Below, one piece after another: positions 1-64,000 of a DNA stretch of 64,000 nucleotides. How positions within the stretch are numbered: the first letter of the stretch is position 1; the number at the start of each line of letters is the position of its first letter. The notes below the pieces were generated by a model. It was not told where the DNA came from and searched no databases. It saw only the letters and a program-made list of their open reading frames with translations. The position numbers were made by a program, and so were the translations under genes. Origin of the DNA: Candidatus Iainarchaeum sp. (GTDB taxonomy: Archaea; Iainarchaeota; Iainarchaeia; Iainarchaeales; JAZDFD01); contig JAZDFD010000001.1 of the NCBI GenBank assembly GCA_043808155.1, positions 5,501 through 69,500 on the forward strand, written 5' to 3'.

Positions 1-2
1 AT

Positions 3-275
3 ATGTTAAAACAAATACAAAAATTGGAACACTCCCCAACTCTTAATACTGTTTTAATGGTTGAAAATACTCTTAAAAATTTAGACGACAGTATTGTGAC
101 AATTGCTGAACTTAAAAGAAAACTCCCTAAACAAATCAACCACAATATTTTGAAAATCATCCTTGAATATTTAGAAGATAGCAATAAAATCGCAGTCAGT
201 ATTAAAGGAATAACATGGATTCACAACAGAAATCCTGTTTTAAGAAAAGCAATTTCGCAGGGTCTTGAATTATGA
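3..275 (+). CDS. Small protein, putative antitoxin partner of the downstream RelE-like gene (paralog of 55741..56025)
   Basis: Its stop overlaps the start of a RelE-like ORF by 4 nt. A clear paralog of similar length (~90 aa) lies in the same arrangement at 55741..56025. Confidence 0.4.
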   Translation: MLKQIQKLEHSPTLNTVLMVENTLKNLDDSIVTIAELKRKLPKQINHNILKIILEYLEDSNKIAVSIKGITWIHNRNPVLRKAISQGLEL

Positions 276-625
276 AAACAGTACGAGTAATTCTTTCTCC
301 CGAAGCGGAAGAGGTTTACAAATATCTTAACAGCGAGGCGGTTAACTCCAAAACAGAAAGAACGATTCTCAATGCAGTAAATAAAAAAGTTGAGCTGATT
401 AAAGCAAATCCGCATTATGGAAATCCCATAGCCAAAAGATTGATTCCAAAAAAATATAAAGAAAAATATGATATTAACAACCTGTTCAGAATTGAACTGC
501 CAAATGCATGGAGGATGCTTTATTCCCTAACAGAAGGGGAAACAAAAATAGAAATCATTGCTTTTGTTCTTGATTTGATAGACCATAAAAGATACAATAA
601 AAAATTTGGCTATAAAAAGAAATGA
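272..625 (+). CDS. RelE/ParE-superfamily toxin-like protein
   Basis: C-terminal pattern ...WRMLYSL...IEIIAFVLDLIDHKRY resembles RelE-fold toxins. It is paralogous to the frameshifted copy at 56018..56360. Confidence 0.5.
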   Translation: MKTVRVILSPEAEEVYKYLNSEAVNSKTERTILNAVNKKVELIKANPHYGNPIAKRLIPKKYKEKYDINNLFRIELPNAWRMLYSLTEGETKIEIIAFVLDLIDHKRYNKKFGYKKK

Positions 626-639
626 TTTTGAGGAGCTAA

Positions 640-1827
640 TTGTTTTTAAAGTTTACAAACATTAGTGATACTATGACTACGAATGTGACTTATGAGTATG
701 CAAATGCTAAAGAGAAATACGATAATGCAAAAACTCCTGAGGAAAAAATGCTGGCACTGCAGGAAATGCAGAGAACCGCACCCGCACACAAAGGCGGAGA
801 AAAACTAAGAAAAGAAATCTCAAAAAAAATGCTGGCACTGAAAAAGCAAATGATAAAAAACAGGGAACAGCAAAAAAAAGCAGGCTCATCTTCTTCCGGA
901 ATGAATGTAAAAAAAGACGGCATAGGGCAGGTTATTTTAGCAGGTTTTGCAAACACAGGAAAAAGCACATTACTCAATAAACTTGCGAAAACAGATGTTG
1001 AAGTTGCGCCTTATCCTTTCACAACAACAAAACCCGAAGTGGGAATGGCACCATACAAAGGTGCAGGACTTCAGGTTGTTGACCTTCCGGCATTAATGAA
1101 AGGCTCGAGTGAAGGAAAAGCCTCCGGAACACAATTGCTTTCAATAATAAGAAATTCAGATGAAGTTGTTTTTGTGCTTAAGGGAAGTAACGCACTCCGC
1201 GAATTCAAAACACTCATGAAGGAAGTCGAAAATGTCAATATGAAATTCAATCAGGAACGACCAAAAATCAAAATTGAAAGGTCTAATTTTAAAGGGGTTA
1301 CAATTTCAGGAAAACAATTCCTGAAAGTTAAGGAAGATGCATTAATTGGTTTTTTGAAAAGCATTGGTTTTCACCATGCATCTGTTGTTTTGTCAGAAGA
1401 CACTACTCTGGAAAAAGTTGCACAATCCATGAATGATACATTAGTTTACAAAAAAGGATTTTTCATCATAAACACTTTTTTTGGTGTACCCTCCCCAAGA
1501 GATATTCAGAAAATAAAGAAAGTTGCAGATGTTATTGAAGTAAATTCACTTGATGAGGAAGAAATTGAAAAAATAAAAGACATGATGTTTGAGAGACTGA
1601 ATAAAATTCTTATTTACACAAAAAAACCAGGCGGAAAAGTGGAAATGGAACACCCGCTTATTTTAGACATCGGAAGTAAAGTAGAAGACGTGCCAGAACA
1701 TCTTCACAAAGATTTTGCAAAAAATCTAAAATTCGTTAAAGTATGGGGCTCTGCAAAATATGACGGACAAAGAGTTTCAAAAGATTATGAATTAAAGAAT
1801 TTAGATATTATTGAAATTTATTCCTGA
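640..1827 (+). CDS. DRG/Obg-family GTPase with C-terminal TGS domain
   Basis: G1 motif GFANTGKST, followed by PYPFTTTKPEVG and a VDLPAL switch region. The C-terminal TGS-like segment ends ...NLDIIEIY. The true start may be M at 673. Confidence 0.8.
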   Translation: MFLKFTNISDTMTTNVTYEYANAKEKYDNAKTPEEKMLALQEMQRTAPAHKGGEKLRKEISKKMLALKKQMIKNREQQKKAGSSSSGMNVKKDGIGQVILAGFANTGKSTLLNKLAKTDVEVAPYPFTTTKPEVGMAPYKGAGLQVVDLPALMKGSSEGKASGTQLLSIIRNSDEVVFVLKGSNALREFKTLMKEVENVNMKFNQERPKIKIERSNFKGVTISGKQFLKVKEDALIGFLKSIGFHHASVVLSEDTTLEKVAQSMNDTLVYKKGFFIINTFFGVPSPRDIQKIKKVADVIEVNSLDEEEIEKIKDMMFERLNKILIYTKKPGGKVEMEHPLILDIGSKVEDVPEHLHKDFAKNLKFVKVWGSAKYDGQRVSKDYELKNLDIIEIYS

Positions 1828-2669
1828 GAATCAGAATCTGAAGCAACTGATTTTTTATTAGAAAAATGCAGGAATACAAAGATAGCTAAAAGCGCAAGTA
1901 ATCCGCCTGCGATATACAATACAAAACTTCTGTCTTCAACAATTAAATTAAAATTTTTTTGGAATCTGTGTTTTTTACCTTCTAAATCATAGGAAAATTC
2001 AAGCATCACACTGTTGTCTCTCTGTGTTTTTGGTTCTACACTGAATTCCAGGAAAGCATCTATTTGTTTGTCTTCAGGCGTTATCTGGGCAACTGAAAAA
2101 TTATCTGACCGCTGAGAAAGACCTGTCTGAAGTTTTAAATTAGCAGAAAAATTATCAATATTTTTTTCAGATGTGTTTTTTATTGAAAATATTAGTTTGT
2201 TATAGCTTCCGGGGTCTGTTTGAGGGGTTTCAAGCTGAGCCATAACGTCAATCGGATTTTCAATCACATTTAAATAAGTTGTACTGGATTTTGAATATTC
2301 TTCCAGACCATAGTAAACTGAAATATTATAATTTTGGGGAAGTGCGTTTCCGTTTGGTTTTAATGTGAATTCTAAAACTTTCTGTTCGCCTGCTTTTAAA
2401 TCAATGAGAAAATACTTTTCTTTTTCTTCTTCAAAATCGAAAATTAATACAATGCCGTCCTGAGGCATGACCTTGAGTTTCAGTTCTTCATAATCAGAAG
2501 CAGAAGAATTGAAAATAGTTATTTTGTAATGTGCAATTTCTTCAGGATACAGGGAAATCACTTCTTCAGCAGAAATTGGTGCTAAATCAACTAAAAGCTG
2601 GGCATTTGCAGAGGAAATTAAACTAATCAAAATCAGGAATACTGCTAAGTTAATACTTCTGCCAGCCAT
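1818..2669 (-). CDS. Secreted or membrane-anchored hypothetical protein (N-terminal signal peptide, C-terminal TM)
   Basis: N-terminal hydrophobic stretch ends ...SSANAQ and there is a C-terminal TM helix. It overlaps the next gene by 20 nt, suggesting an operon. Confidence 0.4.
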   Translation of the reverse strand: MAGRSINLAVFLILISLISSANAQLLVDLAPISAEEVISLYPEEIAHYKITIFNSSASDYEELKLKVMPQDGIVLIFDFEEEKEKYFLIDLKAGEQKVLEFTLKPNGNALPQNYNISVYYGLEEYSKSSTTYLNVIENPIDVMAQLETPQTDPGSYNKLIFSIKNTSEKNIDNFSANLKLQTGLSQRSDNFSVAQITPEDKQIDAFLEFSVEPKTQRDNSVMLEFSYDLEGKKHRFQKNFNLIVEDRSFVLYIAGGLLALLAIFVFLHFSNKKSVASDSDSQE

Positions 2670-4035
2670 CTAACTCAACTTCGTCTCTTTCATCAGTCTT
2701 TTCATCCAAACGCATTAAAGAAGCAAATTTGCCCCTGTTTCTTATAACATATATTACTGCAATAATTATTAATAATCCTGCACCAACATAAAATAACAGT
2801 GTGGTGTCGACTTCATCATCTTCTTTTACACCCGCCTTGTAAATTAAAATCACAGACTCTTTTATGTCGGGAATTATACTTTCTGAAAGATCGTATTTTT
2901 TCGTTCCGAGATATGAGTTCAGTGTGTTCCATCGTGTTTCAAGTTCAATAACTTTTACATCTTCTGCCCATAAATAACGGTTATATTCGTGAAGAATTGT
3001 TTCTACTCCCTGACTTAAACTTGTGAATCCTGTTTCTTCACTTAATTCAGTATCAACACCGTAAACAGAATTGTACACATTATTTTTCTTAATTCTTGTT
3101 CCTAAGTTTCCCTGATAAACTTCGGTTTTTGAAACTGCAGTGTTGTAAATTTCATTTATTTTTTCGTCTCTTTGTGTAGCGTTGATTGCAAGCACATTAA
3201 TTCTTGAAAAACGCGATGGTACTGCGGAAACTGAAGTAATAAATTTTCTCGTGGACAGGGGAATTTGGGTTAATTGTGATACATCAAGATGGAAAGAACG
3301 CAGGTCATCTTCATATTCTTTCCTGCTTGTATCTAAGTTCTCAAGAGTATCAAATGCATCTTCAATTTCTGCAATTAAATCAACAGTTGCATTCGTGTCA
3401 GGATTATTAAAATAATCTAATTTTGATTCGACAACAGAAGTTATTTCATTTGAAAGCGTGTTTGAAGTTGCAACCATCAATGTTAATTTTGAAATTAAAG
3501 AATCAACATCAATCTGCAGACTTTGATATTCTGCAAGTTCTGTTTTAACACTTGAAAGATCTATTTTTTCAGTAGATAATTCATTTGCTGTGTCTGACAT
3601 AAATTTTGAATTTGCACTTGTAAAAAGCCAGGCATCTGAATCCCATGAATAATCTTCATCAAGTTTTGTGAATTCTCTGAGGAAATAAGCTGTTTTGAAA
3701 AGATTTCTCTGGGTAATAGATTGCACAGGTATGTCTAAAGATGCAACTGACAAGGGAATGAAATCAACTAATGCATTGTTTGAAGTTACTGAAACAACCC
3801 AGTATGATTTTTTATCGTTTTTTATCTGAACTTCAGGGGAAATTATTGCTTTTTCCACACTGTCCAGATAATATTCTCCGGTAACATGATTTATTGCATC
3901 CTGAGATGAAAAATCTGCATAAACAGGAATGGCGAAAATCACCAGAATCAACACAAAGAATATTCTTTTAATCATTCTAATAGAGTAATCTTTTATTATA
4001 TTAAAATATATAGGTGAAATAATGAAAGCAAACAT
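2650..4035 (-). CDS. Surface/envelope hypothetical protein (signal peptide and C-terminal TM anchor)
   Basis: N-terminal TM/signal, a long Ser/Thr/Asn-rich ectodomain, and a C-terminal TM followed by a basic tail. Confidence 0.4.
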   Translation of the reverse strand: MFAFIISPIYFNIIKDYSIRMIKRIFFVLILVIFAIPVYADFSSQDAINHVTGEYYLDSVEKAIISPEVQIKNDKKSYWVVSVTSNNALVDFIPLSVASLDIPVQSITQRNLFKTAYFLREFTKLDEDYSWDSDAWLFTSANSKFMSDTANELSTEKIDLSSVKTELAEYQSLQIDVDSLISKLTLMVATSNTLSNEITSVVESKLDYFNNPDTNATVDLIAEIEDAFDTLENLDTSRKEYEDDLRSFHLDVSQLTQIPLSTRKFITSVSAVPSRFSRINVLAINATQRDEKINEIYNTAVSKTEVYQGNLGTRIKKNNVYNSVYGVDTELSEETGFTSLSQGVETILHEYNRYLWAEDVKVIELETRWNTLNSYLGTKKYDLSESIIPDIKESVILIYKAGVKEDDEVDTTLLFYVGAGLLIIIAVIYVIRNRGKFASLMRLDEKTDERDEVELDGWQKY

Positions 4036-4705
4036 TGTAATGATTGAGCCTGAATACCCGGGAAATATAGGGCTTATATGCAGGGTAATGAAAAACTTCG
4101 GATTTTCAGAGCTAATTCTTGTGAATCCCCAAATTGACCATCTGTCAGGGGAAGCTTACGCGCGTGCAATGCATGCTTCAGATGTTCTGAAAAAAGCCAA
4201 AATAGTTAGTTCTTTGGAAGAGGCAATTTCAAAAAGTGAATACGCAGTGGCAACAACTGCAAAAATAACTAAAGGACACAAGTTATTCAGAACTCCTTTA
4301 ACAGCAAAAGAATTTGCAGATAAATTTTTAGAAGGTAATGCAAAAGTTGCAATTGTTTTGGGACGAGATTCTACAGGACTTACAAACTCAGAAATCAGAG
4401 CCTGCGATTTTGTTGTTCACATTCCCGCATCAAGACAATACTCTACACTTAATATTTCACATTCTGCAGCAGTTATTCTTTATGAGTTATTTCAGAAAAC
4501 AAGCAAGCGTGAATTTAAAACTGCAGACACTAAAAGCAGAAAATTACTTATTGATAAATTTGAGAAATTCATCAGAAACCAAAGTCACATCAAAAACAGA
4601 AAAAATCTGATGATCGCCTTTAAAGGCCTTGTTTCTCGTGCAATGATAACAGATAAGGAAGCTTCTTCTCTTATGAGTGCTTTTGATGATAAGAGCAACA
4701 AATAA
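4022..4705 (+). CDS. SPOUT-class tRNA/rRNA 2'-O-methyltransferase (TrmJ/TrmH-like)
   Basis: N-terminal IEPEYPGNIGLICRVMKNFG with LILV.P, plus the SPOUT motif NISHSAAVILYE. Confidence 0.7.
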   Translation: MKANIVMIEPEYPGNIGLICRVMKNFGFSELILVNPQIDHLSGEAYARAMHASDVLKKAKIVSSLEEAISKSEYAVATTAKITKGHKLFRTPLTAKEFADKFLEGNAKVAIVLGRDSTGLTNSEIRACDFVVHIPASRQYSTLNISHSAAVILYELFQKTSKREFKTADTKSRKLLIDKFEKFIRNQSHIKNRKNLMIAFKGLVSRAMITDKEASSLMSAFDDKSNK

Positions 4706-4808
4706 AAACATAAGCGCAACCCTTACATATGTGCAAACCCATCGCGAGCTAAAGCGAGCGTATGGGTTATAGCTCAAGGATATCGCCTTGGCGAGCTAAA
4801 GCGAGCTA

Positions 4809-4869
4809 GTGTCAGTGCAACTGACACGCGGACTCGCCGGCCGTTCGGCGAGCTCGAGGATATCGCCTT
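4809..4869 (+). repeat. tRNA 5' leader module: hairpin gtgtcagtgcaactgacac plus GC-rich hairpin box actcgccggccgttcggcgag-ctcgaggatatcgcctt, abutting tRNA-Trp
   Basis: The 38 nt at 4832..4869 are identical to the reverse complement of 9675..9712, which abuts tRNA-Pro(TGG). ctcgccg/cggcgag forms a perfect 7-bp stem. Confidence 0.6.
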
Positions 4870-5111
4870 GGGGTCATAGTGTAACCTGGTATCACCACAG
4901 GCTCCAGAATTTTTATTTTTGGAGGCGGAGGGCATGTATTGTGCCCAATGACGAATAACAGGTAGGATGAGTCTGCTTTTGCAGGCAGTGACAAAAAATG
5001 TGAGTGCTTAAAGCACGAACAAGTGTCAGTGAAACTGACACGAATTCGCACGCGGAATTTGCCGCGTAGTGGAGTTACCTGTTAATCTGGGTTCAAATCC
5101 CGGTGACCCCA
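4870..5111 (+). tRNA. tRNA-Trp (anticodon CCA) with a ~169-nt intron at the canonical 37/38 position (about 4908..5076)
   Basis: Manual fold. Acceptor GGGGTCA pairs with TGACCCC, anticodon stem ACAGG pairs with CCTGT, anticodon loop is CTCCAGA, T-arm is CTGGG-TTCAAAT-CCCGG, discriminator A. Intron 3' TGGAG can pair with anticodon-loop CTCCA in a BHB-like arrangement. Confidence 0.8.
4908..5076 (+). ncRNA. tRNA-Trp intron with box C/D sRNA-like motifs
   Basis: C-box-like AATGACGA at 4947 is followed by ATAACAGGT, which is complementary to 3'-exon nucleotides 38-45. GATGAG lies at 4967 and CTGA at 5025. An internal copy of the hairpin plus GC-box module lies at 5014..5076. Confidence 0.4.
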
Positions 5112-5201
5112 CATTTCTTTTTTAGAATATTAATGAGGTATTGAGCGAAATCCGCCAATGGGACATAGAGTGTGCAAAGAACTTTAAGTTAATTGTAATA
5201 T

Positions 5202-6161
5202 GTGTTAGTTATGAACAAAAAATTTACAATTGGTATTCCTGCACATAATGAAGAAGAATCAATTGAAAGAACATTAAATAGTTTACTGAAAAGTAAAGTT
5301 CCCGCAGGTTACGAAAGAGAGATTATTGTTTGTGCGCATAATTGTCATGATAAAACAGCTGAAATAGTAAAACAGATTGCGAAAAAAGATAAAGAGGTAA
5401 AATTAATTGAACTCAGAACAACAGGAAAAAAAGAGGGGCGATTCAATCCATTAAATGAAATTAGGCGTGTCAGTAATTCAGAGATTATTATTTTTTGTGA
5501 CGCCGATGTGATAGTTGATAGCAGAGCCATAGGCAGACTTGTTTTAGATTTTGAAAAAATGCCACATATATTAGCAGCTTCAGGCGTATCGCGACCCACA
5601 GAAAGCAGAATTTTCATAAAACAAAAAGATCCAGCTAATATAATTACGTCTTTGAGAAAAAAACAAATACGAGAACCTGCTTTGCATGGTAGATTGTATG
5701 GAATAAGAACAAAATTAGTTCCGATATTTCCGCCATTAATGTTAGATGACCTTTTTATGTCTGCATGGGTAGGTAAAAACAGAATGCACATCGACCCAGA
5801 CGTAAAAGTATATTCCCGAAGCCCTCAAACAGTTGAAGACTATTATAAAAGACAGGTTTTGATGTACATAGCTGAACAAGAAATACTGGAAAATGCAGAA
5901 CGTTATGCTAAAGAGTACAGAGGAACTAAATCTGCGAGTTTGGATGATTTTATTAAATATGTGGAAGGTGTTGCTAAAAGCTACGAATTTGATCCTAAAA
6001 AAGTCCACAAGCCTCTGACTCAGGAAGAAACGTCTTTTGTTGAAGTTTATAAAATGCTGAGGGAAACAGCGAAAATGCATTCTCAGTGGGAACGTGACCC
6101 TCAGTGGGTTAAGACTCACAGTGCCAAATTGAAAAAAATAAATCCCAGTCACAGAAAATAA
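5202..6161 (+). CDS. Family 2 glycosyltransferase
   Basis: N-terminal IGIPAHNEEESI and CDADV (DxD) motifs typical of GT-A fold GT2. Confidence 0.75.
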   Translation: MLVMNKKFTIGIPAHNEEESIERTLNSLLKSKVPAGYEREIIVCAHNCHDKTAEIVKQIAKKDKEVKLIELRTTGKKEGRFNPLNEIRRVSNSEIIIFCDADVIVDSRAIGRLVLDFEKMPHILAASGVSRPTESRIFIKQKDPANIITSLRKKQIREPALHGRLYGIRTKLVPIFPPLMLDDLFMSAWVGKNRMHIDPDVKVYSRSPQTVEDYYKRQVLMYIAEQEILENAERYAKEYRGTKSASLDDFIKYVEGVAKSYEFDPKKVHKPLTQEETSFVEVYKMLRETAKMHSQWERDPQWVKTHSAKLKKINPSHRK

Positions 6162-6202
6162 ACTGAGAAATCCTTAAATAGTCCTGATTCTTTATTTATA
6201 CC

Positions 6203-6763
6203 ATGGCTATTAAGCAGAGAAATATGCTCTCGGAAGCAAGAAATGCTTTTTCAAAAAGTGATGTTTTCAAACTTCGTGAACTGAGCAATGAAGCCGTGAG
6301 GAACGCCTCACTGAATAATGATAAATTTATGGCAGAAATTGCAATTCTGGCTTATGCACTGCACAAACTTTCATCAAAAGAACACATTACAAAAAGCAGA
6401 CAATGGGAAACTATAAAAAAGAATATTCTGCGTTCAATGAGCAAAACAATTTCACTAATGGAATCTGAAAATTTAAAGGAATTCAAACAAAGTCTTAAAG
6501 AAGTAGTTGAGAGCGTAAGTGATGCAGATACTCATTTGGGCTATTTTTCACAGACACTTTACAGTAAAGCGCGGATAAAAGTTGCATCAACAGCTTATTC
6601 CTTAGGCATGTCTTTAAGTCAGGCAGTTGATTTAACAGATGCAGACAAAAGCAGATTACTTTCATATATTGGTGGCACGAGAATTTCAGACGAAGAAGTT
6701 GTCCACTTGGGAATTGCGGAAAGACTTGAAAAATTAAAGAAAGAACTGAGTGATAAGAAATGA
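6203..6763 (+). CDS. Hypothetical protein
   Basis: ORF with a 4-nt overlap to the downstream PIN-like gene. No recognisable motif. Confidence 0.35.
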   Translation: MAIKQRNMLSEARNAFSKSDVFKLRELSNEAVRNASLNNDKFMAEIAILAYALHKLSSKEHITKSRQWETIKKNILRSMSKTISLMESENLKEFKQSLKEVVESVSDADTHLGYFSQTLYSKARIKVASTAYSLGMSLSQAVDLTDADKSRLLSYIGGTRISDEEVVHLGIAERLEKLKKELSDKK

Positions 6764-7428
6764 AATTTATTGTTGATGCAAGTACACTTATTTCAATTTC
6801 TCAAACCTGTTTGATAAAAACTCTTGAAAATTTAAGACAACTGAGTTGTGAATTCGTAATTACCAAAAGCGTGGAATATGAAGCAGTAACACACCCTATG
6901 CAAATAAAACGTTTTGAACTAAATGCTGAAAGAATAAAAAAATCAATTGATGACGGATGGATTGAAATTTTAGAACCGATTGCGGAAACTGAGGAAATTG
7001 AAAAAAAAATTGAGTTTCTTGCAAATAATTCTTTTTTCTACAAACAAAAACCAATAAAAATAATTCACAGAGGAGAAATTGAAACTCTTGCATTGCTTAA
7101 GACTAGACAAGCAGATGCACTTGTTATTGATGAAAGAACTGCAAGAATGCTTATTGAAAATCCCGAGGCAATGAGAAAAACCATTCAAAGAAGAAAAGGT
7201 CTGATTATCAATAAAAATGAGAAAAATATTTCTGAATTAAAATCAATGTTTGAAGATGTAAGCATTTTGAGATCAACTGAATTAGTTGCGTTTGCATTTG
7301 AAAATGGTCTGCTTAAAGATGAAATTGGGGATACTAAACAGTCACTTGAGGCTGCACTCTACGCAGTGAAATACGCAGGCTGTGCTGTTTCGGGTTTTGA
7401 AATTGAACAGTTTCTGAAGGGAAAATAA
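6760..7428 (+). CDS. PIN-domain protein (PIN_5-like; possible HARP-type nuclease)
   Basis: N-terminal MKFIVDASTLISI (acidic D in strand 1) and a later ADALVIDERTARML segment match the PIN acidic-residue pattern. Confidence 0.45.
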   Translation: MKFIVDASTLISISQTCLIKTLENLRQLSCEFVITKSVEYEAVTHPMQIKRFELNAERIKKSIDDGWIEILEPIAETEEIEKKIEFLANNSFFYKQKPIKIIHRGEIETLALLKTRQADALVIDERTARMLIENPEAMRKTIQRRKGLIINKNEKNISELKSMFEDVSILRSTELVAFAFENGLLKDEIGDTKQSLEAALYAVKYAGCAVSGFEIEQFLKGK

Positions 7429-7889
7429 TGAAAATTCTAAAAGCAGAAAAAGAAGATGTGAATGATATTTTCCCATTGCTTACAAAAGAATTTTCATATG
7501 TGAAAGTGGATTATGCAATTTTACTTAAGAGACTTGATGATGAAAATATTTTCATTTACAAAATAACTGAAAATTCGAAATTTGCAGGATTTATTGATAT
7601 GCAGATTTTGGAGAAAGGGATTGCCAGAATTAATGGGCTTGCGATTGTAGATGACGCACGCGGAAAACATTTGGGAAAAACACTTCTTGAATTTGGAATT
7701 GATTTTTTAAAAAAGAGGGGGATTGAAAGCATAAAACTCCTTGTGAAAGAAAATAATGAAACTGCAAGAAAACTTTACAAAGACGCAGGTTTTTCGTTTA
7801 TAGGTTTGCACCACGAGAACATCGAGGGTGCAGTAATTGAAGAAATGGAACTGAATTTAAGTAAAGAAAAACCAAAAGGCGTTAGTTAA
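7428..7889 (+). CDS. GNAT family N-acetyltransferase
   Basis: Acetyl-CoA-binding motif region INGLAIVDDARGKHLGKTLL...RGIESIKLLV. Confidence 0.75.
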   Translation: MKILKAEKEDVNDIFPLLTKEFSYVKVDYAILLKRLDDENIFIYKITENSKFAGFIDMQILEKGIARINGLAIVDDARGKHLGKTLLEFGIDFLKKRGIESIKLLVKENNETARKLYKDAGFSFIGLHHENIEGAVIEEMELNLSKEKPKGVS

Positions 7890-7897
7890 TCAGTTAA

Positions 7898-9352
7898 TTA
7901 GTAACTCTTTGCAAAGTATGCTTTTTCTTTTGCAGGTTTTCCGCATTTGATGCATTTTCCTTCATTACACTTTTGGCTGAAAGGAATGCATCTTGAGGTT
8001 GCAGTTGTTTCATCTTTTATTGTTTCTTCGCATTGTTCATTCATGCAGAAATATGCAAGCACAAATTTCTTGTCTTTTATTGCCTGTGTGAATTTGTCCC
8101 ATGAAGTCACTTCAGCAGTATTTTCATCTAAAAATTTCTTTGCTTTTTTGAAAAGATCTTTTTGCATTGTTTCAAGTTCTTTTTCAATTTCTTTTTCAAG
8201 ATCTGAGATTTTCACAAATTTCTTTTTGCCTGTGTCTCTTCTCACAATAACTGCCTGCTTTTTTTCCAAATCCTTTGGTCCGATTTCAACGCGTATTGGG
8301 ATTCCTTTCAGTTCCCATTCATTGAATTTCCAGCCCGCACTATGAGTTTCTCTGTTGTCAAAAATAGGATTGAATTTTTTCAGTTTTTTTGAAATTTTTT
8401 CTGTTTCTTTCAGAACTTTGTCTTTTGTTTTTTCGAAAATAATCGGAACAATTACAATTTTGTTGTAAGCGAGTTTTGGGGGGAGTATTAGTCCTTTGTC
8501 ATCCGAATGCGACATCACAGTTGCACCAATTAATCTTGTTGAGAAACCCCATGAACTTTGCCAGGGTAATTGTTCAGTGCTGTCTTCACCTATGAATTTT
8601 ATTCCGAAAGCTTTTGCAAAGCCCTGACCTAAATTGTGTGATGTTCCCATTTGCAGTGCTTTTCCGTCAGGCATTAGCGCTTCTAATGTCAGAGTGTAAT
8701 ATGCACCAGGAAATGTTTCATATTTTGATTTCATTCCTCCCAGCACAGGAATTGCAAGAAGTTCTTCGCATAATTTTTTGTATTCGCCAAGGAACATTTT
8801 CACTTCTGTGTCGCATTCTTCTTTTGTTGCATAGACACAATGCCCTTCCTGCCATAAAAATTCTCTTGTGCGTAAAAATAATTTAGTTTGTTTTACTTCC
8901 CATCTCAGAACATTACACCATTGGTTAATTCTCAAAGGGAGGTCTCTGTGTGAACGAATCCATTTTGAATAGGCATCATACATTATTGTTTCAGAAGTTG
9001 GCCGGATTGCAACTCTTTCTTCAGTGTCATCTTTAGATTCAATCCATGCTAATTCAGGTGCAAAACCTTCGGCATGTTCTGCTTCTTTTTTGAAGAAACT
9101 TTCAGGAATTAGTAAAGGAAAGTAACCATTCATTACTCCGTGTTCTTTAATTCGTGCATTGAAAAAATCCTGAATGCTTTCCCACATTGCATAGGCACGG
9201 GGACGTATAATCATGAAGCCACGCACTGGACCATAATCTGCAAGTTCTGCTTTCAGAACTATTTGATTGTACCATTCAGAAAAATCTTCTTCTTTTTTAA
9301 CAGTCAAACCAAGCTGCTGTTCTTCTTCTTTTTTTGCACACATTTTAATCAC
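7898..9352 (-). CDS. proS: Prolyl-tRNA synthetase (archaeal/eukaryotic type)
   Basis: Class II aaRS motifs with archaeal ProRS hallmarks (IRPTSETIMY, RINQWCNVLRWE) and a C-terminal zinc-binding Cys cluster. Confidence 0.9.
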   Translation of the reverse strand: MIKMCAKKEEEQQLGLTVKKEEDFSEWYNQIVLKAELADYGPVRGFMIIRPRAYAMWESIQDFFNARIKEHGVMNGYFPLLIPESFFKKEAEHAEGFAPELAWIESKDDTEERVAIRPTSETIMYDAYSKWIRSHRDLPLRINQWCNVLRWEVKQTKLFLRTREFLWQEGHCVYATKEECDTEVKMFLGEYKKLCEELLAIPVLGGMKSKYETFPGAYYTLTLEALMPDGKALQMGTSHNLGQGFAKAFGIKFIGEDSTEQLPWQSSWGFSTRLIGATVMSHSDDKGLILPPKLAYNKIVIVPIIFEKTKDKVLKETEKISKKLKKFNPIFDNRETHSAGWKFNEWELKGIPIRVEIGPKDLEKKQAVIVRRDTGKKKFVKISDLEKEIEKELETMQKDLFKKAKKFLDENTAEVTSWDKFTQAIKDKKFVLAYFCMNEQCEETIKDETTATSRCIPFSQKCNEGKCIKCGKPAKEKAYFAKSY

Positions 9353-9376
9353 TTACATAATGGTTTTTGAATTTTT

Positions 9377-9441
9377 AATATTACCGCACTATCGCACAGC
9401 AATAGTGCACATACAGATCTCCACCAGATCTCTCCGGTGTG
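9377..9441 (+). repeat. Composite two-hairpin repeat, copy 1 (aatattaccg - hairpin - cacatac - palindromic agatctccaccagatct)
   Basis: Flanks are conserved with the copies at 9532, 12434, 22653, 22737, 35257 and 40525. The stem is cactat/atagtg. It abuts the tRNA-Pro(GGG) 3' end. Confidence 0.55.
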
Positions 9442-9516
9442 TGGGAGCGCCCGGATTTGAACCGGGGTCGCAAGACCCCCAGCCTTGAATGCTAGACCAG
9501 ACTACACTACGCCCCC
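9442..9516 (-). tRNA. tRNA-Pro (anticodon GGG)
   Basis: Manual fold of the reverse complement. Acceptor GGGGGCG pairs with CGCTCCC, anticodon stem CAAGG pairs with TCTTG, loop CTGGGGG, T-arm CCCGG-TTCAAAT-CCGGG. Confidence 0.85.
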
Positions 9517-9531
9517 TACAAAAAAATTTGA

Positions 9532-9599
9532 CATATTACTGCAGGTTCGAATGAAATGAGAATCTGCACATATTCGTACCCGCCGGACGTGACGGCGAA
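9532..9599 (+). repeat. Composite two-hairpin repeat, copy 2 (catattactg - hairpin caggttc..gaatctg - cacatat - GC box cccgccggacgtgacggcg)
   Basis: Lies between the two tRNA-Pro genes. The stem mismatch is G-U compatible only on the + strand. Confidence 0.55.
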
Positions 9600-9674
9600 T
9601 GGGACCACCCGGATTTGAACCGGAGTCACAAGCTCCCAAAGCTTGAATGCTAGACCAGACTACACCATGGCCCC
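9600..9674 (-). tRNA. tRNA-Pro (anticodon TGG)
   Basis: Acceptor GGGGCCA pairs with TGGTCCC, anticodon stem CAAGC pairs with GCTTG, loop TTTGGGA, T-arm TCCGG-TTCAAAT-CCGGG, discriminator A. Confidence 0.85.
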
Positions 9675-9735
9675 AAGGCGATATCCTCGAGCTCGCCGAA
9701 CGGCCGGCGAGTGCAGGCACCACTTTCAGTGGCGC
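9675..9735 (-). repeat. tRNA 5' leader module upstream of tRNA-Pro(TGG): GC-rich hairpin box plus hairpin
   Basis: The reverse complement of 9675..9712 equals 4832..4869, the tRNA-Trp leader, over 38/38 nt. It is preceded by hairpin gcgccactgaaagtggtgc. Confidence 0.6.
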
Positions 9736-9912
9736 TAGCTCACTACGTTCGCTAAGGCTTAAACCTTCGACATTAAACTCAAGAATTGCTGAAAAAGATT
9801 TGGTTTGATAAGTATTAAAAATAGAACTTTTAATCCAGTGGAACCAATCCCCTTCTTTTCATGTGAATCAAATTAATTAAGTGAGGAAGAATTTAAATAG
9901 TTTTTCATTGTA

Positions 9913-10530
9913 CTATTTTCTTCTGGATTTTTTGACGGGTTTTCTGAACTTTTTTTCTTCTTTTTGTTTTCTGATCTTTCTAATGAGCGTTTCTTGCAAT
10001 CTGCCAGTTGTGTGAACAAAATTCAAAAGTTTAATACCTCTGTTCTTGAGGTTTATTTTGACTTGTTGATGCTTCAGCTTTAATTCTTCATCAATGACTC
10101 TTAATGTTGTTGGAACACACCACTGTTCAAAACTCCCAAAGCCGATAACTTCAACTTTTTTAGGATTAAAATTATATTTACCTACAACTTTTTTTATGCG
10201 ACCCTGCAAATGAGTTGGAAATGGTTCAGTAAAAACTTCACAATTTTTAACTTTGGCTCTTAAAAGTTTCTCAAACTCATCTTCCATTATGTGTGCTTTG
10301 TTTTTTCTGACGTAAATAAAAAGAGTGTTAGTAGCACTGTGCATTTCTAATGATTTTTTGTAGGCTTCAAAAAATCTCCTGTAGGGGTATTCACTAATTC
10401 TCTTAATTTCTTCAGGAGTTAGTCCTTCATAATACCTGTCAGTGTAATCCTCGGGATTAAATTCTTCGCTCATTAAAAGAAATGGAGGGTGTACAAAAGC
10501 GACTATTTTGTCAATTCTTTCTTTTCCCAT
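9913..10530 (-). CDS. Hypothetical protein with Lys/Arg-rich C-terminal tail
   Basis: ORF only. The basic tail KIRKQKEEKKFRKPVKKSRRK suggests nucleic-acid binding. Confidence 0.35.
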   Translation of the reverse strand: MGKERIDKIVAFVHPPFLLMSEEFNPEDYTDRYYEGLTPEEIKRISEYPYRRFFEAYKKSLEMHSATNTLFIYVRKNKAHIMEDEFEKLLRAKVKNCEVFTEPFPTHLQGRIKKVVGKYNFNPKKVEVIGFGSFEQWCVPTTLRVIDEELKLKHQQVKINLKNRGIKLLNFVHTTGRLQETLIRKIRKQKEEKKFRKPVKKSRRK

Positions 10531-10577
10531 ATATAAACATTGTTTTTTGTCATTAAAATAGCTTTTTATCGTTTTTT

Positions 10578-12428
10578 GTGCTTTTAGTATGCATGCAATT
10601 CAGAAAAGTAGCAGAGTATTTTGAGAAAATTGAGAAAGTTTCTTCGCGTTTGGAGATGACTGATTTAGTGAGTGAATTACTCTCGAAAGCTTCAAAATCA
10701 GATATTGCTAATGTGATTTATTTAAGCCAGGGGAAACTTGGTCCTGATTTTTTAAGTTTGGAACCAGGGCTGGGGGAAAAACTTGTTATTGAAGCAATTA
10801 CTAAATTTTCAGGTTATGAGAAAATTGAAATTGAAAAGAAATTTAAAAAACAGGGTGATCTGGGTTTAGTTGCATTTGAACTTGCGGAAAAGAAAAAACA
10901 GCAGAGTTTATTTTCAGAAGAATTAAGTGTTGAAAAAGTTTTCAGGAATTTTGAGAAGATTGCAAATGCAGAAGGCGCTGGGAGTCAGGAATCTAAAATC
11001 AGATTGCTTTCCGAGCTTTTGAATTCTGGATCTGCATTGGAAGCTAAATTTTTAGTTCGGGTTCCGTTGGGAACATTAAGATTAGGAATTGGTGATCCTA
11101 CATTGATGGATGCACTTGCACTGAATTATATTGATGAATTTAAAACAGGAAATAAAAAAGTAGTTTCTGAAATTGAAAAAGAAGTTAAAATAAAAAAAGA
11201 AAAAGAACGGGCAGAGGAAATTTCAAGAAAAATAAAAATGAAAATCCGTGAAGGAATTGAAGCAAAGTATAATGTAATGCCTGATTTAGGAGAAATTGCA
11301 GAAAATCTGAAAGCAAATGGTTTGGCGGGTTTGAAAAAAATAAAAATTAAAATTGGGGTGCCCATAAGACCAACACTGGCGGAAAGACTGCCTAGTGCAG
11401 ATGAAATTCTTAAAAAAATTGGCAAGTGTGCAGTTGAACACAAATATGACGGATTTAGATTTCAGGTTCACAAGAAAAATAATGAAGTTACAATTTTCTC
11501 ACGGAAGCAGGAAAATATGACACACATGTTTCCAGAAATTGTTGAAGGTGTGAGAAAACAAATTTCTGCAAAGGAAGCAATTATTGAGGGCGAAGCACTT
11601 GCATTTGATGAAGAAAAGAAAAGATATTACCCCTTTCAGGTTACAATTCAGAGAAAAAGAAAATATGATATTGACCAGAAAGCAGTTGAATTGCCACTGG
11701 AACTTTTTGTTTTTGATGTGATGTATGTTGATGGAAAAGAAACCATGAGCAAGAAATTTTCTGAAAGAAGAAAAATACTTGAAAAATTGATTAAGAAAGG
11801 GCCAGTAATAAAACCAACTGAAAGTATTATTTCAGAATCAGTTGGAGAAATTGAAACATTCTTTGAAAATGCGATTGCGAAAGGATTGGAAGGAATAATT
11901 GCGAAGGATTTGAATGCACCTTATATTGCAGGTGCGCGAAAGTATGCATGGATTAAGCTGAAGAAATCATATTCTGACAAAATGACGGATTCAGTTGATG
12001 TTGTTATAATTGGTTATGACAAAGGCAAGGGGCAGAGAACTAAATTTGGTTTGGGAAATTTGCTGACAGCATCATATGATGAGGAAAGCGATATGTTTAA
12101 TTCGGTTGCAAGAATTGGAACAGGAATTACTGAAGAAAGATTAAAAGAATTAGAAGAAATGCTAAGCAAAACTAAGGTTTCTTCAAAACCAGCGCGTGTA
12201 AATTCCGAAATTAAGCCAGATGTGTGGGTTGAACCAAAATATGTTATTGAAGTTATTGCAGATGAAGTTACGCAAAGCCCCCTGCATATGTGTGCGTTTG
12301 ATAAAAAAGAAAAAACAGGTCTCGCACTGAGATTTCCCAGAATGGTTTCATTTAGAGTTGATAAATCACCTGAAGAAGCAACAACGGATTTTGAAATTAT
12401 GAAAATGTACAAACAGCAAACGAAGTAA
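10578..12428 (+). CDS. lig: ATP-dependent DNA ligase
   Basis: Adenylation motif EHKYDGFRFQVHK (KxDG), an OB-fold region and a conserved N-terminal DNA-binding domain. The probable start is M at 10593. Confidence 0.9.
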   Translation: MLLVCMQFRKVAEYFEKIEKVSSRLEMTDLVSELLSKASKSDIANVIYLSQGKLGPDFLSLEPGLGEKLVIEAITKFSGYEKIEIEKKFKKQGDLGLVAFELAEKKKQQSLFSEELSVEKVFRNFEKIANAEGAGSQESKIRLLSELLNSGSALEAKFLVRVPLGTLRLGIGDPTLMDALALNYIDEFKTGNKKVVSEIEKEVKIKKEKERAEEISRKIKMKIREGIEAKYNVMPDLGEIAENLKANGLAGLKKIKIKIGVPIRPTLAERLPSADEILKKIGKCAVEHKYDGFRFQVHKKNNEVTIFSRKQENMTHMFPEIVEGVRKQISAKEAIIEGEALAFDEEKKRYYPFQVTIQRKRKYDIDQKAVELPLELFVFDVMYVDGKETMSKKFSERRKILEKLIKKGPVIKPTESIISESVGEIETFFENAIAKGLEGIIAKDLNAPYIAGARKYAWIKLKKSYSDKMTDSVDVVIIGYDKGKGQRTKFGLGNLLTASYDEESDMFNSVARIGTGITEERLKELEEMLSKTKVSSKPARVNSEIKPDVWVEPKYVIEVIADEVTQSPLHMCAFDKKEKTGLALRFPRMVSFRVDKSPEEATTDFEIMKMYKQQTK

Positions 12429-12433
12429 AAAAT

Positions 12434-12508
12434 AATTATTACCGTGGCATTGAGCAAAACGAAATGCCACACATAAATCGGAGCACCCGTACGAAATCGG
12501 GTAGGTGG
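12434..12508 (+). repeat. Composite two-hairpin repeat, copy 3 (aattattaccg - hairpin tggcatt..aatgcca - cacataa - hairpin cccgtacgaaatcggg)
   Basis: Sits between the lig stop and the alaX start. Same flank and hairpin architecture as the other copies. Confidence 0.5.
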
Positions 12509-12512
12509 TATT

Positions 12513-13220
12513 ATGACTGAGTTATTGTATCTGAGTGATTCTTATCTGAAAAAATTTGAAGCACAAGTTGTTAGTGTAACTGATGGAAAATTTGTGGTTT
12601 TGGATAAATGCGCATTTTATCCGGAAAGCGGAGGGCAACCTTCAGATACGGGTTATCTGGAAAAAGATGGAAATAAAATGAATGTAATTTTTGCAAAGAA
12701 AATGGGTGAGAATATTTCACTTCAGGTTGAAGATTGCAATTTGAAAGAAGGTGACAAGGTAAAGTGTGCAATTGACTGGGATAGAAGATACAGATTTATG
12801 AGAATGCACACTGCAGCACATATTTTGAGTGCAATAATTTTCAAAGAGCTTGGCTGTTTGATTACAGGAAACCAATTAGGAGAAGAAAAAAGCAGAATGG
12901 ATTTTAATGTTGAAGATTTTGACAGAGAGTTATTAATTTCATTTGAAAAAAAAGCAAATGAAATTATAAAAAGAAATTTAGAGGTTGAAGTGTCTTATAT
13001 GTCCGCAGAAGAGGCATTCAAAAATGAACAATTATTCCGGCTTAAGGATGTTCTTCCTAAAAATCTGAAAGAGCTCCGCATTGTAAAAATCGGGGATTTT
13101 GATATTCAGGCTGACGGTGGAACCCATGTGAAGAACACGTCTGAAATTGGGTCTGTTAAAATCACTAAAATTGGAAATAAAGGCACAAACAACAGAAGGA
13201 TTTATTTTATACTGGAATAG
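12513..13220 (+). CDS. alaX: Alanyl-tRNA editing protein AlaX-M (Ser/Gly-tRNA(Ala) deacylase)
   Basis: Zinc-binding editing motifs MHTAAHIL and DGGTHV, as in the AlaRS editing domain. Confidence 0.8.
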   Translation: MTELLYLSDSYLKKFEAQVVSVTDGKFVVLDKCAFYPESGGQPSDTGYLEKDGNKMNVIFAKKMGENISLQVEDCNLKEGDKVKCAIDWDRRYRFMRMHTAAHILSAIIFKELGCLITGNQLGEEKSRMDFNVEDFDRELLISFEKKANEIIKRNLEVEVSYMSAEEAFKNEQLFRLKDVLPKNLKELRIVKIGDFDIQADGGTHVKNTSEIGSVKITKIGNKGTNNRRIYFILE

Positions 13221-13271
13221 TGCTGGTTTTACTCAGCTTAGATTTAAATATTTCATTTGTGTTATTAGAAC

Positions 13272-14756
13272 ATGGATTCAGTGATGAGACTACTTGTTGT
13301 TGCAATTGCTGCTGCTGCTCTTATTGCAGTAATCTATCTGATGTTTGTTGTTCCTGCAGACGACCCAGGACAGCTTATAAAAAAACAGCTTGAAACTGCA
13401 CAGGTTGAGCTTGGTAAAATTCAGCAGATTCAGATACTGGAATATACTGAAAATTATGCTATGCAGGGTGAGCTTTTTGATGACCGTGGAAGGTCAGTTG
13501 CATTTGAATGCAATAATGAAAATCTTTGCTGCATAAAAGGTGAAAAATGCGGAGAAATTGAATGGGATGAAAGATTGATTGCATTCAAGAAAAAGCGGCC
13601 TGTAGAAACAATTTCAAGATGTTTTTTAGAAGAAGGTATTTTTGTTTGCAGAGTTTATTTTGGTAAAGGGCCAGCACAAGTTGAAATTACAGAAGTTGTT
13701 ACAGAAGACACTTTAGATTTGAGTCAGAGAACTGCATTTCCTGTTTCTGTGAAAATTAAAAATTCAGGAAATTCAATTATGACCTATGGTTCAATTGAAA
13801 TGAAACTTTATCAATGGCAGACACAGTTTGAAAACTCAAAACTTATTTTTATTACACAAGAATCACAGCCTCTTACAGTAATGAACCCTGGTAATGAATT
13901 CACAAGAGACTTTACTTTTAATCCAGAAACAAGCGGAGAATATGAAATTCATATAAGAGCAGAGGGGGAAAACGCAGGTTTCTGGGAGAAAACAATTGAA
14001 TTTAATGTGACTGGAATTCCAGCAAGCGACTGCTCAACAATTGATGATGAAGGCGAAATTGTTTGTGATCCGCAAACAAATAAAATAAAGGAAAAATACT
14101 ATTGCGATAAATGCGAGTTTGGATTTGAATGTGAAAAGTTATGGGAAGCCCAAACTGGTTTAACTTTAGAAACGGGTGACAAAAGTTTTACTTATTACTT
14201 AACTAATGATGATTGCCCAGATCCTAATGCAGAACCAGATTTTATTATTCCCAGCGGATCTGCGGGACAGTTAGCGTGGCCTACTCCGGGGATTACGAGA
14301 GTCGGGTCTTGTTTTGGTAATCGTATGCTGTCGGGCAGACCTGACTGGCATGACGGAATTGACATAAGTGCACCTTCAGGAACTCCTGTTTTTACAATGG
14401 CACCAGGCATAGTTTTCAGGATTGGCACAGGTTATAATGCAGGCTTTGGAAATTCAATTGTAATTAAACACAGTGACACGCTTTTCACAGCATATAATCA
14501 TTTGAGAGACGGGGGAATATTAGTTTCACCAGGTGAAACAGTTGTTGCGGGTCAGCAAATTGGAGTAAGCGGAAACACAGGCCTTTCAACAGGAGCGCAC
14601 TTAGACATTAAAGTTTACACTTCAGCGGATAAAGTTTGGCGCGGGGATACGGGGGTTAATCCTTTGTGTTATTTCCCCGCAAGTATCACTTCGGGTCTTG
14701 ATTTGGCTGGAGCCAGCTGTCAGACCCATAGTCCTTATGACGGCTGTAGCTCATAA
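13272..14756 (+). CDS. Membrane-anchored M23 family metallopeptidase (LytM-like)
   Basis: N-terminal TM. C-terminal HDGIDI ... GNTGLSTGAHLD motifs match the M23 HxxxD and HxH zinc sites. Confidence 0.8.
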   Translation: MDSVMRLLVVAIAAAALIAVIYLMFVVPADDPGQLIKKQLETAQVELGKIQQIQILEYTENYAMQGELFDDRGRSVAFECNNENLCCIKGEKCGEIEWDERLIAFKKKRPVETISRCFLEEGIFVCRVYFGKGPAQVEITEVVTEDTLDLSQRTAFPVSVKIKNSGNSIMTYGSIEMKLYQWQTQFENSKLIFITQESQPLTVMNPGNEFTRDFTFNPETSGEYEIHIRAEGENAGFWEKTIEFNVTGIPASDCSTIDDEGEIVCDPQTNKIKEKYYCDKCEFGFECEKLWEAQTGLTLETGDKSFTYYLTNDDCPDPNAEPDFIIPSGSAGQLAWPTPGITRVGSCFGNRMLSGRPDWHDGIDISAPSGTPVFTMAPGIVFRIGTGYNAGFGNSIVIKHSDTLFTAYNHLRDGGILVSPGETVVAGQQIGVSGNTGLSTGAHLDIKVYTSADKVWRGDTGVNPLCYFPASITSGLDLAGASCQTHSPYDGCSS

Positions 14757-14792
14757 GCAGGCATGTTTTAAATATAAATCAAAATATAGTAT

Positions 14793-16139
14793 ATGGGATT
14801 GAAAATGAGCAATGAAAAATTCATGAAAAAACACGCTCTCAAAACAGGGGACATTATTGAAATTAAAACAAAAAATCAGATTCATGAGGGGACGGTTATT
14901 CCCTCAAAAGAAAGTGACTTTATTACTCTGAAACTTAAAAGCGGGTATAATATTTCTGTGAAAATGTCAGATATTTCAAATGTTAAAAAAACAGGTTCAC
15001 AGAAAGTTGGTAAAGGAGAAGCTGTGAAAGTTCAGCAGGATAAATCTCTTCCCAAGATAAGTATTCTTCACACTGGGGGCACAATTGCTGGGCGCGTGGA
15101 TTATAAAACAGGTGCAATACTTTCTGCATTTGAACCTGAAGATTTATTAGGAATGTTTCCTGAGCTTGCAAAAATTGGTTTTTTCCAAACTAAATTAGTT
15201 GGTAATATTCTTTCAGGAAATTTACGATTTAAAAATATTTCAAAAATTGCAAAAGCAGTTGAGAATGAAATTAAAACCCAGAAAAATATTAAGGGAATTA
15301 TAGTTTCACATGGGACAGACACACTAGGATATAGTGCAGCTGCTTTGAGTTTTATGCTTGAAAATTTAAACATTCCTGTAATTTTTGCTGCTGCACAAAG
15401 GTCAAGTGATAGAGGGAGTTCAGATGCAGCAATGAATTTAATTTGTGCTGCAAAGTTTATTGCAGATTCTGAGTTCAAAGGCGTCGGGATTTGCATGCAC
15501 AAAGGAATTTCAGATGACGAATGTTTAATTTTGCCTGCAACTAAATCAAGGAAATTGCACACCTCAAGAAGAGATGCATTCAAAGCAGTTAATTCACTTC
15601 CAATTGCGAGCGTGAATTATAAAGAAAAGAAAATTAAAATTATTGATAAAAATTCATTTGTGAAATTACAGGGCAAGTTTGCAGTTAAATCAAAAATGGA
15701 AGAAAAAGTTGGGATTTTGAAATCGCATCCTAATTTGATGCCGGAACAGATTGATTTTTTCAGAAAAAATAAATACAAGGGACTTGTTATTGAAGGAACC
15801 GGCATGGGTCATATTCCTGTTGGCGGGGATGGAAAAGAAAATGAACTTAATAAAAAAAATCTTGAAGCAGTTAAAAAACTCGTGAACTCAGGATGTGTTG
15901 TTGTTATGACATCACAATGTATTTTCGGAAGAATTAATATGCATGTGTATAGTTATGGTGTTGATTTAATGGGTGCAGGTGTGATTTCTGGTCATGACAT
16001 GTTACCTGAAACTGCATTTGTAAAACTTTCATGGTTGCTGGGGAATTATTCTGTGAAAAAAGTACCTGAATTGATGGAAGACAATTTGAGAAATGAATTA
16101 ATTGAAAGAACACAGGAAAATGAATTTGATTTGGAGTGA
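14793..16139 (+). CDS. gatD: Glutamyl-tRNA(Gln) amidotransferase subunit D
   Basis: Asparaginase-like motif ILHTGGTIAG and an archaeal GatD N-terminal domain. Confidence 0.85.
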   Translation: MGLKMSNEKFMKKHALKTGDIIEIKTKNQIHEGTVIPSKESDFITLKLKSGYNISVKMSDISNVKKTGSQKVGKGEAVKVQQDKSLPKISILHTGGTIAGRVDYKTGAILSAFEPEDLLGMFPELAKIGFFQTKLVGNILSGNLRFKNISKIAKAVENEIKTQKNIKGIIVSHGTDTLGYSAAALSFMLENLNIPVIFAAAQRSSDRGSSDAAMNLICAAKFIADSEFKGVGICMHKGISDDECLILPATKSRKLHTSRRDAFKAVNSLPIASVNYKEKKIKIIDKNSFVKLQGKFAVKSKMEEKVGILKSHPNLMPEQIDFFRKNKYKGLVIEGTGMGHIPVGGDGKENELNKKNLEAVKKLVNSGCVVVMTSQCIFGRINMHVYSYGVDLMGAGVISGHDMLPETAFVKLSWLLGNYSVKKVPELMEDNLRNELIERTQENEFDLE

Positions 16140-16512
16140 GAAAATGTTTGAAATTAGTGAAATTATCGGAATGGTTGGATTAGGGATTTTGCTTTTGGCA
16201 TTTGCACTTAATCATGGCAAACATAAAAAACGATTTAGTTTCACATACAATGGTCTGAATCTTATTGGTTCATTAATGCTTGTTTATTACGCATACACAA
16301 TTAATGCAATTGTTTTCATAATTCTGAATATCACATGGGCATTTATTGCACTCTATTTTATAGTTAAGAAAATCAAAAATCGCGGAAGGATGACAGTTTG
16401 GGAAGGATTTACAGGCGAAGGTGGTTTGAAGTCTGATTTGAGAAAGGACGTTAGAAATCAGGGAATTTTTGATTTTAATGATAAGGATAAATACAGTCCC
16501 TGGTTTAAGTAA
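16102..16512 (+). CDS. Small membrane protein (2-3 TM), hypothetical
   Basis: Hydrophobic helices. Overlaps the gatD end. Confidence 0.35.
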   Translation: MKEHRKMNLIWSEKMFEISEIIGMVGLGILLLAFALNHGKHKKRFSFTYNGLNLIGSLMLVYYAYTINAIVFIILNITWAFIALYFIVKKIKNRGRMTVWEGFTGEGGLKSDLRKDVRNQGIFDFNDKDKYSPWFK

Positions 16513-16558
16513 TTTTGAACCAAAACATTTAAATGGGACAAATGTCCCAATATAAACT

Positions 16559-16756
16559 ATGTCTGCTGATTCCCAAAAAGTGAAAACCATAAAAGCACTC
16601 CTCAACAAAAATCCTCATGGTTTGTGGGTGCGTGAAATTGCTAGAAAAACAAAACTTAGCAAAAGCACAGTAAGCAGATATCTCTACAAATATATGAAAG
16701 ATGATATTGAAGAAGAATGGCTTGGCAGAAATAAAGTTGTAAGGCTGGTGCGATAA
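16559..16756 (+). CDS. Small winged-helix DNA-binding protein
   Basis: HTH-like segment LWVREIARKTKLSKSTVSRYLYK in a 65-aa protein ending immediately before gatE. Confidence 0.45.
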   Translation: MSADSQKVKTIKALLNKNPHGLWVREIARKTKLSKSTVSRYLYKYMKDDIEEEWLGRNKVVRLVR

Positions 16757-18649
16757 ATGGATTACGAAAAAATAGGTTTGAAATGCGGATTGGAAATTCA
16801 CCAACAGCTGGATACTGGAAAACTATTTTGCAGATGTCCTTCAAAATTGAGAGAAGACAAACCTGATTTTAAAGCTGAAAGAAAAATAAGAGCAATTGGT
16901 TCTGAATTGGGAAAGTATGATAAAGCAGCAGTTGACGCCCACTCAAGAAATTACAAATACATTTACGAAGGTTATCAGGATTCAACTTGTTTAGTTGAAT
17001 TAGATGAGGAACCACCTCACTCCGTCAATAAAGATGCATTAGAAACTGTTCTGAAAATTGCACTAATGGTTGATGCAAAAATTTTAGATACCTTATTTGT
17101 AATGAGGAAAGCAGTTGTTGATGGTTCAAACACATCAGGTTTTCAGAGAACAGCATTAGTTTCATTAGAAGGCAAGCTTGACATTGGGGAAAAGAAAATC
17201 GGAGTTTGGAGTATCGCGTTGGAAGAAGATGCTGCAAGAATTATTTCCCGCAATGATGAAAATAAAGAGATTATTTACAGATTGGACAGATTAGGAATTC
17301 CCCTTATTGAATTAGCAACAGCACCAGATATGAAAACACCAGAAGAAGTGAAGAGTGTAGCACTAAAAATTGGTGAGCTTCTGAGAAGAACCTGCAAAGT
17401 GAAAAGAGGTCTTGGAACAATAAGACAGGATTTGAATATTTCTATTAAAGAAGGTGCAAGAATTGAAATTAAAGGTGTGCAGGAACTCGAATTGATTGAT
17501 GAATACGTGAAACGTGAAGTTCGGAGACAGCAAGCACTTTTGGAAATTAAAAATGAATTACTTTCACGTAAAATTTCTGAAAAAGATTTCAAAAATGAAA
17601 TTATTGATTTTACAAAAGTATTTGAAAACACTTCTGCAAAAATGATTTCAAATGCGATTAGCAATGGAAAGCTTGTGAAGGGCATGAAACTTAATGGATT
17701 TTCTGGCTTAGTTGGAAAAGAAGTTCAGGAAGGAAGACGTCTTGGTACGGAATTCGCAAATTATGCAAAAGCGCGTTCTGGTTTGAAGGGTGTTTTCCAT
17801 TCAGATGAAGAACTTTTAAAATACGGAATTTCCGAAAATGAAATGTCAAATGTCCGAAAAAAACTTTCGGTTTCTGAAAAAGATGCATTTGTACTTGTTT
17901 TCGGAACAGAAGATGAATGCAATAAAGCTTTAACTGCGGTTCGGGAACGTGCAAGTTATTGCATTAGCGGAGTACCCGAAGAAACACGAAATGCACTGGC
18001 CGAAGGAAACACAGAATACAGCAGACCACTAGCAGGTGCAGCAAGAATGTATCCTGAAACAGATATTGAAGTTAAAGTAATTGATGCAAAGTATTTGAAT
18101 TCTTTGAAAAGCGCTCTTCCCTTAACAGTTTCAGAGCGTGAAATGCTTTACAAAAAATATGGTTTGAGTAAAAACCTCATTGAGGGAATGAAATTAGACA
18201 ACTGGGCCTGCTTTTTTGAAAATAAAGTGAAAGAAAGTTACAGCGCAACAAGAATTGCCATTCTCCTTCTTGAAGATTTTACAAAATTGAAGCGTGAAGG
18301 AATTGAAACAGAAAACATTTCAGAAAAAATGATTTCAGAATTTTTGAAATCAGAAAAGAATGGAAAATTTACAAAAGAAGTTTCTTTGGATGTTTTAAAA
18401 AAATGGGCTTCTTCTCCTGAAAAATCAATTGATGAAATTATTTCAGCGCTGGAAATTAAAAAAGCAGATAAAAATGAATTAGAAGAGATAATTGAAAAAA
18501 TTATTGCAAAAAATGAAGCACTTGTTAAAGAACAGGGTGAACGTGCAATTGGCGCTTTGATGGGTGATGCTATGAAAGAACTTAAAGGGAAAATCTCTGG
18601 AAAAGAAATTTCAGAAATGCTTAGAAAGAAGATTAGGGAGCGCGTTTAA
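16757..18649 (+). CDS. gatE: Glutamyl-tRNA(Gln) amidotransferase subunit E
   Basis: N-terminal GLKCGLEIHQQLDTGKLFCRCPS, and length and domain order typical of archaeal GatE. Confidence 0.9.
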   Translation: MDYEKIGLKCGLEIHQQLDTGKLFCRCPSKLREDKPDFKAERKIRAIGSELGKYDKAAVDAHSRNYKYIYEGYQDSTCLVELDEEPPHSVNKDALETVLKIALMVDAKILDTLFVMRKAVVDGSNTSGFQRTALVSLEGKLDIGEKKIGVWSIALEEDAARIISRNDENKEIIYRLDRLGIPLIELATAPDMKTPEEVKSVALKIGELLRRTCKVKRGLGTIRQDLNISIKEGARIEIKGVQELELIDEYVKREVRRQQALLEIKNELLSRKISEKDFKNEIIDFTKVFENTSAKMISNAISNGKLVKGMKLNGFSGLVGKEVQEGRRLGTEFANYAKARSGLKGVFHSDEELLKYGISENEMSNVRKKLSVSEKDAFVLVFGTEDECNKALTAVRERASYCISGVPEETRNALAEGNTEYSRPLAGAARMYPETDIEVKVIDAKYLNSLKSALPLTVSEREMLYKKYGLSKNLIEGMKLDNWACFFENKVKESYSATRIAILLLEDFTKLKREGIETENISEKMISEFLKSEKNGKFTKEVSLDVLKKWASSPEKSIDEIISALEIKKADKNELEEIIEKIIAKNEALVKEQGERAIGALMGDAMKELKGKISGKEISEMLRKKIRERV

Positions 18650-19663
18650 ATGTATTTTGAAAAAATTTCTGAACTTGACAAAGGAAACATGATTCAGATT
18701 TTAGATTCATTTCCTGAACAATGCAGAAAAGCTCTTGACATTGCAGATGATTTTGAAATTCCGCGTGAAATACTTGAAAGAGAGTATGATAAAATCTTAG
18801 TTTTTGGAATGGGCGGTTCGGGAATTGCAGGTTATGTGCTCAGGGATTTTTTGCTCAGTAAATGCAAAATTCCGGTTTTTGTTGTTCAGGGTTATGATAT
18901 TCCAAAATTCATAAATGAAAACACTTTGTGCTTTGCACTAAGTTATTCCGGAAATACTGAAGAAACTCTTTCCTGCTTTGGGAAAGCAGAGTTAGTTGAT
19001 GCAAAAATAATTTCAATTACGTCTGGGGGCTTGCTGAGTCAAAAATCAAAAAATAAAATATTAATTCCCAAAGGAATTCCTCCCAGAACAGGTTTGGGTT
19101 ATTTGCTTATTCCGATGATTGTTGTGCTTAATAAGACGGGCATTGCAAAAGGAGCATTAGAAGAAACAGAAGAAATGATTTCTAGCTTGGAGAAAGAACT
19201 TAAAGGAATCAAATTGAATGCACAAAAAAATACAGATAAATTATTTGGTAAAATTCCTGTTATTTACGGAACTGAAGGATTTGATTCAGTTTCACTTAGA
19301 TTCAGAACTCAAATTAATGAAAATGCCAAAACTTTCTCTCATAATAATGTGTTCCCTGAATTAAATCATAATGAATCAGTCGGCTATAAGCCTCAGGAAA
19401 AGAATTTAGTGTTTGTTCTTCTGCGTGACTCTGAAGAGAATCCGCAGGTTAGGAAAAGAATTGAAGTAACTAAAAAAATGCTGAGCTCGCACAGTTCTGT
19501 TCTTGAAATTAAATCATCTGGAAAAGGAAAACTTGCAAGAATGTTTTCATTAATTCTGGCGGGGGATTACACATCATATTATCTGGGACTTCTGAACAAT
19601 GTTGACCCCATGCCTGTTGAAAATATTGAATTTTTGAAAAAAGAAATTAAGGAAAAGAATTAA
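18650..19663 (+). CDS. SIS-domain bifunctional phosphoglucose/phosphomannose isomerase family
   Basis: SIS motif VFGMGGSGIAG. Its start overlaps the gatE stop codon. Confidence 0.7.
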   Translation: MYFEKISELDKGNMIQILDSFPEQCRKALDIADDFEIPREILEREYDKILVFGMGGSGIAGYVLRDFLLSKCKIPVFVVQGYDIPKFINENTLCFALSYSGNTEETLSCFGKAELVDAKIISITSGGLLSQKSKNKILIPKGIPPRTGLGYLLIPMIVVLNKTGIAKGALEETEEMISSLEKELKGIKLNAQKNTDKLFGKIPVIYGTEGFDSVSLRFRTQINENAKTFSHNNVFPELNHNESVGYKPQEKNLVFVLLRDSEENPQVRKRIEVTKKMLSSHSSVLEIKSSGKGKLARMFSLILAGDYTSYYLGLLNNVDPMPVENIEFLKKEIKEKN

Positions 19664-19688
19664 ATATAACCTTCAAGTTATTATTAAC

Positions 19689-19856
19689 ATGCCTACTCCA
19701 AAAAGAAGAAGCTTTTTAAAAACGCAGATTCGAAAAAGGAAAATAAAAAGCCAAAAAGCACGTGGAATTGTTAAAAAGCGTCCAACAAAACCACCAATGC
19801 CCCCTATTCGTGATAAATCCCAAGGCGGCAGCAATGTTATAGAAGGGTGGACCTAA
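19689..19856 (+). CDS. Unannotated small basic protein (55 aa)
   Basis: ATG at 19689 gives MPTPKRRSFLKTQIRKRKIK... ending at TAA 19854-19856. It is not in the ORF track because it is under 60 aa. Confidence 0.3.
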   Translation: MPTPKRRSFLKTQIRKRKIKSQKARGIVKKRPTKPPMPPIRDKSQGGSNVIEGWT

Positions 19857-19989
19857 GTACACGTTATTCATTCCTAAAAGCCGTTTCGATAAATCAAATT
19901 AGTTATGAGATTTTGTATAAAATCAAAACATTCCTTTAGCAAATTTTTCAGGGTGTGAATACCAGAGTATACACTATGACTACAAAACA

Positions 19990-20970
19990 TTACTCTACTT
20001 TAATTTTTATTCTCTTCCCAATTACAGGAATGAGTTTCTTTAATTCAACGTCTAAATCTTTATTTATTTTAAATTCATTAGCCGGTACATTTGGAAGTTT
20101 TCCGTTAACTTCGTATATATAATAACCTTTCGCACCATCAACTGCCGTTATGAATGCACCATCGGGATTTTCTTCAATTTTCAGACCTGGCACTTTTTTC
20201 AATGCTTTAAGTAATGTTGTAGTCTTAGGAACTTTTACTATTAACGATTTTTCAAATAAACTCCATACTTTTTTTATTTTTTCTAGTGCCTCTTGTTTAA
20301 TTGCCAAAACATGAGTATTACCTATCTTCTTCCTCTCAATCAAACCAACATCTTCAAGAATTTTAACATTTTTTGGAGTTTGTAATATTATGAAATCACT
20401 TTTTTTAAGAATCTCTTTTTTGTCAGTAAAAATTAAACCTCTTTTTTCCCACTCAGGCTTTCTTGTTTTGCTGTTATAAAGAACCTTCATCTTAAAACCC
20501 AAAGATGTGTTTGCAAGTAATTTTCCAACAGCTCCAAGACCAATAATACCTATTGTTTTGCCACTAAGTTCAGCAGGATAGTCTTTCCATTGATATTTTC
20601 CAAATCCCCTAACTAAATTTAGGAGCTGAAATAAGATATATTCTACAACTCCCTCATCACCATAATCAACAATATTAGACACAACAATGTTTCTGTTACT
20701 GCATTCTTCCAAATCTATGTAGTCGGAATTTGTTCCGCAAAGACAAATAAATTGTAAGTTCTTGCACGCAGAAAGTACGCCTTTAGTGATTGGCGTTCGC
20801 CAGCTTAGTAAAACGCAATCTGCATCAGCTATTCTTTCTTTTATTTCATTGTTGTCTTTTGGATCTGAATCAAAAATCTTGACCTGATTTTCCGAATATT
20901 TTTTAAGTTCAGTCATTGAACTGTCAGTAATATTTATGTCATCCAAAACAACGATCTGTTTAAACTTCAT
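19990..20970 (-). CDS. D-isomer-specific 2-hydroxyacid dehydrogenase family protein
   Basis: NAD-binding GIIGLGAVGKLLA within a Rossmann core, plus a ~100-aa C-terminal extension. Confidence 0.65.
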   Translation of the reverse strand: MKFKQIVVLDDINITDSSMTELKKYSENQVKIFDSDPKDNNEIKERIADADCVLLSWRTPITKGVLSACKNLQFICLCGTNSDYIDLEECSNRNIVVSNIVDYGDEGVVEYILFQLLNLVRGFGKYQWKDYPAELSGKTIGIIGLGAVGKLLANTSLGFKMKVLYNSKTRKPEWEKRGLIFTDKKEILKKSDFIILQTPKNVKILEDVGLIERKKIGNTHVLAIKQEALEKIKKVWSLFEKSLIVKVPKTTTLLKALKKVPGLKIEENPDGAFITAVDGAKGYYIYEVNGKLPNVPANEFKINKDLDVELKKLIPVIGKRIKIKVE

Positions 20971-21073
20971 ATTAATATGATACTTGTATAGCTTTTTATT
21001 AATGTTACTGCCTTCTATGCATCAGACTGATTAATTCTTCCGATTAAACAGATTGAATTTAAGAATTAGATAA

Positions 21074-21259
21074 TTAAATCATTTTTTTGCTAACTTTCTT
21101 TGCTTGGCGAAGGCATTTTTTGTGCCAAAATTGGCCAGCCCATTTCTTGTCAGTTCCTGTGCCACCGCACAGTGCACATTCTTCATTGAATCTGCCTTCT
21201 GGTTCAGGTTCTTCTTCTGGCTCTTCCTTTTTTCCCCTAAACCTATCCAAAAGACCCAT
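21074..21259 (-). CDS. Small zinc-ribbon-like hypothetical protein
   Basis: CALCGG...HKKC cysteine pattern with an acidic N-terminal region. Confidence 0.3.
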   Translation of the reverse strand: MGLLDRFRGKKEEPEEEPEPEGRFNEECALCGGTGTDKKWAGQFWHKKCLRQAKKVSKKMI

Positions 21260-21265
21260 ATAAAA

Positions 21266-21955
21266 TCACTCATCAACAATTGCTTTGTAAACCATTTCCG
21301 CATTTCTTAAATCTTTAAAGAGATAATCTGGGTTGTGTTCTTTAAGTTCTTCTTTAGAATATGAACCTGTTACAACTGCAATTGTTTTTGCATTGTATGG
21401 TTTTCCTGAATCAATGTCGTGGATTGAATCTCCAACAATTACAAGATCCTTATCTTTGAAATGAATTAAATATTTTTCATCTGCTTTTATTAATGCTTTT
21501 TCAACTATTTTTTCACGGGTTTTTGCTTCATCGCCGTATGCAAAAATTTTAAAGTAATCATAAAGTTTTGCAGATCTTAAAATTTTTTCGCCAGCTAGTT
21601 TTGAATTTCCTGTCACAACTCCCAAAACATGTTCTGAATTGTTTATTTTTTCAAGTAAAGTGAAAACACCAGGTAAAACATATTCTGAAGAATCTTCAGG
21701 AAGATTTCGTGAGAAATGATTCACATAGGACAGCAGTGCTTCTTCCTGTTTTGATTCAATATTCATTTCCCCGACATCATGCATTAAAGCAACTTCTCTT
21801 ACAACTTCCTGAAATCTCAAACCATCATATTTGATGTCTTCTAATTTCCCGGGAATATTGAAAACCTCCAGAAACATAGCAGCATAAGCTTTTGAATGGA
21901 ATTTCAGCACTTTTATCAGTGTCTGGTCAATATCAAATAATATCAGCTTTCTCAT
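21266..21955 (-). CDS. HAD-superfamily hydrolase
   Basis: Motif I LFDIDQTL (DxDxT) and motif III GDSIHDIDSG. Confidence 0.75.
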   Translation of the reverse strand: MRKLILFDIDQTLIKVLKFHSKAYAAMFLEVFNIPGKLEDIKYDGLRFQEVVREVALMHDVGEMNIESKQEEALLSYVNHFSRNLPEDSSEYVLPGVFTLLEKINNSEHVLGVVTGNSKLAGEKILRSAKLYDYFKIFAYGDEAKTREKIVEKALIKADEKYLIHFKDKDLVIVGDSIHDIDSGKPYNAKTIAVVTGSYSKEELKEHNPDYLFKDLRNAEMVYKAIVDE

Positions 21956-22080
21956 AAAATCGTATTATAATAGGTATTCAGAGCATTTAAAGCTTACTCA
22001 GGACATGACTAAAATCACGACAATTAACTGATTTCAGTTAAAGGGTTATGTTTATAAAGCTCTGAAGCCGGAATATATAC

Positions 22081-22440
22081 ATGCTGATAGAAGCGCTTAC
22101 ACATTTAGTTGCATTGGACCTAGACTGGTTTATCTCATTAGTAATGGGAAATTTGCACTTTGTTTTTGCATTATTTGCAGTAATCTACATGTTCTTTGAA
22201 GGTAAGAATTTAATTAAAGGTTTTTTTTTGATTGTTTTCATTCTTTGGACTCTTTCTGAATTTGAAAAAGTTACAAATATTGCAGTTTTTGTAGGTGGAT
22301 TTCTTACAATTTATTATTTGACAAAAATTGCATTATTAGCAATAACCGAAGACAGCACTTTCTTGAATAAATATTTTGTTCCAATTAGTACAATACAGGC
22401 ATATGTTGTGTTATTATTTTACAATTGGTTTTTGATGTGA
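22081..22440 (+). CDS. Hypothetical membrane protein
   Basis: Three predicted TM helices. Confidence 0.35.
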   Translation: MLIEALTHLVALDLDWFISLVMGNLHFVFALFAVIYMFFEGKNLIKGFFLIVFILWTLSEFEKVTNIAVFVGGFLTIYYLTKIALLAITEDSTFLNKYFVPISTIQAYVVLLFYNWFLM

Positions 22441-22444
22441 TAAA

Positions 22445-22630
22445 ATGAGTTTCCTTTCAAGATTAACAAAAATTTGTGCGTTCGTACTTTTCGCTTACAC
22501 ATTTCTTTGGTTTTATGAATTAGTTACAGGAGATGTGCTTGTGTCTACTTTGATTTACACACCAATGGGTTTCTTTGTAATATTTGCTCTGGTCACGGGT
22601 GAAGCTTATTTCAATAATATTGGACTCTAA
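22445..22630 (+). CDS. Small hypothetical membrane protein
   Basis: Two hydrophobic helices, adjacent to the previous membrane ORF. Confidence 0.3.
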   Translation: MSFLSRLTKICAFVLFAYTFLWFYELVTGDVLVSTLIYTPMGFFVIFALVTGEAYFNNIGL

Positions 22631-22652
22631 GAATAAGCTAATTTTCAAAAAA

Positions 22653-22715
22653 AATATTACTGTCTTATCGGAGATAGGACACATATGCTCACGCAAGGGA
22701 CTCCGTCCCTTTGCA
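22653..22715 (+). repeat. Composite two-hairpin repeat, copy 4a (aatattactg - hairpin tcttatc..gatagga - cacatatg - GC hairpin gcaagggac..gtccctttgc)
   Basis: Same architecture as the other copies. The stem mismatch is a U-G pair on the + strand. Confidence 0.5.
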
Positions 22716-22736
22716 AACCCTGAAACTTTTTAATAG

Positions 22737-22804
22737 AATATTACTGCGGGGTTGAAAACCCCGCATATATGTTCACAATCGGAACGCCGATTAGCCCCGA
22801 GGAG
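22737..22804 (+). repeat. Composite two-hairpin repeat, copy 4b (aatattactg - hairpin cggggttgaaaaccccg - catatatg - hairpin atcggaacgccgat), ending in a 13-nt fragment of the tRNA-Gln 3' end (tagccccgaggag)
   Basis: The 13-nt tail at 22792..22804 is identical to 22871..22883 inside tRNA-Gln. The hairpin is near-identical to one inside the tRNA-Arg intron. Confidence 0.55.
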
Positions 22805-22870
22805 TTCCACACATAGGGGCAACTACGTTTCCCCCTATTACCCCCTTCCTTTAATTATTAATAAAAAAGA

Positions 22871-22943
22871 TAGCCCCGAGGAGATTCGAACTCCTGTCAC
22901 CGGGTCCAAAGCCCAGCATCCTTGGCCACTAGACTACGGGGCT
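22871..22943 (-). tRNA. tRNA-Gln (anticodon TTG)
   Basis: Acceptor AGCCCCG pairs with CGGGGCT, anticodon stem CTGGG pairs with CCCGG, loop CTTTGGA, T-arm AGGAG-TTCGAAT-CTCCT. Confidence 0.85.
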
Positions 22944-22969
22944 AGTTTAAAGGAACTTAATAATTAGCT

Positions 22970-24181
22970 TTAGATTACGTATTTAAAGCTTTCTGGACTG
23001 AAAATATTGAACTTAGTTTTGTATTTTTTGATTTTGTTTAAGTTATGTTTTTGAGGGAGGGTAGCGCAGTTGGTAGCGCACGCGACTGATAATCGCGCGG
23101 TCATGGGTTCGAATCCCATTCTTCCCACTATTTTACGTAGAAGTTCATTTTTCTCCACACCGCAGTATTTTTTGCTCTTTTTTGAAATTTTCACACCATC
23201 AACAAAACCACCTAATTTCCAAAAATTTCTTATTGACTTTGAATCATAAATTCTAACACCACAAGCACCTGACCACGAACTTTTGCGCTTTCCAATTTTT
23301 CCATTGAGTCCATATTTCTTAAAAATAGTCTGCCATTGTTTGCACAAATTTGCATTATAGCATCCTAAATTCAATTCTGACTTCTTAGTTTTTGGATAGC
23401 TAATGCAACCATCAGTTGTAAAAGCAAAGCGAATGCACCAACTAAGTGTCTTCTCATCACATTTGTTTAGAAAATCTAGAGTTGGTTGTGGTTCATTTAA
23501 ATATTCGTTAACAGTTTGTCGATGTGCAGGAGATGTTTTGTAATTTGGGCTTAGTTTAAACAATTTCCGAGATAGAGTTGCATCTGTAAGTTTCAGATTA
23601 AACACTCCTTTTTTAGATTTATTAATTGCAGGCACATATCTACTAAGTCTAAGTAAAAGGCTGTTCATAAAATCCCTCAATATCGGATCTTTTGTAGAAT
23701 AAGCTATTCTATTTCTATCCCCACATGCTGAAAGAGAACCATCTGTCATCAGACAAGTTGCAAGAATGCACATTAGATTAACACAATCTTTTTCAAGCAA
23801 AGTTAGTAACTTATTATCAATTTTAATATTAAAGTCACTTTGAAGATTCTTTCTGCTTATGTGCGTTCTTATATATTTAGTATATTCATAAATATTTTCT
23901 ATTTGAGCTATTCTTGCTGAACCGCCTTTTCTTGCACTCCAATTCATAGGTAATTTCTTCCCAATATAGTTCTCAAATTCTTTCAATTCGGGTTGTAAAA
24001 TACATATTTTCTGAAAAACTGAAAAAGTCATGTTGCATTTTTCTTTTAACCAGTCTTTTAATGTCCATCTGCCGAGTTCTAACAATTCCGAGAGTTCTCT
24101 TTGTGGAAGATTTTGTTTCTTGTAAAAAGCCAATAAAAATTCTCGCTGTTTTCCTTTTTTAAATTTCAGCCTAAAGTTCAT
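22970..24181 (-). CDS. Free-standing double-motif LAGLIDADG-family homing endonuclease-like protein; the 3' end of the ORF reads through the antisense of tRNA-Ile
   Basis: Two LAGLIDADG-like motifs ILATCLMTDGSL and IRFAFTTDGCIS lie about 109 aa apart, each with Asp before Gly. An N-terminal HTH-like region is present. The last ~50 codons are the antisense of tRNA-Ile at 23055..23127, so the true C-terminus is uncertain. Confidence 0.5.
   Translation of the reverse strand: MNFRLKFKKGKQREFLLAFYKKQNLPQRELSELLELGRWTLKDWLKEKCNMTFSVFQKICILQPELKEFENYIGKKLPMNWSARKGGSARIAQIENIYEYTKYIRTHISRKNLQSDFNIKIDNKLLTLLEKDCVNLMCILATCLMTDGSLSACGDRNRIAYSTKDPILRDFMNSLLLRLSRYVPAINKSKKGVFNLKLTDATLSRKLFKLSPNYKTSPAHRQTVNEYLNEPQPTLDFLNKCDEKTLSWCIRFAFTTDGCISYPKTKKSELNLGCYNANLCKQWQTIFKKYGLNGKIGKRKSSWSGACGVRIYDSKSIRNFWKLGGFVDGVKISKKSKKYCGVEKNELLRKIVGRMGFEPMTARLSVACATNCATLPQKHNLNKIKKYKTKFNIFSPESFKYVI
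23055..23127 (+). tRNA. tRNA-Ile (anticodon GAT)
   Basis: Acceptor GGGAGGG pairs with TCTTCCC, D-arm GCGC-AGTTGGTA-GCGC, anticodon stem CGCGA pairs with TCGCG, loop CTGATAA, T-arm ATGGG-TTCGAAT-CCCAT. Confidence 0.85.
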
Positions 24182-24292
24182 ATATTCAAAAGAAAAAGTT
24201 CATTTAAAAACAAACTTGGAGGTACATTTCCGATGAAATCCCTCCTTTCCCATTTCTTTTTCTTTTAAAATATATCTGAACGTAATAGTGAT

Positions 24293-25015
24293 ATGGTTGT
24301 TCCTAAAAAAATAAAAACACAACGAAGAAGCTTACTTCCTCAATTAGGAAATATGAGAATTTCTAAATCTGAAGCGGGAAGAAGACCTGAAAAAGCACAA
24401 TTGGATGCACGTAGGAAAGAAGAGTATTTAGAACATGATAGATACGGGGTTGAAGATGAAAGAACAAAAAAAGGTTGGCCTGCATTTCGTTCTGAATTAT
24501 GGAAAGTTGAAAAAAATTTACAAACAAATATCGTAGAGTATGTTCAAGAAAGAATTTCTAAATTTAGTGAAAAAACCCCTTTCAAAGTTATGGATTTGGG
24601 TTGTGGGGCAGGCGTAGCATTAAAAGAATTGAAAGGGCGACATCGAAAAAAAATAAAAACAACAGGTGTTGTTTTAAGAAAAACATCCGGGGAAACCTAT
24701 GGTGGTGTTGACCGTTTAATTGAAGGGGATATTAACCAAATAAATCCACGTGAAAAATACGATTTAATATTTTCAAATGCAGGCGCTACATTTTATACAC
24801 GACTTAAAACCACTGCATTTGAACGTGTGATTAGTTGGTTAAAACCAGACGGACGAGCAATACTTGAAATGGGCCACATGTCTGAAGATACACTAAATGA
24901 ATTGAAAACACTTCTTATGCAGAATGGAATCAAAAATTATGAACTTCGAAAAGACACTGCAGTAGGTGGAATTATTCTTGATTTTATTAAACCAGTACCC
25001 AAACTCCCAAAATAA
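24293..25015 (+). CDS. Class I SAM-dependent methyltransferase
   Basis: Motif I VMDLGCGAGVA after a basic N-terminal extension. Confidence 0.65.
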   Translation: MVVPKKIKTQRRSLLPQLGNMRISKSEAGRRPEKAQLDARRKEEYLEHDRYGVEDERTKKGWPAFRSELWKVEKNLQTNIVEYVQERISKFSEKTPFKVMDLGCGAGVALKELKGRHRKKIKTTGVVLRKTSGETYGGVDRLIEGDINQINPREKYDLIFSNAGATFYTRLKTTAFERVISWLKPDGRAILEMGHMSEDTLNELKTLLMQNGIKNYELRKDTAVGGIILDFIKPVPKLPK

Positions 25016-25061
25016 TTCTTCTTTAGCAACTAATTAATATAACTTAAAACATTATTTCAGC

Positions 25062-25979
25062 ATGGAAACTCTGGTTATTGCTCTTGGCGGAAATGCACTC
25101 ATTAAACATCACCAAATTGGAAATTATAAACAGCAACTTGAGAATGTTAAGGAAACTTCAAAACAGATTGCAAAGCTGATTAAGAAAGGTTATTGCGTTA
25201 TTTTGACTCATGGAAATGGCCCCCAGGTTGGGAACCTGCAGATTCAGATGATAGCTGCGTCTGAAAAAGTTCCTGCAATGCCACTTGATGTGGATGTTGC
25301 AATGACGCAGGCGCAGATTGGTTACATGCTTCAGCAGAGTTTAAGGAATGAAATTCCTGCTGAGAAAGTTGCAACAATTGTTACTGAAATTGTTGTTGAT
25401 AAAAATGATTCTGCTTTCAGAAAACCAACAAAACCAATTGGACCTTATTACAAAAGCAAAAGCGAACTGAAAAAAGCAAAAATAAAAAATTTCATTTATG
25501 TGAAAGGGAAAGGCTACAGAAAAATTGTTGCATCTCCAAAACCAAAAAAAATAATTCAGTTAGAGAGTGTGAAGAAACTCTCTGAAAAGAAACGGGTTGT
25601 GATTTGCTGCGGCGGGGGGGGGATTCCTGTTGTGAAAAAAGGAAATGATTTTTTTGGCGTTGAGGCAGTAATTGATAAGGACAGAACTGCTTCATTGCTT
25701 GCAAAGGAACTGAAAGCGAAAACACTTGTGATTTTAACTGATGTTGAATTTGTTTATCTGAATTTTGGAAAAAAGAATCAGAAAAAATTAAGGAATGTGA
25801 AATTAAAAGAAATGAAAAACTATCTGAAGGAAGGGCATTTTTCAGAAGGTTCAATGAAACCAAAAATAGAATCTGCAATTGAATTTATTGAAAACAGCGG
25901 GAAGGAAGTAATAATAACTTCTTTGAACAAACTGCTTTCAGCAAGGAATGGTAAAACAGGTACGCGCGTGATAAAATGA
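25062..25979 (+). CDS. arcC: Carbamate kinase
   Basis: Amino-acid-kinase fold with LVIALGGNAL and VILTHGNGPQVG. There is a 4-nt overlap with the downstream carbamoyltransferase. Confidence 0.85.
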   Translation: METLVIALGGNALIKHHQIGNYKQQLENVKETSKQIAKLIKKGYCVILTHGNGPQVGNLQIQMIAASEKVPAMPLDVDVAMTQAQIGYMLQQSLRNEIPAEKVATIVTEIVVDKNDSAFRKPTKPIGPYYKSKSELKKAKIKNFIYVKGKGYRKIVASPKPKKIIQLESVKKLSEKKRVVICCGGGGIPVVKKGNDFFGVEAVIDKDRTASLLAKELKAKTLVILTDVEFVYLNFGKKNQKKLRNVKLKEMKNYLKEGHFSEGSMKPKIESAIEFIENSGKEVIITSLNKLLSARNGKTGTRVIK

Positions 25980-26917
25980 ACACATTAAAAGGACGGGATT
26001 TTTTAACACTGCAGGATTTTTCTAAAAAGGAAATTGCGAAAATGTTAGACAGAGCAGAAAATCTAAAATCAAGATATGCACGCGGCGGAGGCGCTAAAAA
26101 ACTCCTGAAGGGAAAAACACTTGCAATGCTTTTTATGAAACCCTCAACTCGAACACGGGTTTCATTTGAAACAGGAATGTATCAGCTGGGAGGGCATGCA
26201 ATTTTTTTGAATAAAGACCATACGCAAATTGGAAGGGGCGAGAGTGTTAAGGACACGGCGCTGGTGCTTTCACGATATGTTGATGGCGTAATGGCAAGAG
26301 TTTATGAGCACGAGTATTTGAAAGAGTTTGCAAAATGGTCTAGCGTCCCTGTGATTAATGGGCTTAGCAATTTTTTACACCCCTGTCAGGCTTTAAGTGA
26401 TCTTTTTACAATACAGGAAACTGTTGGAAAATTAAAGGGAGTTAATGTTTCCTATGTCGGAGAAGCAAATAATGTGTCAAATTCATTAATGATTGGCTGT
26501 TCAAAAATGAGTGTTGATTTTACAATTTATTCTCCAAAGCAATTTCCTGTGAATGAAACAATTTTGAAATATGCAAGAAAAAATGCGGAAGAATCTGGCG
26601 CTGAAATTTTAGTAAAAACAAAAATAGATGCAACGCTTGAAAACTCAAAATTCATTTATACTGATACATGGGAATCAATGCACCAAAGATTTGATAAAAA
26701 AGAACTTGAAAGAATAATGGCACCATTCCAAGTTAATGAATGCATGATGAAGACTCTGAAAAAAAGAAGAAAAATGTTTTATTTCATGCACGATCTCCCT
26801 GCACACAGAGGACATGAAATTACTTCAGAAGTAATGGATTCAAAATATTCAATAATTTTCAGACAGGCCGAAAACAGACTGCATGCACAGAAAGCATTAA
26901 TGAGTTTAATTCTTTAA
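25976..26917 (+). CDS. argF: Ornithine carbamoyltransferase family protein
   Basis: Carbamoyl-phosphate motif STRTRVSFE and ornithine-site DTWESM. The usual HCLP motif reads HDLP here. Confidence 0.8.
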   Translation: MNTLKGRDFLTLQDFSKKEIAKMLDRAENLKSRYARGGGAKKLLKGKTLAMLFMKPSTRTRVSFETGMYQLGGHAIFLNKDHTQIGRGESVKDTALVLSRYVDGVMARVYEHEYLKEFAKWSSVPVINGLSNFLHPCQALSDLFTIQETVGKLKGVNVSYVGEANNVSNSLMIGCSKMSVDFTIYSPKQFPVNETILKYARKNAEESGAEILVKTKIDATLENSKFIYTDTWESMHQRFDKKELERIMAPFQVNECMMKTLKKRRKMFYFMHDLPAHRGHEITSEVMDSKYSIIFRQAENRLHAQKALMSLIL

Positions 26918-27313
26918 TCACTGACCAGTGATTTTAATATAAAAATTTCTTAATCTCGGACCATCGAATTCACAAAAGAAAATGCTCTGCCAGGTTCCCA
27001 AAATTAGATTTGATTCGTGAATGGGAATTGTTACAGAGTTTCCAATAAGTGAAGATTTGATATGCGCATCTGAGTTTCCTTCTGAATGTAAATAATTTTC
27101 ATCTTTAGGAATTAGCATTTCAAGTTTTCTGCTTATGTCAAGAACAACAGCAGGATCTGCACCTTCATTAATTGTAATGCCTGCAGTTGTGTGCGGTATG
27201 TAAACTGTGCAAAAACCATTTTTAACATCTGATTCGGAAATTGCTCTCTGCACATCTTTTGTAACATCTATAAAATCTGTTCTTTCACGCGTGCTTAATG
27301 TTATTTTTTTCAT
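26918..27313 (-). CDS. YjbQ/UPF0047 family protein
   Basis: Conserved C-terminal LGTWQSIFFCEFDGPR pattern. Confidence 0.7.
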   Translation of the reverse strand: MKKITLSTRERTDFIDVTKDVQRAISESDVKNGFCTVYIPHTTAGITINEGADPAVVLDISRKLEMLIPKDENYLHSEGNSDAHIKSSLIGNSVTIPIHESNLILGTWQSIFFCEFDGPRLRNFYIKITGQ

Positions 27314-27346
27314 ATAGTCACATGCCTGTTCAATTCACAAATAAAT

Positions 27347-28639
27347 TCAAGGATATAATCTGTTCATTGTTCTTGGATAAGGAATTACATCTTTTATGTG
27401 TTCTAATTTGCATAACCATGTTGTTAATCTTTCAATACCCAAACCAAAACCTGAGTGTTGTATTCCGCCGAATCGTCTCAAATCAACATACCATTGATAT
27501 GGTTTTGGATCAATATTCTGAGATTTCATTCTGCTTAAAATTTCATCCATATTCCAGCATCTTTCACCTGAACCAATTATTTCACCATATCCTTCAGGTG
27601 CTAGAATATCATTACATAAAAGATACTTTGGATTTTCAGGATCAGGTCTGTGATAAAATGGTTTTAGTTTTGCAGGATAATGAGTTACGATAATCGGTGT
27701 TTTGAAATCTTTAGTAATTTCACGCTCTTCTTTTTCTCCTAAATCTGACCCGTGTTTTAACTTTGGAAATTTCTTTTGAGCTTCTTTCAGAATCTCATCA
27801 TAAGTATATCTTGGCCATTTCTTAGTTATGGTGGGTTCTAAATCCTTTGGGTTTCTGCCTAATGCTTTGAGCTCTTTTTCATTATTTTCAATAACTTTTT
27901 TTGCCATGAATTTAACCATCATCTCCTCAAAATCAAGCAGTTCAGATAGCCCCATCCATGCAAATTCACCCTCTGCATGCCAGAATTCTGTCACGTGACG
28001 GCGCGTTCTGCTTTTTTCTGCTCTGAAGGACGGAGCGATAGTATAAACATCTCCATGGGAGAAAATAAAGGTTTCAAGATAGAATTGGGAACTCTGAGTA
28101 AGATATGCTTTTTTGCCGAAATATGGCACTTCAAAGAGTGTTGAACCACCCTCCACAGCACCAGTGACAAACATCGGACCCTGAACTTCAAGTACATTTC
28201 TTTCTTTCATAAACTCCCTGAAAGCCTCAAGAACTGTTGCTTTTACTTTCAAAGCATCAGTCATTTTTGAGGAGCGCATCCAGAGATGTCTTACATCTAA
28301 AATAAATGCTTCACTTAAATCTCTCTGGATTGGAAATTCATCTGCTAAAGAAATTATTTCAATATCATCTGCAACTAATTCAAAACCATTTGGCGCTCGT
28401 TTATCTTCTTTCAAAGTTCCTGAAAGTGAAACACTGGATTCAATTGTTGATTCTTCTGCTTTTTCCCAGATTTCATTTTTTAAATCAGGTTTTGCAAAAA
28501 CACATTGCATTTCATTTGTTGTATCTCGGAGAAGAATGAAAATTTTCTCTCCAAACGCACGTTTTCTTTTAACCCATCCACGTAATTTGAACTTTCCTTT
28601 TTTCTTTTTTAAAGCTTGGTTGATTGTTGTAAATTCCAT
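27347..28639 (-). CDS. asnS: Asparaginyl-tRNA synthetase
   Basis: Class IIb motifs: YLTQSSQFYLE, FRAEKSRTRRHVTEFWHAE (AsnRS-type) and GFGLGIERL. Confidence 0.8.
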   Translation of the reverse strand: MEFTTINQALKKKKGKFKLRGWVKRKRAFGEKIFILLRDTTNEMQCVFAKPDLKNEIWEKAEESTIESSVSLSGTLKEDKRAPNGFELVADDIEIISLADEFPIQRDLSEAFILDVRHLWMRSSKMTDALKVKATVLEAFREFMKERNVLEVQGPMFVTGAVEGGSTLFEVPYFGKKAYLTQSSQFYLETFIFSHGDVYTIAPSFRAEKSRTRRHVTEFWHAEGEFAWMGLSELLDFEEMMVKFMAKKVIENNEKELKALGRNPKDLEPTITKKWPRYTYDEILKEAQKKFPKLKHGSDLGEKEEREITKDFKTPIIVTHYPAKLKPFYHRPDPENPKYLLCNDILAPEGYGEIIGSGERCWNMDEILSRMKSQNIDPKPYQWYVDLRRFGGIQHSGFGLGIERLTTWLCKLEHIKDVIPYPRTMNRLYP

Positions 28640-28647
28640 AATCTCAC

Positions 28648-29964
28648 TTAAGGTAAAATTCTTTCAGTATCTCTTGGGAAGAGAACAACCTCTCTTATGT
28701 TTTCAATATTAAGTAATGTTTTTGTTATTCTTTCAATTCCAATTGCAAAACCGCCGTGCGGTGGAACACCATATTTGAAAAATTTAGTAAACCATTCTAA
28801 ACTTTTTTCTGACATTCCTGATGCATGCAACTGTGAAATGATTTTATCGTATCTGTGTTCACGCTGACCCCCAGAACTTAATTCAGTGCCTCTGAAATTT
28901 AAGTCTACGCTTCTTGCGTAATCTGGTTCATCATCAACACGCATTACATAAAATGGTTTTATTGCAGAGGGGAATCTGTTGAAGAAATAAAATTCTGATT
29001 TGTGTTTTTTCTGCACATATTCCCAGAAAATATTATTTGCTTCTGCATCTAAGTCTTCGCCTCTTTTAATTTTGCATCCTTCTTTTTCTAAAATATTGTA
29101 AATTTCAGGAAATCTGAATTCAGGAAATGGTTTTGTGGGAACGTTTACTTTCACACCAAGTAATTCTAATTCTGCTTTGCAGTCTTTGTTTACTTTTGTC
29201 ATTGCAGAAATAATCAAATCTTCCTGAAGTCTTATTGTGTCAGTTTCATCATTGAGGAACGCCATTTCTGCGGCAACAACTCTGTGTTCTGAGAGATGCT
29301 GAGTTGTGTGTGATTTTTCAGCTCTCCAGCATGGGCCAATATCAAATACTTTTTCAATTCCTGATGCAATTGATAATTGTCTGTGCAACTGCGGGTCCTG
29401 TCTTAAGAATACTTTTTTATCATTGTGATAATTTACTGAAAAAACTTCTGAACCAGATTCAGAAGGTGCACCCATTAAACAGGGAGTGAATACTTGTGTG
29501 AAATCTTGTTTTAGGAGTTCGTCTCTCATTCCTTCAAGAAGTTTTGATTCAATCTTTATTATTGCCTGGTTTTCAGGAGTTCGTAAATCAATACATCTCC
29601 AGTCTAATCTGCTGGGCAATTCTGACTTTATTTTTCCGCTGATGTCAAGAGGTACGGGTGTTTCAGCACGTGCTAGTAATTCAACTTTTGAGGGGATTAA
29701 TTCAACTCCGTTTGGGGCTTGTTTTTCTGCTTTCAATTCTCCAGTGATTATTACTACGCTTTCTTTTGTCAGATTGTTCAATTCTGAGAAAAGTTCTTCA
29801 GATACATTTGCTTTGTGAGCAGTGACTTGTACATAACCAGTTTTGTCCCTTATTTTCACAAACTTCAGTTTCCCAAAATCACGGATTTCAAAGACCCATC
29901 CCGCGATAGTTGCCTTTTTTCCGGCTAATTTCTTGTTTAATTCGTTTGCGTATAGTCTTTTCAC
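28648..29964 (-). CDS. aspS: Aspartyl-tRNA synthetase (archaeal type)
   Basis: N-terminal OB-fold region AGWVFEIRDFGKLKFVKIRD, plus CWRAEKSHTTQHLSEH and C-terminal GGFAIGIERI...VLFPRD. Confidence 0.8.
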   Translation of the reverse strand: MKRLYANELNKKLAGKKATIAGWVFEIRDFGKLKFVKIRDKTGYVQVTAHKANVSEELFSELNNLTKESVVIITGELKAEKQAPNGVELIPSKVELLARAETPVPLDISGKIKSELPSRLDWRCIDLRTPENQAIIKIESKLLEGMRDELLKQDFTQVFTPCLMGAPSESGSEVFSVNYHNDKKVFLRQDPQLHRQLSIASGIEKVFDIGPCWRAEKSHTTQHLSEHRVVAAEMAFLNDETDTIRLQEDLIISAMTKVNKDCKAELELLGVKVNVPTKPFPEFRFPEIYNILEKEGCKIKRGEDLDAEANNIFWEYVQKKHKSEFYFFNRFPSAIKPFYVMRVDDEPDYARSVDLNFRGTELSSGGQREHRYDKIISQLHASGMSEKSLEWFTKFFKYGVPPHGGFAIGIERITKTLLNIENIREVVLFPRDTERILP

Positions 29965-30021
29965 GAAAATTCCCCTTTATTATATATACAAGAGGTTTTT
30001 ATAAAGTGTTTTGGGGATTTT

Positions 30022-31017
30022 TCAGAATTCCCCAATTGTTTTCTGCCCTGCGTCTACAAGGGCGCGTGCAGGGATTTTGAGTCTTCTCTGTACGTAAGCA
30101 GCAAATTCTTTGTCATAGCCGTGCATTGTAAGAACTAATTTTGGGTTTGATTCCTTTACATATTGCATAAGTTGACTGAAATCAGCATGATCTGAAAGAG
30201 AAAATAATTTGTCATATGAACTTCCCCTCTGCCAGCCAGTTGCGAATGCAGTGAAAATCTTTTTTCCTGTGGAATAGGAAAGTGACTGCGCAAGACCTTT
30301 CTTCACAAGTGAGGGGGGAATGATGATCACATTGCTTTCTTTAAGGTTGTGATTTAATTTTATGTAATCACCCAAATGTACGCTGTGGTTTTCATAAATT
30401 TTATTTATTTCAAAAACCGAATCATGAACTAAGGGTGCGATTCCTGCATATTCATTACAAACTGCAGTTAATTCCTGTGCTTTTCCAATCGAATAACCTG
30501 CGAGAAGAACAAGCCCCTGCTTTGCGTTTTGTTTTATCCATGTTCCCATTTCATTATAGGTTTCTTCCCGCTCAGGAAATTCAAAACAGGGAATTCCAAA
30601 AGTACATTCAATAACTAAAATATCAGAATCTAAAACCTCTCCGCGTTTCATGAAAAGTGAGTCCTGAAGTTTGAAATCAGAGGTGATTACAATTCGTTCT
30701 GATTTTTTATTGTTCTCAACCAGAATTTGCGATGAGCCTAAAATATGACCTGAGTTATGCATACTCAGGGAGCAGCCATTTATTGGGATTTTTTCACCAA
30801 AATCAGCTGTCTGGCAGTTCTCAATTGGACCATAACGCGCTTCAACTAAATCTTTAGTTGCGTGTGACATTAAATATTTTGATTTTTTGTTTAAAGCTAC
30901 ATGGTCAGAATGCGCATGGGTAATGAATGCGTTTTTTGCCTTTGTTCTTGCGGAAGTATCTACTGCAAGCTCAGAATCCCTGCCAATGTTAATACCTCTG
31001 TCGTGAAAAATCTCCAT
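30022..31017 (-). CDS. Beta-CASP family MBL-fold nuclease (short form)
   Basis: HxHxDH as THAHSDH, with downstream beta-CASP motifs DFK, SDHAD and TMHG. Confidence 0.65.
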   Translation of the reverse strand: MEIFHDRGINIGRDSELAVDTSARTKAKNAFITHAHSDHVALNKKSKYLMSHATKDLVEARYGPIENCQTADFGEKIPINGCSLSMHNSGHILGSSQILVENNKKSERIVITSDFKLQDSLFMKRGEVLDSDILVIECTFGIPCFEFPEREETYNEMGTWIKQNAKQGLVLLAGYSIGKAQELTAVCNEYAGIAPLVHDSVFEINKIYENHSVHLGDYIKLNHNLKESNVIIIPPSLVKKGLAQSLSYSTGKKIFTAFATGWQRGSSYDKLFSLSDHADFSQLMQYVKESNPKLVLTMHGYDKEFAAYVQRRLKIPARALVDAGQKTIGEF

Positions 31018-31140
31018 CTAAACCACTAAAAAAATTAAAGCATTAATAATAAAACATTCAGAAATAAAAACCCAACGTCAGGAATATAAAGAACCTTGTG
31101 TTAATATTAGTGAAATCCTGGGAAGAGGCTTTGATTCCAA

Positions 31141-32259
31141 ATGTCAAACATAAATAACACATTTAACAAATTAATAAATTCTATTGATGACATAGACAAG
31201 GAACTACTTAAAACCCGCTGGAAAGACATGACAAGAAATCTTTTCGTTAACACTCTGGAAAATAGTGTTACGTCTCTTAAAGAAAGCCAAGCACTACTAA
31301 AAGAGCTTAATTCTCAGCTTAGTTCTTTGGATACAGATGCACCTTCACTTGCAGTGATACTTAATGAGTTTGAAAAAACAATTATTGTTTTAGAGAAGAA
31401 TTTGAAATTAGAGAAAGGGAAAACGCACTCAGGAGATTCAGTTGTTAATATTACTTCAATTTCAGAAGTTCCTGAATTATATGCTTCATTAGAGCACAAA
31501 ATACTTGAACTTCTTCTGAAAACGCGCTATGTTTTGGAAGATGTGGATTTGTTTTTGAGAAAGGAACAAATCACACCTGTGGATGAAAAAGCAGGTGCAA
31601 AAAACCTTGTTGAAATTCTCAGAAAACGTGATGAGGAAATGCGTGAATTAAAAGACAATCTTGAGAAACTGAAAAAGAAAAGTTTCTTTGGCTACATTCA
31701 TGAGGAAAGCCCTGCAGATATTGAAAAGGAGGTTCATGAACTTGCAAAAAAACTAGAAATAAACCTTGAACAGATGAAAAATAATTATTCATCTTATGGC
31801 GACAGGCTTGAAAGCATGGCACATAATTTTTCACTTCTGAAAGAAAAAATAAAAGCTGTTGAAGAAATGTTTGATCAGTTTTCAGAAAAAAGTGAAGAAC
31901 TTACACGCATTCTGAAAAAGGAAAGAGATTATGCTAAAAAAATTGTTTTAGAAGCAGATGGTGAAACCGGCAGAGTAAGAAGAAGTTATACACAAGAACT
32001 CCTGGGTATGCAGAAGGAAAAAGTCAAAGTACGTGAAGATTCAGAACTGAAATACAGAAAACAGATTGATGAAATAAAAAAGGACATTTCTGAAAAAGAC
32101 AAAATGCTTAAAGAATTTACAGACATGCTTTCCAGAAGAGAGCACAAAATAGATGAACTTGAAGAAAGGAATAAAGAATTGAGGCTTTTACTGAAAGCTG
32201 GAGAAACCCATGCAAAAGCCAAAAAGACGTTCAAACAGAAAGCAAAACACAAAGAATAA
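31141..32259 (+). CDS. Coiled-coil hypothetical protein
   Basis: Highly charged E/K/L-rich heptad-like sequence throughout. Confidence 0.4.
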   Translation: MSNINNTFNKLINSIDDIDKELLKTRWKDMTRNLFVNTLENSVTSLKESQALLKELNSQLSSLDTDAPSLAVILNEFEKTIIVLEKNLKLEKGKTHSGDSVVNITSISEVPELYASLEHKILELLLKTRYVLEDVDLFLRKEQITPVDEKAGAKNLVEILRKRDEEMRELKDNLEKLKKKSFFGYIHEESPADIEKEVHELAKKLEINLEQMKNNYSSYGDRLESMAHNFSLLKEKIKAVEEMFDQFSEKSEELTRILKKERDYAKKIVLEADGETGRVRRSYTQELLGMQKEKVKVREDSELKYRKQIDEIKKDISEKDKMLKEFTDMLSRREHKIDELEERNKELRLLLKAGETHAKAKKTFKQKAKHKE

Positions 32260-32279
32260 ATTACACAAAGTTCTAATTA

Positions 32280-33785
32280 TTGCGTGATTTTATGGGATTT
32301 GATGATTCACGATTTGATATGTATGATAATGTAGGTTCCAGAAATGAAGATTATGATGCAGAACCTAGCCAGATAGATGCTGTGAAGCAGTATTTGCCAA
32401 AAATTGTCATTGCTATTGTTGTTCTTGCAGTTGCATATTTTGCCTATGATTATTTTATTGGAAGCGTGACTGAAGTTAGTTTTGATATTGAAAATACAGA
32501 AGGCAACAAAATAAACAGCACAATTTTAGTTTATGATTCTCAGAATAATGAAGCATATAACAGTTCTTCAGGTAATAAAGCAAATTTGAGATTTGGAGAT
32601 TACACTTACGAAGTTACTGCAAACGGTTATAAACAAGAGATGGGTGATTTCACAATAAGTGCAAATAATAAATCTGTTAAAATTGAAATAGAAAAAGATA
32701 TGGATATTGAATTTGGTGCTGTTTCCTTTGCAGGGGGTTTGAGTCTTACAAGTCCTTTGCAGGGAACTGTTGAACTCAAAAATAATGATTCTGAAACTCA
32801 TGCAGTTGAGCTTGTTTTTGAAGGTGATTTTGATGAATATGATGTTATCATATTTCCTTCAACTGCATCTGTCCCTGGAAACGGGAACTCCATAGTTAAT
32901 GTTACTGCAACTCCAAAAGAAGGGACTGAAATTAAAAAAAGCAGTGGTGATTCTAAAAAAGGAACTATAAGAGTCAAATATTTAAACAGTGAGAAAGCTA
33001 TACACGAAGTTAATTTCAAACTTTATAAAGAAACTGAGATTGATACTCCTTCTAAAGTTACACTTAGTGTGAAATATAATGATTCAGACAATAAAAATGT
33101 GAAAATAGAAAATGATAATGATTTTGAAATAAAGAATGTTAAACTCGAACTTGATATTTTAGGTTCAACAATTAATGACACAGATGACATTTTAAGCTGG
33201 ATTTCATTTCCTTATGGTTCGGAAATAGATTCAATCCCTGCAAAAGGAGAACATGAATTTAAAATTCAGATTGATACACCACTTGATGCAAAAAAAGAAG
33301 ACATTGAAGCACAGATACGCGTAACATCAGCCTCAACAGATGAAACAATTACAATTGAACTCAGTATTAAAATTACTGATGAAGCTGAAACCGCACTTGA
33401 AGTTTCAATCAGTTCAAGCGCGCAAAATATTGAAATTGAATGGGACATAGAATCAGAGAAATTTGAAAAAGTTGAAAAATACAATCTTGAAATTGATAAC
33501 AAAGGCGACGTAACTATTTCAGAGATTCAGATTTCTGTTAAAAACAATGCAGAATGCATTACTTCCTGGTTAAGTATTTTATCACCTGCTGTTGGCACTC
33601 TCACTGCAGGCGATGATACTGAAGTTCCAATCACAATTTCTGCACCAAACGCAGTTTATGGGAAAGAAGCAAATTCTATTTCATGTGAGTTTGAAATTTC
33701 ATATGATGACCCCTTTGGTGGACCGCGTATAAAACAGGCGGTTCCCCAAAACATCCAAATAACTGCAAACTGGGAGGATGTGTAA
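32280..33785 (+). CDS. Membrane-anchored surface protein, hypothetical
   Basis: Single N-terminal TM (IVIAIVVLAVAYFAY) followed by a ~440-aa beta-rich ectodomain. Confidence 0.4.
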   Translation: MRDFMGFDDSRFDMYDNVGSRNEDYDAEPSQIDAVKQYLPKIVIAIVVLAVAYFAYDYFIGSVTEVSFDIENTEGNKINSTILVYDSQNNEAYNSSSGNKANLRFGDYTYEVTANGYKQEMGDFTISANNKSVKIEIEKDMDIEFGAVSFAGGLSLTSPLQGTVELKNNDSETHAVELVFEGDFDEYDVIIFPSTASVPGNGNSIVNVTATPKEGTEIKKSSGDSKKGTIRVKYLNSEKAIHEVNFKLYKETEIDTPSKVTLSVKYNDSDNKNVKIENDNDFEIKNVKLELDILGSTINDTDDILSWISFPYGSEIDSIPAKGEHEFKIQIDTPLDAKKEDIEAQIRVTSASTDETITIELSIKITDEAETALEVSISSSAQNIEIEWDIESEKFEKVEKYNLEIDNKGDVTISEIQISVKNNAECITSWLSILSPAVGTLTAGDDTEVPITISAPNAVYGKEANSISCEFEISYDDPFGGPRIKQAVPQNIQITANWEDV

Positions 33786-33788
33786 ATA

Positions 33789-34235
33789 ATGACTATGACA
33801 CATTCAGATTTGTTTGGCAAGAAAATAGTTATTAGGAGTTTTTTTGTTACGCCCTTGATTTTTTTATTTATTGTTTTAGTAATGAGTTCTAATCCCAGCT
33901 TTGGAAATATAAGCGACATACAAAAAGCTGTGCTCCCATTTATTGCAATAACGTTTGCATTAGTGGGAATTATATCTAATGTTTTTGCTAGATTTACACT
34001 TGAGCAACAATTAAAAAATACAGAACAGGATTTTCCAATACTACTAATAATGATGACTTTTTCAGAAATACCAGTAATTTTAGGTTTGATTCTTACAATA
34101 CTGCTTGAAGAAATAATATACTTCTTTGGATTTTTTGTTTTAACATATTTACTAATGTTATGGAATTTCGGTCTTGTAAAAAACTGGGAACAGAAGATGC
34201 AAGAAGACCAAGACCAAACGGGGATGTATGCATAG
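33789..34235 (+). CDS. Hypothetical integral membrane protein
   Basis: Four predicted TM helices. Confidence 0.35.
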   Translation: MTMTHSDLFGKKIVIRSFFVTPLIFLFIVLVMSSNPSFGNISDIQKAVLPFIAITFALVGIISNVFARFTLEQQLKNTEQDFPILLIMMTFSEIPVILGLILTILLEEIIYFFGFFVLTYLLMLWNFGLVKNWEQKMQEDQDQTGMYA

Positions 34236-34387
34236 CCCCTGGGGATATTCACACACAGGGGACTCCATTCGCGATAATCCAACCAAACTTTACGAGAATA
34301 GTGAGATCACAACAACTTATCTGATGAGTAAAATAAACAAGTCTGCAAAGGAAATCCTTATATATCATTTGTATACCTATTTGATGT

Positions 34388-34654
34388 ATGAGCAATAAAA
34401 TGATTAATTTGAGATTGGGCAATCGTCTTATCCAAGAGATTGACAAAGCAGTAAAAGAAGAGCTTTACGAGAACAGAACTGAATTTATAAGAGCAATTTT
34501 AAGGGAAAAACTCAAAGAACGAAAAACAGAGAAATTAATCCAGAATTTGAAGAAAAGACAGGGCGAGGGAAAGCGATTGGGGATCAAAGACCCTTCAGAA
34601 GAAGAGTTCAGAAAAATCAGGGAAAATACATGGGATAAATTACATGAATCATAA
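34388..34654 (+). CDS. Ribbon-helix-helix (CopG-like) DNA-binding protein
   Basis: N-terminal MINLRLGNRLIQEIDKAV...NRTEFIRAILRE matches the RHH beta-strand plus helix pattern. Confidence 0.55.
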   Translation: MSNKMINLRLGNRLIQEIDKAVKEELYENRTEFIRAILREKLKERKTEKLIQNLKKRQGEGKRLGIKDPSEEEFRKIRENTWDKLHES

Positions 34655-35077
34655 TTCTTCAGGAAGAAAAGATTTTGTAATGTGATTGAGTTTCTCAAAA
34701 TGCTTATCTCTAGAAACGACAATTGCACCATAATCTCTTGCAAGTACTGCGCACAAAGAATCTGTTTTAGGAATGTTGAATTTCTTGGAAATTTTCCTAG
34801 CTTCTTCAACTTGCGTATCAGAAGAATCAATAAATTCAATTTTCTTCGCATTCAGCAATTCTTTAAACACGGTATTTTGCAGATGTGATTCATTACAATT
34901 CAATATGTTTTTAATTTCAAAAACAACGTCCTTTGGAATAATCAGAAAATATTTACAACTTACTGCGTTATTGAAAAACTGAAATGCGAATTCGCCAAGC
35001 GGTTTAATTGAATCTTTTCTATCAAAATAATAATCAAGAAAAATATTTGAATCCACAAAGACTCTCTCAGCAACCAT
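34649..35077 (-). CDS. PIN-domain (VapC-like) nuclease
   Basis: VFVDSNIFLDY at the N-terminus and AIVVSRDKHF near the C-terminus give the PIN acidic tetrad pattern. The gene is convergent with, and overlaps by 6 nt, the RHH gene. Confidence 0.65.
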   Translation of the reverse strand: MVAERVFVDSNIFLDYYFDRKDSIKPLGEFAFQFFNNAVSCKYFLIIPKDVVFEIKNILNCNESHLQNTVFKELLNAKKIEFIDSSDTQVEEARKISKKFNIPKTDSLCAVLARDYGAIVVSRDKHFEKLNHITKSFLPEEL

Positions 35078-35144
35078 AAAAAAATATTTGTTTTTACATT
35101 TAAAAATAGATTAGCAAGAGCTCATTTCCGGTGAACTTAAAAAA

Positions 35145-35216
35145 AGCCCCTGGGGAGATTCGAACTCCCGATCCCTTGTTTACGAAACAAGTGCTTTACC
35201 ACTAAGCCACAGAGGC
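35145..35216 (-). tRNA. tRNA-Thr (anticodon CGT)
   Basis: Acceptor GCCTCTG pairs with CAGGGGC, D-arm GCTT..AAGC, anticodon stem CTTGT pairs with ACAAG, loop TTCGTAA, T-arm GGGAG-TTCGAAT-CTCCC. Confidence 0.8.
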
Positions 35217-35256
35217 GCGCTTGATGACGATAATATCTTTGTCAATAAAAATAATT

Positions 35257-35325
35257 ATATATTACCGTGGGATTGAACAAAGTGAAATCCCACATATATT
35301 CGCACTCGCCGGGCGCGACGGCGAA
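35257..35325 (+). repeat. Composite two-hairpin repeat, copy 5 (atatattaccg - hairpin tgggatt..aatccca - catatat - GC box cactcgccgggcgcgacggcg)
   Basis: About 40 nt from the tRNA-Thr 5' end and abutting the glyS stop. Same architecture as the other copies. Confidence 0.55.
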
Positions 35326-36825
35326 TTAAAGCGTTTTGTATTCTGCTTTTCCAATTTTTAATTTCCAGAGAGTTTCAGGGAGTTCCTGAATTTTGATTCT
35401 TTTCTGTTCCATTGAGTCACGCTCACGTAAGGTAACAGTTCCTTTCTCTAAAGTATCATAATCTAAAGTAATTGCATAGGGAGTTCCAATTTCATCAGCA
35501 CGCGCGTATCTTTTGCCTATGCTCCCTTTGTCATCGAAGAAAGCATCAAACTCAAAGTCAGAGAGTTCTTTGTAAAGGCTTTCTGCTTTTTCTTTTAACC
35601 CGTCTTTTTTCACTAATGGGAAAACAGCAACAAAGAAAGGTGCAACTCTTGCAGGGAGTTTCAAATATGTTCTTTCTTCAGGTCCTCGCTTTTCTTTTCT
35701 GAAGCCATGGTCTAAAACAACATATAATGTTCTGTCAATTCCTGCTGAAAGTTCAAAAACATGCGGGATGAATTTTTTTCCGTCTTCATTTACTGAAAGA
35801 TCTTTTTTGCTTTCTTTTGAATGGGATTTTAAATCATAATCTGTTCTGTAATTGCATGCCATTAATTCAATCCAACCCAAATCAGTTTCAACTTCAAAAT
35901 CCCAGGTTTCTTTTGCATAAAATGCTCTTGCTTCTTTTGCCAGTTCTCTGAAACGCATTGCTTTTACTGGGATGCCATATTTTTCAAACAACTGCTGAAC
36001 CCTTGTAATATAATAAGCAACTAATTTTCCTGAAACAATTTTTTTAGAAACTGCGTCTTTGCAGGAGATTGGATTCATTTTTTTCCCGATAAGCATTAAA
36101 TTGATTTTGTAATTTTCAACGTCATCAAAATTTTCAACTTCATTTATTTTATCAGGATTGAAGAAAATCTCTGCTTCGAATTGTCCGATTTCACGTTCTC
36201 TGATTAAACTCTGCCTTGGAGATATTTCATTTCTGAATGAAGTTCCTGCCTGTGCAATCCCAAAAGGCAAATTCAGGCGCATTGTTTTGTAAAGTCTGCT
36301 AAAATCCAAAAAAATACTCTGGCAGGTTTCAGGTCTCAAATAACATGGGTTTTGTCCTGTTGCACCAATTTCAGTTTTCATCATCATATTGAAGCGTTTG
36401 ACTTTTCCTAATACGCCTTTGCATTTTGTACATTTGATATTGTTCTTTTCAATAAGTTCTGTGAACTTTTCATCAGCCATGCTTTCAGGGAGCGATTCTT
36501 TTGTTTTTTCTTCAATCAGTTTATCTGCTCTGAAGTGTGAATGGCATTTTAAGCACTGAACAATAGGGTCATCGAAATTCTCTAAATGACCCGAAGCTTT
36601 GAAAACTGCTTCAGGCATAATCTGAGCTCCGTAAATTTCAAGCATATTTTCTTTCTGCACTAATTCTTTTCTCCAGAGTTCAATTATTTTTCGTCTCAGA
36701 GATTCTCCTACTGGTCCGAAGTCCCAAAAACCAGAAGGTGCATTTGGATAAATGTCTGCTGACGGATAGAAAATTGATCTCCTCAAAGCTAAATTTACGA
36801 TTTCTTCTTGTGGCATTGTTCTCAC
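35326..36825 (-). CDS. glyS: Glycyl-tRNA synthetase (archaeal/eukaryotic dimeric type)
   Basis: N-terminal RRSIFYPSADIYPNAPSGFWDFGPVG, class II motifs and a C-terminal anticodon-binding domain. Confidence 0.9.
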   Translation of the reverse strand: MRTMPQEEIVNLALRRSIFYPSADIYPNAPSGFWDFGPVGESLRRKIIELWRKELVQKENMLEIYGAQIMPEAVFKASGHLENFDDPIVQCLKCHSHFRADKLIEEKTKESLPESMADEKFTELIEKNNIKCTKCKGVLGKVKRFNMMMKTEIGATGQNPCYLRPETCQSIFLDFSRLYKTMRLNLPFGIAQAGTSFRNEISPRQSLIREREIGQFEAEIFFNPDKINEVENFDDVENYKINLMLIGKKMNPISCKDAVSKKIVSGKLVAYYITRVQQLFEKYGIPVKAMRFRELAKEARAFYAKETWDFEVETDLGWIELMACNYRTDYDLKSHSKESKKDLSVNEDGKKFIPHVFELSAGIDRTLYVVLDHGFRKEKRGPEERTYLKLPARVAPFFVAVFPLVKKDGLKEKAESLYKELSDFEFDAFFDDKGSIGKRYARADEIGTPYAITLDYDTLEKGTVTLRERDSMEQKRIKIQELPETLWKLKIGKAEYKTL

Positions 36826-37408
36826 TTCTAAATATCAACTCAAAAAGAATTTATAAATATGTTTATGCCAAATTTTTTTCAAAAAAATACTTTTAAATAC
36901 TAGTTAGGACTTTCTTTAAATTAAGATATAGTAGAGTGCAATGATGGCTTGCATAGTTTAGCATTTCTGATTATGTCAAAAACTAGGGGGGTTTGACCCA
37001 TGGTGAAGAAAAAACCTGCTGCAAAAAAAGTAAAGAAGAAAGCAGTAAAGAAAAAGAAGAAATAAGCATGTATGATTATACATTTGATAATAGGGGCATT
37101 TTTGCCTCTCTCTTATTTTTTTGAAATCAGGAAATTATTCAAATAATCTGTTTTTAAATATTAGTGTTTTTCGAGGACAGGGGTTCATTTTTATGCTTTT
37201 TGACACGCGAGTATCTTGCTCAAAAATATATGTTTTGGGGGGACTTGAAATGAAATGCTTTTTAGAAAATGATCTCTACATGTCGGATGATGATGAAGAA
37301 TACAGCGATGAAGAAGATTATTAAGATGCAGATGAATGATTGCTCTGAAAATCTTTGCCCTATTTCTTTTTTTATTTTTTATTATTTTAGCAGTTTATTG
37401 TTTGCGGG

Positions 37409-37948
37409 TTAGGCATTCTTTAAATAGACGACTAAATTCCTTGTCAGAGTTTTAACTGAAGAAACATGTCGGGACATTTCTTTGTTTAATTGTGGGTCCA
37501 AAAATGGACTTATAATTAAAATTGAAAATGAAACTGAAACTATGTGCAGTAAAGTGAATGGAATCTGCATTATCAAAGTCACAATAAATGGCTGATTAAA
37601 CATAAATGAACTCATTATCGGGCCAGTTATAAAATCAAATATTAATACTGCAACTGCTCCCGAGCCAAGAAATAATTTCATAGTAGATTCTTTGTTTTTA
37701 AGGAAAAAATGGAAAAGCATTATTACTGCAGAATATGTGAGGCTTGTTACCAACGTCCACAACCCCAAATGACCTGTAATTATATCAAAAGAAAACATTA
37801 CTGCAAACGCAAACAACGCACCTTTCCACCATGGTTCGTTTTTTGCAGCAGGAAGTGCAAATCCCATTATCGGATCTGAATTAGGGAAAATTCTGAAAAA
37901 TCTGTAAAAATTTGTTAAAATCGCACCAAATAAATATTTGAATTTCAT
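37409..37948 (-). CDS. Hypothetical integral membrane protein (possible small-molecule transporter S-component-like)
   Basis: Five or six TM helices in 179 aa. Confidence 0.35.
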   Translation of the reverse strand: MKFKYLFGAILTNFYRFFRIFPNSDPIMGFALPAAKNEPWWKGALFAFAVMFSFDIITGHLGLWTLVTSLTYSAVIMLFHFFLKNKESTMKLFLGSGAVAVLIFDFITGPIMSSFMFNQPFIVTLIMQIPFTLLHIVSVSFSILIISPFLDPQLNKEMSRHVSSVKTLTRNLVVYLKNA

Positions 37949-38006
37949 TTAATCACACCACATATATATCTGAAAAGACTTTATAAAAGTGTCTTTAATA
38001 TAATAT

Positions 38007-39038
38007 ATGGATATTATGCCAACAACAAACTTGGAAAGACTCCGAAAACAGCTTATTTCTAAGGCTAAAAAACAGATATCGGAAAAGTATTCAGGAGATG
38101 ACATTCACATAATCAGAGCAGTGAATGTTCTTGAAGACCTTGATTTTATTTTTAATTTACTGAGTGAACATGCACGTGAATGGTATTCAGTGCATTTCCC
38201 TGAACTTAATTCACTTGTGAAAGATAATGAAACCTATCTGAAAATGATAAATGATTTGGGAACACGAGAAAATTTTACAGAATCAAAAATTGAACAGTAT
38301 GCAAAAGAAAAAAATATTTCAAAAATTGCAGAAAAAGCAAAATCCGGAATGGGTTCTGAAATCGGAGAAAAAGAAATGGGAGAAATTAATTCATTAGTGA
38401 AAAATGCACTTTCTCTGAAAAAGGAAAGAAATGCACTTTCTGCATTTATCGAAAAAGAGACTGCTACTTTAATGCCGAACTTTTCAGAACTTGCAGGTCC
38501 GATTTTAAGTGCAAAACTTCTTAATGAAGCAGGAAGTTTCAAAAAACTTGCAATGATGCCAAGTTCCACAATGCAATTATTGGGAGCGGAGAAAGCACTT
38601 TTCAGACATATTAAATCAGGTGCACGCCCTCCAAAATACGGACACTTATTTCAGCATCCTCTTGTAAAACAAATGACACCCTGGCAGAAGGGTGCTACTG
38701 CAAGAACTATTGCAGGAAAATTAAGTATGGCAATTAAGGAAGATTATTTTGGAGATAAGAAAATTGCAGAGGATTTGAAAAAAGATCTTGAAGTAAGACT
38801 TAAGGAAATTTCAGAAACTCACAAGAAAAAAGAACCAAAAGAAGGCTCCAGAACAGATTCACAAACATATTCAAAGCCAAGAAGCTATTCAGATAACTCA
38901 GGACCCCGACCATATTCAAAACCAAAACAATATTCAAAACCAAGAACATATTCAAATAAATCAGGTGCTAAACCATTCAAAACTCAGGGAAATAAATTTC
39001 GTAAACCATTCAAAAAGAAAAATACATTCGGAGCATAG
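38007..39038 (+). CDS. Nop5/Nop56/58 box C/D snoRNP protein with unusual low-complexity C-terminal tail
   Basis: NOP domain GAEKALFRHIKSGARPPKYGHLFQHP. The C-terminal tail has repeated YSKP(R/K)xYS units. Confidence 0.85.
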   Translation: MDIMPTTNLERLRKQLISKAKKQISEKYSGDDIHIIRAVNVLEDLDFIFNLLSEHAREWYSVHFPELNSLVKDNETYLKMINDLGTRENFTESKIEQYAKEKNISKIAEKAKSGMGSEIGEKEMGEINSLVKNALSLKKERNALSAFIEKETATLMPNFSELAGPILSAKLLNEAGSFKKLAMMPSSTMQLLGAEKALFRHIKSGARPPKYGHLFQHPLVKQMTPWQKGATARTIAGKLSMAIKEDYFGDKKIAEDLKKDLEVRLKEISETHKKKEPKEGSRTDSQTYSKPRSYSDNSGPRPYSKPKQYSKPRTYSNKSGAKPFKTQGNKFRKPFKKKNTFGA

Positions 39039-39046
39039 GTGTTTTT

Positions 39047-39709
39047 TTGAAGGAGATTTTCCCTGGAATTTATCTTATCAATGGGAAGTTGGCTACTTTA
39101 AACTCAGTTCCCGGAAATAAAGTTTATGGTGAACAGTTAGTTTCAGTTAAAGATCAGGAATTTCGTATTTGGGACCCCTACAGATCAAAATTAGCAGCTG
39201 CGATTAAAAAAAATCTAAAAACTGTCCCTTTGAAAAAAGATTTCAAAGTTTTATATTTGGGGAGTGCAGAAGGTACAACTGTTTCTCATGTTGCTGAGAG
39301 TGTTGGTGATAAAGGGCTGGTTTTTGGTGTTGAGTTTAGTGAAAGAACTATGAGGAAATTTATTGACATCTGTGAATCGCGTTCAAATATAATTCCGATT
39401 TTAGCAGATGCTAACAAACCAGACTCATATTCGGAATATTTAGAAGGTCAGGGCATTGATTTGCTTTATCAGGATATTGCACAGAAAAATCAGGCAGAAA
39501 TTTTCAATAAAAATGCAAAAATGTTTCTGAAAAAAGGCTCTTTTGGAATGATTGCAATCAAAGCGCGTTCCATAAGCCAGAAAAAAAATATAAAAGAAAT
39601 ATTTGACACAGAGATTGCTGAAATTGAAAAAGAATTTAAAATAATTGAAAGTGTTCCTTTAGCTCCATTTGAGAAAGAACATTTATTTGTTGTTTGCCAA
39701 AAAAAGTAA
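39047..39709 (+). CDS. flpA: Fibrillarin-like rRNA/tRNA 2'-O-methyltransferase
   Basis: VLYLGSAEGTTVSHVAE SAM motif. Adjacent to Nop5, as in most archaea. Confidence 0.9.
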   Translation: MKEIFPGIYLINGKLATLNSVPGNKVYGEQLVSVKDQEFRIWDPYRSKLAAAIKKNLKTVPLKKDFKVLYLGSAEGTTVSHVAESVGDKGLVFGVEFSERTMRKFIDICESRSNIIPILADANKPDSYSEYLEGQGIDLLYQDIAQKNQAEIFNKNAKMFLKKGSFGMIAIKARSISQKKNIKEIFDTEIAEIEKEFKIIESVPLAPFEKEHLFVVCQKK

Positions 39710-39731
39710 GATTTTTAAATTAGTGATTATA

Positions 39732-40298
39732 ATGATTTCAGAAGTTAGAAGAAAATTTATTCACATTGGAATTGGCTCTGTCTTTGTACTGATGGTTTTC
39801 TTTTTAGGAACTATTAATTCATTAATGATTTTATTTCCAATTTATATTATTGGTCTAATTAGTTCATTTTTGATTTTAAAGGGAGTTAGAATTCCATTTG
39901 CTCATGCCTTACTTGATGATGTGCAAAGAACAGATGAAAAGCATCTCCCGGGAAAAGGAGCGCTTTATTTTTTCCTTGGTGCAAATTTAGTTTTAGCTTT
40001 ATTTTGGTGGAATCAGTTATTTGTTTTAGCAGCTCTTTGTACTGTTGTTTTCGGAGATGGTTTTGCAACAATGGTTGGAATTAAGTTTGGTAAACACACA
40101 TTAATTAGCGGAAAAAGTGTTGAAGGAACTCTTGCATGCATTATTGCGTGTGTAATTTTTCTTCATGTTTTATTTCCGTTCAGTATTTACAGAATTGGAT
40201 TTACTGCATTTGTTGCAACTGCAGTTGAACTTCTTCCATTAAATGACAATTTAGGGATGCCATTAGCAACAGCAGCAACATTATTATTGTTAATTTAA
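39732..40298 (+). CDS. CTP-transferase-family membrane protein (CDP-archaeol synthase / dolichol kinase-like)
   Basis: Multi-TM protein with EVRRKFIHIGIG near the N-terminus. The start was taken at M 39732 rather than the ORF-track 39669, which overlaps flpA. Confidence 0.45.
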   Translation: MISEVRRKFIHIGIGSVFVLMVFFLGTINSLMILFPIYIIGLISSFLILKGVRIPFAHALLDDVQRTDEKHLPGKGALYFFLGANLVLALFWWNQLFVLAALCTVVFGDGFATMVGIKFGKHTLISGKSVEGTLACIIACVIFLHVLFPFSIYRIGFTAFVATAVELLPLNDNLGMPLATAATLLLLI

Positions 40299-40317
40299 GA
40301 TAAAGTATGTGATGTCA

Positions 40318-40360
40318 GTGCCACTTTAGTGGCACCCGTACTAGCCGGACGTGACGGCGT
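40318..40360 (+). repeat. tRNA 5' leader module upstream of tRNA-Arg: hairpin gtgccactttagtggcac plus GC box ccgtactagccggacgtgacggcgtg
   Basis: Directly abuts the tRNA-Arg 5' end. An orphan near-identical copy lies at 40763..40804. Confidence 0.55.
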
Positions 40361-40501
40361 GGGCCTGTGGCGCAACGGATAGCGCAGCTGCCTCCTAACG
40401 GACAGATCCGTTAACGATCTGTATGTGCGGGGTTTTCAACCCCGCGATAATAATACGTGGGAGCGAGCAGAAGGTTGAGAGTTCGATTCTCTCCGGGCCC
40501 G
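40361..40501 (+). tRNA. tRNA-Arg (anticodon CCT) with ~68-nt intron at 37/38 (about 40398..40465)
   Basis: Acceptor GGGCCTG pairs with CGGGCCC, D-arm GCGC-AACGGATA-GCGC, anticodon stem GCTGC pairs with GCAGA, loop CTCCTA(A), T-arm GAGAG-TTCGATT-CTCTC. Intron 3' GGAG pairs with loop CTCC in a BHB-like arrangement. The intron contains hairpin gcggggttttcaaccccgc. Confidence 0.8.
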
Positions 40502-40524
40502 ATATTCATTTTTTGTAATTTTAG

Positions 40525-40607
40525 AAATATTACTGCACTGTTGTGCAAAACAATAGTGCACATATCGCACTAGCCGGGCGTTCGGCTTTCGATTCTCTCC
40601 GGGCCCG
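40525..40607 (+). repeat. Composite two-hairpin repeat, copy 6 (aaatattactg - hairpin cactgttg..caatagtg - cacatat - GC box ctagccgggcgttcggc) fused to a 20-nt duplicate of the tRNA-Arg 3' end
   Basis: 40588..40607 (ttcgattctctccgggcccg) is identical to 40482..40501. It is followed by palindromic gcctttttaaaaaaaggc. Confidence 0.6.
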
Positions 40608-40762
40608 CCTTTTTAAAAAAAGGCAGGTTGCAACTTAAACCAATGAGGTTTAAGTGCACACTGAAACCAAAGTTTCAGTTGTGCCAAAAAGGCAAATCCT
40701 TTGGGATTTGCACATCTATTTTTTCAAAACAACTTTTATTAACAACCGAGCCCAAGCGAGAT

Positions 40763-40804
40763 GTGCCACTGCAAGTGGCACTCGTACTAGCCGGACGTGA
40801 CGGC
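40763..40804 (+). repeat. Orphan tRNA-leader-type module: hairpin gtgccactgcaagtggcac plus GC box tcgtactagccggacgtgacggc, with no tRNA following
   Basis: Near-identical to 40318..40359. It lies downstream of three further perfect 8-9 bp hairpins in 40600..40740. Confidence 0.5.
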
Positions 40805-40875
40805 TTAAGCAAATAACGTCCTGGCAATGTACGATTGACGTAAACCTTAAAAACTAGTTTTTACATATAAATTGT

Positions 40876-41586
40876 ATGGATAAACTGCCCTCAACTATTG
40901 CAGGTGAGATCTGCCTTTCAAAAGAACCAGGAAGTTCAATGAAAAAATGGCGAGAGATCTTTGGAATTTCTCAGACTGAATTAGCGGAATTTTTAAAAGT
41001 TTCATCTTCAACAATTTCAGATTATGAAGGGGGAAGAAGAAAAAGTCCTGGTATTAATGTTGTCAGCAGATTTGTTGAAGCATTAATCAGAATGGATAAA
41101 AACAAAGGTGGTCCGATAATAAAACAGTTAGAAAAAGATTTCAAACCAAAAGAAGATGCATTTGATACACATGAATTTTATGCTGCAATGCCGTCAGATA
41201 AATTCATAAAAAAATTAGAAGCAACTTGTGTTGCAAATCCTTCAAAATTAAAAAATTCACAAATTTACGGTTATACAATTGTTGATTCATTAAAAGTAAT
41301 TTTAGATGTTCCTGTTCATGAGTATATGCAGATTTATGGTAAGACTCCTGAGCGTGCACTGATTTTCAAACACGTGGAAAATGGAAGAAGCCCTTTAATC
41401 GCAGTAAAAATTGGACGCTTTTCTACGGAAATGAAACCTGCAATGGTAATACTGCACGGGGATTTGAAACCTTCAAAAGTTGACCCCATTGCAATAAAAA
41501 TTGCAGAATCAGAAAAAATCCCATTATTAGTTACCAGCAAACCAATAGGTGAAATAGTAGGGGTTTTTGAAAAATATGAAAGTTAA
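40876..41586 (+). CDS. HTH-type (XRE-like) transcriptional regulator with C-terminal domain
   Basis: HTH segment WREIFGISQTELAEFLKVSSSTISDYEGGRR. Confidence 0.55.
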   Translation: MDKLPSTIAGEICLSKEPGSSMKKWREIFGISQTELAEFLKVSSSTISDYEGGRRKSPGINVVSRFVEALIRMDKNKGGPIIKQLEKDFKPKEDAFDTHEFYAAMPSDKFIKKLEATCVANPSKLKNSQIYGYTIVDSLKVILDVPVHEYMQIYGKTPERALIFKHVENGRSPLIAVKIGRFSTEMKPAMVILHGDLKPSKVDPIAIKIAESEKIPLLVTSKPIGEIVGVFEKYES

Positions 41587-41591
41587 GCTGA

Positions 41592-42302
41592 TTAAATTCG
41601 AATACAGAAAGTAAATCTTTTTTTATCTTTTCCAAATTTGTCTCTACCTGTGGTTTTGTATGATACTGTTTGATCTGATTTGTATTTTGAGGCAAGGATT
41701 GATGAAATTTTTCTTGCTGCTTTTTTAGAGCCTATAAAAAAATCCAGCCCGTTTTTTGCTTCTTTTATAGCAATTGCTTCTGAAAGTGGATCTCTCTTTT
41801 TTTCAAAAAATAAAAGCTGCTGTATTTCTTTTTTTATTTTTTCGTTTTTAATTGCAGTTGGTTTTTCATCTTTAAATCTTATCTGGAGGATTGCTTCATG
41901 ATAATATGATTGAACACGCATGCATGGATCGCACATAACTTCTTTTGGGACTAAATGTGTTTCCTTTTCAATTGTGACTTCCTGATTCTGAACAAGACCT
42001 GTTAATACAACTGTTGCAATTGTTGTGTTGTCATCCATTGGTTCTAAATCAATTGAGATTCTTTCAGAACCCATTTCTTTTGTTTTGATATTTGATTTTA
42101 CAAGATTTTCAATTAGTTCTGGTGTCTGCTCCTGCCATTTACCTCTGTAACGGATTTTGTTGCATACTTTGCAGTGTTCAATTTCTATTTTTTCAGGAAT
42201 CTGAACAAGGTCGTGATCTTTCAAATAACAATCTGTACAGAAACTGCCAATAAAATGACCTTTGTTTGTTCCACATTTTGGACACATTCTTTCAAGAGGC
42301 AT
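41592..42302 (-). CDS. Nmd3-family protein (archaeal ribosomal large-subunit export/maturation factor homolog)
   Basis: N-terminal Cys4 clusters CPKCG...CTDC...CKVCNKIRYRGKW, characteristic of the Nmd3 N-terminal domain. Confidence 0.6.
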   Translation of the reverse strand: MPLERMCPKCGTNKGHFIGSFCTDCYLKDHDLVQIPEKIEIEHCKVCNKIRYRGKWQEQTPELIENLVKSNIKTKEMGSERISIDLEPMDDNTTIATVVLTGLVQNQEVTIEKETHLVPKEVMCDPCMRVQSYYHEAILQIRFKDEKPTAIKNEKIKKEIQQLLFFEKKRDPLSEAIAIKEAKNGLDFFIGSKKAARKISSILASKYKSDQTVSYKTTGRDKFGKDKKRFTFCIRI

Positions 42303-43106
42303 TTAAATCACTTTTCCCTTAGAACTGACTTTTTGAATCTCCATATATATTACAGGATTAAGAACGATTATGTATGTTGCTATCAAAGCAGTTAAAAATC
42401 TTGAAACTATGAATAAAAACAGAAATTCTGGTTTATCTGCGACTGCTGCAAGAACAAATGAAACAAAAGAAAGCAGAAGCTGGAAAATAGACGCTTTTGA
42501 TATGTCTTTAAAATTTGATTTTGAAAGTGAAAAACTCTTTCCCAAAGTTCCAAAAACCCCTTTCTTTTCCAGCATTGAAACAGGATAAATCAGATAGAAC
42601 ATTATTGTTGTAATAAGCTCTGCAATAATCAGAAGAATTCCGGATAAAATAATTCCGACAATATCATTTGAAACTAATGAAAACGCCATCCACAAAATAA
42701 AAGGCATGCTTACTAACATGAAAATAAATAATGCAGTAAAAATTGACGGAATTACTATCAAGGATCTTGAAAAAGCAGATTTCACTGCATCAGTAAATGA
42801 AATTTTCTTTTTTTTATAAAAATCATCAACCATTTTCGGATACATTGAATTTATGAATGTGTCAAGAAGCAATACAAACAATGAAAAAATAAATAAAGTC
42901 GACACAACAGGCAACATTTCTGCAGCATAAACTGCAGCTTGGCTTTGGTTTTCCGTAAATATAAACTCAGTTAATGAAACCAGTATGTCCATTGTAAGAA
43001 GCATCATTACGCCATAAACTGCAGCAATTAAAAATTTAGGCAGAAATAATTTCGGCTTCTTTTTCAGAAGATTGAAAGAATTTACAAGAGCATCAATAAA
43101 ATGCAT
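42303..43106 (-). CDS. Hypothetical integral membrane protein
   Basis: Six or seven TM helices. Confidence 0.4.
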   Translation of the reverse strand: MHFIDALVNSFNLLKKKPKLFLPKFLIAAVYGVMMLLTMDILVSLTEFIFTENQSQAAVYAAEMLPVVSTLFIFSLFVLLLDTFINSMYPKMVDDFYKKKKISFTDAVKSAFSRSLIVIPSIFTALFIFMLVSMPFILWMAFSLVSNDIVGIILSGILLIIAELITTIMFYLIYPVSMLEKKGVFGTLGKSFSLSKSNFKDISKASIFQLLLSFVSFVLAAVADKPEFLFLFIVSRFLTALIATYIIVLNPVIYMEIQKVSSKGKVI

Positions 43107-43111
43107 AATAA

Positions 43112-44383
43112 TCAGATTTCTAATGTTTTACCTAATTCAGGCATATGTGATGTAATTCCTGTGTCTTGTTCAATTTTATCTTTGAAAACAGCCATTGTAT
43201 CTTTATCGCCGTGAACAAGAATTATTTTTTCAGGAGACCATTTTTTTATTGTTTTAAGCATATCAGTTTGTGATGCATGAGCTGAAAAATCAAACTTTCT
43301 TAACTGTGCATTTACTTTGTAAATATTATCATCAATTGTGATTTTACCAGTATCCATCAATAGTCTTCCGGGAGTTCCTTCAACCTGATAACCTGTGAGA
43401 AGTAACTTATTCTTGGGGTTATCTGCTAAATATTTTAGATAATGTAACATAGGCCCTCCTTGGAGCATGCCTGCTGAGGACACAATGACACATGGTTCCT
43501 TCAATGCTTTTTTTCTTTTAAATGGTTTATCAACCCAGATGACTTTTTCTAATGCTTTTCTCAGAGTGGCTTCGTCTTTTAAATAAGTTGAGTGTTCTAA
43601 AAAGATTCTGGACGCTTTTTGCCCCATCCCGTCAAAATAAATTGGCACATCAATTTTGTACTCATAAAGAATATCAATAATTTCCTGGCATCTGCTTACT
43701 GCAAAAGCAGGAATCATAACCCAGCCTCCATTTTCAAGTCCTTCCTTTATTTCTTCAATAAATGTTTTTTCAACTAATTCACGCGGAGGGTGATCTCTGT
43801 CACCATAAGTTGATTCAATTATCAGAGTATCAACTTCGCCAACATCTAAATCAGCTGCATTAAAAAGTCGTGTTTCAATTGGCTGGAAATCGCCAGTGTA
43901 AAGAATGCTTTTTTCTTTGATTGTTAATTTAGATAATGCAGAACCGGGGATATGTCCTGCATCAAAAAGTTCCAAATTTGCATTTTCAGTAATATTGAGA
44001 TTTCTTCTGTACATAATTGGCATAATAAATCGGTCAGCTTTTTTTACTGCATCTTTAGTAAATAAGGGTCTTTCTTTTTCATGTTCTGCAATTTTTATAG
44101 TGTCATACCATAAAAGTCTTGAAATGTCAAGTGTTGGTGGTGTCATATATGTAATAAAATTAGAATCTAAGAAAAGTTCAGGTAAAGCACCAGAATGGTC
44201 AAGGTGAGCATGACTTATGATTACAGCATCTAAATTTGTACCTATATCAAGAGGATACTCTGGTTTTTCGTTTGTTAATTTTATTCCTCTGTCAAAAAGG
44301 AATTTCTCACCAGTATCAATCAAAAAAGAGCTTCTTCCAACTTCTCTGCAGGCTCCAAGACCCTTAAATGTTATTTTTCTCAT
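43112..44383 (-). CDS. Beta-CASP ribonuclease (aCPSF2 / RNase J-like)
   Basis: MBL motif ISHAHLDHSGALP, beta-CASP His/Asp motifs, ~420 aa. Confidence 0.75.
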   Translation of the reverse strand: MRKITFKGLGACREVGRSSFLIDTGEKFLFDRGIKLTNEKPEYPLDIGTNLDAVIISHAHLDHSGALPELFLDSNFITYMTPPTLDISRLLWYDTIKIAEHEKERPLFTKDAVKKADRFIMPIMYRRNLNITENANLELFDAGHIPGSALSKLTIKEKSILYTGDFQPIETRLFNAADLDVGEVDTLIIESTYGDRDHPPRELVEKTFIEEIKEGLENGGWVMIPAFAVSRCQEIIDILYEYKIDVPIYFDGMGQKASRIFLEHSTYLKDEATLRKALEKVIWVDKPFKRKKALKEPCVIVSSAGMLQGGPMLHYLKYLADNPKNKLLLTGYQVEGTPGRLLMDTGKITIDDNIYKVNAQLRKFDFSAHASQTDMLKTIKKWSPEKIILVHGDKDTMAVFKDKIEQDTGITSHMPELGKTLEI

Positions 44384-44465
44384 TAAAAATCACTATTTTA
44401 TGAATTAAACTCAAACAACTTAATAAATGTGCTTGAAAAATAGACGGTTAGAGGAATTAAGCAAA

Positions 44466-44705
44466 TTATTCCCCGTCATCTGCACCGTCATCTGAAGTTT
44501 CAGCATGTGTTTGTACGGCTTTATTAAGATCTTTAACAAGAACATCAGCATCAATACCGTGTGCAATTGCACCCTGTTCTAAATTTTCAAATCTTGCAGC
44601 TGCACAGCCAACGCAATGTAAACCATGCCTCATAAAAACTTCTACTGTTTCTGGAAATTTTGAAACAATGTCCATAATTGACATTTCTTTTGTTATTACA
44701 CCCAT
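44466..44705 (-). CDS. DUF1858-like redox disulfide protein (hybrid-cluster-protein-associated type)
   Basis: VEVFMRHGLHCVGCAAARFENLEQGAIAHGID pattern. Confidence 0.5.
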   Translation of the reverse strand: MGVITKEMSIMDIVSKFPETVEVFMRHGLHCVGCAAARFENLEQGAIAHGIDADVLVKDLNKAVQTHAETSDDGADDGE

Positions 44706-44719
44706 CTTTTCACCATCCC

Positions 44720-44902
44720 CTATTTTACAACAATTGCTTTTGCAGGACAGCTCACTTCACATGCTCTGCACTGAATGCATTCATCTGGTTTTTTTACAAC
44801 TGATTTAGCGCCTTCTTTTTCAAAAACACCGACTGGACAAACATCTATACATGTTCCGCAACCAGTACATTTAGTAGAATCTATATATGGTCTTTCTGCC
44901 AC
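44720..44902 (-). CDS. 2x[4Fe-4S] ferredoxin
   Basis: Two CxxCxxCxxxCP motifs. Confidence 0.75.
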   Translation of the reverse strand: MAERPYIDSTKCTGCGTCIDVCPVGVFEKEGAKSVVKKPDECIQCRACEVSCPAKAIVVK

Positions 44903-45004
44903 AGAATCTCACCTCACAATAGAATATAATCTTTAAAGAGGGAGGTTTTAAAAGTTAACTAATCGTGATTTTTGGCTTATTTTGCCTAATAATACTCCTT
45001 CCCT

Positions 45005-46033
45005 CTAACGCCATTGTACCGGCAGTTTAGGCGGGTTTTTCAGGAGTTCCACGAGAACTTCAATTGCATCCTCAATATCCTGAGTATGTGCAATACTTAT
45101 TGTTGAATGGAGGTTTCTTATTGCTACACTTAGAGTTGCAGTTGGCACTCCTCCGCGTGTCATTGAAATATTCATTGCGTCTGTTGTTCCGAAATTACTT
45201 ACTTCTAGCTGAAGAGGGATATCTCTTTTCTTTGCTGCTGCTTTTAACATTTCAACAACTTTTTTATTTGAAATCATTCGTTCATCTTTTATTGAAATAC
45301 ATGGTCCTTTTCCAATTTCTTTTGTTATGTAATCTGCACTTGAACAGTCATTTGCATTTGTTGCATCAACTGCGACTGCCCAGTTGGGATTTATTTCATA
45401 TGCAGAAGCTTTAGCTCCAAAAAGCCCCACTTCTTCCTGTGCAGTAAAAACATAATATACTTCATTCTTAACTTTTTTAACGCGCTTTGCCAATTCAATA
45501 AGAACGTAACATCCAATTCTGTCATCAAGTGCTTTTCCGCAGATTATATTTTGGTTCCCCAAATAGGATGGTTTTTCATCAGGAGACATGTAATTTCCTG
45601 GTTCAATACCTAATTTTATAAGCTGTGTCTGAGTAAGTCCTGTGTCAACAAACAAATCACTTATAATTGGAAGATTCTCAATTTCATGGCTGTCGTTTAA
45701 TTCCTTGGTTGTGATTACTCCCAAAATTGTTCCTTTGTTTGTAGGGATTCTGACTTTTTGGCCGACTAAAAGCAGAGGTTCTATTCCTCCGACAGTTGAA
45801 AATCTCATTTTCCCGTTTTTCATTATGTCTTTTACCATTAAACCTATTTCATCCATGTGTGCTGCAAGCATTATTCTGGGTTTTGTTCCTCTCTGTTTTG
45901 CAACAAGATTACCTAGTTTGTCAATTTTTACTTCATCAACATATTTTTTTATTTCTTTTTCAATTATTGTGCGTACTTCATCTTCATCCCCACTTACACC
46001 GTGAGCATCCATTAATTTCATCAAAAGTTCCAT
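45005..46033 (-). CDS. M42 family (TET/FrvX-like) aminopeptidase
   Basis: N-terminal LMDAHGVSGDEDEVR and metal-binding AAHMDEIG. Confidence 0.8.
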   Translation of the reverse strand: MELLMKLMDAHGVSGDEDEVRTIIEKEIKKYVDEVKIDKLGNLVAKQRGTKPRIMLAAHMDEIGLMVKDIMKNGKMRFSTVGGIEPLLLVGQKVRIPTNKGTILGVITTKELNDSHEIENLPIISDLFVDTGLTQTQLIKLGIEPGNYMSPDEKPSYLGNQNIICGKALDDRIGCYVLIELAKRVKKVKNEVYYVFTAQEEVGLFGAKASAYEINPNWAVAVDATNANDCSSADYITKEIGKGPCISIKDERMISNKKVVEMLKAAAKKRDIPLQLEVSNFGTTDAMNISMTRGGVPTATLSVAIRNLHSTISIAHTQDIEDAIEVLVELLKNPPKLPVQWR

Positions 46034-46073
46034 TTTATCACCCGATTCAAAATAATATGTGTTTCTCCTTTAT

Positions 46074-47366
46074 TTAGTTTTTGGAAAGGAGGGATTTTTC
46101 AAAGATTTTCAAACCTCTATCCGCCTGTTCTTTTGTGATTATCAAGGGCGGGGCAAATCTTATTACGCTTTCACCCGCTGGAAGAAGCAAAAGACCGTTG
46201 TCATATGCCCTGCACAGAATTCTGCTTCTTTCTTCTTTGTCTGTTTTTTTGCTTTTTTTGTCTTTTACAATCTCCACTCCGATCATTAATCCTAATCCGC
46301 GTACATCTCCAATACACTCGTGTTCTTCTTTCAGTTCATTTAATTCTTTAATCATATATTTTCCTATTTTTTCAGCATTCTTTCCGAGTTTTTTCTTCGT
46401 CATGTAATTTAGTGTTGCAAGTCCACCTGCGCATGCAAGAAGGTTTCCTCCGAATGTGTTTGCATGTGAGCCTGGTTTCCAGTTCATTACTTTTCTGTTT
46501 GCAATTGTAACTCCTAAAGGTACGCCCCCGCCAACTGCTTTGCTCAAAGCAACTATGTCTGCAGTTACATTGAAATGTTCCATTGCTAAAAATTTTCCTG
46601 TTCTGAAAGCTCCGCTTTGCACTTCGTCGGAGCATAAAAGTGTGTTATATTCATTGCAAAGTTTTCTCAGTCCCTGAATGAATTTCTTTGGAGGTACAAT
46701 ATACCCTCCTTCCCCCTGCACTGGCTCAACAAAAACTGAAGCAAGATTATTTTTCACTGAACGCATTTTCTTTTCCATTGCTTCCAAACATTCATATGAA
46801 CAATCACCAAAAGCTTTTCCAAATTTACATCTGTAACAGTATGCAAAAGGGGTATGCTTAACAGGAAGAAATGGCGCAAATCTTTCTCTCTGCACTTTTT
46901 GTGAATTTGTCATTGACAATGAACCCATAGTTCTACCATGAAATGCTTTTTCAAATGCAATTGTCCATTTTTTATTTGTGTGCCATCTTGCACATTTGTA
47001 AGCTGCTTCAACCGCTTCAGTTCCTGAATTGGACAGAAAACCTGTGTTGTATTTTTTTGAAGTTAGTGTAAAAAGAGTTTCAAGAAATGTCACTGGAAGT
47101 TCAGCATAAAAATCTGCGAATCCTACGTGCATTCCCTTTGTGATTTGTTTTTTCACTGCACTAAGCACTTCGGGATTTGCATGCCCAACATTTGAAACAG
47201 CAATGCTTGCACAAAAATCTAAATATTTGTTATTATCCGCATCCCAGATATACATGCCTTTTGCATGGTCAAAAACCATTTCGTATTCACGCGTAAGGGA
47301 GGGGCTTGTAACTTTCTTATCACGTGCCCTTATTTGCTTTGATTTTGCATTTCTCTTCGATTTCAT
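46074..47366 (-). CDS. Class III PLP-dependent aminotransferase (acetylornithine/ornithine/GABA aminotransferase family)
   Basis: CSDEVQSGAFRTGKFLAMEHF and a PLP-lysine region (LSKAVGGG). Confidence 0.8.
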   Translation of the reverse strand: MKSKRNAKSKQIRARDKKVTSPSLTREYEMVFDHAKGMYIWDADNNKYLDFCASIAVSNVGHANPEVLSAVKKQITKGMHVGFADFYAELPVTFLETLFTLTSKKYNTGFLSNSGTEAVEAAYKCARWHTNKKWTIAFEKAFHGRTMGSLSMTNSQKVQRERFAPFLPVKHTPFAYCYRCKFGKAFGDCSYECLEAMEKKMRSVKNNLASVFVEPVQGEGGYIVPPKKFIQGLRKLCNEYNTLLCSDEVQSGAFRTGKFLAMEHFNVTADIVALSKAVGGGVPLGVTIANRKVMNWKPGSHANTFGGNLLACAGGLATLNYMTKKKLGKNAEKIGKYMIKELNELKEEHECIGDVRGLGLMIGVEIVKDKKSKKTDKEERSRILCRAYDNGLLLLPAGESVIRFAPPLIITKEQADRGLKIFEKSLLSKN

Positions 47367-47391
47367 CGCAAGTATTAGGTATTTGAGTTAT

Positions 47392-47910
47392 TTATTTCTT
47401 TCCGTATTTATTTTTTGAGTTAATTCCTGATTTCATTCTAACAATATTTGTTGTTTCATCAAACTCTAAAAGAATTGGGCATTTACCTAAAATATCTGGA
47501 ACACTATGGCGAATATTCTGCCACTGTTCAGTGCCTCTTCCAGCAATTTCAATAATTAAAGAATCTGCTTTTTTTACTAATTTATTAGTGCGTTCTTGCA
47601 ATTCACTAATAAATTTGCGCGTACTTAACTGACGTTTTATATCACTTGGGTGATAATGAGAGTGTAACTGTTTTGTGGCATAGATTGAGCCATACAACAA
47701 ATTGTTGAATATTTGAGTATGTAAATCAGATGGCGAATATAAATATTTATTTTGGAACGCATTAACAGTTACATGCCGATGTATGTCTTGTGCTGTGGCG
47801 CCTTCCTTCTCTAAAACCGGATGTCTAATACAGGCATCAATGATTTTAGTATGATCAAATGGTTTACGTTGTACGGGTTTTTTTACAGGCATTATAGGAT
47901 AAAGATGCAT
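47392..47910 (-). CDS. Hypothetical protein
   Basis: ORF only. Its composition looks somewhat less AT-biased than neighbouring genes. Confidence 0.3.
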   Translation of the reverse strand: MHLYPIMPVKKPVQRKPFDHTKIIDACIRHPVLEKEGATAQDIHRHVTVNAFQNKYLYSPSDLHTQIFNNLLYGSIYATKQLHSHYHPSDIKRQLSTRKFISELQERTNKLVKKADSLIIEIAGRGTEQWQNIRHSVPDILGKCPILLEFDETTNIVRMKSGINSKNKYGKK

Positions 47911-47972
47911 CTTATTTTTATGCCTTTTCTAAATAACCAATGAGATTATATATTTGATGAATTTAAATTATA

Positions 47973-48482
47973 ATGATGAAAATGCTTAAAGAATTCAAAA
48001 ACAAAAAACCGAAAATACACGCAAGTGCTTTTGTTGCAGAAAATGCTTCAGTTATTGGAAATGTTGAAATTTCCGAAAATTCAAGCATATGGTTTGGCGC
48101 AGTTGTTCGGGGGGATTTAAATTCCATTAAAATTGGTGCCAGAACTAATGTTCAGGACAATGCTGTTCTTCACGTGAGTGAACAAAACTCTCTCGAAATT
48201 GGTGACGATGTTACAATCGGTCATTCTGCAATTGTGCACGGCTGTAAAATTGGAAATAATTGTCTTATTGGAATGGGTGCAGTAATTTTAAGCGGCGCAG
48301 TGATTGGAGACAATTGTGTTGTTGGTGCTGGTTCTGTTGTTACTGAAAACTATGAAGTTCCTTCAGGAAGCGTTGTTTTGGGTGTACCCGGAAAAGTAAA
48401 AAGAAAGATTTCTGAAGTGATGCTTGACGACATTAAAAGAAATGTTTCTGAGTATGTTGAATTAAAAGAAAAATATAAATGA
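47973..48482 (+). CDS. Gamma-class carbonic anhydrase family / hexapeptide-repeat protein
   Basis: Left-handed beta-helix hexapeptide repeats with the PaaY/CaiE/YrdA-like N-terminus FVAENASVIGNVEI. Confidence 0.8.
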   Translation: MMKMLKEFKNKKPKIHASAFVAENASVIGNVEISENSSIWFGAVVRGDLNSIKIGARTNVQDNAVLHVSEQNSLEIGDDVTIGHSAIVHGCKIGNNCLIGMGAVILSGAVIGDNCVVGAGSVVTENYEVPSGSVVLGVPGKVKRKISEVMLDDIKRNVSEYVELKEKYK

Positions 48483-48544
48483 ACAAAGGAAATTAAAAGA
48501 AAAAGAAGAATCAGAAAATGAAAAAAGAAAACATTATAAAAGAA

Positions 48545-49786
48545 TCAGAGCTGCATTTTTTCTTTTACTGCTTCAGCAACTCTTCCTATTGCTAAAATGT
48601 ATGCTGCCTGTCTTGTGGTACATCGGTATTTTTCTCTTATCTTAAAAATGTCTTCGAATGATTTTTCCATAATTTCCTTAAGTTTTGAATTTACTTCTTT
48701 CAGTTCCCAATATTTGTCGTCCATATTTTGTTTCCATTCGAAATAAGAGACAGTAACTCCGCCTGCGTTTGTTAAAATGTCTGGAACTATGAGAACATTC
48801 TTTTTTCTGAGGATTTTATCTGCGTCAGGAGTTGTTGGTCCGTTTGCAAGTTCCATAATCAGCTTTGCTTTTATGTTATTTGCATTTTCTTTTGTGATTT
48901 GGTTTTCGAGTGCTGCAGGAACTAAAATATCAACATCTAACTCCAAAAGTTCGGAGTTTGAAATGTCTTTGCAACCTGCAAATCCTTTTACTGAACCGGT
49001 TTTTGTTTTATGTTCAAAAACTTTTGTTGGCTCTAAACCTTTTTCACAGTAAATCCCGCCTTTGGAATCAGAAACTGCAACAACTTGAAAACCCATTTCA
49101 GTAATTAATTCTGCAAAAACATGTCCTGCATTTCCATAACCCTGAATTGCAACTGTCTTTCTTTTTGAATTAACTTTTGAAACTGCTGCATCAAGAATGA
49201 ATGCGGCTCCTTGTGCTGTTGCCTTGTCTCTTCCTTTGGAACCACCCTGTTCAACAGGTTTTCCGGTAATTACGCCTAGTGATTTTGGATCGTGAGTTAT
49301 TTTTTCGTATTCATCACGCATCCAGTTCATTATTTTTGCATTTGTGTAAACATCTGGTGCAGGAACATCTTTCATCGGACCCACGATGTCTGCAACTTTT
49401 CGCATGTATTCTCTGCTTAAGTTTTCTAATTCAGTTTCAGAAAGTTCTTTAGGATTTACAATTACTCCGCCTTTTCCCCCGCCCAATGGAAGGTCTGTTA
49501 CTGCGCATTTGAAAGTCATCCACATTGAAAGTGCCTTAACTTCATCAAGTGAAACATTCGGGTGATATCTTATTCCGCCTTTAGCTGGGCCTCTTGCATG
49601 CGAATGCTGACAGCGGAAACCTTTGAAGATTTTTATTTCACCAGTGTCCATCTTCACAGGCAAATAAACTGTAAGAACTCTTTCAGGTTCTCTGAGAATT
49701 TTTGCAATGTTTGAATCAAGCTTCATTAATTCAGCTGCTTCATCAAACTGCTTCTGTGCGCTTTCAAAAGGATTTACATTAGACAT
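48545..49786 (-). CDS. gdhA: Glutamate dehydrogenase
   Basis: KGGIRYHP catalytic Lys motif and an NAD(P)-binding Rossmann region. Confidence 0.9.
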   Translation of the reverse strand: MSNVNPFESAQKQFDEAAELMKLDSNIAKILREPERVLTVYLPVKMDTGEIKIFKGFRCQHSHARGPAKGGIRYHPNVSLDEVKALSMWMTFKCAVTDLPLGGGKGGVIVNPKELSETELENLSREYMRKVADIVGPMKDVPAPDVYTNAKIMNWMRDEYEKITHDPKSLGVITGKPVEQGGSKGRDKATAQGAAFILDAAVSKVNSKRKTVAIQGYGNAGHVFAELITEMGFQVVAVSDSKGGIYCEKGLEPTKVFEHKTKTGSVKGFAGCKDISNSELLELDVDILVPAALENQITKENANNIKAKLIMELANGPTTPDADKILRKKNVLIVPDILTNAGGVTVSYFEWKQNMDDKYWELKEVNSKLKEIMEKSFEDIFKIREKYRCTTRQAAYILAIGRVAEAVKEKMQL

Positions 49787-49938
49787 TTAATCACTCCTCA
49801 CAATTACTGCAACTTTTTGCAGGTCACCAATTATTATGGAATACATGCAGAGGAATAAATAGGTTTCGTTTGTGTTAAGATGATATACATAATTAATGAA
49901 TCAGAATAATAAAATAAAGAATTAGAAATGAAGATTAT

Positions 49939-50133
49939 TTACTCTTCAGTTACCATAATGCATGAAACAGGACAACTGCTTTCTGCTTCTTTGTTGCAAC
50001 CAACATCATCTAATTTTGTCTTTTTGGGAGCAGATTTACCATCGCTTTTTATTTCCCAATTTTCTTCACAAACTGCTGCGCATGCACCGCAACCAATGCA
50101 GGCATCTCTGTCGTGTTTTATAATAAAAGCCAA
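49939..50133 (-). CDS. 4Fe-4S ferredoxin
   Basis: CIGCGACAAVC and a second Cys cluster, CPVSC. Confidence 0.7.
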   Translation of the reverse strand: MAFIIKHDRDACIGCGACAAVCEENWEIKSDGKSAPKKTKLDDVGCNKEAESSCPVSCIMVTEE

Positions 50134-50174
50134 TATTACACCTCGTGAAAATATATTTTAATTCACTTAAAAAA

Positions 50175-50414
50175 TTATAATCCAAGAGCTTCATCAATTG
50201 CGTCTCTGTTAAAACCAACAATTATTTTGCCATCAATGTCTAAAACTGGTACTCCGCTTTGTCCTGACTTTGACATCATTTCCTTTGCTTTTTCGTGGTC
50301 CTGTGAAACATCAATATCTTCGAATTCCACACCTTTTTCTTTCAGATAGTCCTTTACCATATGACAGTAGGGACAGGTTTGTGTTGAATAAACAATTACA
50401 TTTGCCATTTGCAT
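50175..50414 (-). CDS. Glutaredoxin-like protein
   Basis: CPYC active site in a thioredoxin fold (VIVYSTQTCPYCHMVK). Confidence 0.75.
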   Translation of the reverse strand: MQMANVIVYSTQTCPYCHMVKDYLKEKGVEFEDIDVSQDHEKAKEMMSKSGQSGVPVLDIDGKIIVGFNRDAIDEALGL

Positions 50415-50485
50415 ACCCCCCTATACTGTCTATTTTGGGGAAGTGTTAAAAAGGTTTTGCGAAAATGAATTAATAGTGATTTTTT

Positions 50486-51241
50486 ATGAGTAATAAGAAG
50501 AAGAAAACCAAAGAAAATAATGATAGTATCTCTGAAGAAATAAAAGAAACAGAATTGCGGGAAGCATCTGAAGACATTTCAGAAGTATATCAGAAAAAAT
50601 CTGAAGATGACGCCTCAAAAGAAAATAAAGCAACTGAAACAGACGAAACACAAGTAGCAGAAAAAGAAACAACTGAAATTCCAAAAAGCAGAATTTCACA
50701 GAAAACAATTATGGCTCTTGGAGTTGTAGTTATTTTTGCAGTTGTCGGAATAATTTTTTTCTTTTCAATTGAATTACCGCCAACAGGTCAGATTGTAATG
50801 ACTGGTCTTGACAATGTGGATGCCGGAGAAATAACAACTTTTTCAGCATATGAAATGGACACATGCACTGATAACGGAAAACCAACTGTGATTCAGTTTT
50901 CAATTTCAACTTGCCCACATTGTGTATGGGCAGAAGATGCATTCAAGGCGGCAGTAAAACCATATGTTGCAGAAGGAAAAATCTCAGCTTATCTTTGGAA
51001 TTTAGATACTGGTGACAATCTCTTAACAGAAATAATTGAAACCAAAGATGAAATTCCAAGAAAACATCTGCAGATTTTCTCACACTTTGATACTCAGCAA
51101 CAGGTTCCGTTCTTTGTAATTGGCTGCAGATATTACAGATTGGGAACAGCCTATGAAATAGAAAACAACAAAGAAAAAGAAGTTGCAGAGATGAAAGCAG
51201 TTATTGAACAAATGTTAAAAGAGTTTGAAGAAGGGAAATAA
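50486..51241 (+). CDS. Membrane-anchored thioredoxin-fold protein with DsbA-type CPHC active site
   Basis: Acidic N-terminus, a single TM, then FSISTCPHCVWAE. Confidence 0.55.
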   Translation: MSNKKKKTKENNDSISEEIKETELREASEDISEVYQKKSEDDASKENKATETDETQVAEKETTEIPKSRISQKTIMALGVVVIFAVVGIIFFFSIELPPTGQIVMTGLDNVDAGEITTFSAYEMDTCTDNGKPTVIQFSISTCPHCVWAEDAFKAAVKPYVAEGKISAYLWNLDTGDNLLTEIIETKDEIPRKHLQIFSHFDTQQQVPFFVIGCRYYRLGTAYEIENNKEKEVAEMKAVIEQMLKEFEEGK

Positions 51242-51320
51242 ACTTCTTCTAATTTCTATTTTTTATAATTCTGTTTTTGTCTGTTATTTTTATTATCCTG
51301 TTTTGACCTGTTATTTTTTA

Positions 51321-51743
51321 TTATCCTATTTTTATCAGTTCGCAATTTTCATCTAATTCTATAAAATATTCTGCGTTGTTTTCTCTGAATGCTGAACATT
51401 GATTTTCCGGAAGATTATCAATTTCTGTTCGCGGGTTGTGTGCAATGTCACATACGTAATTTGGCATCTCCTGAATAGGATTTCCAATGCATGGACCGGC
51501 GCTTAAATCTCCGCCATCTGAAATTTTAAGTTCACACAAATCCCTGCACATTTTTACTGCAGCATCCTGTGTTGAAAGTTTTTCCACTGTAGGATAATTG
51601 AAAAAATCAGTAAACAGCAACAGTGAAAATAAAATAAGCACAGCAGCAATAATGAGAACAATTATCGATTTTTTCATACTACAAATAGAGCCGAAAACAA
51701 TAAAAAAAGAAAAAGAGAAAATCCCTTTCGGGATTTTAACCAC
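51321..51743 (-). CDS. Small secreted Cys-rich protein
   Basis: N-terminal TM or signal peptide and eight Cys in the mature part. Confidence 0.35.
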   Translation of the reverse strand: MVKIPKGIFSFSFFIVFGSICSMKKSIIVLIIAAVLILFSLLLFTDFFNYPTVEKLSTQDAAVKMCRDLCELKISDGGDLSAGPCIGNPIQEMPNYVCDIAHNPRTEIDNLPENQCSAFRENNAEYFIELDENCELIKIG

Positions 51744-51752
51744 AGATTTTAA

Positions 51753-52829
51753 TTAACCGCAAGTTGCGTCTGTTCCTGTGCCTTCTTCATATCCAAAGCC
51801 AGCGGATGGCGATACAGAAGATAATTCAAGAGTGCATTCTTCTGGCTGTTCATTGAATGCTCCGCAGATTGTTTGCAGTAAACTTGCAGAAGTTCTTGCA
51901 CTGTTTACAGTTGTTCCATTAACAACTAAAGTCGGGCTTCCACCAACACCATACTCGGTATTCTTTTCTGCATCAATTCCAAATAAAGGATATTTTCCGC
52001 TCAGGTATTTTGTTGTGTCAAGATAATTTGCAGTTATTTGGAATTCATTATCTGCGTCTAAAACACATGTTTCCATTGCTGCAGTGTCTATTTCTGCTTC
52101 TGCTAAACAGGTGTCAGTCTCTCCTGCTTTAAGGAAACATTTCAGGTATGGCAAATATTTGTCATTTTGTTCTTCTTCAATACAGTACTGTTTTAATTCT
52201 TCCTGCATTTCAGTAAGACCGTGCATTGTATAGTAGACAAATCTCATTTCGAAATCTATTTTGTCACCAAGTGTTTCCACAACTGGAATTAGTCCTTTTT
52301 CCATTTGTGTTCCGTATGGGCAATGTGACATAACAAATAATTCGACTGTGGGTTTATCAGATTTCTGTAATTCGACTACTGGTTCTGGTTCAGATGCTGG
52401 CTGTTCCAAAGCAACAGCAGTATCTAAAACACTTCCCAAAAGAATTCTGTCTCCGGTTTCGGTTACATAAACAGTTCCTGGTTGTGTTTGTCCATCCAAA
52501 GTTACATCAATAGTTACTGCATAAAGACTGTCTCCAGCGGATTCAATATTGGTTACTGTTGCAGTTGCACCATCGGGGATTAAATTTGTATTTACATAAT
52601 CCAAAACTTTTGTGCTAAGCGTTCCTGTGTTCATACTTGTATTAACTGTATTATCCCCAATTACAACTTCTGCAGTTGAATGGGGAAACCAAACTGAGCC
52701 CATAACAAGCCCTGCTGCAAGAACTAAAACTGCGCCGATAATTGCAAACTCAAGCTTTATGTGTTTCGGCACTTCAAAGGATGAAGGCTTTTCCGAAACT
52801 TTCTTTTCTTTTGTTTCTTTTTCTGTCAT
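51753..52829 (-). CDS. Membrane-anchored thioredoxin-fold thiol-disulfide oxidoreductase-like protein
   Basis: N-terminal TM. CxxC as VMSHCPYGTQ, plus additional Cys pairs in the C-terminal region. Confidence 0.5.
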   Translation of the reverse strand: MTEKETKEKKVSEKPSSFEVPKHIKLEFAIIGAVLVLAAGLVMGSVWFPHSTAEVVIGDNTVNTSMNTGTLSTKVLDYVNTNLIPDGATATVTNIESAGDSLYAVTIDVTLDGQTQPGTVYVTETGDRILLGSVLDTAVALEQPASEPEPVVELQKSDKPTVELFVMSHCPYGTQMEKGLIPVVETLGDKIDFEMRFVYYTMHGLTEMQEELKQYCIEEEQNDKYLPYLKCFLKAGETDTCLAEAEIDTAAMETCVLDADNEFQITANYLDTTKYLSGKYPLFGIDAEKNTEYGVGGSPTLVVNGTTVNSARTSASLLQTICGAFNEQPEECTLELSSVSPSAGFGYEEGTGTDATCG

Positions 52830-52862
52830 CGTATACCCTCCTCAATTAAGATGATTATAATT

Positions 52863-53384
52863 TTATAATTTATACACATAATTCTTAAGAGAATTGTTTA
52901 TAAAATTCCCTGTTGAGTGATTTGCTTCACAATTCTGGTCTGTGCATTCACAGGCACCAGTGCAACCCACGCCCTCAACATAATCGCATGTTGTGCCGTC
53001 ACTGCATATTTCAAGACTGCATTGTTCCTCTGTTAAAATATCTTCATAAATGCAGTATTCACTTGAATTTTCTCCGTTGCAGTTTCCGTAAGTTACGTAA
53101 TTGTAAACACCCCATATTCCAAAAATTAAACTTAAAATTAAACTCAGAGTTAGTGCCCATGAAATTAATTCAAAGTGTTTGTGCACAAATTTTCCTGCTG
53201 CAGGACTTCTTTTAAGCAATCCTGTTGAGATTTTCATTTTCATTTTTTGATCAAAAGCACTTTCACATTTTCTCAGAGTTACTCTTCTAAAAACGCAGTC
53301 AAATGCTTCCTTTGCGAGTTCTCTGTGGGAAGCTGAAAATATTCCCAAAACTGCAAAAACGAATAATGCAACAAAACAAATCAT
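52863..53384 (-). CDS. Membrane protein with Cys-rich C-terminal domain
   Basis: Two TM helices, a CVFRRVTLRKC loop, and a C-terminal tail with more than 12 Cys. Confidence 0.35.
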   Translation of the reverse strand: MICFVALFVFAVLGIFSASHRELAKEAFDCVFRRVTLRKCESAFDQKMKMKISTGLLKRSPAAGKFVHKHFELISWALTLSLILSLIFGIWGVYNYVTYGNCNGENSSEYCIYEDILTEEQCSLEICSDGTTCDYVEGVGCTGACECTDQNCEANHSTGNFINNSLKNYVYKL

Positions 53385-53482
53385 AATATCACTAATTTTT
53401 AATTAAGTATTCATTAATTCATTAATGAAGCTAATTTAAATCTTACTCATTGATTAGGGGAAATACTGTTTCTTAAAAGAAG

Positions 53483-53965
53483 CTAGTTTTTAGGATTTTG
53501 TTCTAGGGTTTTTTGAATTTTATTGTGGACTCCCGTCCATTCAACAATAAGTTCATCAATTACCTGTCTTGCTGCTATTGCTCTGTGATCAGCATGCACA
53601 TTCACAATCACCCCAGACGTGCTCAGGGGAACTCCGGGAAGAGGAGACATTGGTCGTATGTGCGAAGTTTGATCAAATTCTTTCTTTTTTTCCTCCAGCT
53701 GTAAAAGGAGTTTGTCTATTTGCTCAACGAAATGCTCACCATTTTTTTGTATCATGGGGTCTGCTTCCTTGCAAAAATAAATAAGGTCATCTACAGACAC
53801 CTTGTTACCTGTCTTTGTAGGAATAGTTCCAAAATCCTTTCTGATTGTATCTCGTACTTCTGCATGAATTTTTTGAGATTCTGTTAGTCTTAGCGGTCTT
53901 TGTCTTTTCGGTTCTGGTGAAGATTTTCTTTTGAAAGGATTTCTAAATGTGAATCTTTTAAACAT
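53483..53965 (-). CDS. Hypothetical protein
   Basis: ORF only, with a basic N-terminus. Confidence 0.3.
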   Translation of the reverse strand: MFKRFTFRNPFKRKSSPEPKRQRPLRLTESQKIHAEVRDTIRKDFGTIPTKTGNKVSVDDLIYFCKEADPMIQKNGEHFVEQIDKLLLQLEEKKKEFDQTSHIRPMSPLPGVPLSTSGVIVNVHADHRAIAARQVIDELIVEWTGVHNKIQKTLEQNPKN

Positions 53966-54004
53966 CTAATTATTTATATGCTACAAAAGATTTTAATCTG
54001 AGTT

Positions 54005-54673
54005 GTGACCTTCAGAAAGTTTAATATACAAAAAATGCCTAATACTGAGATGCCAGTATTAGATGTTTTTGAATCCCAAAATTTACTTAAAAAATACGGA
54101 ATTCCTGTTGTTAAAAGTGATTTGTGTAAAAATGAAGCTTCTTTGACTTCTGCTTTGAAAACAACTAGATTTCCTTTAGCAATGAAGGTTGTTTCCTCTG
54201 CCATATCGCATAAAACAGAGGCTCAGGGCGTAAAATTAGGGGTTTCCTCAGCCTTAGAAGCTAAAAAAGCCTTTAATCAGCTCAAAAAACTCAGGGGATT
54301 TGAGGGCGCTCTGGTTCAGGAAATGCTTTCTGGTACTGAGATTATTATTGGTGGAAAACGCGACGCTACTTTTGGACCAACTGTGCTCTTTGGTTTGGGC
54401 GGTATTTTCGTTGAGGTTATGAAGGATGTTTCCCTGCGCGTTTGCCCTATTAGTTCCCGTGATGCTGCTGAAATGATTTCTGAAATTAAGGGTTATAAAT
54501 TACTCACTGGTTTCCGCGGTTCTGAACCTGTGAAACTTTCTGCAATTAATGATTGTTTACTGAAGACTTCCAAAATGATGCTTCAGGAGGAACAAATCAA
54601 AGAACTTGATATTAACCCCTTATTTGCTGATTCTAAAGGTGTGAAAGCAGTGGATGCGCGTGTAGTAATTTAA
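54005..54673 (+). CDS. ATP-grasp protein resembling the beta subunit of ADP-forming acetyl-CoA synthetase (orphan; no alpha subunit nearby)
   Basis: LLKKYGIPVVKS...FPLAMKVVS...HKTEAQGVKLGV pattern of the ACD beta ATP-grasp fold. The likely start is M at about 54035-54050. Confidence 0.55.
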   Translation: MTFRKFNIQKMPNTEMPVLDVFESQNLLKKYGIPVVKSDLCKNEASLTSALKTTRFPLAMKVVSSAISHKTEAQGVKLGVSSALEAKKAFNQLKKLRGFEGALVQEMLSGTEIIIGGKRDATFGPTVLFGLGGIFVEVMKDVSLRVCPISSRDAAEMISEIKGYKLLTGFRGSEPVKLSAINDCLLKTSKMMLQEEQIKELDINPLFADSKGVKAVDARVVI

Positions 54674-54782
54674 TGATTTACGAACATGCAAGAACCATTT
54701 ATTGTTCTTTTAGAATTTGAAAAAGTTGGAACCTCAACAAAATTATTTGAAGCTAAATGTTATGCGAATTGATAAAATGTTC

Positions 54783-54848
54783 AGGCAATGATGAGATTAA
54801 CACCTCTCTGAAATGGCGGATGATGTACTCCCCCTTCAGACTGTTATT
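54783..54848 (+). ncRNA. Candidate box C/D sRNA
   Basis: C box AATGATGA at 54787, 13-nt spacer, CTGA at 54808, GATGATGT at 54818, 12-nt spacer, then a degenerate D box CAGA at about 54837. It lies in a 300-nt intergenic region. Confidence 0.35.
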
Positions 54849-54969
54849 ACTCATACTTTTTTAAACATTTTTGAGTAATAAAACCTACAAGCTAAGTATC
54901 ATTACTTTTTCACTATAAAACACAAAGCTTAAATAATGCTTAGCACATAAGTATTGTAGTGATTTTATA

Positions 54970-55251
54970 GTGGAGATTTTTTGGACAAAACATGCGCTGG
55001 AAAGGTTTATGGAAAGAGCCTTGCTTTATGGTTTGGAAAGAATAGAAGTTGAGGAAATAATCAAAAAACAACTAGTAAGAATTAGAAAAGGTTTTGACAA
55101 AAAGTACAAAAAGGACTGCTTTGAAACCATTGGGGTGGTTGCGAACAAATTTTTCACTGTCCAAAAAGCGGAAGACAAAAAGAGCATAATTGTGATAACA
55201 CTGTGGGAATCAAACAAAAAGGAGGTTGAATTATGGTTATCAAAAAAATAA
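54970..55251 (+). CDS. Small toxin-like protein (DUF4258-like)
   Basis: N-terminal WTKHALERFMER...I pattern. Overlaps the downstream antitoxin-like gene by 19 nt. Confidence 0.4.
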   Translation: MEIFWTKHALERFMERALLYGLERIEVEEIIKKQLVRIRKGFDKKYKKDCFETIGVVANKFFTVQKAEDKKSIIVITLWESNKKEVELWLSKK

Positions 55252-55568
55252 TAAAGTGTCCGGTATGCGAAGGCGAAGCAACTCTTTCAAATGAAAGCAT
55301 AGAATTATTTAAGGGATTGATTAAGTTAAAGAACAACCCAATATACAAATGTAGCTCATGCAAAGAAAAGTTCGCAACAGGGAAAATAGTTGACAAGAGT
55401 CTGCAGGAAGCAAGAAAAGAATTCAGTTTTGCACGGAAATTGATTTCAACAGGCGGAAGCCTTGCAATAACCATCCCGCCAGACCTGGCAAGATTCTATA
55501 AGCTGAAAAAAGGAGAAACCATCGATTTGGTGCCTGCAGGAGAACATCTACTGAAAGTAAAACTTTAA
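55233..55568 (+). CDS. Zinc-ribbon plus AbrB/SpoVT-like antitoxin-type DNA-binding protein
   Basis: CPVCEG...CSSC zinc ribbon followed by the swapped-hairpin motif GGSLAITIPPDLARFYKLKKGETIDL. Confidence 0.5.
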   Translation: MVIKKIIKCPVCEGEATLSNESIELFKGLIKLKNNPIYKCSSCKEKFATGKIVDKSLQEARKEFSFARKLISTGGSLAITIPPDLARFYKLKKGETIDLVPAGEHLLKVKL

Positions 55569-55740
55569 GGTTTTCTTTTTAAACTATAAATTTAATCAGT
55601 TAACACTATACCTTACAATAGGCAATGATGATGTGAAAACCAATTTGAGCAGATAAAACAGGCTATTATTGAGGGTAAGAAAGAGCTGATTTTACAGTAA
55701 ATTTGCGATATATTTAAATACTTTAATCATATAAACTTAT

Positions 55741-56025
55741 ATGATAACTATGGATTCGAGAACAACTGTTTTGCATTACCCGAGGCTGGATACTGTGCTA
55801 ATGATAGAGGATGCCATAAAGAACGCAAAAGATTATCCTAAAAGAACAGAGCTTTGGAAAAAACTGCCAAAGAAAGTAATGTACCAAACCTACAAAATAG
55901 TGGTTGACTATCTGATTGATTCAAGAAAAGTAATGCTTACCAAAGACGACAAGCTTGTCTGGATTTTCGCAGACAACGAAAAACTCAAAAAACTAATCGA
56001 AGAGAGCGTGCCAGCAAATGCGTGA
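55741..56025 (+). CDS. Small protein, putative antitoxin (paralog of 3..275)
   Basis: Same length and conserved TVLM(I/V)E(D/N) pattern as the ORF at 3..275. Its stop overlaps the RelE-like gene. Confidence 0.4.
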   Translation: MITMDSRTTVLHYPRLDTVLMIEDAIKNAKDYPKRTELWKKLPKKVMYQTYKIVVDYLIDSRKVMLTKDDKLVWIFADNEKLKKLIEESVPANA

Positions 56026-56360
56026 AATAAAGTATTCGGCAGAGTTTAACAAAGACTATGTAAAACTAAGGAAAAGAGCAGACAATGGAAACTCTGAAGC
56101 ACAATACCTGCTTGACTTAATCAGCAAGGCAACTGCCAAGCTTGCTGAAAATCCTGAGGCAGGCAAAAAAAATTCCAAGAAAACTCTGGCCAAAAGAATA
56201 TGTGCAAAAATACGGAGTGAATAATTTATGGAAATACAACCTTGACTCAAACTGGCGACTCATTTACACAGTGACAGGCAACCAAGTGGACTTGTTCCTA
56301 ATCTACTTGGAATATATGGATCACAAAAAATACAACAGAAAATTCGGCTACAAAGGTTAA
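56018..56360 (+). pseudogene. RelE/ParE-like toxin gene (paralog of 272..625) disrupted by a +1 frameshift in an A8 homopolymer
   Basis: The N-terminal half is in one frame (56018..56224) and the C-terminal half in another (56142..56360). Removing one A from the A8 run at about 56163-56170 restores ...ENPEAGKKIPRKLWPKEY..., colinear with the copy at 272..625. Confidence 0.55.
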
Positions 56361-56525
56361 GTGCAATTTAACATCAAGATTAGCATTTCATTAATTTTCA
56401 TGTTACAACAAAATTACCAAATCAGTAACATTCGTGTAGCAATCGCTATTTATAAAAAACTTTTTCTCTTTATAAAGAATTGAGTGGAATTGCTTCCCTT
56501 TTAGAAACGCTTTTAAACAGACCAA

Positions 56526-56966
56526 TTGTATAAACTTATGATGAACAAAAAATTATGTTATGGAATCTTAGCAGCCTGTGTTTTAGCTATTGTGATGATT
56601 GGCCTATTTATGTTGAACCCTCTTTTGGATGTAGAAGACGATCCATTTGGTGTGCCGCCAAAAGGAACTTCGCCTAATTGTGGTCCTGAAGATAGATACA
56701 AATTTGATGTAGCGATTAATTCAAAAAATGATTTCATAAACTTCATAAAAAACAATGAAATAAATCAATGGGTAAGATTAGATAATTTTAGAGATGAACA
56801 AGAAGGTAACATCAATTGGGATGACGTTTTAACTGCGATTAAAATTGAAAAAGTTGTTAGTAGAACTGTTTATGTTCTTGACTATAATCCGCAATTTTGT
56901 TCAGGATTTACTTTAAAAATGACTAATGATGGCCACATTTCCGTGTATGGTTGTTGTGGGATATAA
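56526..56966 (+). CDS. Secreted or membrane-anchored hypothetical protein
   Basis: N-terminal TM or signal peptide, with six Cys in the mature region. Confidence 0.35.
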   Translation: MYKLMMNKKLCYGILAACVLAIVMIGLFMLNPLLDVEDDPFGVPPKGTSPNCGPEDRYKFDVAINSKNDFINFIKNNEINQWVRLDNFRDEQEGNINWDDVLTAIKIEKVVSRTVYVLDYNPQFCSGFTLKMTNDGHISVYGCCGI

Positions 56967-57358
56967 AAAATCATTAAAAATATAGCACACATTGTGACTT
57001 TTTCAAGCAAATTTTTTCTTTAATCCACAATTAATTCGTATGAAAGCCCTGCTAACCGGAAGCTTTGACCATATTCTTTTAGTAGTAGCAACGCCCCCCC
57101 CTCCCATATTTCAGGCGACGATGATGTTATTGCCCTAATTGCAATAGGCATAACTTAAAAATATTCAAAAATCAACTTTTTAGTTGATTTTTTTTCAACC
57201 GCAGGTATATTAACACTCGAGACAGGGATATAACTGACAAACCCGAACTTGTTCGCCGGTGAGTCCCGATGCACTCCTTCGGGAGTGCATCACCCGTCTA
57301 AAAAAAGACAAAGAGAGTTGGTCGCAGGGAAATTTTCAGGAGCTCCTTTTTTTCTGCG

Positions 57359-58210
57359 CTATTTGAAATAAGTCATGAATTTTTTCCTTAAAACTTCGGC
57401 CATTTGTTGGTTTTTTGTGATTTTTACCATTATGTCTACTTTTCGTGATGCAAATTTTTTTCTTGTGAACTCTGAAAACAAATCGGTTAGATTAGAATTT
57501 TTTTGATAGAATTGATCGATTACTTTCTTTGATTCTTCTGAATATTCAAAGACAAGTATGGAATCACCATGAACAATAATCTCATTGTCAAATTCATCAA
57601 AGTTCACACCTAGTTTTACTCCACCCCATCCATTTTTTAAGAATTCTTTTGATGCCCATTTATCAAAAGGGAAATTATATCGCGTAACCATATACGAAAG
57701 TGGATTTTTTTTTATTACACTTCTCAGAATTAACATGTCACCGAACTTAAAATTTAAAGGCCACCAAACATGCCTTGTAATTCCAAGTGGTCCAGAGGGT
57801 GTCGAACCAATAAAAACTTGTTTTGCCAATAAATCTGCAATTGTTATAACAACATTCGAATAATCGTCAAATCTCCATTCAATTGATCCTTCGAAATTTG
57901 GATCTAGCGTATATTTTTTCTGTGAATTTGAATAAACATTCTCAATTCTGTCAATAAATCGTCTCTGGTTTGAAATCCATAATTTATGTAATTGGTAGGT
58001 TTTACCCTCTTTTAATATGACATTCATAGCTTCAAGTTCGGTTAATTTTTTATGCACGGCTTGGTAAGAAATGTCTTTGTCACATCTCTTAATAATTAAA
58101 TTGTAAATTTCTTTAGCACTTAATGGCCATTTTTCAGAAAGCACAAAAATAATTGCTTCCTCAGTAGAAGCTTTCTTTGGATTCATTTTTAAAATTTCAA
58201 AATATGACAT
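57359..58210 (-). CDS. wHTH-domain protein, member A of a tandem paralog triplet
   Basis: N-terminal winged-helix-like WPLSAKEIY...SYQAVHKKLTELE and shared downstream motifs (HVWWPL, FDKW, C-terminal YFK). The start was taken at MSYFEIL. Confidence 0.5.
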   Translation of the reverse strand: MSYFEILKMNPKKASTEEAIIFVLSEKWPLSAKEIYNLIIKRCDKDISYQAVHKKLTELEAMNVILKEGKTYQLHKLWISNQRRFIDRIENVYSNSQKKYTLDPNFEGSIEWRFDDYSNVVITIADLLAKQVFIGSTPSGPLGITRHVWWPLNFKFGDMLILRSVIKKNPLSYMVTRYNFPFDKWASKEFLKNGWGGVKLGVNFDEFDNEIIVHGDSILVFEYSEESKKVIDQFYQKNSNLTDLFSEFTRKKFASRKVDIMVKITKNQQMAEVLRKKFMTYFK

Positions 58211-58211
58211 T

Positions 58212-59069
58212 TTATTTCTCCTTGAAATAAGGCAAAACTTGTTGCCTAACAATACCTGCTAACTCAGGATCTTTGATTAATTCAACTTTGATGCTTGCTT
58301 TTCGATTTCTAAAATTATCTAATGCATAATATTTGAACAAAGAACTTAGATTATGAATTTTAGAATATATTTCATCCATAAATTTTTTGGTTTCTTCTGA
58401 AAAAGTGACTTTTGTAATTGTGTCACCGAAAGCACCAATGTCGGACTTAGAACAATCCAATTCCGAAATACCGCATTTGCTCTTAAAGCCCGCTCTACAA
58501 TATTGGTCGGAAATCCATTTATCAAAAGGCGTGTCTTGTTTGAATATAGAATATATGCCGCCAGGATGCACTTGGACCATGCGTACTAATAATTGAAAAT
58601 CCATGAAATTAAATTTTAAAAGCCACCAACCATGATCAAAAGTCCCAACACCCATTTCCGGCCCATTACCAATCAGTATTTTTTTAGTATAAAGTGAACC
58701 CATTGTTGTTGAAAATAAACTTAAATCATTAAACTTCATAGTTACAGTTCCTTCAAAATCAGGACTAACATCGTATTTGCCTTCTGACTCCGCGTATTTG
58801 TTATTTAGACTTTCAAAAAATTCTTTTCTATTAAAAAGCCATGTTTTACTAAGAGAATAATCTTTTCCATTTTTTTCAACAATGTTTTCATCTTCCAATT
58901 CATTCAACGCTTTGTGGATAGCTTGGTATGAAACATTCAGCCCGTAAGTTTTCAAAACTCGAGAATATATTTCCTTAGCAGAAAGCGGCCATTCATTTCC
59001 TAAAATTAGAATGGCGTTGTCTTTTGTTGAGGACGGTTTTGAATAAAGAGGTGAATTTAACGAATTCAT
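58212..59069 (-). CDS. wHTH-domain protein, member B of the tandem paralog triplet
   Basis: Colinear with members A and C (WPLSAKEIY, SYQAIHKALNELE, HGWWLL, FDKW, PYFKEK). Confidence 0.5.
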   Translation of the reverse strand: MNSLNSPLYSKPSSTKDNAILILGNEWPLSAKEIYSRVLKTYGLNVSYQAIHKALNELEDENIVEKNGKDYSLSKTWLFNRKEFFESLNNKYAESEGKYDVSPDFEGTVTMKFNDLSLFSTTMGSLYTKKILIGNGPEMGVGTFDHGWWLLKFNFMDFQLLVRMVQVHPGGIYSIFKQDTPFDKWISDQYCRAGFKSKCGISELDCSKSDIGAFGDTITKVTFSEETKKFMDEIYSKIHNLSSLFKYYALDNFRNRKASIKVELIKDPELAGIVRQQVLPYFKEK

Positions 59070-59902
59070 TTTTTCGTCTCCTTGAAATACTCCAAAGTTT
59101 CTTGCCTTAACTGTTCGGCTAAATGTTTGTCTCTAATAACATGGATTGTTATTCTTGCAGGTTTCATAAAAACTTTTTCAAATAATTCACCAGTGTCAAG
59201 TTCAGAAATGTCTTTAACACTTGAAAATATTGTGTCTAATTCTTTTTTTATGTGCAAAGGATAAAACACCTGAATAACATGATCGCCAATTATTGCTAAA
59301 TCAATGGTATTTGCAACATCAACGCCCATTTTTTCATTTGCACCTCTTTTTGTAAAATAATCAACACACCACTTGTCTACAACTGTAGACCCACGAGTTA
59401 AATCATATAATTCAGTTTCATCACAAACTTTTTTCAGATTTTGATATTTGTCATTATTCAAAAACAATGGAATCCATGCATGATTCCAATGCAAACACAA
59501 AACAGGTTTTTCTTTTGGTTCCCCAACTATTTTTGTTACAACTTCTAAAAGCATCATGTCAGTTTCATACAATGAATTTGTGATTATTGTTTTTGGTTCC
59601 AAAAACTCTGAAGAGTTATATTTTTTTCGGAGAATGCCCTTAGCAAAAGATTCAATTTCATCCGCCCATTGATAATTTAATGCATATTCGCCATTGGCTT
59701 TCAATAATACGTTTTGACTTTCTAGTTCACTTAAAGCCTTATAAACCGCCTGAGATGTTAAAGTACCATTAAACTGTTTAGAAAGCCGTGATTTGATATC
59801 TTTGGCTGAAAGTTGGGATTCATCACTAAGGATACTTATTATGTAATCTTTAGTCCCTTTCCCCTGTGAGCCTAAATGGGGCACGACTAGATTTATTGTC
59901 AT
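59066..59902 (-). CDS. wHTH-domain protein, member C of the tandem paralog triplet
   Basis: LSAKDIKSRL...SQAVYKALSELE, HWNHAWIPL, VDKW, C-terminal EYFKETKK. It overlaps member B by 4 nt. Confidence 0.5.
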   Translation of the reverse strand: MTINLVVPHLGSQGKGTKDYIISILSDESQLSAKDIKSRLSKQFNGTLTSQAVYKALSELESQNVLLKANGEYALNYQWADEIESFAKGILRKKYNSSEFLEPKTIITNSLYETDMMLLEVVTKIVGEPKEKPVLCLHWNHAWIPLFLNNDKYQNLKKVCDETELYDLTRGSTVVDKWCVDYFTKRGANEKMGVDVANTIDLAIIGDHVIQVFYPLHIKKELDTIFSSVKDISELDTGELFEKVFMKPARITIHVIRDKHLAEQLRQETLEYFKETKK

Positions 59903-59971
59903 AGTATTAGAATATGTGGTGAATAATTCTTAAAAAGCAAGTATTTGATTAGAAATTTCAAAAATATTAAC

Positions 59972-61246
59972 TTATTTGCCAAAACTGGCTAAACCAATTG
60001 TTTCATTAAGGCATTTAAGAAGATTCTCTTCAGGAACGTATATCTCGCTTGCACAACAGTAAACGCCTAAAAATGGGGAGTTGCCAAGTGCCTCTCTTAA
60101 ATACTGCCTCTCCACATCTATTTTTTCCATCATTGCCATAACTCTTGGCACTGGACTGAATATAATAGTAAAATCGGGAGTTATTTCTTCTGCTACAGTT
60201 ACTGCAATATCTTTAGCAGCTTTTAATATGTCCTCTCCTTTTCCCCGGCAGAGGTAAAGTGTTTTTTCTTCTACGTTTCTGGCAAAAAGAATCGCATCTC
60301 CGATAACACACAGGGGTGTGACCAGCCAGTAATTTCCCTTATCGTCCTTTTCTGCAGGAATTTCATATATTGTCATAAGCACGGGGTTTGTTTTCCATTG
60401 ATTTTCGAGTTCGGCAGGAATTCCATAAACCTCTTTTAAGCCCTCCCATGCGGGTTTGCCATTTATTTCAAAGGCAAGGCTACCACTCGCTTTTGTTATT
60501 TCCATTTTTTTTCCGGTTGGTTTTAGCCCATGCTTGTACAATGTCCTACTTTTGACATTTGAAGAGATAAGCAAGAACACAACTGAATCACTATACACAT
60601 TGTTGTTTAAAAACTGAAAATTTCTTGTACCCTTAAAATCGTCAAATGCCCCACCACCAAAGATTGGAATTTTACCCTTACTTTCATCAACCATTCCTTG
60701 CAGCACCTCTTCATATTTGGCAGGTCCTGTGCCCTTCATTGCCATAAACTTTGAAAGTGCGGGAAACATGGCTTTGCTTATGCCCATTTTCATCATGCTT
60801 TTCATTCCTGGAATGTCAGGAAACTTCATACCAGAAGGGAATGCAATCCCGTATTTATCTTTATATTTGCTATCTTTTAGTTGCTCTATAGCCATCTTGA
60901 CTGCTTGTCTTCCTGCATTTACAGGGTTGGTTCTTGAACCACCACCGACACCAACTCCAACATCCAAGTCGCCGAAAATGCACATTACCCCAACCCCCCT
61001 AGCATAAACTCTTTCAGGGGTTAACACTGCTGCTCCAGTACATCCCACCACAGGGGCATCAATAATTTTCTTGATTTCCGTCAGCATCTTCTTCAGGTTT
61101 TTTTCATAATGAATAGTAGAAAAAACAATTGCTACTTTTGGGTTTTGTTCATTTCCAAGACTTTTTGTTGCTGCTTCTCTACCAGCCTCAACTGCATCTA
61201 AGTTATCAGACGTTCCCACAATTGCATTAAGTTTGAAGTTGGCCAT
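59972..61246 (-). CDS. FIST-domain sensor protein
   Basis: FIST N-terminal pattern (VAIVFSTIHY ... APVVGCTGAAVL) and a FIST-C-like second half, about 420 aa. Confidence 0.65.
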   Translation of the reverse strand: MANFKLNAIVGTSDNLDAVEAGREAATKSLGNEQNPKVAIVFSTIHYEKNLKKMLTEIKKIIDAPVVGCTGAAVLTPERVYARGVGVMCIFGDLDVGVGVGGGSRTNPVNAGRQAVKMAIEQLKDSKYKDKYGIAFPSGMKFPDIPGMKSMMKMGISKAMFPALSKFMAMKGTGPAKYEEVLQGMVDESKGKIPIFGGGAFDDFKGTRNFQFLNNNVYSDSVVFLLISSNVKSRTLYKHGLKPTGKKMEITKASGSLAFEINGKPAWEGLKEVYGIPAELENQWKTNPVLMTIYEIPAEKDDKGNYWLVTPLCVIGDAILFARNVEEKTLYLCRGKGEDILKAAKDIAVTVAEEITPDFTIIFSPVPRVMAMMEKIDVERQYLREALGNSPFLGVYCCASEIYVPEENLLKCLNETIGLASFGK

Positions 61247-61469
61247 AATGAGTCACCTAGACAGTTTATAAAAGCAATTCATATAATGCACTGAACTACT
61301 ATATTAACATTTCACCTGCAATGTCTATTTTTCATTTGTCAGCTAAAAACTAGTTTCTGCCCAACGCTTTGGAGGCATACATAATTTTTGGATAAAAAAG
61401 AGAATAACAAATATTAAAAAGATTGATTGAGTAAGAAATAGATTATATAACCAAAAAGAATGATAAGAA

Positions 61470-62807
61470 ATGTTGGATGTTGAAAACATAAGAAGGCATT
61501 TTCCAGCAATACAATCTGGCAGAATAGCAACAAATAATGCTTCAACTACCCAAATACCAGACAAACTGCTTAGCTTACAAAAGGAAATAGCGTTAACATA
61601 CGAAAACGTACACAGAGGACATTCTTCAGCATCAATTAAAACCACTAGCTTATTTGAAAACGCCTATAAAGTAATAGCTAACTTTATTGGAGCGGAATCC
61701 TGGAGAAATGTAGTAATCTGTAGGGGTGCCACAGAAGCAATAAACAAAGTCATGTATTCCCTGATGACCGAATTTAAAGATGGCGACAATTTAGTTACAA
61801 CTTACCTTGAGCATAACTCTAATTATGTTCCATGGTACGGCTTAACAAAAGAAATATTACCGCGATTCGGTATCAATGTCGAATGCAGGCTCGCTAAATT
61901 TGACAAGGAAAGCGGAGAGCTAGATCTCGAACACATGGCTGAACTTGTAGATAAAAGAACAAAAATTGTGTGTTGTACTGGTGCATCAAACTTTCTTGGA
62001 ACAAAACCACCTATAAACAAAATAAGAAAAATTGCCAATGATAGTGGATACAAACAGCCGAATGGAATAAACCGTTCATATATGCTAATAGACGGTGCAC
62101 AGCTGGTGCCAAATACTTATTTGGACGTTGTAAAAGAAGACATAGACTTTCTAGCTTGGTCTTTTCATAAAATGCTTGCGCCTTTTGGTATCGGGGCGTT
62201 GTACGCCAAAAAGGAAATCTTGGAAAGCATGAGGTGCTTTCAATACGGAGGGGATATGATCGCTGATGGGCAAGTAAGCCCAGAACACGTTGGCTACAAT
62301 GAACTGCCATGGAAATTCACAGCTGGTACTCCGAACATACTGGGCACCATAGTTGCTGGCGAAGCCACAGAATTCTTGGTTGATGTAGTACTTGGCAGAG
62401 TGGGAGAGAAAAAATATGGAGACATTACTCACCCTACTACAAAAAGAAGTGATATTAAAAAGGTCATGTACGCTGTAGAGCATCACGAACAAAAACTTAC
62501 TCAATACCTTATCGATAAACTAACAGCTATTCCTGAAATTACACTTTACGGTCCGAAAAATGCGGAGAGAAAAACACCCTGCATATCTTTTAATGCAGAA
62601 GGCAAAACAGCATTCCAAATAGCAGAGGAATTGAATAAGAGAAATATTGAATCAAGAGCCGGATGCCACTGTGCAACTTTAGCGCATTTTTTTTATGAGC
62701 TCGACCCGCCTGCAAGCTGTAGAATAAGTCCCTACATATATAACACAATGAACGAAATGAAGTATGTTGTGGATGCAATAGAAGATATAGTGCGCACGCC
62801 TAGCTGA
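61470..62807 (+). CDS. Class V aminotransferase-fold PLP enzyme (cysteine desulfurase SufS/CsdA-like)
   Basis: PLP-lysine motif SFHKMLAPFGIGALY and a C-terminal active-site Cys region (RAGCHCA). Confidence 0.8.
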   Translation: MLDVENIRRHFPAIQSGRIATNNASTTQIPDKLLSLQKEIALTYENVHRGHSSASIKTTSLFENAYKVIANFIGAESWRNVVICRGATEAINKVMYSLMTEFKDGDNLVTTYLEHNSNYVPWYGLTKEILPRFGINVECRLAKFDKESGELDLEHMAELVDKRTKIVCCTGASNFLGTKPPINKIRKIANDSGYKQPNGINRSYMLIDGAQLVPNTYLDVVKEDIDFLAWSFHKMLAPFGIGALYAKKEILESMRCFQYGGDMIADGQVSPEHVGYNELPWKFTAGTPNILGTIVAGEATEFLVDVVLGRVGEKKYGDITHPTTKRSDIKKVMYAVEHHEQKLTQYLIDKLTAIPEITLYGPKNAERKTPCISFNAEGKTAFQIAEELNKRNIESRAGCHCATLAHFFYELDPPASCRISPYIYNTMNEMKYVVDAIEDIVRTPS

Positions 62808-63162
62808 TGATTTTTTTTATTTTCCTTTTTGTATTTTCTATTTCTAAATTTAGTAAACCTCTGTTTGCAAGTTCGGGGATTACTACAATCAAACTATTAT
62901 TTCGGCTTATCGGCTCTGTAATTACTACATACTTACCTATCTCGAAAGTAGCCCTAGTATTCCCATAATCATAAAATTGGTCAATCAAATCAAATAATCG
63001 GTCAGTTGTCTTTACTAGAAGAACCCATAAATCAACATTTTTCACTTTAATCTTAGAAGGGACAATTCCTTCCAACCCTTTCTTAGCGACCATGCAAGCT
63101 AATACATCATCTAGTTTAAGTAAATCATTTAATACTTTAAGTATTTCTTCTCTTTTTGTCAC
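62800..63162 (-). CDS. Roadblock/LC7 (MglB-like) domain protein
   Basis: About 120 aa with GLEGIVPSK...TRATFEIGKYVVIT, typical of Roadblock/LC7. Confidence 0.65.
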   Translation of the reverse strand: MTKREEILKVLNDLLKLDDVLACMVAKKGLEGIVPSKIKVKNVDLWVLLVKTTDRLFDLIDQFYDYGNTRATFEIGKYVVITEPISRNNSLIVVIPELANRGLLNLEIENTKRKIKKIIS

Positions 63163-63219
63163 TCAAAATACCGCCAGTTAACAATTTTTAATTATTAATT
63201 TATAAATTAAGTTATAAAA

Positions 63220-63984
63220 TTATAAGTCAATTTCCTTTTCCTTAATTTCAATTCCTTTTGTAGTCATGTCATAGGCAAGAGAACCTTTTTCATGATCGCT
63301 ATAACGCATTTTTCTTATCCTCAAAATTCTAAATGCTGATGCCCCTGCACTCATATAATTCAAAACAATAACCCCATCAGCAATAAACTCAGTAGTCTGA
63401 TCTGCACTCAAGTAATGTGATTCCTCTGGCAATTCAGAAGTAAGCAAAACAGTAGCCCGGAATAATTTTAATTTCCCGATTAATCTGTAGAGCATTGCTT
63501 TGGATAATGTTTTTTCGGTGTTGGGAAATGGGGAAACTGTGTCTGCTACTTGGATTAGAGAGAATGCAGAGTTGCCTTTCATTCCCGAAATTAGAAGTGA
63601 ATCTGTTAATGTTGTTAATGAATCAATAACCATTCTTGATGGTTCAAAGGAAGTGTAAGCATCATAAATTCTTTGTAATGCATTTTCTGCTTTTGTTACT
63701 TCAATATATTCAATTCTGAGAAGATTTTTTCTGATAAGGTCTTCCAAATCCCAGCCATATGCTGAGGCTTGTTTGTTAAGTTCTTCTTCGGATTGTTCTG
63801 TGCTGACGTAAAGGCCTCGTTCTCCGAACATTTTTGCTCCGTTGTAGAGGTACTGCATGCCAAGTGTACTTTTTCCTGTACCTGCTCCCCCTGAAACTAA
63901 AACAAGGTTGCCTTGAGGAATGCCCCCATTAAGTGCTTTGTCAAGTCCTTCAATTCCTGTTTTTACACGTTCAATGTCTGTCAT
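63220..63984 (-). CDS. KaiC-like (RecA-superfamily) ATPase
   Basis: Walker A LVSGGAGTGKSTLGMQY and the KaiC/RadA-like single-domain architecture. Confidence 0.8.
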   Translation of the reverse strand: MTDIERVKTGIEGLDKALNGGIPQGNLVLVSGGAGTGKSTLGMQYLYNGAKMFGERGLYVSTEQSEEELNKQASAYGWDLEDLIRKNLLRIEYIEVTKAENALQRIYDAYTSFEPSRMVIDSLTTLTDSLLISGMKGNSAFSLIQVADTVSPFPNTEKTLSKAMLYRLIGKLKLFRATVLLTSELPEESHYLSADQTTEFIADGVIVLNYMSAGASAFRILRIRKMRYSDHEKGSLAYDMTTKGIEIKEKEIDL

Positions 63985-64000
63985 TCTACCGTCACCCCTC

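Follow-up and report, generated by a model that had tools for sequence, protein, structure and literature searches.

The 64-kb stretch of DNA analyzed here (the window), from the MAG of a DPANN archaeon, contained seven tRNA genes, all of them complete. The tRNA-Trp(CCA) gene, at positions 4870-5112 of the plus strand, had a 169-nt intron at the canonical position and was found only by ARAGORN with introns allowed, the default runs having missed it; orthologs with shorter introns were present in the related loci L121, L179, L180 and L181. The tRNA-Arg(CCT) gene (40361-40501, plus strand) had a 68-nt intron, and tRNA-Pro(TGG) was located at 9600-9674 of the minus strand. A GC-rich 38-mer, ACTCGCCGGCCGTTCGGCGAGCTCGAGGATATCGCCTT, was detected in exactly two copies in the window, at 4832-4869 on the plus strand and at 9675-9712 on the minus strand, which contacted base +1 of tRNA-Trp and tRNA-Pro(TGG), respectively, without any spacer. 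There was no additional match in the window at ≤3 mismatches, and the expectation by chance was 0 (100 shuffles). Each copy was preceded by a hairpin, GTGTCAGTGCAACTGACAC at 4809-4827 (plus strand) or GCGCCACTGAAAGTGGTGC at 9717-9735 (minus strand). A related module, GTGCCAC-TTTA-GTGGCAC followed by CTAGCCGGACGTGACGGCG, occupied 40318-40359, with a single T before the +1 of tRNA-Arg(CCT) at 40361. The local GC content was 0.32 to 0.39. In these respects, including the AT-rich surroundings, a preliminary description of this DNA was confirmed. Several further copies had not been mentioned in it: the proximal 18 nt of the 38-mer, GCTCAAGGATATCGCCTT, recurred at 4772-4789, the tRNA-Pro(TGG) trailer (9581-9597) was the reverse complement of the Arg-type hairpin, and more copies were located at 35306-35324, 40572-40587 and 40789-40805 and within both tRNA introns.

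Comparison of these copies indicated that the 38-mer belongs to a modular double-hairpin element (DHE), of which it forms the end that faces the tRNA. The canonical DHE was about 65 to 75 nt long and consisted of an AT-rich end, (A)ATATTAC, hairpin A, a linker, CAYATWYCGYAC, and hairpin B. Hairpin A (hpA) had a covarying stem of 7 to 9 bp and a conserved loop, GAGCAAAGCGAA, and hairpin B (hpB) had a covarying GC stem of 4 to 7 bp and a conserved loop, GNCGTGA or GNCGTT. The 38-mer was composed of an hpB followed by a second, hpB-type hairpin with an AAGG/CCTT stem. In the Trp copy, hpB (CTCGCCG-GCCGTT-CGGCGAG) spanned 4833-4852 and was followed by CTC and by a GAGG-ATATCG-CCTT hairpin at 4856-4869, which abutted the tRNA.

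Two stacked units were present in the Trp leader. Unit 1 (4736-4789, plus strand) had a hairpin A, AACCCAT...ATGGGTT, at 4736-4768, the linker ATAGCTC and an hpB-type hairpin, AAGG-ATATCG-CCTT, at 4776-4789; the same unit was also found in the Trp leader of L179 variant 2 and abutted tRNA-Pro(GGG) in L122 and L123. The distal part of unit 2 (4790-4831, plus strand) had GGCGAGCTAAAGCGAGCTAG, which looked like a hairpin-A loop, a short hairpin A, GTGTCAGT-GCA-ACTGACAC, at the 4809-4827 site and the linker GCGGA, and it ran into the 38-mer. A TATA-like box, TTACATATGTGC, at 4723-4734 of the plus strand lay 5' of all of these modules, about 20 nt past the SpoU stop codon, and was kept in position and sequence in L179, L180 and L181. 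In the leader of tRNA-Pro(TGG), the distal part (9713-9768, minus strand) had a degenerate hpB-type hairpin, GAAGG-TTTAAG-CCTT, at 9754-9768, AGCGAACGTAGTGAGCTAG, a hairpin A with one G.U pair, GCGCCAC-TGAAA-GTGGTGC, at the 9717-9735 site, and the linker CTGCA. A second TATA-like box, TTTTTAATACTTATC, was located at 9807-9821 of the minus strand and was kept in L122, L123 and L177; in L177, it occupied positions -39 to -25 of tRNA-Pro(TGG), and no module was present there. These two boxes are putative promoters of the Trp and Pro transcripts, respectively.

The window held at least 10 copies or fragments of the DHE, all of them noncoding, which were sited in tRNA leaders, in a trailer and spacer, in both tRNA introns and 3' of two protein genes. 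Copies of the hpB type were located at 4833-4852, 9581-9597, 9692-9711, 35306-35324, 40344-40358, 40572-40587 and 40789-40805, and variants with other loops were located at 22778-22791 (element c, below) and 5051-5066 (Trp intron). A covariance model of the linker plus hpB, run with filters off, recovered only these copies and variants in the 64 kb and gave 0 matches in the 21-kb syntenic locus L121. The DHE in the Trp intron (5023-5066, plus strand) had the hairpin A GTGTCAGT-GAA-ACTGACAC, the linker GAATTCGCA and the hairpin B CGCGG-AATTTG-CCGCG. Element e (9533-9599, plus strand) had ATATTAC, the hairpin A TGCAG...CTGCA, the linker CATATTCGTAC and the hairpin B CGCCG-GACGTGA-CGGCG; it abutted the 3' end of the opposite-strand tRNA-Pro(TGG) and occupied most of the spacer to tRNA-Pro(GGG), so that tRNA-Pro(TGG) had elements on both sides, with the hairpin-B ends toward the tRNA. 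Element b (35261-35325, plus strand) was a canonical DHE that abutted the stop codon of a class II aaRS gene (35326-36825, minus strand) and had its AT-rich end toward tRNA-Thr. Element a (12438-12475, plus strand), just past the DNA ligase stop codon, had only ATTACC and a hairpin A (GTGGCATT-GAGCAAAACGA-AATGCCAC).

The module at tRNA-Arg, element f (40318-40359, plus strand), had the hairpin A GTGCCAC-TTTA-GTGGCAC, the linker CCGTA and the hairpin B CTAGCCG-GACGTGA-CGGCG and ended 1 nt before +1. A near-duplicate, element g (40763-40805, plus strand), lay 70 nt upstream of an HTH-protein gene (40876-41586). A link between the HTH proteins near element-rich tRNA loci (22970-24181 and 40876-41586) was considered and rejected, as they were not paralogs. 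The Arg intron contained a hairpin-A module at 40427-40445, GCGGGGTT-TTC-AACCCCGC, that was identical to the hairpin of element c. Element c (22737-22808, plus strand) had AATATTAC, the hairpin A TGCGGGGTT-GAA-AACCCCGCA, a linker and the hairpin B ATCGG-AACG-CCGAT.

Three inserts were flanked by direct repeats of 17 to 20 nt, which enclosed 62 to 87 nt. An 18-nt direct repeat bracketed unit 2 of the Trp leader. Element c abutted 17 nt of the tRNA-Gln 3' end, present as a partial copy (22792-22808) 60 nt downstream of tRNA-Gln. Element d (40526-40587, plus strand) preceded a stretch of 20 nt, TTCGATTCTCTCCGGGCCCG (40588-40607), that matched the tRNA-Arg 3' end exactly and lay 87 nt downstream of tRNA-Arg. 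The 3' ends of tRNAs are classical integration sites, and all three cases would fit a reading in which the modules and partial tRNA copies are attachment-site remnants of since-deleted viruses or plasmids that had integrated at tRNA genes. This reading is very unlikely. In each of the three cases the enclosed segment is only 62 to 87 nt long, and Pfam searches of the window detected neither an integrase gene nor part of one. Integration would also leave unexplained the covarying hairpins and the copies that lie at tRNA 5' ends, within introns or between protein genes. The motifs were also absent from IMG/VR viral contigs, where searches with three element motifs yielded only chance matches in GC-rich or coding DNA and no link to a known virus. 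A retro-copied tRNA origin of the Arg fragment was suggested by the CCA-like CC that follows it and was rejected, as the Gln fragment has no equivalent and the intron-containing genes contradict it.

The structures of both hairpins were found to be conserved. In hpB, changes on both sides were detected in 5 of 6 stem pairs, and the observed covariation was reached by 0 of 500 shuffles. For hpA, 100% of cells were paired, with changes on both sides in 4 of 7 pairs. Double compensatory changes were present in both hairpins among the element e orthologs of the window, L177 and L178, and the orthologous Arg intron of L184 exhibited a compensatory G-C to A-T change. These analyses showed that stems are preserved via compensatory substitutions while the loops and linker keep their sequence and hence that something recognizes the DHE structure plus specific bases. 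An asymmetry of G.U and C.A pairs between strands was tried as a test of RNA-level versus DNA-level selection and was abandoned, as the cases were too few and went in both directions.

Conserved loops and linker with covarying stems could also point to host DNA sites, bound by a transcription factor or, in line with proposals for bacterial REP/BIME, by a factor resembling gyrase or IHF, that insulate or tune highly transcribed tRNA genes, with (A)ATATTAC or GTAATAT doubling as the TATA box of the neighbor. GTAATAT was located at -29 to -23 of tRNA-Pro(GGG) in the window and in L177, and also 5' of tRNA-Thr and, in L178, 5' of the ProRS gene; the elements lie at gene ends, as do REPs (PMC3733652). 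We consider a regulatory or architectural role of this kind unlikely, however, as the elements were patchy among the orthologous loci of close relatives, the intron copies and tandem stacking of units are hard to fit to regulation, and no candidate binding protein was identified.

Copies in the window were located almost only beside or inside tRNA genes, with the hairpin-B end toward the tRNA at both 5' and 3' ends. All eight hpB copies outside tRNA bodies were ≤300 nt from a tRNA, a zone comprising 20% of the intergenic DNA (P of about 2e-6). This preference was based on approximately 113 kb of the clade, with 7 tRNA loci in the window and 9 in relatives. Among nine window copies, the hpB-side junction was CCCA in four (background, 0.26%); when all copies were counted, it was CCCA in about 9 of 14, and this motif coincides with tRNA ends. 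As CCCA sites without an element were present at 3 tRNA ends and at 40 other places, CCCA alone was insufficient to define the target. The acceptor stem, being an inverted repeat, would cause both ends of a tRNA gene to show the same outward-reading motif (...CCCA), and because both ends show it, a single target preference could explain the inverted arrangement of elements around a tRNA. A further idea is that DHEs insert specifically at future mature tRNA termini (0 to 2 nt from +1 or the discriminator base) and into tRNA introns, by a mechanism that reads tRNA structure or uses the chemistry of tRNA processing. This might involve a hairpin-recognizing transposase guided by the acceptor-stem inverted repeat, or hairpin RNAs released from leaders, trailers or introns might be joined by RtcB-type ligation and then copied back into DNA. 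We regard such insertion as speculative and rather improbable; if true, it would represent a tRNA-boundary-targeting mobile element in Archaea, with a logic like that of Ty3 or the Dictyostelium TRE in eukaryotes.

A genome-collection scan with the 17-mer CTCRAGGATATCGCCTT was discarded because the pattern was too short, with all 120 matches being chance occurrences in unrelated bacteria. Of 52 matches to a 19-mer in metagenomes, 51 were coding coincidences (...LEDIA...) and the one true match was the L123 contig. Further DHE copies were detected in seven related contigs, and presence/absence polymorphism at orthologous sites, one of the criteria for a MITE, was observed. The Pro(TGG) leader module was present in the window, L122 and L178 and absent from L121 and from L177, in which ProRS is 85% identical. 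No such block was found at the orthologous tRNA-Trp of L121. The unit AACCCATA..TATGGGTT-ATAGCTCAAGGATATCGCCTT, found in the Trp leader in the window, abutted tRNA-Pro(GGG) in L122 and L123, and in L178 an hpB abutted tRNA-Pro(GGG). One composite hairpin A with identical nested hairpins was located 5' of tRNA-Trp in L181 and 5' of tRNA-Arg in L184, and a full canonical DHE lay between two protein genes at 1294-1370 of L181. Scaffold L179 had two leader variants for one locus, and contigs of relatives terminated within DHE hairpins. The Trp intron of the window had gained about 50 nt of modules in comparison to its orthologs, and its hairpin A and the preceding GTGC-TTAAA-GCAC hairpin were absent from the introns of L179, L180, L181 and L121. 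Overall, DHE copies and submodules have spread among loci, and their presence, number and composition vary at orthologous sites. These differences among close relatives show that the modules are mobile or are duplicated through recombination or gene conversion.

The Trp and Pro(TGG) leaders were homologous over about 100 nt, with identity at 38 of 38 positions next to the tRNA and at 36 of 62 farther upstream (Fisher P = 6e-7). The diverged segments, 4790-4831 in the Trp leader and 9713-9753 (minus strand) in the Pro leader, had compensatory hairpin changes, and the distal Pro leader was 58% identical to the homologous Trp segment. Orthologous leaders in relatives differed by approximately 10% or more: among the Trp leaders, L180 differed from the 38-mer at 4 of 38 positions and L179 at far more. 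The preliminary description had argued that maintenance of an identical block implies selection; the 38/38 identity gave no sign of purifying selection, as orthologs differ and the identity between paralogs is a mosaic. It had also named, as contrary evidence, a very recent segmental duplication that includes the flanks. The data come close to this. This mosaic of an identical proximal and a diverged distal part points to recent intragenomic copying or gene conversion, rather than deep conservation, as the probable source of the perfect identity. The conversion or copying tract would span -38 to +4 and be nested in an older, diverged duplication of about 100 nt.

The reading that we favor, with moderate confidence, is that the 38-mer represents one end of the DHEs, which are small, noncoding and GC rich and form a lineage-specific family, resembling REPs and MITEs, in a narrow group of DPANN archaea. 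The recognizing factor is predicted to act at the level of DNA, because the copies occur in both orientations to transcription and the breakpoint is always the hairpin-B end; candidates include a transposase or recombinase that recognizes hairpins and, by analogy with bacterial REPs, a host protein. Pfam searches of the approximately 65 ORFs of the window detected no transposase, integrase or RAYT. The DHE ends had no terminal inverted repeats, the ATATTAC end and the hairpin-B end not being inverted copies, and no target-site duplication of 2 to 10 bp was seen at DHEs; the direct repeats of 17 to 20 nt are instead atypical for REPs and MITEs. DHE-bearing leaders, trailers and introns would be transcribed from promoters farther upstream, and RNase P, RNase Z and the splicing endonuclease would then remove these segments, which may serve as safe harbors for DHEs in a very compact genome.

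Because TATA-like boxes common to the window and its relatives lie upstream of the modules, the 38-mer is very probably transcribed within a long structured 5' leader. The preliminary description had proposed a conserved transcribed leader or processing element, and of this the transcribed leader is supported by the shared upstream boxes; a conserved or general processing element was not supported. Its view that the block is in the wrong place for a promoter held: the only AT-rich part, GGATAT, was located at -12 to -7. A promoter reading of the block was rejected, as an archaeal TATA box would be expected about 26 nt from the start site, which this position does not allow, and the conserved boxes lie farther upstream. 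A reading of the leader hairpins as Box C/D or K-turn motifs was also dismissed; there was no C box (RUGAUGA), and the CTGA in the hairpin-A stem was incidental.

The hairpins could nevertheless be recognition elements beside +1 or the 3' end that position an endonuclease, such as an unusual RNase P, a PIN-domain enzyme or a broad-specificity splicing endonuclease. Hairpins were present 0 to 2 nt from +1 at several independent tRNAs and genomes and 0 to 2 nt past the discriminator base at several 3' ends, and hairpin structure is under selection. Beside +1, moreover, the motif AGCTCAAGG..CCTT|G was kept across eight leaders, in relatives down to 67 to 79% protein identity. Against such a role, a hairpin was present ≤2 nt from +1 in only three of the seven window tRNAs; the other four (Pro-GGG, Gln, Ile and Thr) had no abutting hairpin and were AT-rich at -1 to -5, so that a leader of this kind is not carried by every tRNA, and the orthologs in L121 and L177 also lacked hairpins. 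The same elements occurred between protein genes, in either orientation, and within introns, and leader and trailer copies, as reverse complements, would form different RNA sequences.

Rfam searches of the window gave no match to RNase P RNA, which would fit a processing role; this 64-kb window is only part of the genome and cannot show that the RNA is missing from it. The GC-rich intergenic region at 56970-57360 was considered as a hidden RNase P RNA locus and had no Rfam match. The ORF at 6760-7428 had been described as PIN_5/HARP-like, and HARP was defined here, following PMC6380272, by a match to PF08745 (PIN_5) or TIGR03875. Neither this ORF nor its two orthologs had any Pfam match at E≤10, and hence none to PF08745, and the ORF had no match to TIGR03875 in NCBIfam and no sequence match among solved structures, including that of HARP; the HARP assignment was therefore not confirmed. 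An AlphaFold2 single-sequence model had a pLDDT of 39.9, which is too poor for fold assignment. By eye, an N-terminal "FIVDAS" and a later "LVIDE" are PIN-like, and a precomputed genome-collection table flagged the orthologs as PF11848 (DUF3368). RNase P RNP proteins are reported to be universal in archaea and HARP to be absent from all DPANN genomes examined (PMC6380272), which adds to the case against an unusual processing enzyme. Overall, we think it improbable that the hairpins are processing signals. The conservation of AGCTCAAGG..CCTT exceeds the needs of a purely selfish element, so that some function is conceivable. In a rather improbable scenario, the hairpins would have been co-opted, with some tRNAs maturing without canonical recognition of the leader by RNase P. 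No Rfam family matched the leaders, in that a gathering-threshold scan of the whole window and scans at E≤1 of 4700-5150 and 9400-9900 detected only tRNAs and noise. A tRNA-fragment origin of AGCTCAAGGATATCGCC, which is D-arm-like by eye, was discarded, since there was no Rfam tRNA match at E≤1.

A different form of processing was suggested by the pair of hpB sequences around tRNA-Pro(TGG), in which leader and trailer could pair around the tRNA in a long helix similar to archaeal rRNA processing stems, as a substrate for the splicing endonuclease or for some other nuclease specific for double strands. In the RNAfold MFE structure of the 256-nt precursor, 9692-9712 paired with 9579-9599, giving about 19 bp beside the acceptor stem (z = -2.55). 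This stem had no canonical bulge-helix-bulge, defined as two 3-nt bulges that are a 4-bp helix apart and formed by the flanks of the excised RNA; its internal loops were 1x1 and 1x2, and 17 nt were inserted on the 5' side only. Furthermore, tRNA-Trp and tRNA-Arg had no complementary trailer, leader and trailer of the same tRNA were noncomplementary in L177, L178 and L122, and compensatory changes in L178 preserved the local hairpin while breaking the long-range complementarity. A processing stem of this kind is therefore highly improbable.

The reading as a mobile repeat family has several consequences. In this AT-rich genome, the perfect identity of the GC-rich 38-mers is a sign of recent copying and not of a conserved processing signal, and it provides no evidence that tRNA 5' ends mature in an unusual way in this DPANN lineage. 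A new repeat family with a striking tRNA-boundary preference is defined in DPANN archaea. With DHEs inserted, tRNA leaders of a few nucleotides grow to about 110 nt, partial tRNA duplicates arise and metagenome assemblies appear to break at tRNA loci, so that DHEs are relevant to the assembly and annotation of MAGs and to tRNA prediction, as with the tRNA-Trp gene missed by default tools. A further implication concerns the persistence of selfish DNA in extremely compact genomes, where it hides in portions of RNA that are invariably excised. If the boundary preference reflects true targeting, DHEs would be an archaeal counterpart of eukaryotic tRNA-targeted transposition.

We know of no described archaeal REP-like, structure-conserved family with the behavior of DHEs. 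Hairpin MITEs derived from IS200/IS605 (IS608 type; palindrome-associated transposable elements) carry subterminal hairpins in place of terminal inverted repeats and lack an obvious short target duplication. DHEs may resemble these, with one end at a recurrent CCCA and the other a constant TTAC, and differ in that no Y1 transposase partner was identified in the window and the target motif is inconstant (9 of about 14 junctions). A literature search found no archaeal tRNA-flanking palindromic repeats, and the REP survey in PMC3733652 covered bacterial phyla only. Like the REPs and REPINs of that survey, DHEs are extragenic, GC-rich imperfect palindromes of 20 to 40 nt, mostly at gene ends, with covarying stems, conserved loops or tags, copy numbers that vary among close relatives, and clusters and dimers (PMC3733652). 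Those REPs are bacterial, have a GTAG or CGTC tag and are typically inverted doublets of one hairpin, with GTAG REPs linked to RAYT (PMC3733652), whereas DHEs have different hairpins in tandem, no RAYT found in the window and a strong tRNA-boundary preference. In alignments of DHEs, the GTAG tag was absent, the conserved unpaired parts being ATATTAC and CAYATWYCGYAC, and CGTC occurred only within the hairpin-B loop.

Fungal mitochondria contain comparable elements, namely the mobile GC clusters of yeast and the double-hairpin elements of Allomyces and other fungi (PMC4478555; Paquin et al. 2000, cited there). These are likewise short GC-rich hairpins spreading in an AT-rich, compact genome; their substitution pattern conserves structure, their modules merge and shuffle, and they occupy intergenic and intron sites. 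The yeast elements have, in that account, the dinucleotide target AG, whereas DHEs are joined to tRNA termini with no short target duplication, and there is no sequence relationship. In Nanoarchaeum equitans, also a DPANN archaeon, the leaders and trailers of split tRNAs are GC-rich blocks that abut the tRNA (PMC3491384), but these blocks pair and join tRNA halves in trans, whereas the window tRNAs are intact and the block has no complementary partner next to a tRNA half. The complement of GGATATCGCCTT was absent from the window, which runs counter to split-tRNA joining sequences.

The PstI palindromes of Neurospora crassa mitochondrial DNA are reportedly conserved, present in many copies in an AT-rich genome and located beside tRNAs, and they are said to have been suspected at first of being processing signals. 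GC-rich palindromes flanking tRNA genes in Neurospora mitochondria were described by Yin, Heckman and RajBhandary (1981, Cell 26:325; cited in PMC4478555) and are a precedent for DHEs, as are the yeast GC clusters and bacterial REPs. DHEs resemble these palindromes in being GC rich, palindromic, conserved, multicopy and right beside tRNA genes in an AT-rich genome. The two occur in a fungal mitochondrion and a DPANN archaeon, respectively, and have no sequence relationship; the DHE is distinguished by two different hairpins with a conserved linker, by one defined end that faces the tRNA and by its invasion of tRNA introns.

The GC-rich block that directly precedes two of the tRNA genes, the 38-mer ACTCGCCGGCCGTTCGGCGAGCTCGAGGATATCGCCTT, was present in exactly two copies in the window, at 4832 to 4869 on the plus strand and 9675 to 9712 on the minus strand. 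A search of the whole window allowing up to 3 mismatches detected no third match, and none was expected by chance. The plus-strand copy continues directly into GGGGTCATAG, the start of tRNA-Trp(CCA) (4870 to 5112, plus strand), which contains a 169-nt intron and was detected by ARAGORN with introns allowed, having been missed by default ARAGORN and by Rfam. The minus-strand copy runs into position +1 of tRNA-Pro(TGG) (9600 to 9674, minus strand). The identity reported in the preliminary description was therefore borne out, as were the short hairpins upstream of both blocks, a related module lying 1 nt before tRNA-Arg(CCT) at 40361 and the low local GC content (0.32 to 0.39).

A repeat family was found by scanning the window for GC-rich islands and perfect hairpins, followed by side-by-side reading, with coordinates taken from the window. 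The GCCGG..CGGC hairpin of the 38-mer (hairpin B) occurs at seven sites, each beside tRNA genes, within a shared module consisting of (A)ATATTAC, hairpin A, the linker CAYATWYCGYAC (in some copies reduced to NCGNA) and hairpin B, whose loop is GNCGTGA or GNCGTT. A second hairpin-B-type hairpin, GAGG-ATATCG-CCTT, occupies the final 14 nt of the 38-mer, and the same AAGG/CCTT stem, with the canonical loop GGCGTGA, directly abuts tRNA-Trp in the related locus L181. Copies of this double-hairpin element were lettered a to g. Copy a (12438 to 12475), which has hairpin A only, follows the DNA ligase stop codon, and copy b (35261 to 35325) abuts the stop codon of a class II aaRS gene. Copy c (22737 to 22791) abuts 17 nt copied from the tRNA-Gln 3' end, and after copy d (40526 to 40587) come 20 nt that exactly repeat the tRNA-Arg 3' end. 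Copy e (9533 to 9599) forms the tRNA-Pro(TGG) trailer and the spacer to tRNA-Pro(GGG), copy f (40318 to 40359) the tRNA-Arg leader, and copy g (40763 to 40805) lies downstream of the tRNA-Arg locus. The Trp leader (4736 to 4869) contains two tandem units, a layout repeated in the Pro(TGG) leader (9675 to 9768, minus strand). Further copies lie in the introns of tRNA-Trp (5023 to 5066) and tRNA-Arg (40427 to 40445), the latter a hairpin A identical to that of copy c, 18 kb apart. No Rfam family was matched by the leaders, a covariance model run with filters off over the whole 64 kb detected no additional hairpin-B copy, and the window contains no transposase or integrase genes. Overall, we consider it fairly probable that the 38-mer and its hairpins are repeat elements; the remaining weight is shared by a processing signal, a stem formed between leader and trailer, scars of integration and a regulatory site of the host.

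Of the intergenic DNA, 20% lies 300 nt or less from a tRNA gene, and every one of the eight hairpin-B copies not situated in tRNA bodies falls there (P of about 2e-6, a generous value since the copies are clustered). The hairpin-B end faces the tRNA, with copy b listed as having its other end toward tRNA-Thr; in leaders the copies run in the sense orientation, and in trailers they are inverted. Because the acceptor stem is an inverted repeat, both ends of a tRNA read ...CCCA outward, and CCCA precedes the element at 4 of 9 window junctions versus a background of 0.26%. CCCA sites lacking an element were detected at 3 tRNA ends and 40 other positions, and so CCCA alone is not the target. Three inserts are flanked by unusually long direct repeats (17 to 20 nt), two of which are partial tRNA 3' ends, a pattern not readily explained by a standard transposition scheme. 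The tRNA-Arg 3' end (40482 to 40501) is duplicated exactly over 20 nt at 40588 to 40607, 87 nt downstream of the gene, the next two bases being CC, as against AT in the gene. An imperfect 17-nt duplicate of the tRNA-Gln 3' end is present at 22792 to 22808, 60 nt downstream of that gene; each duplicate directly abuts the hairpin-B end of an element.

The hairpin structure is under selection. In an alignment of 10 hairpin-B copies with 7-nt loops, 85% of cells were paired, 5 of the 6 stem pairs had changes on both sides, the loop and 5' linker were nearly invariant, and the observed level of covariation was reached in 0 of 500 shuffles. In the 7 hairpin-A copies all cells (100%) were paired, 4 of 7 pairs had changed on both sides, and the loop, GAGCAAAGCGAA, was conserved. 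Double compensatory substitutions were present in both hairpins of element e at the orthologous site in the window, L177 and L178, and a compensatory change, G-C to A-T, separates the Arg-intron hairpin from its orthologue in L184.

Relatives were reached via the proteins flanking the tRNAs and are described by ProRS identity to the window. L121 (76%, with synteny over 21 kb) lacks the element at tRNA-Pro, tRNA-Trp and elsewhere. In L177 (85%) the tRNA-Pro(TGG) leader is AT-rich, yet trailer element e is retained. The unit AACCCATA..TATGGGTT-ATAGCTCAAGGATATCGCCTT abuts tRNA-Pro(GGG) in L122 and L123 (87%), where a diverged copy abuts tRNA-Pro(TGG), while in L178 (79%) hairpin B abuts tRNA-Pro(GGG) and ...AGCTCAAGGATGTGTGCCTT abuts tRNA-Pro(TGG). 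L180 carries a single-unit Trp leader, scaffold L179 has this leader in two alternative versions, and in L181 it is a large composite, whose hairpin A, with the same nested hairpins, also precedes tRNA-Arg in L184, from another sample. L181 also carries a complete canonical copy between two protein genes. Judged from these sequences, the elements are copied between loci. A 19-mer from the 38-mer matched only one other record in the metagenome collection, a relative's contig already found, and the element motifs were not found in viral contigs, so the family is limited to a narrow clade. Several relatives' contigs end inside these hairpins, as would be expected of assemblies that break at repeats. 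Starts or ends of short metagenome contigs within hairpin repeats beside tRNA genes were observed at L178:1, L183:1, L183:3816 and L177:1, and in scaffold L179 an N run (1970 to 1981) joins two different versions of one SpoU-tRNA-Trp interval. Such repeats seem to fragment metagenome assemblies at tRNA loci.

Within the window, homology between the Trp and Pro(TGG) leaders extends over ~100 nt and takes in a first AAGG..CCTT hairpin that is degenerate on the Pro side. Identity extends 4 bases into both tRNAs, which share GGGG-CAT-GTGTA. The tRNA-proximal part is identical (38/38), but the distal part matches at only 36/62 positions (Fisher P = 6e-7). The orthologous Trp leader of L180 has 4 differences from the window 38-mer, and that of L179 has more. 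Selection had been proposed as maintaining the block; had purifying selection on the 38-mer been strong, the reverse of this pattern would be expected, in which orthologues diverge while paralogous leaders match. The identity is best read, on this comparison, as a recent conversion or copying tract inside an older duplication. Such a reading comes near the very recent segmental duplication spanning the flanks that had been named beforehand as evidence against a conserved leader.

Upstream of the modules are TATA-like boxes that are conserved in relatives, TTACATATGTGC at 4723 to 4734, ~20 nt past the SpoU stop codon, and TTTTTAATACTTATC at 9807 to 9821 (minus strand) for the Pro modules. The latter box is located at -39 to -25 of the module-free tRNA-Pro(TGG) in L177. 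From these boxes we infer that element insertion lengthened the leaders, which once measured about 5 to 25 nt, to about 110 nt and that they would be transcribed. The proposal of a transcribed leader or processing element thus probably survives in its first part. A general processing signal is contradicted, as an abutting hairpin is absent at 4 of 7 window tRNAs, and at orthologous tRNAs in relatives, and hence is no general requirement for 5' maturation; nor does every tRNA bear such a leader. The AGCTCAAGG..CCTT adjoining +1 is conserved in sequence across relatives, which leaves room for a possible function. RNAfold predicted a leader-trailer helix of about 19 bp in pre-tRNA-Pro(TGG), as a leader-trailer stem would have it, but this helix lacks bulge-helix-bulge geometry, has no equivalent at Trp or Arg and is unconserved in relatives. 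A G-rich dyad-like motif, GAAGGGGATTGGTTCCACTGGA, is present at ~9835 to 9855 (minus strand), ~15 nt upstream of the tRNA-Pro TATA-like box, and is common to relatives (L122, ~1663 to 1680; element-free L121, ~9692 to 9710). It could be a regulator site and bears a loose resemblance to archaeal origin-recognition boxes.

The ORF at 6760 to 7428 (plus strand), previously called HARP-like, failed all membership tests run. Neither it nor two orthologues matched Pfam even at E<=10, and the ORF had no match to TIGR03875 in NCBIfam or, by sequence, among solved structures (PDB). A single-sequence AlphaFold model was too poor for use. The N terminus (MKFIVDAS...) and LVIDE at about residue 120 look PIN-like, and orthologues are flagged DUF3368 in the collection's precomputed table. 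The order GNAT, this ORF and a 186-aa ORF is kept in L121 and L178. A published survey detected HARP in no DPANN genome, whereas RNase P RNP proteins were found throughout Archaea (PMC6380272). No RNase P RNA was detected in the 64-kb window, which is uninformative about the genome as a whole.

The window carries an archaeal gene set (ATP-dependent DNA ligase, Nop5, fibrillarin, GatD/E, NMD3 and aCPSF-like beta-CASP proteins), and the nearest further relatives of the ProRS beside the tRNA-Pro genes are DPANN or Woesearchaeota-like metagenome proteins. It is rich in translation and tRNA-related genes (ProRS, an AlaX-like editing domain, SpoU methylase, Nop5, fibrillarin and NMD3), with GatD and GatE (Glu-tRNA amidotransferase) at 14793 to 18649 and tandem paralogous class II (D/K/N-type) aminoacyl-tRNA synthetase genes at 27347 to 28639 and 28648 to 29964 (both minus strand). 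A 403-aa ORF (22970 to 24181, minus strand) has an N-terminal HTH and a homing endonuclease-like LAGLIDADG_3 match (E = 3.9e-8). Its last ~70 codons run antisense across tRNA-Ile (23055 to 23127, plus strand) and the tRNA-Gln/Ile promoter region, the peptide ...MGFEPMTARLSVACATNCATLP... being tRNA-Ile read backwards. The ORF may encode a homing-endonuclease relative standing free beside tRNA genes, or its call may be over-extended. In the Trp intron (4908 to 5076), a C-box-like motif, (A/G)ATGACGA, at 4947 to 4954 is kept in the orthologues of L121, L179, L180 and L181, with a terminal CTGA in L121 and L181. The motifs are reminiscent of the box C/D guide RNA that euryarchaeal tRNA-Trp introns are known to contain. 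Hairpin insertions account for the variation in length of the Trp intron, between about 105 nt in L121 and 169 nt in the window. A perfect 10-bp GC-rich hairpin, GATGCACTCC-TTCG-GGAGTGCATC, followed by an A run, is present at 57268 to 57291 within an unusually long (~390-nt) noncoding stretch (56967 to 57358), which also has a C-rich tract at 57085 to 57108 and gave no Rfam match at E<=1.

A literature search found no description of such repeats for this archaeal lineage. In Neurospora mitochondrial DNA, tRNA genes are reported to be bordered by GC-rich palindromes (Yin et al. 1981, cited in PMC4478555), fungal mitochondria harbour double-hairpin elements and mobile GC clusters (PMC4478555), and bacterial REPs provide a further precedent (PMC3733652). 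These three are the closest precedents of the family. A common logic is evident, whereas the family differs from all three in sequence, in tags and in known mobilizing enzymes.

Follow-up and report, generated by a model that had tools for sequence, protein, structure and literature searches.

What does the tRNA-Trp gene of this archaeon gain from an intron of 169 nt that is sprinkled with box C/D-like words and is complementary to its own exons? We analysed the whole stretch of 64,000 nt (referred to as the window) together with related contigs, and we consider it likely, with a probability of roughly 0.7, that the intron encodes a circularly permuted box C/D guide for 2'-O-methylation of its own tRNA. 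This reading is drawn from sequence, predicted folds and comparison with relatives. It modifies an earlier sequence-only reading of the window, which had described the intron as a long, divergent version of the euryarchaeal arrangement: the N+5 rule does place the target of one guide at position 39, and a second guide faces the C34 region, but the modules stand in a permuted order.

The tRNA-Trp gene and its splice motif

With introns allowed, ARAGORN identified positions 4870-5112 as tRNA-Trp(CCA) with an intron of 169 nt between nt 37 and 38, in agreement with the earlier proposal that the exons fold canonically only after removal of about 169 nt at this site. Without the intron, the tRNA forms a canonical 74-nt cloverleaf with stems of 7/4/5/5 bp (ARAGORN -i); the gene was missed by ARAGORN without intron mode and by Rfam. 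The features of the locus are collected in Table 1.

Table 1. Coordinates of the features discussed, numbered from the first letter of the window.
Feature	Position	Strand	Basis or remark
TrmJ/YjtD-family 2'-O-methyltransferase gene	4022..4705	+	Conserved synteny with tRNA-Trp
Structured 5' leader module of tRNA-Trp, putative source family of the intron insertion	4786..4869	+	Repeat and alignment comparison
tRNA-Trp(CCA) 5' exon, nt 1-37	4870..4907	+	Anticodon CCA at 4904-4906; ARAGORN with introns, sequence
Predicted target of guide 34: C32-G37 plus first two intron nt (CUCCAG/AA, the slash marking the splice site)	4902..4909	+	Pairs with 4917-4924; MFE fold and RNAalifold consensus
Intron, 169 nt, canonical 37/38 position	4908..5076	+	ARAGORN with introns; homologous introns in relatives
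Putative guide 34, UUUUGGAG plus G; its complementarity to the anticodon loop spans the 5' exon-intron junction	4917..4925	+	Folds, relatives, 26 compiled units
Box D variant CGGA, GA directly 5' of hairpin 1	4926..4929	+	Relatives, compiled units
Hairpin 1, GGGCAU-GUAUU-GUGCCC, C-stem of K-turn 1	4930..4946	+	Covariation, relatives
Box C, A-AUGACGA: 3-nt bulge AAU, GA, CGA	4947..4954	+	Relatives, compiled units
12-nt spacer with putative guide 39	4955..4966	+	4956-4964 pair with 5076-5084; G4962 pairs with C39, five nt upstream of D'
Box D', AUGA	4967..4970	+	Exactly 12 nt after box C; relatives
Hairpin 2, GUCUGC-UUUU-GCAGGC, C-stem of K-turn 2	4971..4986	+	Folds; one compensatory pair
Box C', AGUGACA: AGU bulge, GA, CA	4987..4993	+	Conserved part is RRUGA only
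Window-specific insertion, hairpins 5004-5016 and 5023-5041, partial tRNA-leader module copy	4994..5047	+	Just 7 nt at this place in L001 and L002
3' G+C-rich hairpin CGCGG-AAUUUG-CCGCG, immediately preceding the BHB strand	5051..5066	+	Fold prediction; equivalents in L001 and L002
3' segment with BHB strand GGAG	5071..5076	+	4/4 pairs in 5/6 sequences; 3/4 in L003
tRNA-Trp 3' exon, nt 38-73; oligo-T tract downstream	5077..5111	+	ARAGORN, sequence
Nop5 (aNOP56) gene, lacking the N-terminal fibrillarin-binding domain	38007..39038	+	
Fibrillarin gene, 220 aa, full length	39047..39709	+	

The sequence-only reading had also expected a bulge-helix-bulge (BHB) splice substrate in which the intron end TGGAG pairs with CTCCA of the anticodon loop. 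The motif is real, but it has no such 5-bp helix: its central helix comprises 4 bp between C32-C35 (4902-4905) and GGAG (5071-5074), CUCC:GGAG, with AGA and UUA as bulges of 3 nt each and an inner helix h' of 3 bp. Comparison of six sequences showed that the window intron conforms to the hBHBh' definition, namely a 4-bp central helix that includes anticodon nt 34-35 and two 3-nt bulges with the splice sites (PMC4090602), and that the inner helix covaries (AUU/AGU, AUU/AAU, CAG/CUG). The G+C-rich hairpin preceding the BHB strand has equivalents in L002 (GCGG..CCGC) and L001 (GCGA..UCGC). No splicing endonuclease and no RtcB were found among the window ORFs scanned. Two further candidates were discarded at this locus: a sub-threshold Rfam match of the T-arm to mascRNA is spurious, and a 79-aa ORF on the minus strand (4812-5051) is no gene, as it spans the leader, the 5' exon and the intron and the indels of the relatives are not multiples of three.

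Putative guide modules in a permuted order

Read from 5' to 3', the intron contains guide 34, box D, hairpin 1, box C, guide 39, box D', hairpin 2 and box C', followed by a linker and the BHB strand. As canonical architecture we used the 26 tRNA-Trp intron units in the supplement of Grosjean 2008 (PMC2584109, Additional file 4), in which the order is always C-g39-D'-C'-g34-D, the g39 spacer has 12 nt, ..UGGAGnn precedes box D, and the variants UGACGA, CCGA and AUGA occur. Judged by these modules, the guide that the intron appears to encode is of the box C/D type and a relative of the one in the tRNA-Trp introns of Haloferax and Pyrococcus, in an order that corresponds to a circular permutation of C-guide39-D'-C'-guide34-D. 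The permuted order is new relative to all 26 units of this one 2008 compilation. The linear succession C-D'-C'-D with a terminal stem does not apply to the window, which has D-C-D'-C', and the 'terminal stem' is therefore a closed hairpin; hairpin 1 appears to be this closed counterpart of the terminal stem of box C/D RNAs.

The C-box-like motif pointed out earlier is present as AATGACGA at 4947-4954. Its heptamer AUGACGA (4948-4954) matches RUGAUGA at 6/7 positions, with U-to-C at position 5, and UGACGA is a box C variant of haloarchaea (PMC2584109 Additional file 4); GACGA is invariant in 6/6 introns. Directly after box C, ATAACAGGT contains TAACAGGT, which is indeed the perfect complement of exon nt 38-45, as had been claimed. 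Counted across 4953-4964 and 5076-5087, the pairing reaches 11/12 positions; guide 39 itself has 9 contiguous pairs, and its duplex covers U(-1)A38-A45 with C39 at the N+5 position. The C-to-D' spacer measures exactly 12 nt in four introns, in which the nine paired nt of guide 39 are invariant and the sole variable spacer position is unpaired. In the four sequences having both, guide 39 and its target are conserved without covariation, because neither varies. The GATGAG motif that had been singled out contains box D', which reads AUGA in the window and L003 and CUGA in L001 and L002; Thermoplasmata units likewise have AUGA in the role of a D box (PMC2584109 Additional file 4).

Guide 34 lies upstream of box C, and UUUUGGAG pairs with C32-G37. 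The duplex has 8 pairs, one of them G.U, where archaeal C/D guides are expected to have 9 bp or more, and shows a compensatory change at the second intron nt, where L005 has C-G and the window A-U. Its ..UGGAG.. core is common to all 26 compiled units. The adjoining box D is CGGA in the window, L001 and L002, CCGA in L003, and CUGA in L005 and L006, with an invariant GA; CCGA is a usual D box of haloarchaeal units (PMC2584109 Additional file 4). The form ..UGGAG plus 2 nt plus box D is not found in the window, which has GGAG + 1 nt + CGGA. Between GGAG and box D stands 1 nt in the window, L001 and L002, compared with 2 nt in L003, L005, L006 and all 26 compiled units. Since the spacer is one nt short in the former three, a strict N+5 count points to C35 there, and it gives C34 in L003, L005 and L006. 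Boxes C, D and C' all depart from consensus.

Each guide borders on a K-turn-like element. K-turn 1, as far as sequence anatomy tells, consists of GA, the covarying hairpin 1, NRU and GA; K-turn 2, with (C/A)UGA, hairpin 2, RRU and GA, is found in the window, L001, L002 and L003 and is absent from L005 and L006. Only one side of guide 34 borders on a K-turn; box C' is not positioned 12 nt upstream of box D, and circularisation would put C' and D about 44-100 nt apart. Both guide duplexes span exon-intron junctions, as guide 34 takes in two intron nt and guide 39 the last intron nt. The stretch 4902-4905 is used twice, as target of guide 34 and as 5' strand of the BHB central helix.

A canonical, unpermuted guide that is merely stretched and divergent would place box C at 4947, D' or C' in GGATGAG, and D in the CTGA at 5035-5038, and the C-like AATGACGA, GATGAG and CTGA do come in this order. 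The CTGA, however, lies in the stem of hairpin 5023-5041, within an insertion missing from L001, L002 and L003; of the two downstream motifs noted earlier, only GATGAG contains a box of the guide. The 12 nt upstream of CTGA have no complementarity to tRNA-Trp, no terminal stem is possible between the 5' flank of box C and the 3' flank of CTGA, and in 6/6 sequences box C has its conserved partner on the other side of hairpin 1, in the GA at 4928-4929. Contradicted by the relatives in this way, an unpermuted guide is very improbable.

We also considered that a structured, A/U- and G-rich intron might contain box-like words by chance. The boxes are short and degenerate, and a sequence-only profile cannot separate the site from the chance matches of a very large database: a profile of the 26 units, searched with nhmmer and of little discriminating power, scored C-g39-D' at 11-12 bits in L001 and L002 and at about 2 bits in L003 and the window; its g34-D match in L003 lay 5' of the one to C-g39-D'. 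Scans of contig DNA for the conserved core (ATGACGAATAACAGGTA against metagenome contigs, TGAYGANTAACAGGTNNNNTGA against genome contigs) returned chance matches only, 0 of them near tRNA-Trp. For 4700-5200 no Rfam family matched even at E <= 10, which carries little weight because such models represent the C/D guides of archaea poorly. Against chance stand shuffle tests, covarying conservation in five other contigs and a register that agrees with the 26 known units. In 20,000 dinucleotide-preserving shuffles of the intron, the 8-mer complementary to exon nt 38-45 arose 57 times, and together with NUGA at N+5 only 3 times. The pattern GA-hairpin-NNN-GA occurs 58 times in 128 kb of window sequence, or about 0.08 expected per 169 nt, and the intron has two, correctly spaced. 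We judge coincidence very unlikely, and it is the least credible of the explanations that we weighed. A regular-expression scan of the window detected no canonical C-D'-C'-D sRNA; loose C...D pairs fell mostly within ORFs.

Conservation in relatives and competing folds

Relatives were found through synteny with the TrmJ-family gene as anchor, and the identity of this neighbouring protein ranged from 85 to 42%. The downstream glycosyltransferase has no close homologue except itself and is therefore unusable as a synteny anchor; a look-up of the window's own TrmJ protein gave no record. Five other contigs have homologous introns, all at 37/38 (120 nt in L001, 119 nt in L002, 103 nt in L003, 88 nt in L005 and 207 nt in L006), and share GGAG-n(n)-[C/N]NGA-hairpin-NRU-GA-CGA. 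Four further TrmJ homologues of 42-45% identity, on contigs among L087-L092, have no tRNA-Trp nearby. The comparison with related introns that the sequence-only reading had suggested as a check thus recovered the guide core in five contigs; the order found there is permuted, and the CTGA that it had cited is absent.

Hairpin 1 shows compensatory changes in 3/6 pairs, with 100% of cells paired in four sequences, and when its partners were slid by one to three columns, pairing fell to 42-61%. L005 and L006 have a hairpin at the same site despite unrelated sequence, and L003 has a shorter hairpin of different sequence at the site of hairpin 2.

These data bear on a decaying relic, that is, a rearranged ancestral guide that is partly or wholly non-functional and whose pieces are kept for intron folding or splicing. 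Such decay would account for the spacer between guide 34 and box D that is one nt short in the window, L001 and L002, for the degeneration of guide 39 and K-turn 2 in L005 and L006, for the intronless tRNA-Trp of L004 and for a Nop5 without its N-terminal domain; moreover, the Haloferax intron and its methylations are dispensable (PMC4090602). The relatives nonetheless speak against it. Four introns agree completely in AUGACGA and the paired nt of guide 39, although identity between their flanking hairpins is no more than 59-88%, and since these nt stay constant beside stems that change by compensatory substitutions, selection appears to act on the sequence and not on the fold alone. In addition, the 12-nt spacing and the N+5 register are exact in four lineages, and the core of guide 34, box D, hairpin and box C persists where the neighbouring protein is as little as 42% identical. 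We regard a relic as unlikely, even though it is the strongest competitor of a working permuted guide.

The predicted folds raise another possibility. The free pre-tRNA folds into the guide-bound conformer at -101.3 kcal/mol (z = -7), compared with -85.5 kcal/mol when the BHB is imposed. Such a preference for a fold that sequesters the splice sites would suit D-hairpin-C elements that serve as L7Ae K-turn sites, stabilising or chaperoning the intron or its circle and timing splicing through a fold switch instead of guiding methylation; a Nop5 without the fibrillarin-tethering domain would suit it as well. A pure switch, however, needs neither the exact 12-nt C-D' spacing nor an N+5 register onto 39 and 34, which are the two positions methylated in Haloferax tRNA-Trp, and fibrillarin is retained next to Nop5. 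This explanation seems to us improbable, somewhat more so than a relic.

A model for maturation and its relation to known guides

Under the permuted-guide model, L7Ae would bind both K-turns, and Nop5 and fibrillarin would assemble there. C39 of tRNA-Trp would be ribose-methylated, and so would C34, or C35 in the window lineage with its short spacer. The guide duplexes compete with the anticodon stem and the BHB helix, as in Haloferax, so the RNP would most likely act before refolding or in trans. Cleavage and ligation at the BHB could then generate an intron circle in which C' is rejoined to guide 34, restoring C-g39-D'-C'-g34-D. Most simply, the permutation may have arisen by tandem duplication of a canonical unit and loss of the outer halves.

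As the sequence-only reading had noted, Nop5 and fibrillarin are encoded in the window (38007-39038 and 39047-39709); the missing N-terminal domain of Nop5 had been beyond its reach. A stand-alone version of this domain was not found in the ORFs flanking Nop5 and fibrillarin, nor was L7Ae among the window ORFs scanned. The shortened Nop5 raises a question of its own, that of fibrillarin recruitment in archaea with such small genomes. Only tentatively, and with less confidence than in the permuted guide itself, we propose that the canonical dual-guide topology exists only after endonuclease/RtcB excision and circularisation, and that the box C/D particle is built on a Nop5 without the fibrillarin-tethering domain. 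If so, circularisation of the intron would be an obligatory step of guide maturation and no splicing by-product, and such a Nop5 would imply a differently assembled methylation RNP.

The closest known system is the Haloferax-type tRNA-Trp intron guide (Clouet d'Orval 2001 and Singh 2004, as cited in PMC11408192), which also occurs in Pyrococcus, Methanosarcina and others; the intron circle of Haloferax is reported to be stable and able to guide modifications (PMC3326292). The window shares with it the tRNA-Trp host, the intron at 37/38, a pair of guides directed at nt 34 and 39 of the host tRNA, duplexes that both cross the exon-intron junction, the UGGAG core, the 12-nt C-D' spacer and N+5 on 39. 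Both draw on the box variants UGACGA, CCGA and AUGA, in both the guide fold and the BHB fold are in competition, and a hairpin between D' and C' is likewise present in Methanosarcina and haloarchaeal units. In contrast to the Haloferax-type stem-C-g39-D'-C'-g34-D-stem, the window has g34-D-hairpin-C-g39-D'-hairpin-C', its guide 34 lacks a box C' 12 nt upstream and has only 1 nt between GGAG and D, and the target at 39 is C instead of U. Furthermore, the intron measures 169 nt versus about 60-105 nt, and the host is a DPANN archaeon (Diapherotrites).

Permuted C/D sRNAs have been described in Nanoarchaeum equitans, where sRNA24 and sRNA26 have box D upstream of box C and form circles according to inverse RT-PCR (Randau 2012, PMC3491384). 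As in these, D is encoded upstream of C in the window, the canonical order would exist only in a circle, and the host belongs to the DPANN archaea. The N. equitans sRNAs, however, are free-standing genes whose circles have been demonstrated, whereas the unit of the window lies inside a BHB intron, so that the splicing machinery itself would make the circle. The Pyrobaculum sR56 and sR57 families are also related by circular permutation (Lui 2018, PMC6009581) and likewise illustrate that C/D guide genes evolve in this manner, but they swap D and D' halves and keep the C...D order, while the break in the window falls between C' and a guide. In Sulfolobus solfataricus, the tRNA-Trp intron forms an abundant, stable 65-nt circle (Danan 2012, PMC3326292) and is, like that of the window, complementary to the regions of nt 34 and 39; no consensus C/D arrangement or recognisable boxes were reported for it, in contrast to the two clear K-turn motifs with GA in the window.

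Our reading would extend the self-targeting tRNA-Trp intron guide to DPANN archaea, which, taken with the euryarchaeal, Pyrobaculum and Sulfolobus cases, argues for a very old pairing of intron and guide. It would also provide a naturally occurring box C/D RNA that is circularly permuted within a BHB intron, from which one of two predictions follows: either a guide anchored on one side, at a single K-turn, suffices for site-specific methylation, or the dual guide is active in the form of the intron circle. Either outcome would inform the roles that the Nop5 dimer and the 12-nt spacing play in setting specificity.

We confirmed the earlier observation that the intron contains a copy of the tRNA leader module: 5016-5042 is 89% identical to 4802-4828, a hairpin pattern that is found nowhere else in the window, and the insertion aligns with the tRNA-leader module family. 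Most of the extra length derives from a window-specific insertion of about 50 nt of this repeat, which may have entered a dispensable linker at a later stage. The leader itself was inspected for further kinked elements. Its 'GC box' GCCG-GA-CGU-GA-CGGC was dismissed as a K-loop, as the GA dinucleotides are lost in the Trp and Pro leader copies and in the copy at 35304; the leader hairpin 4831-4857 was dismissed as a third K-turn, its second GA being AA in L001 and L002. With 169 nt in the window and 207 nt in L006, both introns exceed the range of 11-129 nt that a review of 2014 states for tRNA introns of archaea (PMC4090602).

The tRNA-Trp intron and its relatives

ARAGORN with introns allowed found tRNA-Trp(CCA) interrupted between nucleotides 37 and 38 and drew a canonical cloverleaf, in agreement with the ~169-nt intron claimed by the sequence-only reading; the gene was missed by ARAGORN without intron mode and by Rfam at the gathering threshold. 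The proposed bulge-helix-bulge (BHB) splice substrate is present as a proper hBHBh' motif, in which C32-C35 (4902-4905) is paired to GGAG (5071-5074), 3-nt bulges A36-G37/A and U-U/A38 flank this helix and a 3-bp inner helix follows, fitting the definition of Yoshihisa 2014 (PMC4090602). One relative (L003) has one mismatch in the central BHB helix. A 79-aa ORF on the opposite strand (4812-5051, -) overlaps the tRNA-Trp leader, 5' exon and intron; it was rejected as a gene because indels among the relatives in this region are not multiples of three.

The TrmJ encoded upstream has a 100% match in a MAG named 'Candidatus Diapherotrites archaeon', from a DPANN lineage. The related contigs (L001-L006), reached via TrmJ homologues, are independent assemblies from different samples. 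tRNA-Trp lies downstream in all contigs with homologues at 85, 83, 67, 51 and 42% identity, and seven contigs, the most divergent at 42% protein identity, retain the TrmJ-tRNA-Trp synteny. Since L004 is intronless, the intron was lost, or never gained, within the clade. Position 32 is the methylation site of TrmJ-type enzymes. In the tRNA table of Grosjean 2008, positions 32 and 34 of Haloferax tRNA-Trp carry an identical modified-C symbol (PMC2584109).

Features of the window and of the related contigs (percentages, TrmJ identity)
Feature	Position	Strand	Basis or remark
TrmJ/YjtD-family SpoU 2'-O-methyltransferase gene	4022-4705	+	directly upstream of tRNA-Trp
tRNA-Trp(CCA) gene	4870-5111	+	ARAGORN, introns allowed
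tRNA-Trp intron, 169 nt, between nt 37/38	4908-5076	+	ARAGORN, introns allowed
Nop5 lacking N-terminal fibrillarin-binding domain	38007-39038	+	alignments to solved chains and NCBIfam aNOP56
tRNA-Arg(CCU), 68-nt intron at 37/38	40360-40502	+	just downstream of Nop5-fibrillarin pair
Structured repeat copies	4786-4869; 9676-9760 (-); 40296-40360; 40745-40815; 9527-9600; 35250-35330
L002 (85%)			tRNA-Trp intron 119 nt
L001 (83%)			tRNA-Trp intron 120 nt
L003 (67%)			tRNA-Trp intron 103 nt
L004 (54%)	4378-4451		tRNA-Trp without intron, same synteny
L005 (51%)			tRNA-Trp intron 88 nt
L006 (42%)			tRNA-Trp intron 207 nt

Two observations concern single contigs. The intron of L006, a Diapherotrites relative, carries ~115 additional nt (L006 3457-3575), placed after the 5' splice site and before guide 34; this segment is rich in purine repeats of the AAAGAAAGAAAA type and in the complementary pyrimidine stretches. 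The scaffold L002 has, in the region of about 1815-2158, an N run and ahead of it another leader variant followed by a partial second tRNA-Trp copy (5' exon and beginning of the intron), probably strain heterogeneity collapsed in scaffolding.

Predicted guides and kink-turn motifs in the intron

All six introns share a core consisting of ..UGGAG, 1-2 nt, NNGA, a hairpin, NRU, GA and CGA. The window, L001 and L002 have CGGA as NNGA, the putative box D; L003 has CCGA, and L005 and L006 have CUGA. Among the four close sequences, hairpin 1 shows double (compensatory) changes in 3 of 6 pairs and pairing in 100% of cells, a figure that drops to 42-61% with partners slid. The hairpin still forms in L005 and L006, where its sequence is unrelated. 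A GA abutting the stem 5', and a 3-nt bulge and GA abutting it 3', match kink-turn (K-turn) anatomy, with predicted boxes D and C.

Four introns (window, L001, L002 and L003) continue from box C (AUGACGA) into an invariant 12-nt spacer, AUAACAGGUAnG, then box D' (CUGA in L001 and L002, AUGA in the window and L003), another variable hairpin, and then RRU and GA. D' and C' around this hairpin would form a second K-turn. The C-box-like AATGACGA noticed earlier lies exactly at 4947-4954, and the claimed complement of exon nucleotides 38-45 behind it is likewise exact, with pairing that reaches 11/12 positions. Nine spacer nucleotides (guide 39) pair with U(-1)A38-A45, U(-1) being the last intron nucleotide, and C39 pairs with the fifth nucleotide upstream of D' (N+5). 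The sole variable spacer position is an unpaired one; with no variation in either guide 39 or its target, support comes from conservation and not covariation.

Guide 34, UUUUGGAG, lies upstream of box D and pairs with C32-G37 and intron nucleotides 1 and 2. The A-U of the window is replaced by a compensatory C-G in L005, and RNAalifold independently predicted the helix. C34 pairs with the fifth nucleotide upstream of box D in L003, L005 and L006; in the window, L001 and L002 the GGAG-to-D spacer is 1 nt, not 2, so that strict N+5 indicates C35. A K-turn anchors guide 34 on just one side, and the C'-D linker in an intron circle would be long.

Across 128 kb (both window strands) there are 58 matches to the loose pattern GA-hairpin-NNN-GA, or ~0.08 expected per 169 nt; the 169-nt intron holds two, correctly spaced. 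An 8-mer complementary to nucleotides 38-45 arose in 57 of 20,000 dinucleotide-preserving intron shuffles, and together with NUGA at N+5 in 3 of 20,000. The sequence shows a pair of K-turn-shaped motifs, one guide lying between C and D' at 12 nt and another abutting D; both guides are complementary, across the exon-intron junctions, to the nucleotide 39 and 34 regions of the host tRNA.

Guide 39 and K-turn 2 are lost in L005 and L006 and L004 is intronless, so on an evolutionary scale the system is dispensable, as is the Haloferax tRNA-Trp intron guide system (PMC4090602).

Circular permutation and proposed mechanism

Grosjean et al. 2008 aligned 26 tRNA-Trp intron guides from haloarchaea, Methanosarcinales, Methanomicrobiales, Thermococcales, Archaeoglobus, Thermoplasmata, Methanobacteriales and Pyrobaculum (PMC2584109, Additional file 4). 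All 26 are ordered stem, C, ~12-nt spacer pairing around nucleotide 39, D', loop or hairpin, C', ..UGGAGnn, D, stem, and UGACGA (C), CCGA and AUGA (D) are common variants (PMC2584109). The Diapherotrites introns hold identical pieces in identical registers, but in the order g34-D-hairpin-C-g39-D'-hairpin-C', a circular permutation. C' and guide 34 flank the break, and hairpin 1, a closed hairpin, takes the place of the terminal stem of the compiled units. A 26-unit profile matched the L003 intron as two pieces in reversed order, with low scores from a profile that is non-discriminating for such short motifs; it aligned end to end only after in silico re-permutation, again with a low score and poor discrimination.

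We conclude that this DPANN lineage has a tRNA-Trp intron guide in circularly permuted form, whose methylation function we infer. The earlier interpretation, a box C/D-type guide for the nucleotide 34 and 39 regions, holds for pairing and registers; the order is permuted, and the cited CTGA (5035-5038) is not box D, as it lies in a hairpin stem within a ~50-nt segment absent from L001, L002 and L003. In the literature searched, we found no tRNA intron described as containing a permuted guide. Permuted C/D sRNAs of Nanoarchaeum equitans are canonical solely as circles (PMC3491384), and permutation is a known evolutionary route of C/D genes in Pyrobaculum (PMC6009581).

The pre-tRNA folds much more strongly than shuffles (z = -7), and its minimum-free-energy structure pairs both guides with their exon targets. 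Forcing the anticodon stem and BHB costs ~16 kcal/mol; guide-bound and splice-competent folds are mutually exclusive. By analogy with Haloferax, from which the assembly, methylation and circle steps are taken (PMC11408192, PMC3326292), L7Ae, Nop5 and fibrillarin would assemble on both K-turns, and the RNP would methylate C39 and C34, either before refolding or in trans on a further pre-tRNA or tRNA molecule. Cleavage at the BHB by the endonuclease would come next, followed by ligation of the intron to a circle, which would rejoin C' to guide 34 and restore the canonical order. The permuted order may have arisen by tandem duplication of a canonical unit and loss of the outer halves.

Nop5, the leader module and other tRNA loci

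Nop5 and fibrillarin are, as claimed, encoded in the window (38007-39709). Nop5 begins at the coiled-coil/Nop domain: its alignment to solved Nop5 chains starts only at residue ~110-122, and it aligns to positions 119-402 of the aNOP56 model. The nearest homologues (Diapherotrites, Micrarchaeota, 'ainarchaeum') have 260-340 aa and PF01798 only; remoter archaeal ones (~400-450 aa) also have PF21572, the archaeal Nop5 N-terminal domain. No separate gene for this domain was found in the ORFs flanking Nop5.

From C' to the 3' G+C hairpin there are 54 nt in the window versus 7 nt in L001 and L002. The structured module to which the inserted segment aligns consists of GCGAGCUAAAGCGAGCUA, a covarying 7-8-bp hairpin, NCGNAC and U(C/A)GCCGGnCGUGACGGCG, and forms the 5' leaders of tRNA-Trp, tRNA-Pro(UGG) and tRNA-Arg(CCU). 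The leader-hairpin copy previously noticed in the intron is real (27 nt), and sits where the permuted-guide model has a dispensable linker. The tRNA-Pro(UGG) and tRNA-Trp leaders share 37 identical nt. Module copies also lie downstream of tRNA-Arg, which has a direct copy on both sides, and reversed beside tRNA-Pro and tRNA-Thr. The repeat, with near-invariant part ACUnGCCGGnCGUGACGGCG, adjoins 5 of the 7 window tRNA genes in either orientation and occurs in leaders of L001, L002 and L003; the module had no match in Rfam.

In the tRNA-Arg(CCU) intron we saw a strong G+C hairpin (GCGGGG..CCCCGC) and no K-turn or guide features. An ATGATGA ... CTGA pair, 62 nt apart (37287-37348, +), lies between ORFs of at least 110 aa, the only ones counted (end 36825, start 37409); it does not form a clean C-D'-C'-D unit, and a small ORF with an acidic tail may account for it.

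Follow-up and report, generated by a model that had tools for sequence, protein, structure and literature searches.

The hairpin repeats found near tRNA genes in the analyzed 64-kb stretch of Candidatus Iainarchaeum DNA (the window) are one sub-type, here called class A, of a modular hairpin-repeat family specific to Diapherotrites/Iainarchaeota archaea. Our preferred, though tentative, reading is that the modules are non-autonomous insertions that fold strand-specifically and land in the discarded parts of tRNA transcription units. The origin of tRNA introns, tRNA fragments, and split tRNA genes in Archaea is an old open question, for which most evidence is indirect. Here one module can be observed in several states. 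It forms a whole new intron, is inserted in an older C/D-box intron, or makes up a 5′ leader or a 3′ trailer. Its exon-facing geometry recurs in many uncultured Diapherotrites genomes. Because units at the edges of tRNA exons have created or enlarged tRNA introns, the family offers a view of tRNA introns and long leaders as they arise in Archaea.

Anatomy and classes of the units

In each unit, a 5′ box is followed by the variable hairpin hp1 and, after a spacer, by the linker GYACYN with the GC hairpin hp2; the spacer is CACATAT in the lineage of the window, and module length across the family is 55–90 nt. The 5′ box takes two forms, ATATTAYYG or a mini-hairpin GC-GA-NN-loop-NN-GA-GC (boxU). 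Class A units in the window comprise an A/T-rich flank, ATATTAYYG, a hairpin of 7–10 bp, CAYATAY, and the second hairpin, with 19–27 nt between box 1 and box 2. TTAY is located 2 nt 5′ of hp1 in every class A unit; it is missing from class B and from the left flank of the tRNA-Arg intron insertion. Both boxU and type-I hp1 contain tandem G·A motifs whose inner pairs covary.

About 30 metagenomic Diapherotrites contigs of 33–53% GC share the commonest hp2, GCCGG-RCGTGA-CGGC, without variation, and the 21-nt core is invariant between genomes over the same range. An earlier sequence-only reading of the window described a second hairpin of the form GCCGG-N-CGGC. This form is carried by three of seven units, the other four having AGATCT..AGATCT, ACCCG..CGGGT, AAGGGAC..GTCCCTT, or ATCGG..CCGAT. 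The window units are mosaic, with common sub-blocks of 11–37 nt and hp1 stems unlike between units; the near-identity of copies within a genome that is expected of recent MITE bursts was not observed. Tandem units occur in five related loci (L120, L123, L172, L187, and L207).

Inventory of the window

A descriptor scan yielded 8 units in the window (Table 1). In 1.2 Mb of other DPANN loci the same descriptor gave five weak matches and one genuine relative (L084), and in 0.5 Mb of GC-rich DNA it gave none; the seven plus-strand units are far beyond chance. Class B is represented by five modules, located in tRNA leaders, in the tRNA-Trp intron, and as an orphan. A tally combined from separate scans counts 12 units on the plus strand and 2 on the minus strand.

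The sequence-only reading had proposed a stand-alone family of six plus-strand copies. Seven units do stand at those sites, but the family is not confined to the plus strand (minus-strand unit at 40402–40454) and the copies are part of a lineage-wide modular repeat. That reading also overlooked the intron-containing genes for tRNA-Trp (4870–5111) and tRNA-Arg (40361–40501), as well as box-less modules of class B located in leaders and introns of tRNAs. Genes affected by the modules escape default tRNA finders, which missed two of seven in the window.

Table 1. Modules of the family and intron-containing tRNA genes in the window
Feature	Position	Strand	Parts and context
Orphan leader-type module	4737..4789	+	Hairpin ACCCAT..ATGGGT and tail TATAGCTCAAGGATATCGCCTT; no tRNA downstream; this module type stands before tRNA-Pro(GGG) in L081
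Class B module, tRNA-Trp 5′ flank	4790..4869	+	GA-type mini-hairpin (boxU) GGCGAGCTAAAGCGAGC, hp1 GTGTCAGTgcaACTGACAC, linker, hp2 CTCGCCGgccgttCGGCGAG, tail hairpin AGCTCGAGGATATCGCCTT
tRNA-Trp(CCA), 169-nt intron	4870..5111	+	Missed by default tools; intron holds an old C/D-box guide and an inserted block
Class B module within tRNA-Trp intron	5023..5065	+	hp1, GAATTCGCAC, hp2 GCGGaatttgCCGC; faces exon 2
Degenerate class A unit	5124..5170	+	3′ of tRNA-Trp
Class A unit	9377..9431	+	Box 1, hp1, CACATAC, AGATCT hairpin; between ProRS start and antisense tRNA-Pro(GGG) 3′ end
Class A unit, canonical core GTACCCGCCGGACGTGACGGC	9532..9597	+	2–3 nt from antisense tRNA-Pro(TGG) 3′ end
Class B module and tail, tRNA-Pro(TGG) 5′ flank	9676..9752	-	37 nt identical to tRNA-Trp leader
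Class A unit	12435..12502	+	Between DNA ligase stop and AlaX ribosome-binding site; only window unit away from any tRNA
Class A unit, first of tandem pair	22653..22711	+	
Class A unit	22737..22791	+	Adjoins 13-nt antisense copy of tRNA-Gln 3′ end (22792–22804; the tRNA's own, 22871–22883)
Swapped-box unit CACATA-GGGG..CCCC-TATTACC	22810..22842	+	Between the two tRNA-Gln 3′ repeats; by inspection
Class A unit, near-canonical core	35259..35323	+	Antisense, between ThrRS-like stop and tRNA-Thr promoter
Class B module	40318..40359	+	hp1 GTGCCACtttaGTGGCAC, ccgtacta, canonical core; ends 1–2 nt 5′ of tRNA-Arg(CCU)
tRNA-Arg(CCU), 68-nt intron	40361..40501	+	Intron 40399–40466
Complete class A unit	40402..40454	-	Nearly whole tRNA-Arg(CCU) intron; hp2 end toward exon 1
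Class A unit	40526..40587	+	Between 20-nt direct repeats of tRNA-Arg 3′ end (40482–40501 in the tRNA; 40588–40607, sense fragment 3′ of the unit)
Orphan class B module, canonical core	40763..40805	+	No tRNA downstream

Folding, covariation, and strand

In 39 distinct hairpins oriented by the core, all 273 of the 273 outer pairs of hp1 are formed, with 3–6 pair types per position. Permuted controls are paired at a fraction of 0.55, and none of 2000 reached the observed value. Compensatory substitution in hp1 can be seen even between near-identical loci (L152 and L173). Conserved single-stranded boxes combined with covarying stems support a genuine structured family, and every tested unit folds at z = −2.2 to −4.8 relative to shuffles. 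In the predicted fold of pre-tRNA-Pro(TGG), the leader core pairs with the trailer core, without bulge-helix-bulge (BHB) geometry.

There is also some support for folding on the unit's own strand. The same 39 hairpins contain 10 G·T pairs on that strand against 0–1 A·C, a count that includes copies antisense to the host tRNA. The own-strand z-score is the more negative one in all 11 units compared, a difference that is partly a base-composition effect, and the minimum free energy (MFE) prefers the element strand in five units, the opposite strand in two, and neither in four. Three wobble pairs pointed out by the sequence-only reading are real. The asymmetry is not uniform, since unit 9377 has a C·A mismatch on the plus strand that is a G·U pair on the minus strand, and the MFE preferences are mixed. 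The conclusion drawn from those wobbles, that the plus strand encodes a transcribed RNA and the repeat is not a DNA-level one, does not hold: the asymmetry varies within the window, and a single-stranded DNA intermediate would account for it just as well. It is further weakened by the occurrence of units in either orientation to host transcription, often without a same-strand promoter or terminator.

Placement relative to tRNA exons

Units follow an exon-facing rule: the hp2 end lies 0–3 nt from the tRNA 5′ end (sense units) or 3′ end (antisense units), or it faces an exon from within an intron. Thus, hp2 ends 0–2 nt 5′ of the tRNA in L129, L140, L152, L084, L087, and the tRNA-Arg of the window, and 1–3 nt past the tRNA 3′ end, in antisense, in L117, L123, L134, L157, L187, L084, L161, and unit 9532. 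Intron units face exon 1 in L090, L158, L161, and the tRNA-Arg of the window, and exon 2 in L161, L206, and the tRNA-Trp of the window. Among the copies compared, the 5′ end of a unit was never seen next to a tRNA. GC hairpins directly at tRNA 5′ ends are rare in DPANN overall (3 of 88 tRNAs).

Roughly one in two copies associated with a tRNA runs antisense to it. Antisense class A units occupy introns of tRNA-Arg(CCU) in the window and tRNA-Arg(UCU) in L161, and introns of Trp, Pro, and Gly tRNAs hold class B units (window, L158, and L206), with a further one in the tRNA-Arg(UCU) intron of L090. ARAGORN and Rfam place the tRNA-Arg(CCU) intron at 38/39; by inspection, CTCC of the anticodon loop pairs with GGAG at the intron 3′ end, and no target-site duplication was found at this insertion. 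Direct repeats of tRNA 3′ ends (20 and 13 nt) adjoin two window units and are missing from the others. A canonical TATA box lies upstream of the module in sense copies (L152/L173); transcription of the module as a leader is therefore probable, and it could function as an RNA.

The tie to tRNA genes and the use of both orientations had been noted from the sequence alone. The former holds for units 9377 and 9532 (tRNA-Pro), 22737 (tRNA-Gln), and 40525 (tRNA-Arg), but unit 35257 lies about 40 nt from tRNA-Thr; the latter is borne out, with antisense copies at 9377, 9532, and 22737 and a sense copy at 40525.

Presence and absence at orthologous sites

Orthologous sites were compared with an outgroup contig (L083/L087), close relatives (L081 and L084), and the loci L085 and L086. 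The outgroup has no units among ProRS and the two tRNA-Pro genes, and its spacer at the site of unit 9532..9597 is only 19 nt. Unit 9377..9431 is absent from both L081 and L083, and the counterpart of unit 9532..9597 in L084 is a unit with other stems. Similarly, just 20 nt separate ThrRS from tRNA-Thr in the outgroup, and L086 also lacks unit 35259..35323. The tRNA-Trp intron of the outgroup is 103 nt long and, as seen in the alignment, lacks the block of about 60 nt that holds the class B module; on the 5′ side of this tRNA, an ordinary TATA promoter stands where the window has a class B module. The outgroup tRNA-Arg(CCU) is intronless, and the 68-nt intron in the window consists almost wholly of a single class A unit. 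At the site 5′ of tRNA-Pro(GGG), the window has no module, L081 has a hairpin with tail, and L084 has the core. In contrast to these sites, the core 5′ of tRNA-Arg(CCU) is kept at the orthologous position in the window, L085, and the outgroup L087. Judged from these alignments, the units are polymorphic for presence and absence across the lineage and probably turn over rapidly among close relatives.

Origin of the units

Among the options listed by the sequence-only reading was a small mobile element, and the comparative data favor it. The units may be non-autonomous inserted DNA that spreads and recombines among sites, mobility being the putative cause of the polymorphism. As a single-stranded intermediate they would fold on their own strand, and they would come to rest at the base or loop of a tRNA stem, the hp2 end adjoining the stem arm. 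Insertions could persist in the 5′ leader, the 3′ trailer, and the anticodon-loop intron because these positions are removed in tRNA processing, where RNase P, tRNase Z, and the splicing endonuclease, respectively, would clear them. A unit landing in the anticodon loop would create or enlarge an intron. A bolder version, which we regard as doubtful, is an undescribed strand-specific hairpin element that recognizes tRNA stem arms, inserts at exon boundaries and anticodon loops, and actively generates introns and long leaders of tRNAs in Diapherotrites. Mobilization would be by an HUH-like single-strand DNA enzyme or by the tRNA-processing machinery, with the core as recognition site. A Pfam scan of about 50 ORFs of the window revealed no transposase, integrase, or HUH enzyme, and neither TnpA, TnpB, RAYT, a Y1 transposase, nor autonomous copies sharing the unit ends were found among these ORFs.

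Against mobility, the copies are not near-identical but share an invariant 21-nt core across genomes with compensating hp1, a signature of purifying selection on a functional structure, and retention of the core 5′ of tRNA-Arg(CCU) in three genomes fits a function in cis. The main rival is a functional RNA module, transcribed and using its GA motifs and invariant core loop to bind a conserved protein or RNA; we consider it possible, if rather unlikely. Sense copies would be structured 5′ leaders or intron segments, from which cleavage by RNase P or splicing endonuclease after hp2 may free a stable small RNA ending in the GC hairpin; alternatively, the module may adjust the maturation of the tRNA. 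As for antisense and orphan copies, each would be a small-RNA gene in its own right, with the A/T-rich flank and box 1 as promoter. Constancy of the core over a wide GC range, its retention 5′ of tRNA-Arg(CCU), stem covariation, the tandem G·A motifs, the own-strand G·T excess and z-scores, the TATA box upstream of sense modules, and T-runs shortly 3′ of several orphan copies all agree with such a role. However, the many antisense copies do not, and units 9377, 9532, and 35257 have no same-strand gene or clear terminator. Box 1 acting as a TATA box would put the start site within hp1, and the box spacing varies. Moreover, orthologous tRNAs do without units, the strand preference has the compositional and MFE limits given above, and "palindrome correction" by template switching can imitate compensatory change without RNA function. 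Should the module nevertheless prove to be a functional RNA, it would represent a new RNA motif of lineage-wide occurrence.

A DNA-level cis element is improbable. In that case, transcription units around tRNA genes would be punctuated by the palindromes and boxes, acting as promoter-proximal sites, terminators, or sites of protein binding; box 1 and box 2, for example, would be TATA-like boxes, with hp2 between the TATA box and the start site. Stems that covary with no fixed half-site kept, the location of units within introns, and the rarity of GC hairpins at DPANN tRNA 5′ ends are at odds with this, as are higher-GC genomes that have no AT-rich box in or after the module; the genome's own promoters are TTTAAATA, about 21 nt from start codons. 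Several local coincidences point the other way: the likely TATA box of ProRS, on the opposite strand, is overlapped by box 1, L081 has ATAATTAAAAA at the ProRS TATA position with the hairpin missing, several window copies have box 2 about 26 nt before the next unit, an AT-rich box in L087 precedes the core by 10 nt and lies 28 nt from tRNA-Arg +1, and in four units the opposite strand has T-runs on the flanks of box 1. Integration scars, that is, remnant att regions of tRNA-integrating viruses or plasmids eroded to <100 bp, have a precedent in the element of Sugahara et al. (2012; PMC3293823) but are very improbable as an explanation. Most units have no flanking tRNA repeat, some stand at 5′ ends and others within anticodon-loop introns or apart from tRNAs, and the window holds no integrase. 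The core was found in no genuine viral contig, three viral matches being GC-rich chance matches, and none of 120 viral matches to the two boxes had a stem of at least 6 bp between box 1 and box 2. Finally, a covarying conserved structure is unexpected of decaying scars.

Under the insertion reading, the 21-nt core is a searchable marker for dating intron gains and seeking the responsible enzyme. It also allows a test of the idea that, in the tiny genomes of DPANN archaea, selfish DNA is safe at tRNA loci owing to the tRNA-processing enzymes.

Comparison with known systems

In agreement with the sequence-only reading, no C/D, H/ACA, CRISPR, or other Rfam family matches the units (E ≤ 5), and a literature search found no published paper containing the core sequence. 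The units have no boxes C (RUGAUGA) or D (CUGA) of C/D box sRNAs, and the only C/D-like element in the window is the older part of the tRNA-Trp intron. An ACA follows hp1 (CACAUA), yet hp1 is a plain stem of 7–10 bp without the pocket of H/ACA sRNAs. Unlike CRISPR arrays, the units are dispersed, and the sole tandem array (L172) repeats the whole unit including hp1. Integron attC sites do not fit either, box 1 and box 2 being non-complementary except for ATAT.

The leaders and trailers of split tRNAs in Nanoarchaeum equitans and Caldivirga also place GC-rich sequence at exon ends, with leader-like sequence also in introns, and the pairing of leader and trailer cores in pre-tRNA-Pro(TGG) recalls them. 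However, the hairpins of the units are self-complementary and the host tRNAs are intact genes; no tRNA or exon pair has matched complementary cores, and the modules form no bulge-helix-bulge geometry. The 1.9-kb recombinase-encoding mobile element integrated in archaeal tRNA genes (Sugahara et al., 2012; PMC3293823) shares with the units tRNA-end direct repeats, tRNA fragments, and intron gain tied to inserted DNA, whereas the units are <100 nt, non-coding, and structurally conserved, and most have no flanking tRNA repeats.

IS200/IS605 MITEs (PATEs) and REP/BIME elements are, like the units, short, intergenic, multi-copy, strand-specific imperfect palindromes with a short conserved motif 5′ of the hairpin. 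The class A motif contains TTAC, the target of IS608. As in IS200/IS605-type MITEs with sub-terminal hairpins at both ends and a one-strand character, each unit has two hairpins, which could correspond to left and right ends, and the G·T bias is one-stranded; the missing target duplication and the strand bias of the window agree as well. In contrast to both groups, the window encodes no TnpA, TnpB, or RAYT, unit stems vary from copy to copy, TTAC is missing from class B, tRNA exon boundaries and not a tetranucleotide are the target, and the unit core is conserved across genera. REP/BIME in particular can be set aside, as the unit flank is ATATTAYYG or the GA mini-hairpin, with no GTAG-type tetranucleotide, and the window has no HUH gene.

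Transposing tRNA introns offer another comparison. In Thermoproteales, according to the account of Fujishima et al. (2010) given in PMC4033280, introns of different tRNA species have similar sequences in common, which implies that introns were gained as a sequence spread. The same sharing is found here: intron units are present in tRNA-Arg(CCU), Arg(UCU), Trp, Pro, and Gly, and there is an orthologue without an intron. Unlike the Thermoproteales introns, the units of the DPANN Diapherotrites are also located in 5′ and 3′ flanks and intergenic DNA in both orientations, and they are distinguished by a two-hairpin anatomy, an invariant core, and the exon-facing rule.

Repeat units in the window

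All seven repeat units that the sequence-only reading had placed on the + strand were found at their positions, and each contains the anatomy described for it: an A/T-rich flank, box 1 (ATATTAYYG), a variable hairpin with a 7-10 bp stem (hp1), box 2 (CAYATAY), a short linker, and a second hairpin (hp2). Four details are to be revised, the last two of them given with the strand data below. An eighth complete unit sits on the minus strand, so the units are not confined to one strand, and hp2, although present in every unit, has the reported GCCGG..CGGC form in only three of the seven. The proposed association with tRNA genes was borne out: at least one unit is present at six of the window's seven tRNA genes, and unit 12434 (units are named by their start positions) is the only one away from a tRNA. 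Rfam searches give no match, in line with the earlier statement that the units belong to no known RNA class.

A descriptor that combines the two boxes with a closing stem of 6 bp or more between them retrieves eight units from the 64-kb window, five weak matches and one genuine relative (in locus L084) from 1.2 Mb of other DPANN loci, and none from 0.5 Mb of GC-rich DNA. In 120 viral contigs with both boxes at the right spacing, the intervening stems are just 1-5 bp. Every unit folds with z = -2.2 to -4.8 relative to dinucleotide shuffles. Because the descriptor controls, the viral control, and the shuffle z-scores agree, the units are real and lie far outside chance expectation.

The window units are mosaics of shared sub-blocks. 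Units 9377 and 40525 have the hp1 3' arm and box 2 in common; unit 9377 shares box 2 and the hp2 5' arm with the unit in the tRNA-Arg intron, whose whole hp1 is shared with unit 22737; and the core, the 21-nt linker plus hp2, is common to unit 9532 and the tRNA-Arg leader. Since stem and loop lengths vary, MAFFT alignment registers only four hp1 pairs, and an honest covariance model cannot be built. In its place, the family was traced with descriptor searches and an exact-core scan, and paired positions were counted from anchored hairpin ends. Descriptors with a single anchor gave uninformative noise in the relatives.

Two other hairpin regions were observed in the window. After the tRNA-Arg fragment lies hairpin-rich non-coding DNA (GCCTTTTTAAAAAAAGGC, GCACACTGAAACcaaaGTTTCAGTTGTGC, GGCAAATCCtttGGGATTTGC, then ACATCTAT and a T-run), which may represent further degenerate units or a small RNA. 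The hairpin CCCCTGgggatattcacacaCAGGGG, with the box-like ATATTCACACA in its loop, directly follows an ORF stop.

Structure and strand

Preserved pairing between differing stems, as first claimed, holds throughout: across 39 distinct hp1 oriented by the core, all outer-stem positions pair (273/273), with 3-6 pair types per position. Permuted hp1 3' arms give 55% pairing, and the observed value was reached in none of 2000 permutations; the stems are under structural constraint. The loci L152 and L173 are near-identical, with a conserved flank and core; their hp1 hairpins are distinguished by two compensatory pair changes and one loop indel. Such paired changes could also be produced by template-switch correction of quasi-palindromes, without selection on RNA.

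The core-defined strand of these hairpins, copies antisense to the host tRNA included, has 10 G.T pairs and 0-1 A.C mismatches. This asymmetry is suggestive but not proof, because hairpin extraction tolerated G.T and rejected A.C. The earlier observation that imperfect pairs are wobbles only on the + strand needs correction for unit 9377, where the pair is C.A on the + strand and G.U on the opposite one. By minimum free energy, five units fold better on their own strand and two on the opposite strand; four show no preference. The original argument for a transcribed RNA rather than a DNA repeat does not hold as stated: the data say that one strand, the unit's own, folds, which fits RNA or DNA alike.

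Two specific structures were rejected. By inspection, hp1 of type I contains tandem G.A but neither the 3-nt bulge nor the CUGA of a K-turn/K-loop or hammerhead core. For a leader-trailer processing stem or universal trans-splicing adaptor, no tRNA is flanked by a matched pair of modules, and the sole leader-trailer pairing, in pre-tRNA-Pro(TGG), is without BHB geometry.

Box-less modules and tRNA introns

Rfam and intron-aware ARAGORN uncovered two intron-containing tRNA genes missed by default tools (see table). The tRNA-Arg(CCU) intron is almost wholly the minus-strand unit, which is of the boxed type (class A). A box-less variant, class B, consists of hp1, linker, and hp2. A mini-hairpin GC-GA-NN-loop-NN-GA-GC often lies before it, and in some cases a tail hairpin comes after it. 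Class B modules make up the 5' flanks of tRNA-Trp, tRNA-Pro(UGG), and tRNA-Arg, and are also found at the 3' end of the tRNA-Trp intron and as an orphan. The 19-nt leader tail AGCTCRAGGAT..CCTT is a small hairpin whose 3' arm takes in tRNA nucleotide G+1; it covaries, with CAAGG/CCTTG vs CAAAA/TTTTG in the relative L082.

The 5' part of the tRNA-Trp intron is kept in L083 and has C/D-like boxes; its 8-nt guide TAACAGGT is complementary to ACCUGUUA at the exon junction, as in the known methylation-guide introns of archaeal tRNA-Trp.

Features of the window and of other unit-bearing loci, with coordinates
Feature	Position	Strand	Remarks
tRNA-Trp(CCA)	4870-5111	+	169-nt intron; not called by default ARAGORN or by Rfam at gathering threshold
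tRNA-Arg(CCU)	40361-40501	+	68-nt intron
Eighth complete unit	40402-40454	-	
19-nt leader tail	4851-4869; 4771-4789; 9676-9694	- (9676-9694)	Also in L081, L082, L084, L085
Orphan class B module	40763		
Hairpin-rich non-coding region	40610-40760	+	
Hairpin after ORF stop	34236-34270	+	
ProRS beside two tRNA-Pro genes	7898-9675		
ThrRS-like gene beside tRNA-Thr	35145-36825		
LAGLIDADG ORF	22970-24181	-	403 aa; domain at residues 250-320
tRNA-Ile	23055-23128	+	
Origin-recognition-box-like motif	9834-9844	+	
Tandem array in L172	about 830-1040	-	Identical 69-nt hp1+core units
tRNA-Arg(UCU) in L161	571-782		Labelled tRNA-Ala(GGC) by ARAGORN, intron at position 36
tRNA-Gln(CUG) in L207	3180-3629		Called with 355-nt intron

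Genome setting and occupancy of sites in relatives

The window is archaeal (34.8% GC). For both its ProRS and its fibrillarin, a protein of 100% identity is encoded on a 94-kb contig of an NCBI MAG that bears the label Candidatus Diapherotrites archaeon. Identity of ProRS to the window is 87% for L081/L082 and 76% for the outgroup contig (L083 and L087); that of fibrillarin is 89% for L085 and 63% for the outgroup. L084 and L086 come from one Logan sample (79% and 72%). The scanned ORFs of the 64-kb window are all housekeeping genes, with no transposase, integrase, or HUH enzyme among them.

Several other features of this setting were observed. ProRS and a ThrRS-like gene lie beside their cognate tRNA genes, an arrangement kept in the outgroup contig. 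The LAGLIDADG ORF runs across the opposite-strand tRNA-Ile; possibly the C-terminal tail is a spurious extension, or the ORF is what remains of a homing endonuclease next to the tRNA-Gln/tRNA-Ile pair. An origin-recognition-box-like motif (TCCAGTGGAAC then CAATCCCC) has one exact match, in the spacer upstream of tRNA-Pro(UGG), and is kept at the syntenic spot in L081 and L083. The window has no repeats of it (with up to 2 mismatches allowed, there are 17 matches vs 12 expected), and no Orc1/Cdc6 gene lies near it.

Unit sites are polymorphic among these genomes. In the outgroup, the two tRNA-Pro genes are 19 nt apart with a plain TATA promoter and no units, tRNA-Thr lies 20 nt after ThrRS with no unit, tRNA-Arg(CCU) is intronless, and tRNA-Trp has a TATA box as its 5' flank and a 103-nt intron without the module-bearing 60-nt block. 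The outgroup has GCACCA-GCCGGgcgtgaCGGC-T one nucleotide upstream of tRNA-Arg, which makes the core an old feature there. Closer relatives exhibit rapid unit turnover. The class A unit of L084 has unrelated hp1 arms and a compensated hp2 (GGCG/CGCC vs GCCG/CGGC), the unit of L081 comprises hp1 and hp2 alone, L086 carries box 1 with hp1 upstream of tRNA-Arg and in sense with it, and L085 has the tail in addition.

Distribution and position rule

A metagenome scan with linker and hp2 (GYACYNGCCGGRCGTGACGGC) yielded at least 120 loci. Among the matches listed, the GC-rich ones are chance matches within bacterial genes and about 31 are genuine, in 33 low-GC contigs (33-53% GC); each genuine copy has an hp1-like hairpin upstream of the core, often with the GA mini-hairpin. 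One core carrier of 45% GC is also a member of Diapherotrites by protein similarity. Viral or plasmid carriers were considered and rejected: the core gives three viral matches, all GC-rich chance ones, and no genuine viral contig. No indexed paper contains the core.

The listed units follow a position rule. In sense units, hp2 ends 0-2 nt before the tRNA 5' end (L129, L140, L152), and in antisense units 1-3 nt after the 3' end (L117, L123, L134, L157, L187). Within introns, copies in antisense orientation directly adjoin exon 1 (L090, L158), and those in sense stop about 10 nt short of exon 2 (L161, L206). The others are intergenic, and in no listed match does the 5' end of a unit abut a tRNA. 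No modules were found beside other stable RNAs. Nor is a GC hairpin flush with the tRNA 5' end general among DPANN, as only 3 of 88 tRNAs have one.

Tandem units occur in L120, L123, L172, L187, and L207. In L161, where class A units have yet other stems, the 136-nt intron of tRNA-Arg(UCU) is made up of a class A unit in antisense and, after it, a class B unit in sense; the 3' flank repeats this back-to-back pair. ARAGORN labels this gene otherwise (see table); its anticodon loop, CTTCTAC, and its stems point to tRNA-Arg(UCU), and tRNA finders appear to be misled by module-filled introns. Long tRNA introns (65-355 nt) are common in module-bearing contigs.

Origin of the units

The explanation that we tentatively favour, at somewhat under even odds, is a non-autonomous modular insertion element spreading and recombining among sites and settling at tRNA stems. 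The data show site polymorphism, mosaicism, a position rule, and structural constraint; mobility, an intermediate, and targeting are what we infer for it. The element would settle at the base or loop of a stem with the hp2 end against the stem arm. Acceptor-stem dyad symmetry relates the two ends of a tRNA gene, and anticodon-stem symmetry the two sides of the loop; a single recognition rule would therefore place units in sense at 5' ends, in antisense at 3' ends, and in either orientation within introns, as seen. Leaders, trailers, and introns of tRNAs are removed during maturation by RNase P, tRNase Z, and the splicing endonuclease; location at trimmed positions would explain both the tolerance of units in a compact genome and a working intron after insertion into the anticodon loop. 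Against the insertion element, no mobilising enzyme was found in the window, target duplication is absent, and the core shows the kind of conservation expected of a functional site.

That conservation brings in a functional RNA module, a possible but less probable explanation. The core is invariant and is retained upstream of tRNA-Arg in three genomes, GA motifs and covariation are present, and a canonical TATA box precedes sense modules, which are thus probably transcribed as leaders; however, many copies are antisense and many are dispensable. A promoter, terminator, or protein site acting at the DNA level is unlikely. Box 1 and box 2 have variable spacing and, as promoters, would put the start site within hp1; the promoters of this genome are TTTAAATA, and higher-GC copies are without an AT box. 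Still less probable are integrase scars, suggested by the repeated tRNA 3' ends of 20 nt and 13 nt that lie next to two units.

Comparison with known systems

In Caldiarchaeum, a 1.9-kb recombinase-bearing insertion caused the gain of a tRNA intron together with tRNA fragments (PMC3293823). The anatomy of the units is similar to that of hairpin-based non-autonomous elements of HUH transposases, but several defining features of that family are absent. Box 1 contains TTAC, which we take to be the IS608 target. As leads only, box 1 (TAATATTAC) presumably resembles the Rep nonanucleotide of CRESS viruses, and GCGAAGC, we assume, a stable DNA mini-hairpin. Not demonstrated members of any named family, the units act like a tRNA-locus-colonising, intron-generating repeat, and their nearest precedent is the transposition of introns among tRNAs in Thermoproteales, as described in the summary of Fujishima et al. 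(2010) in PMC4033280.
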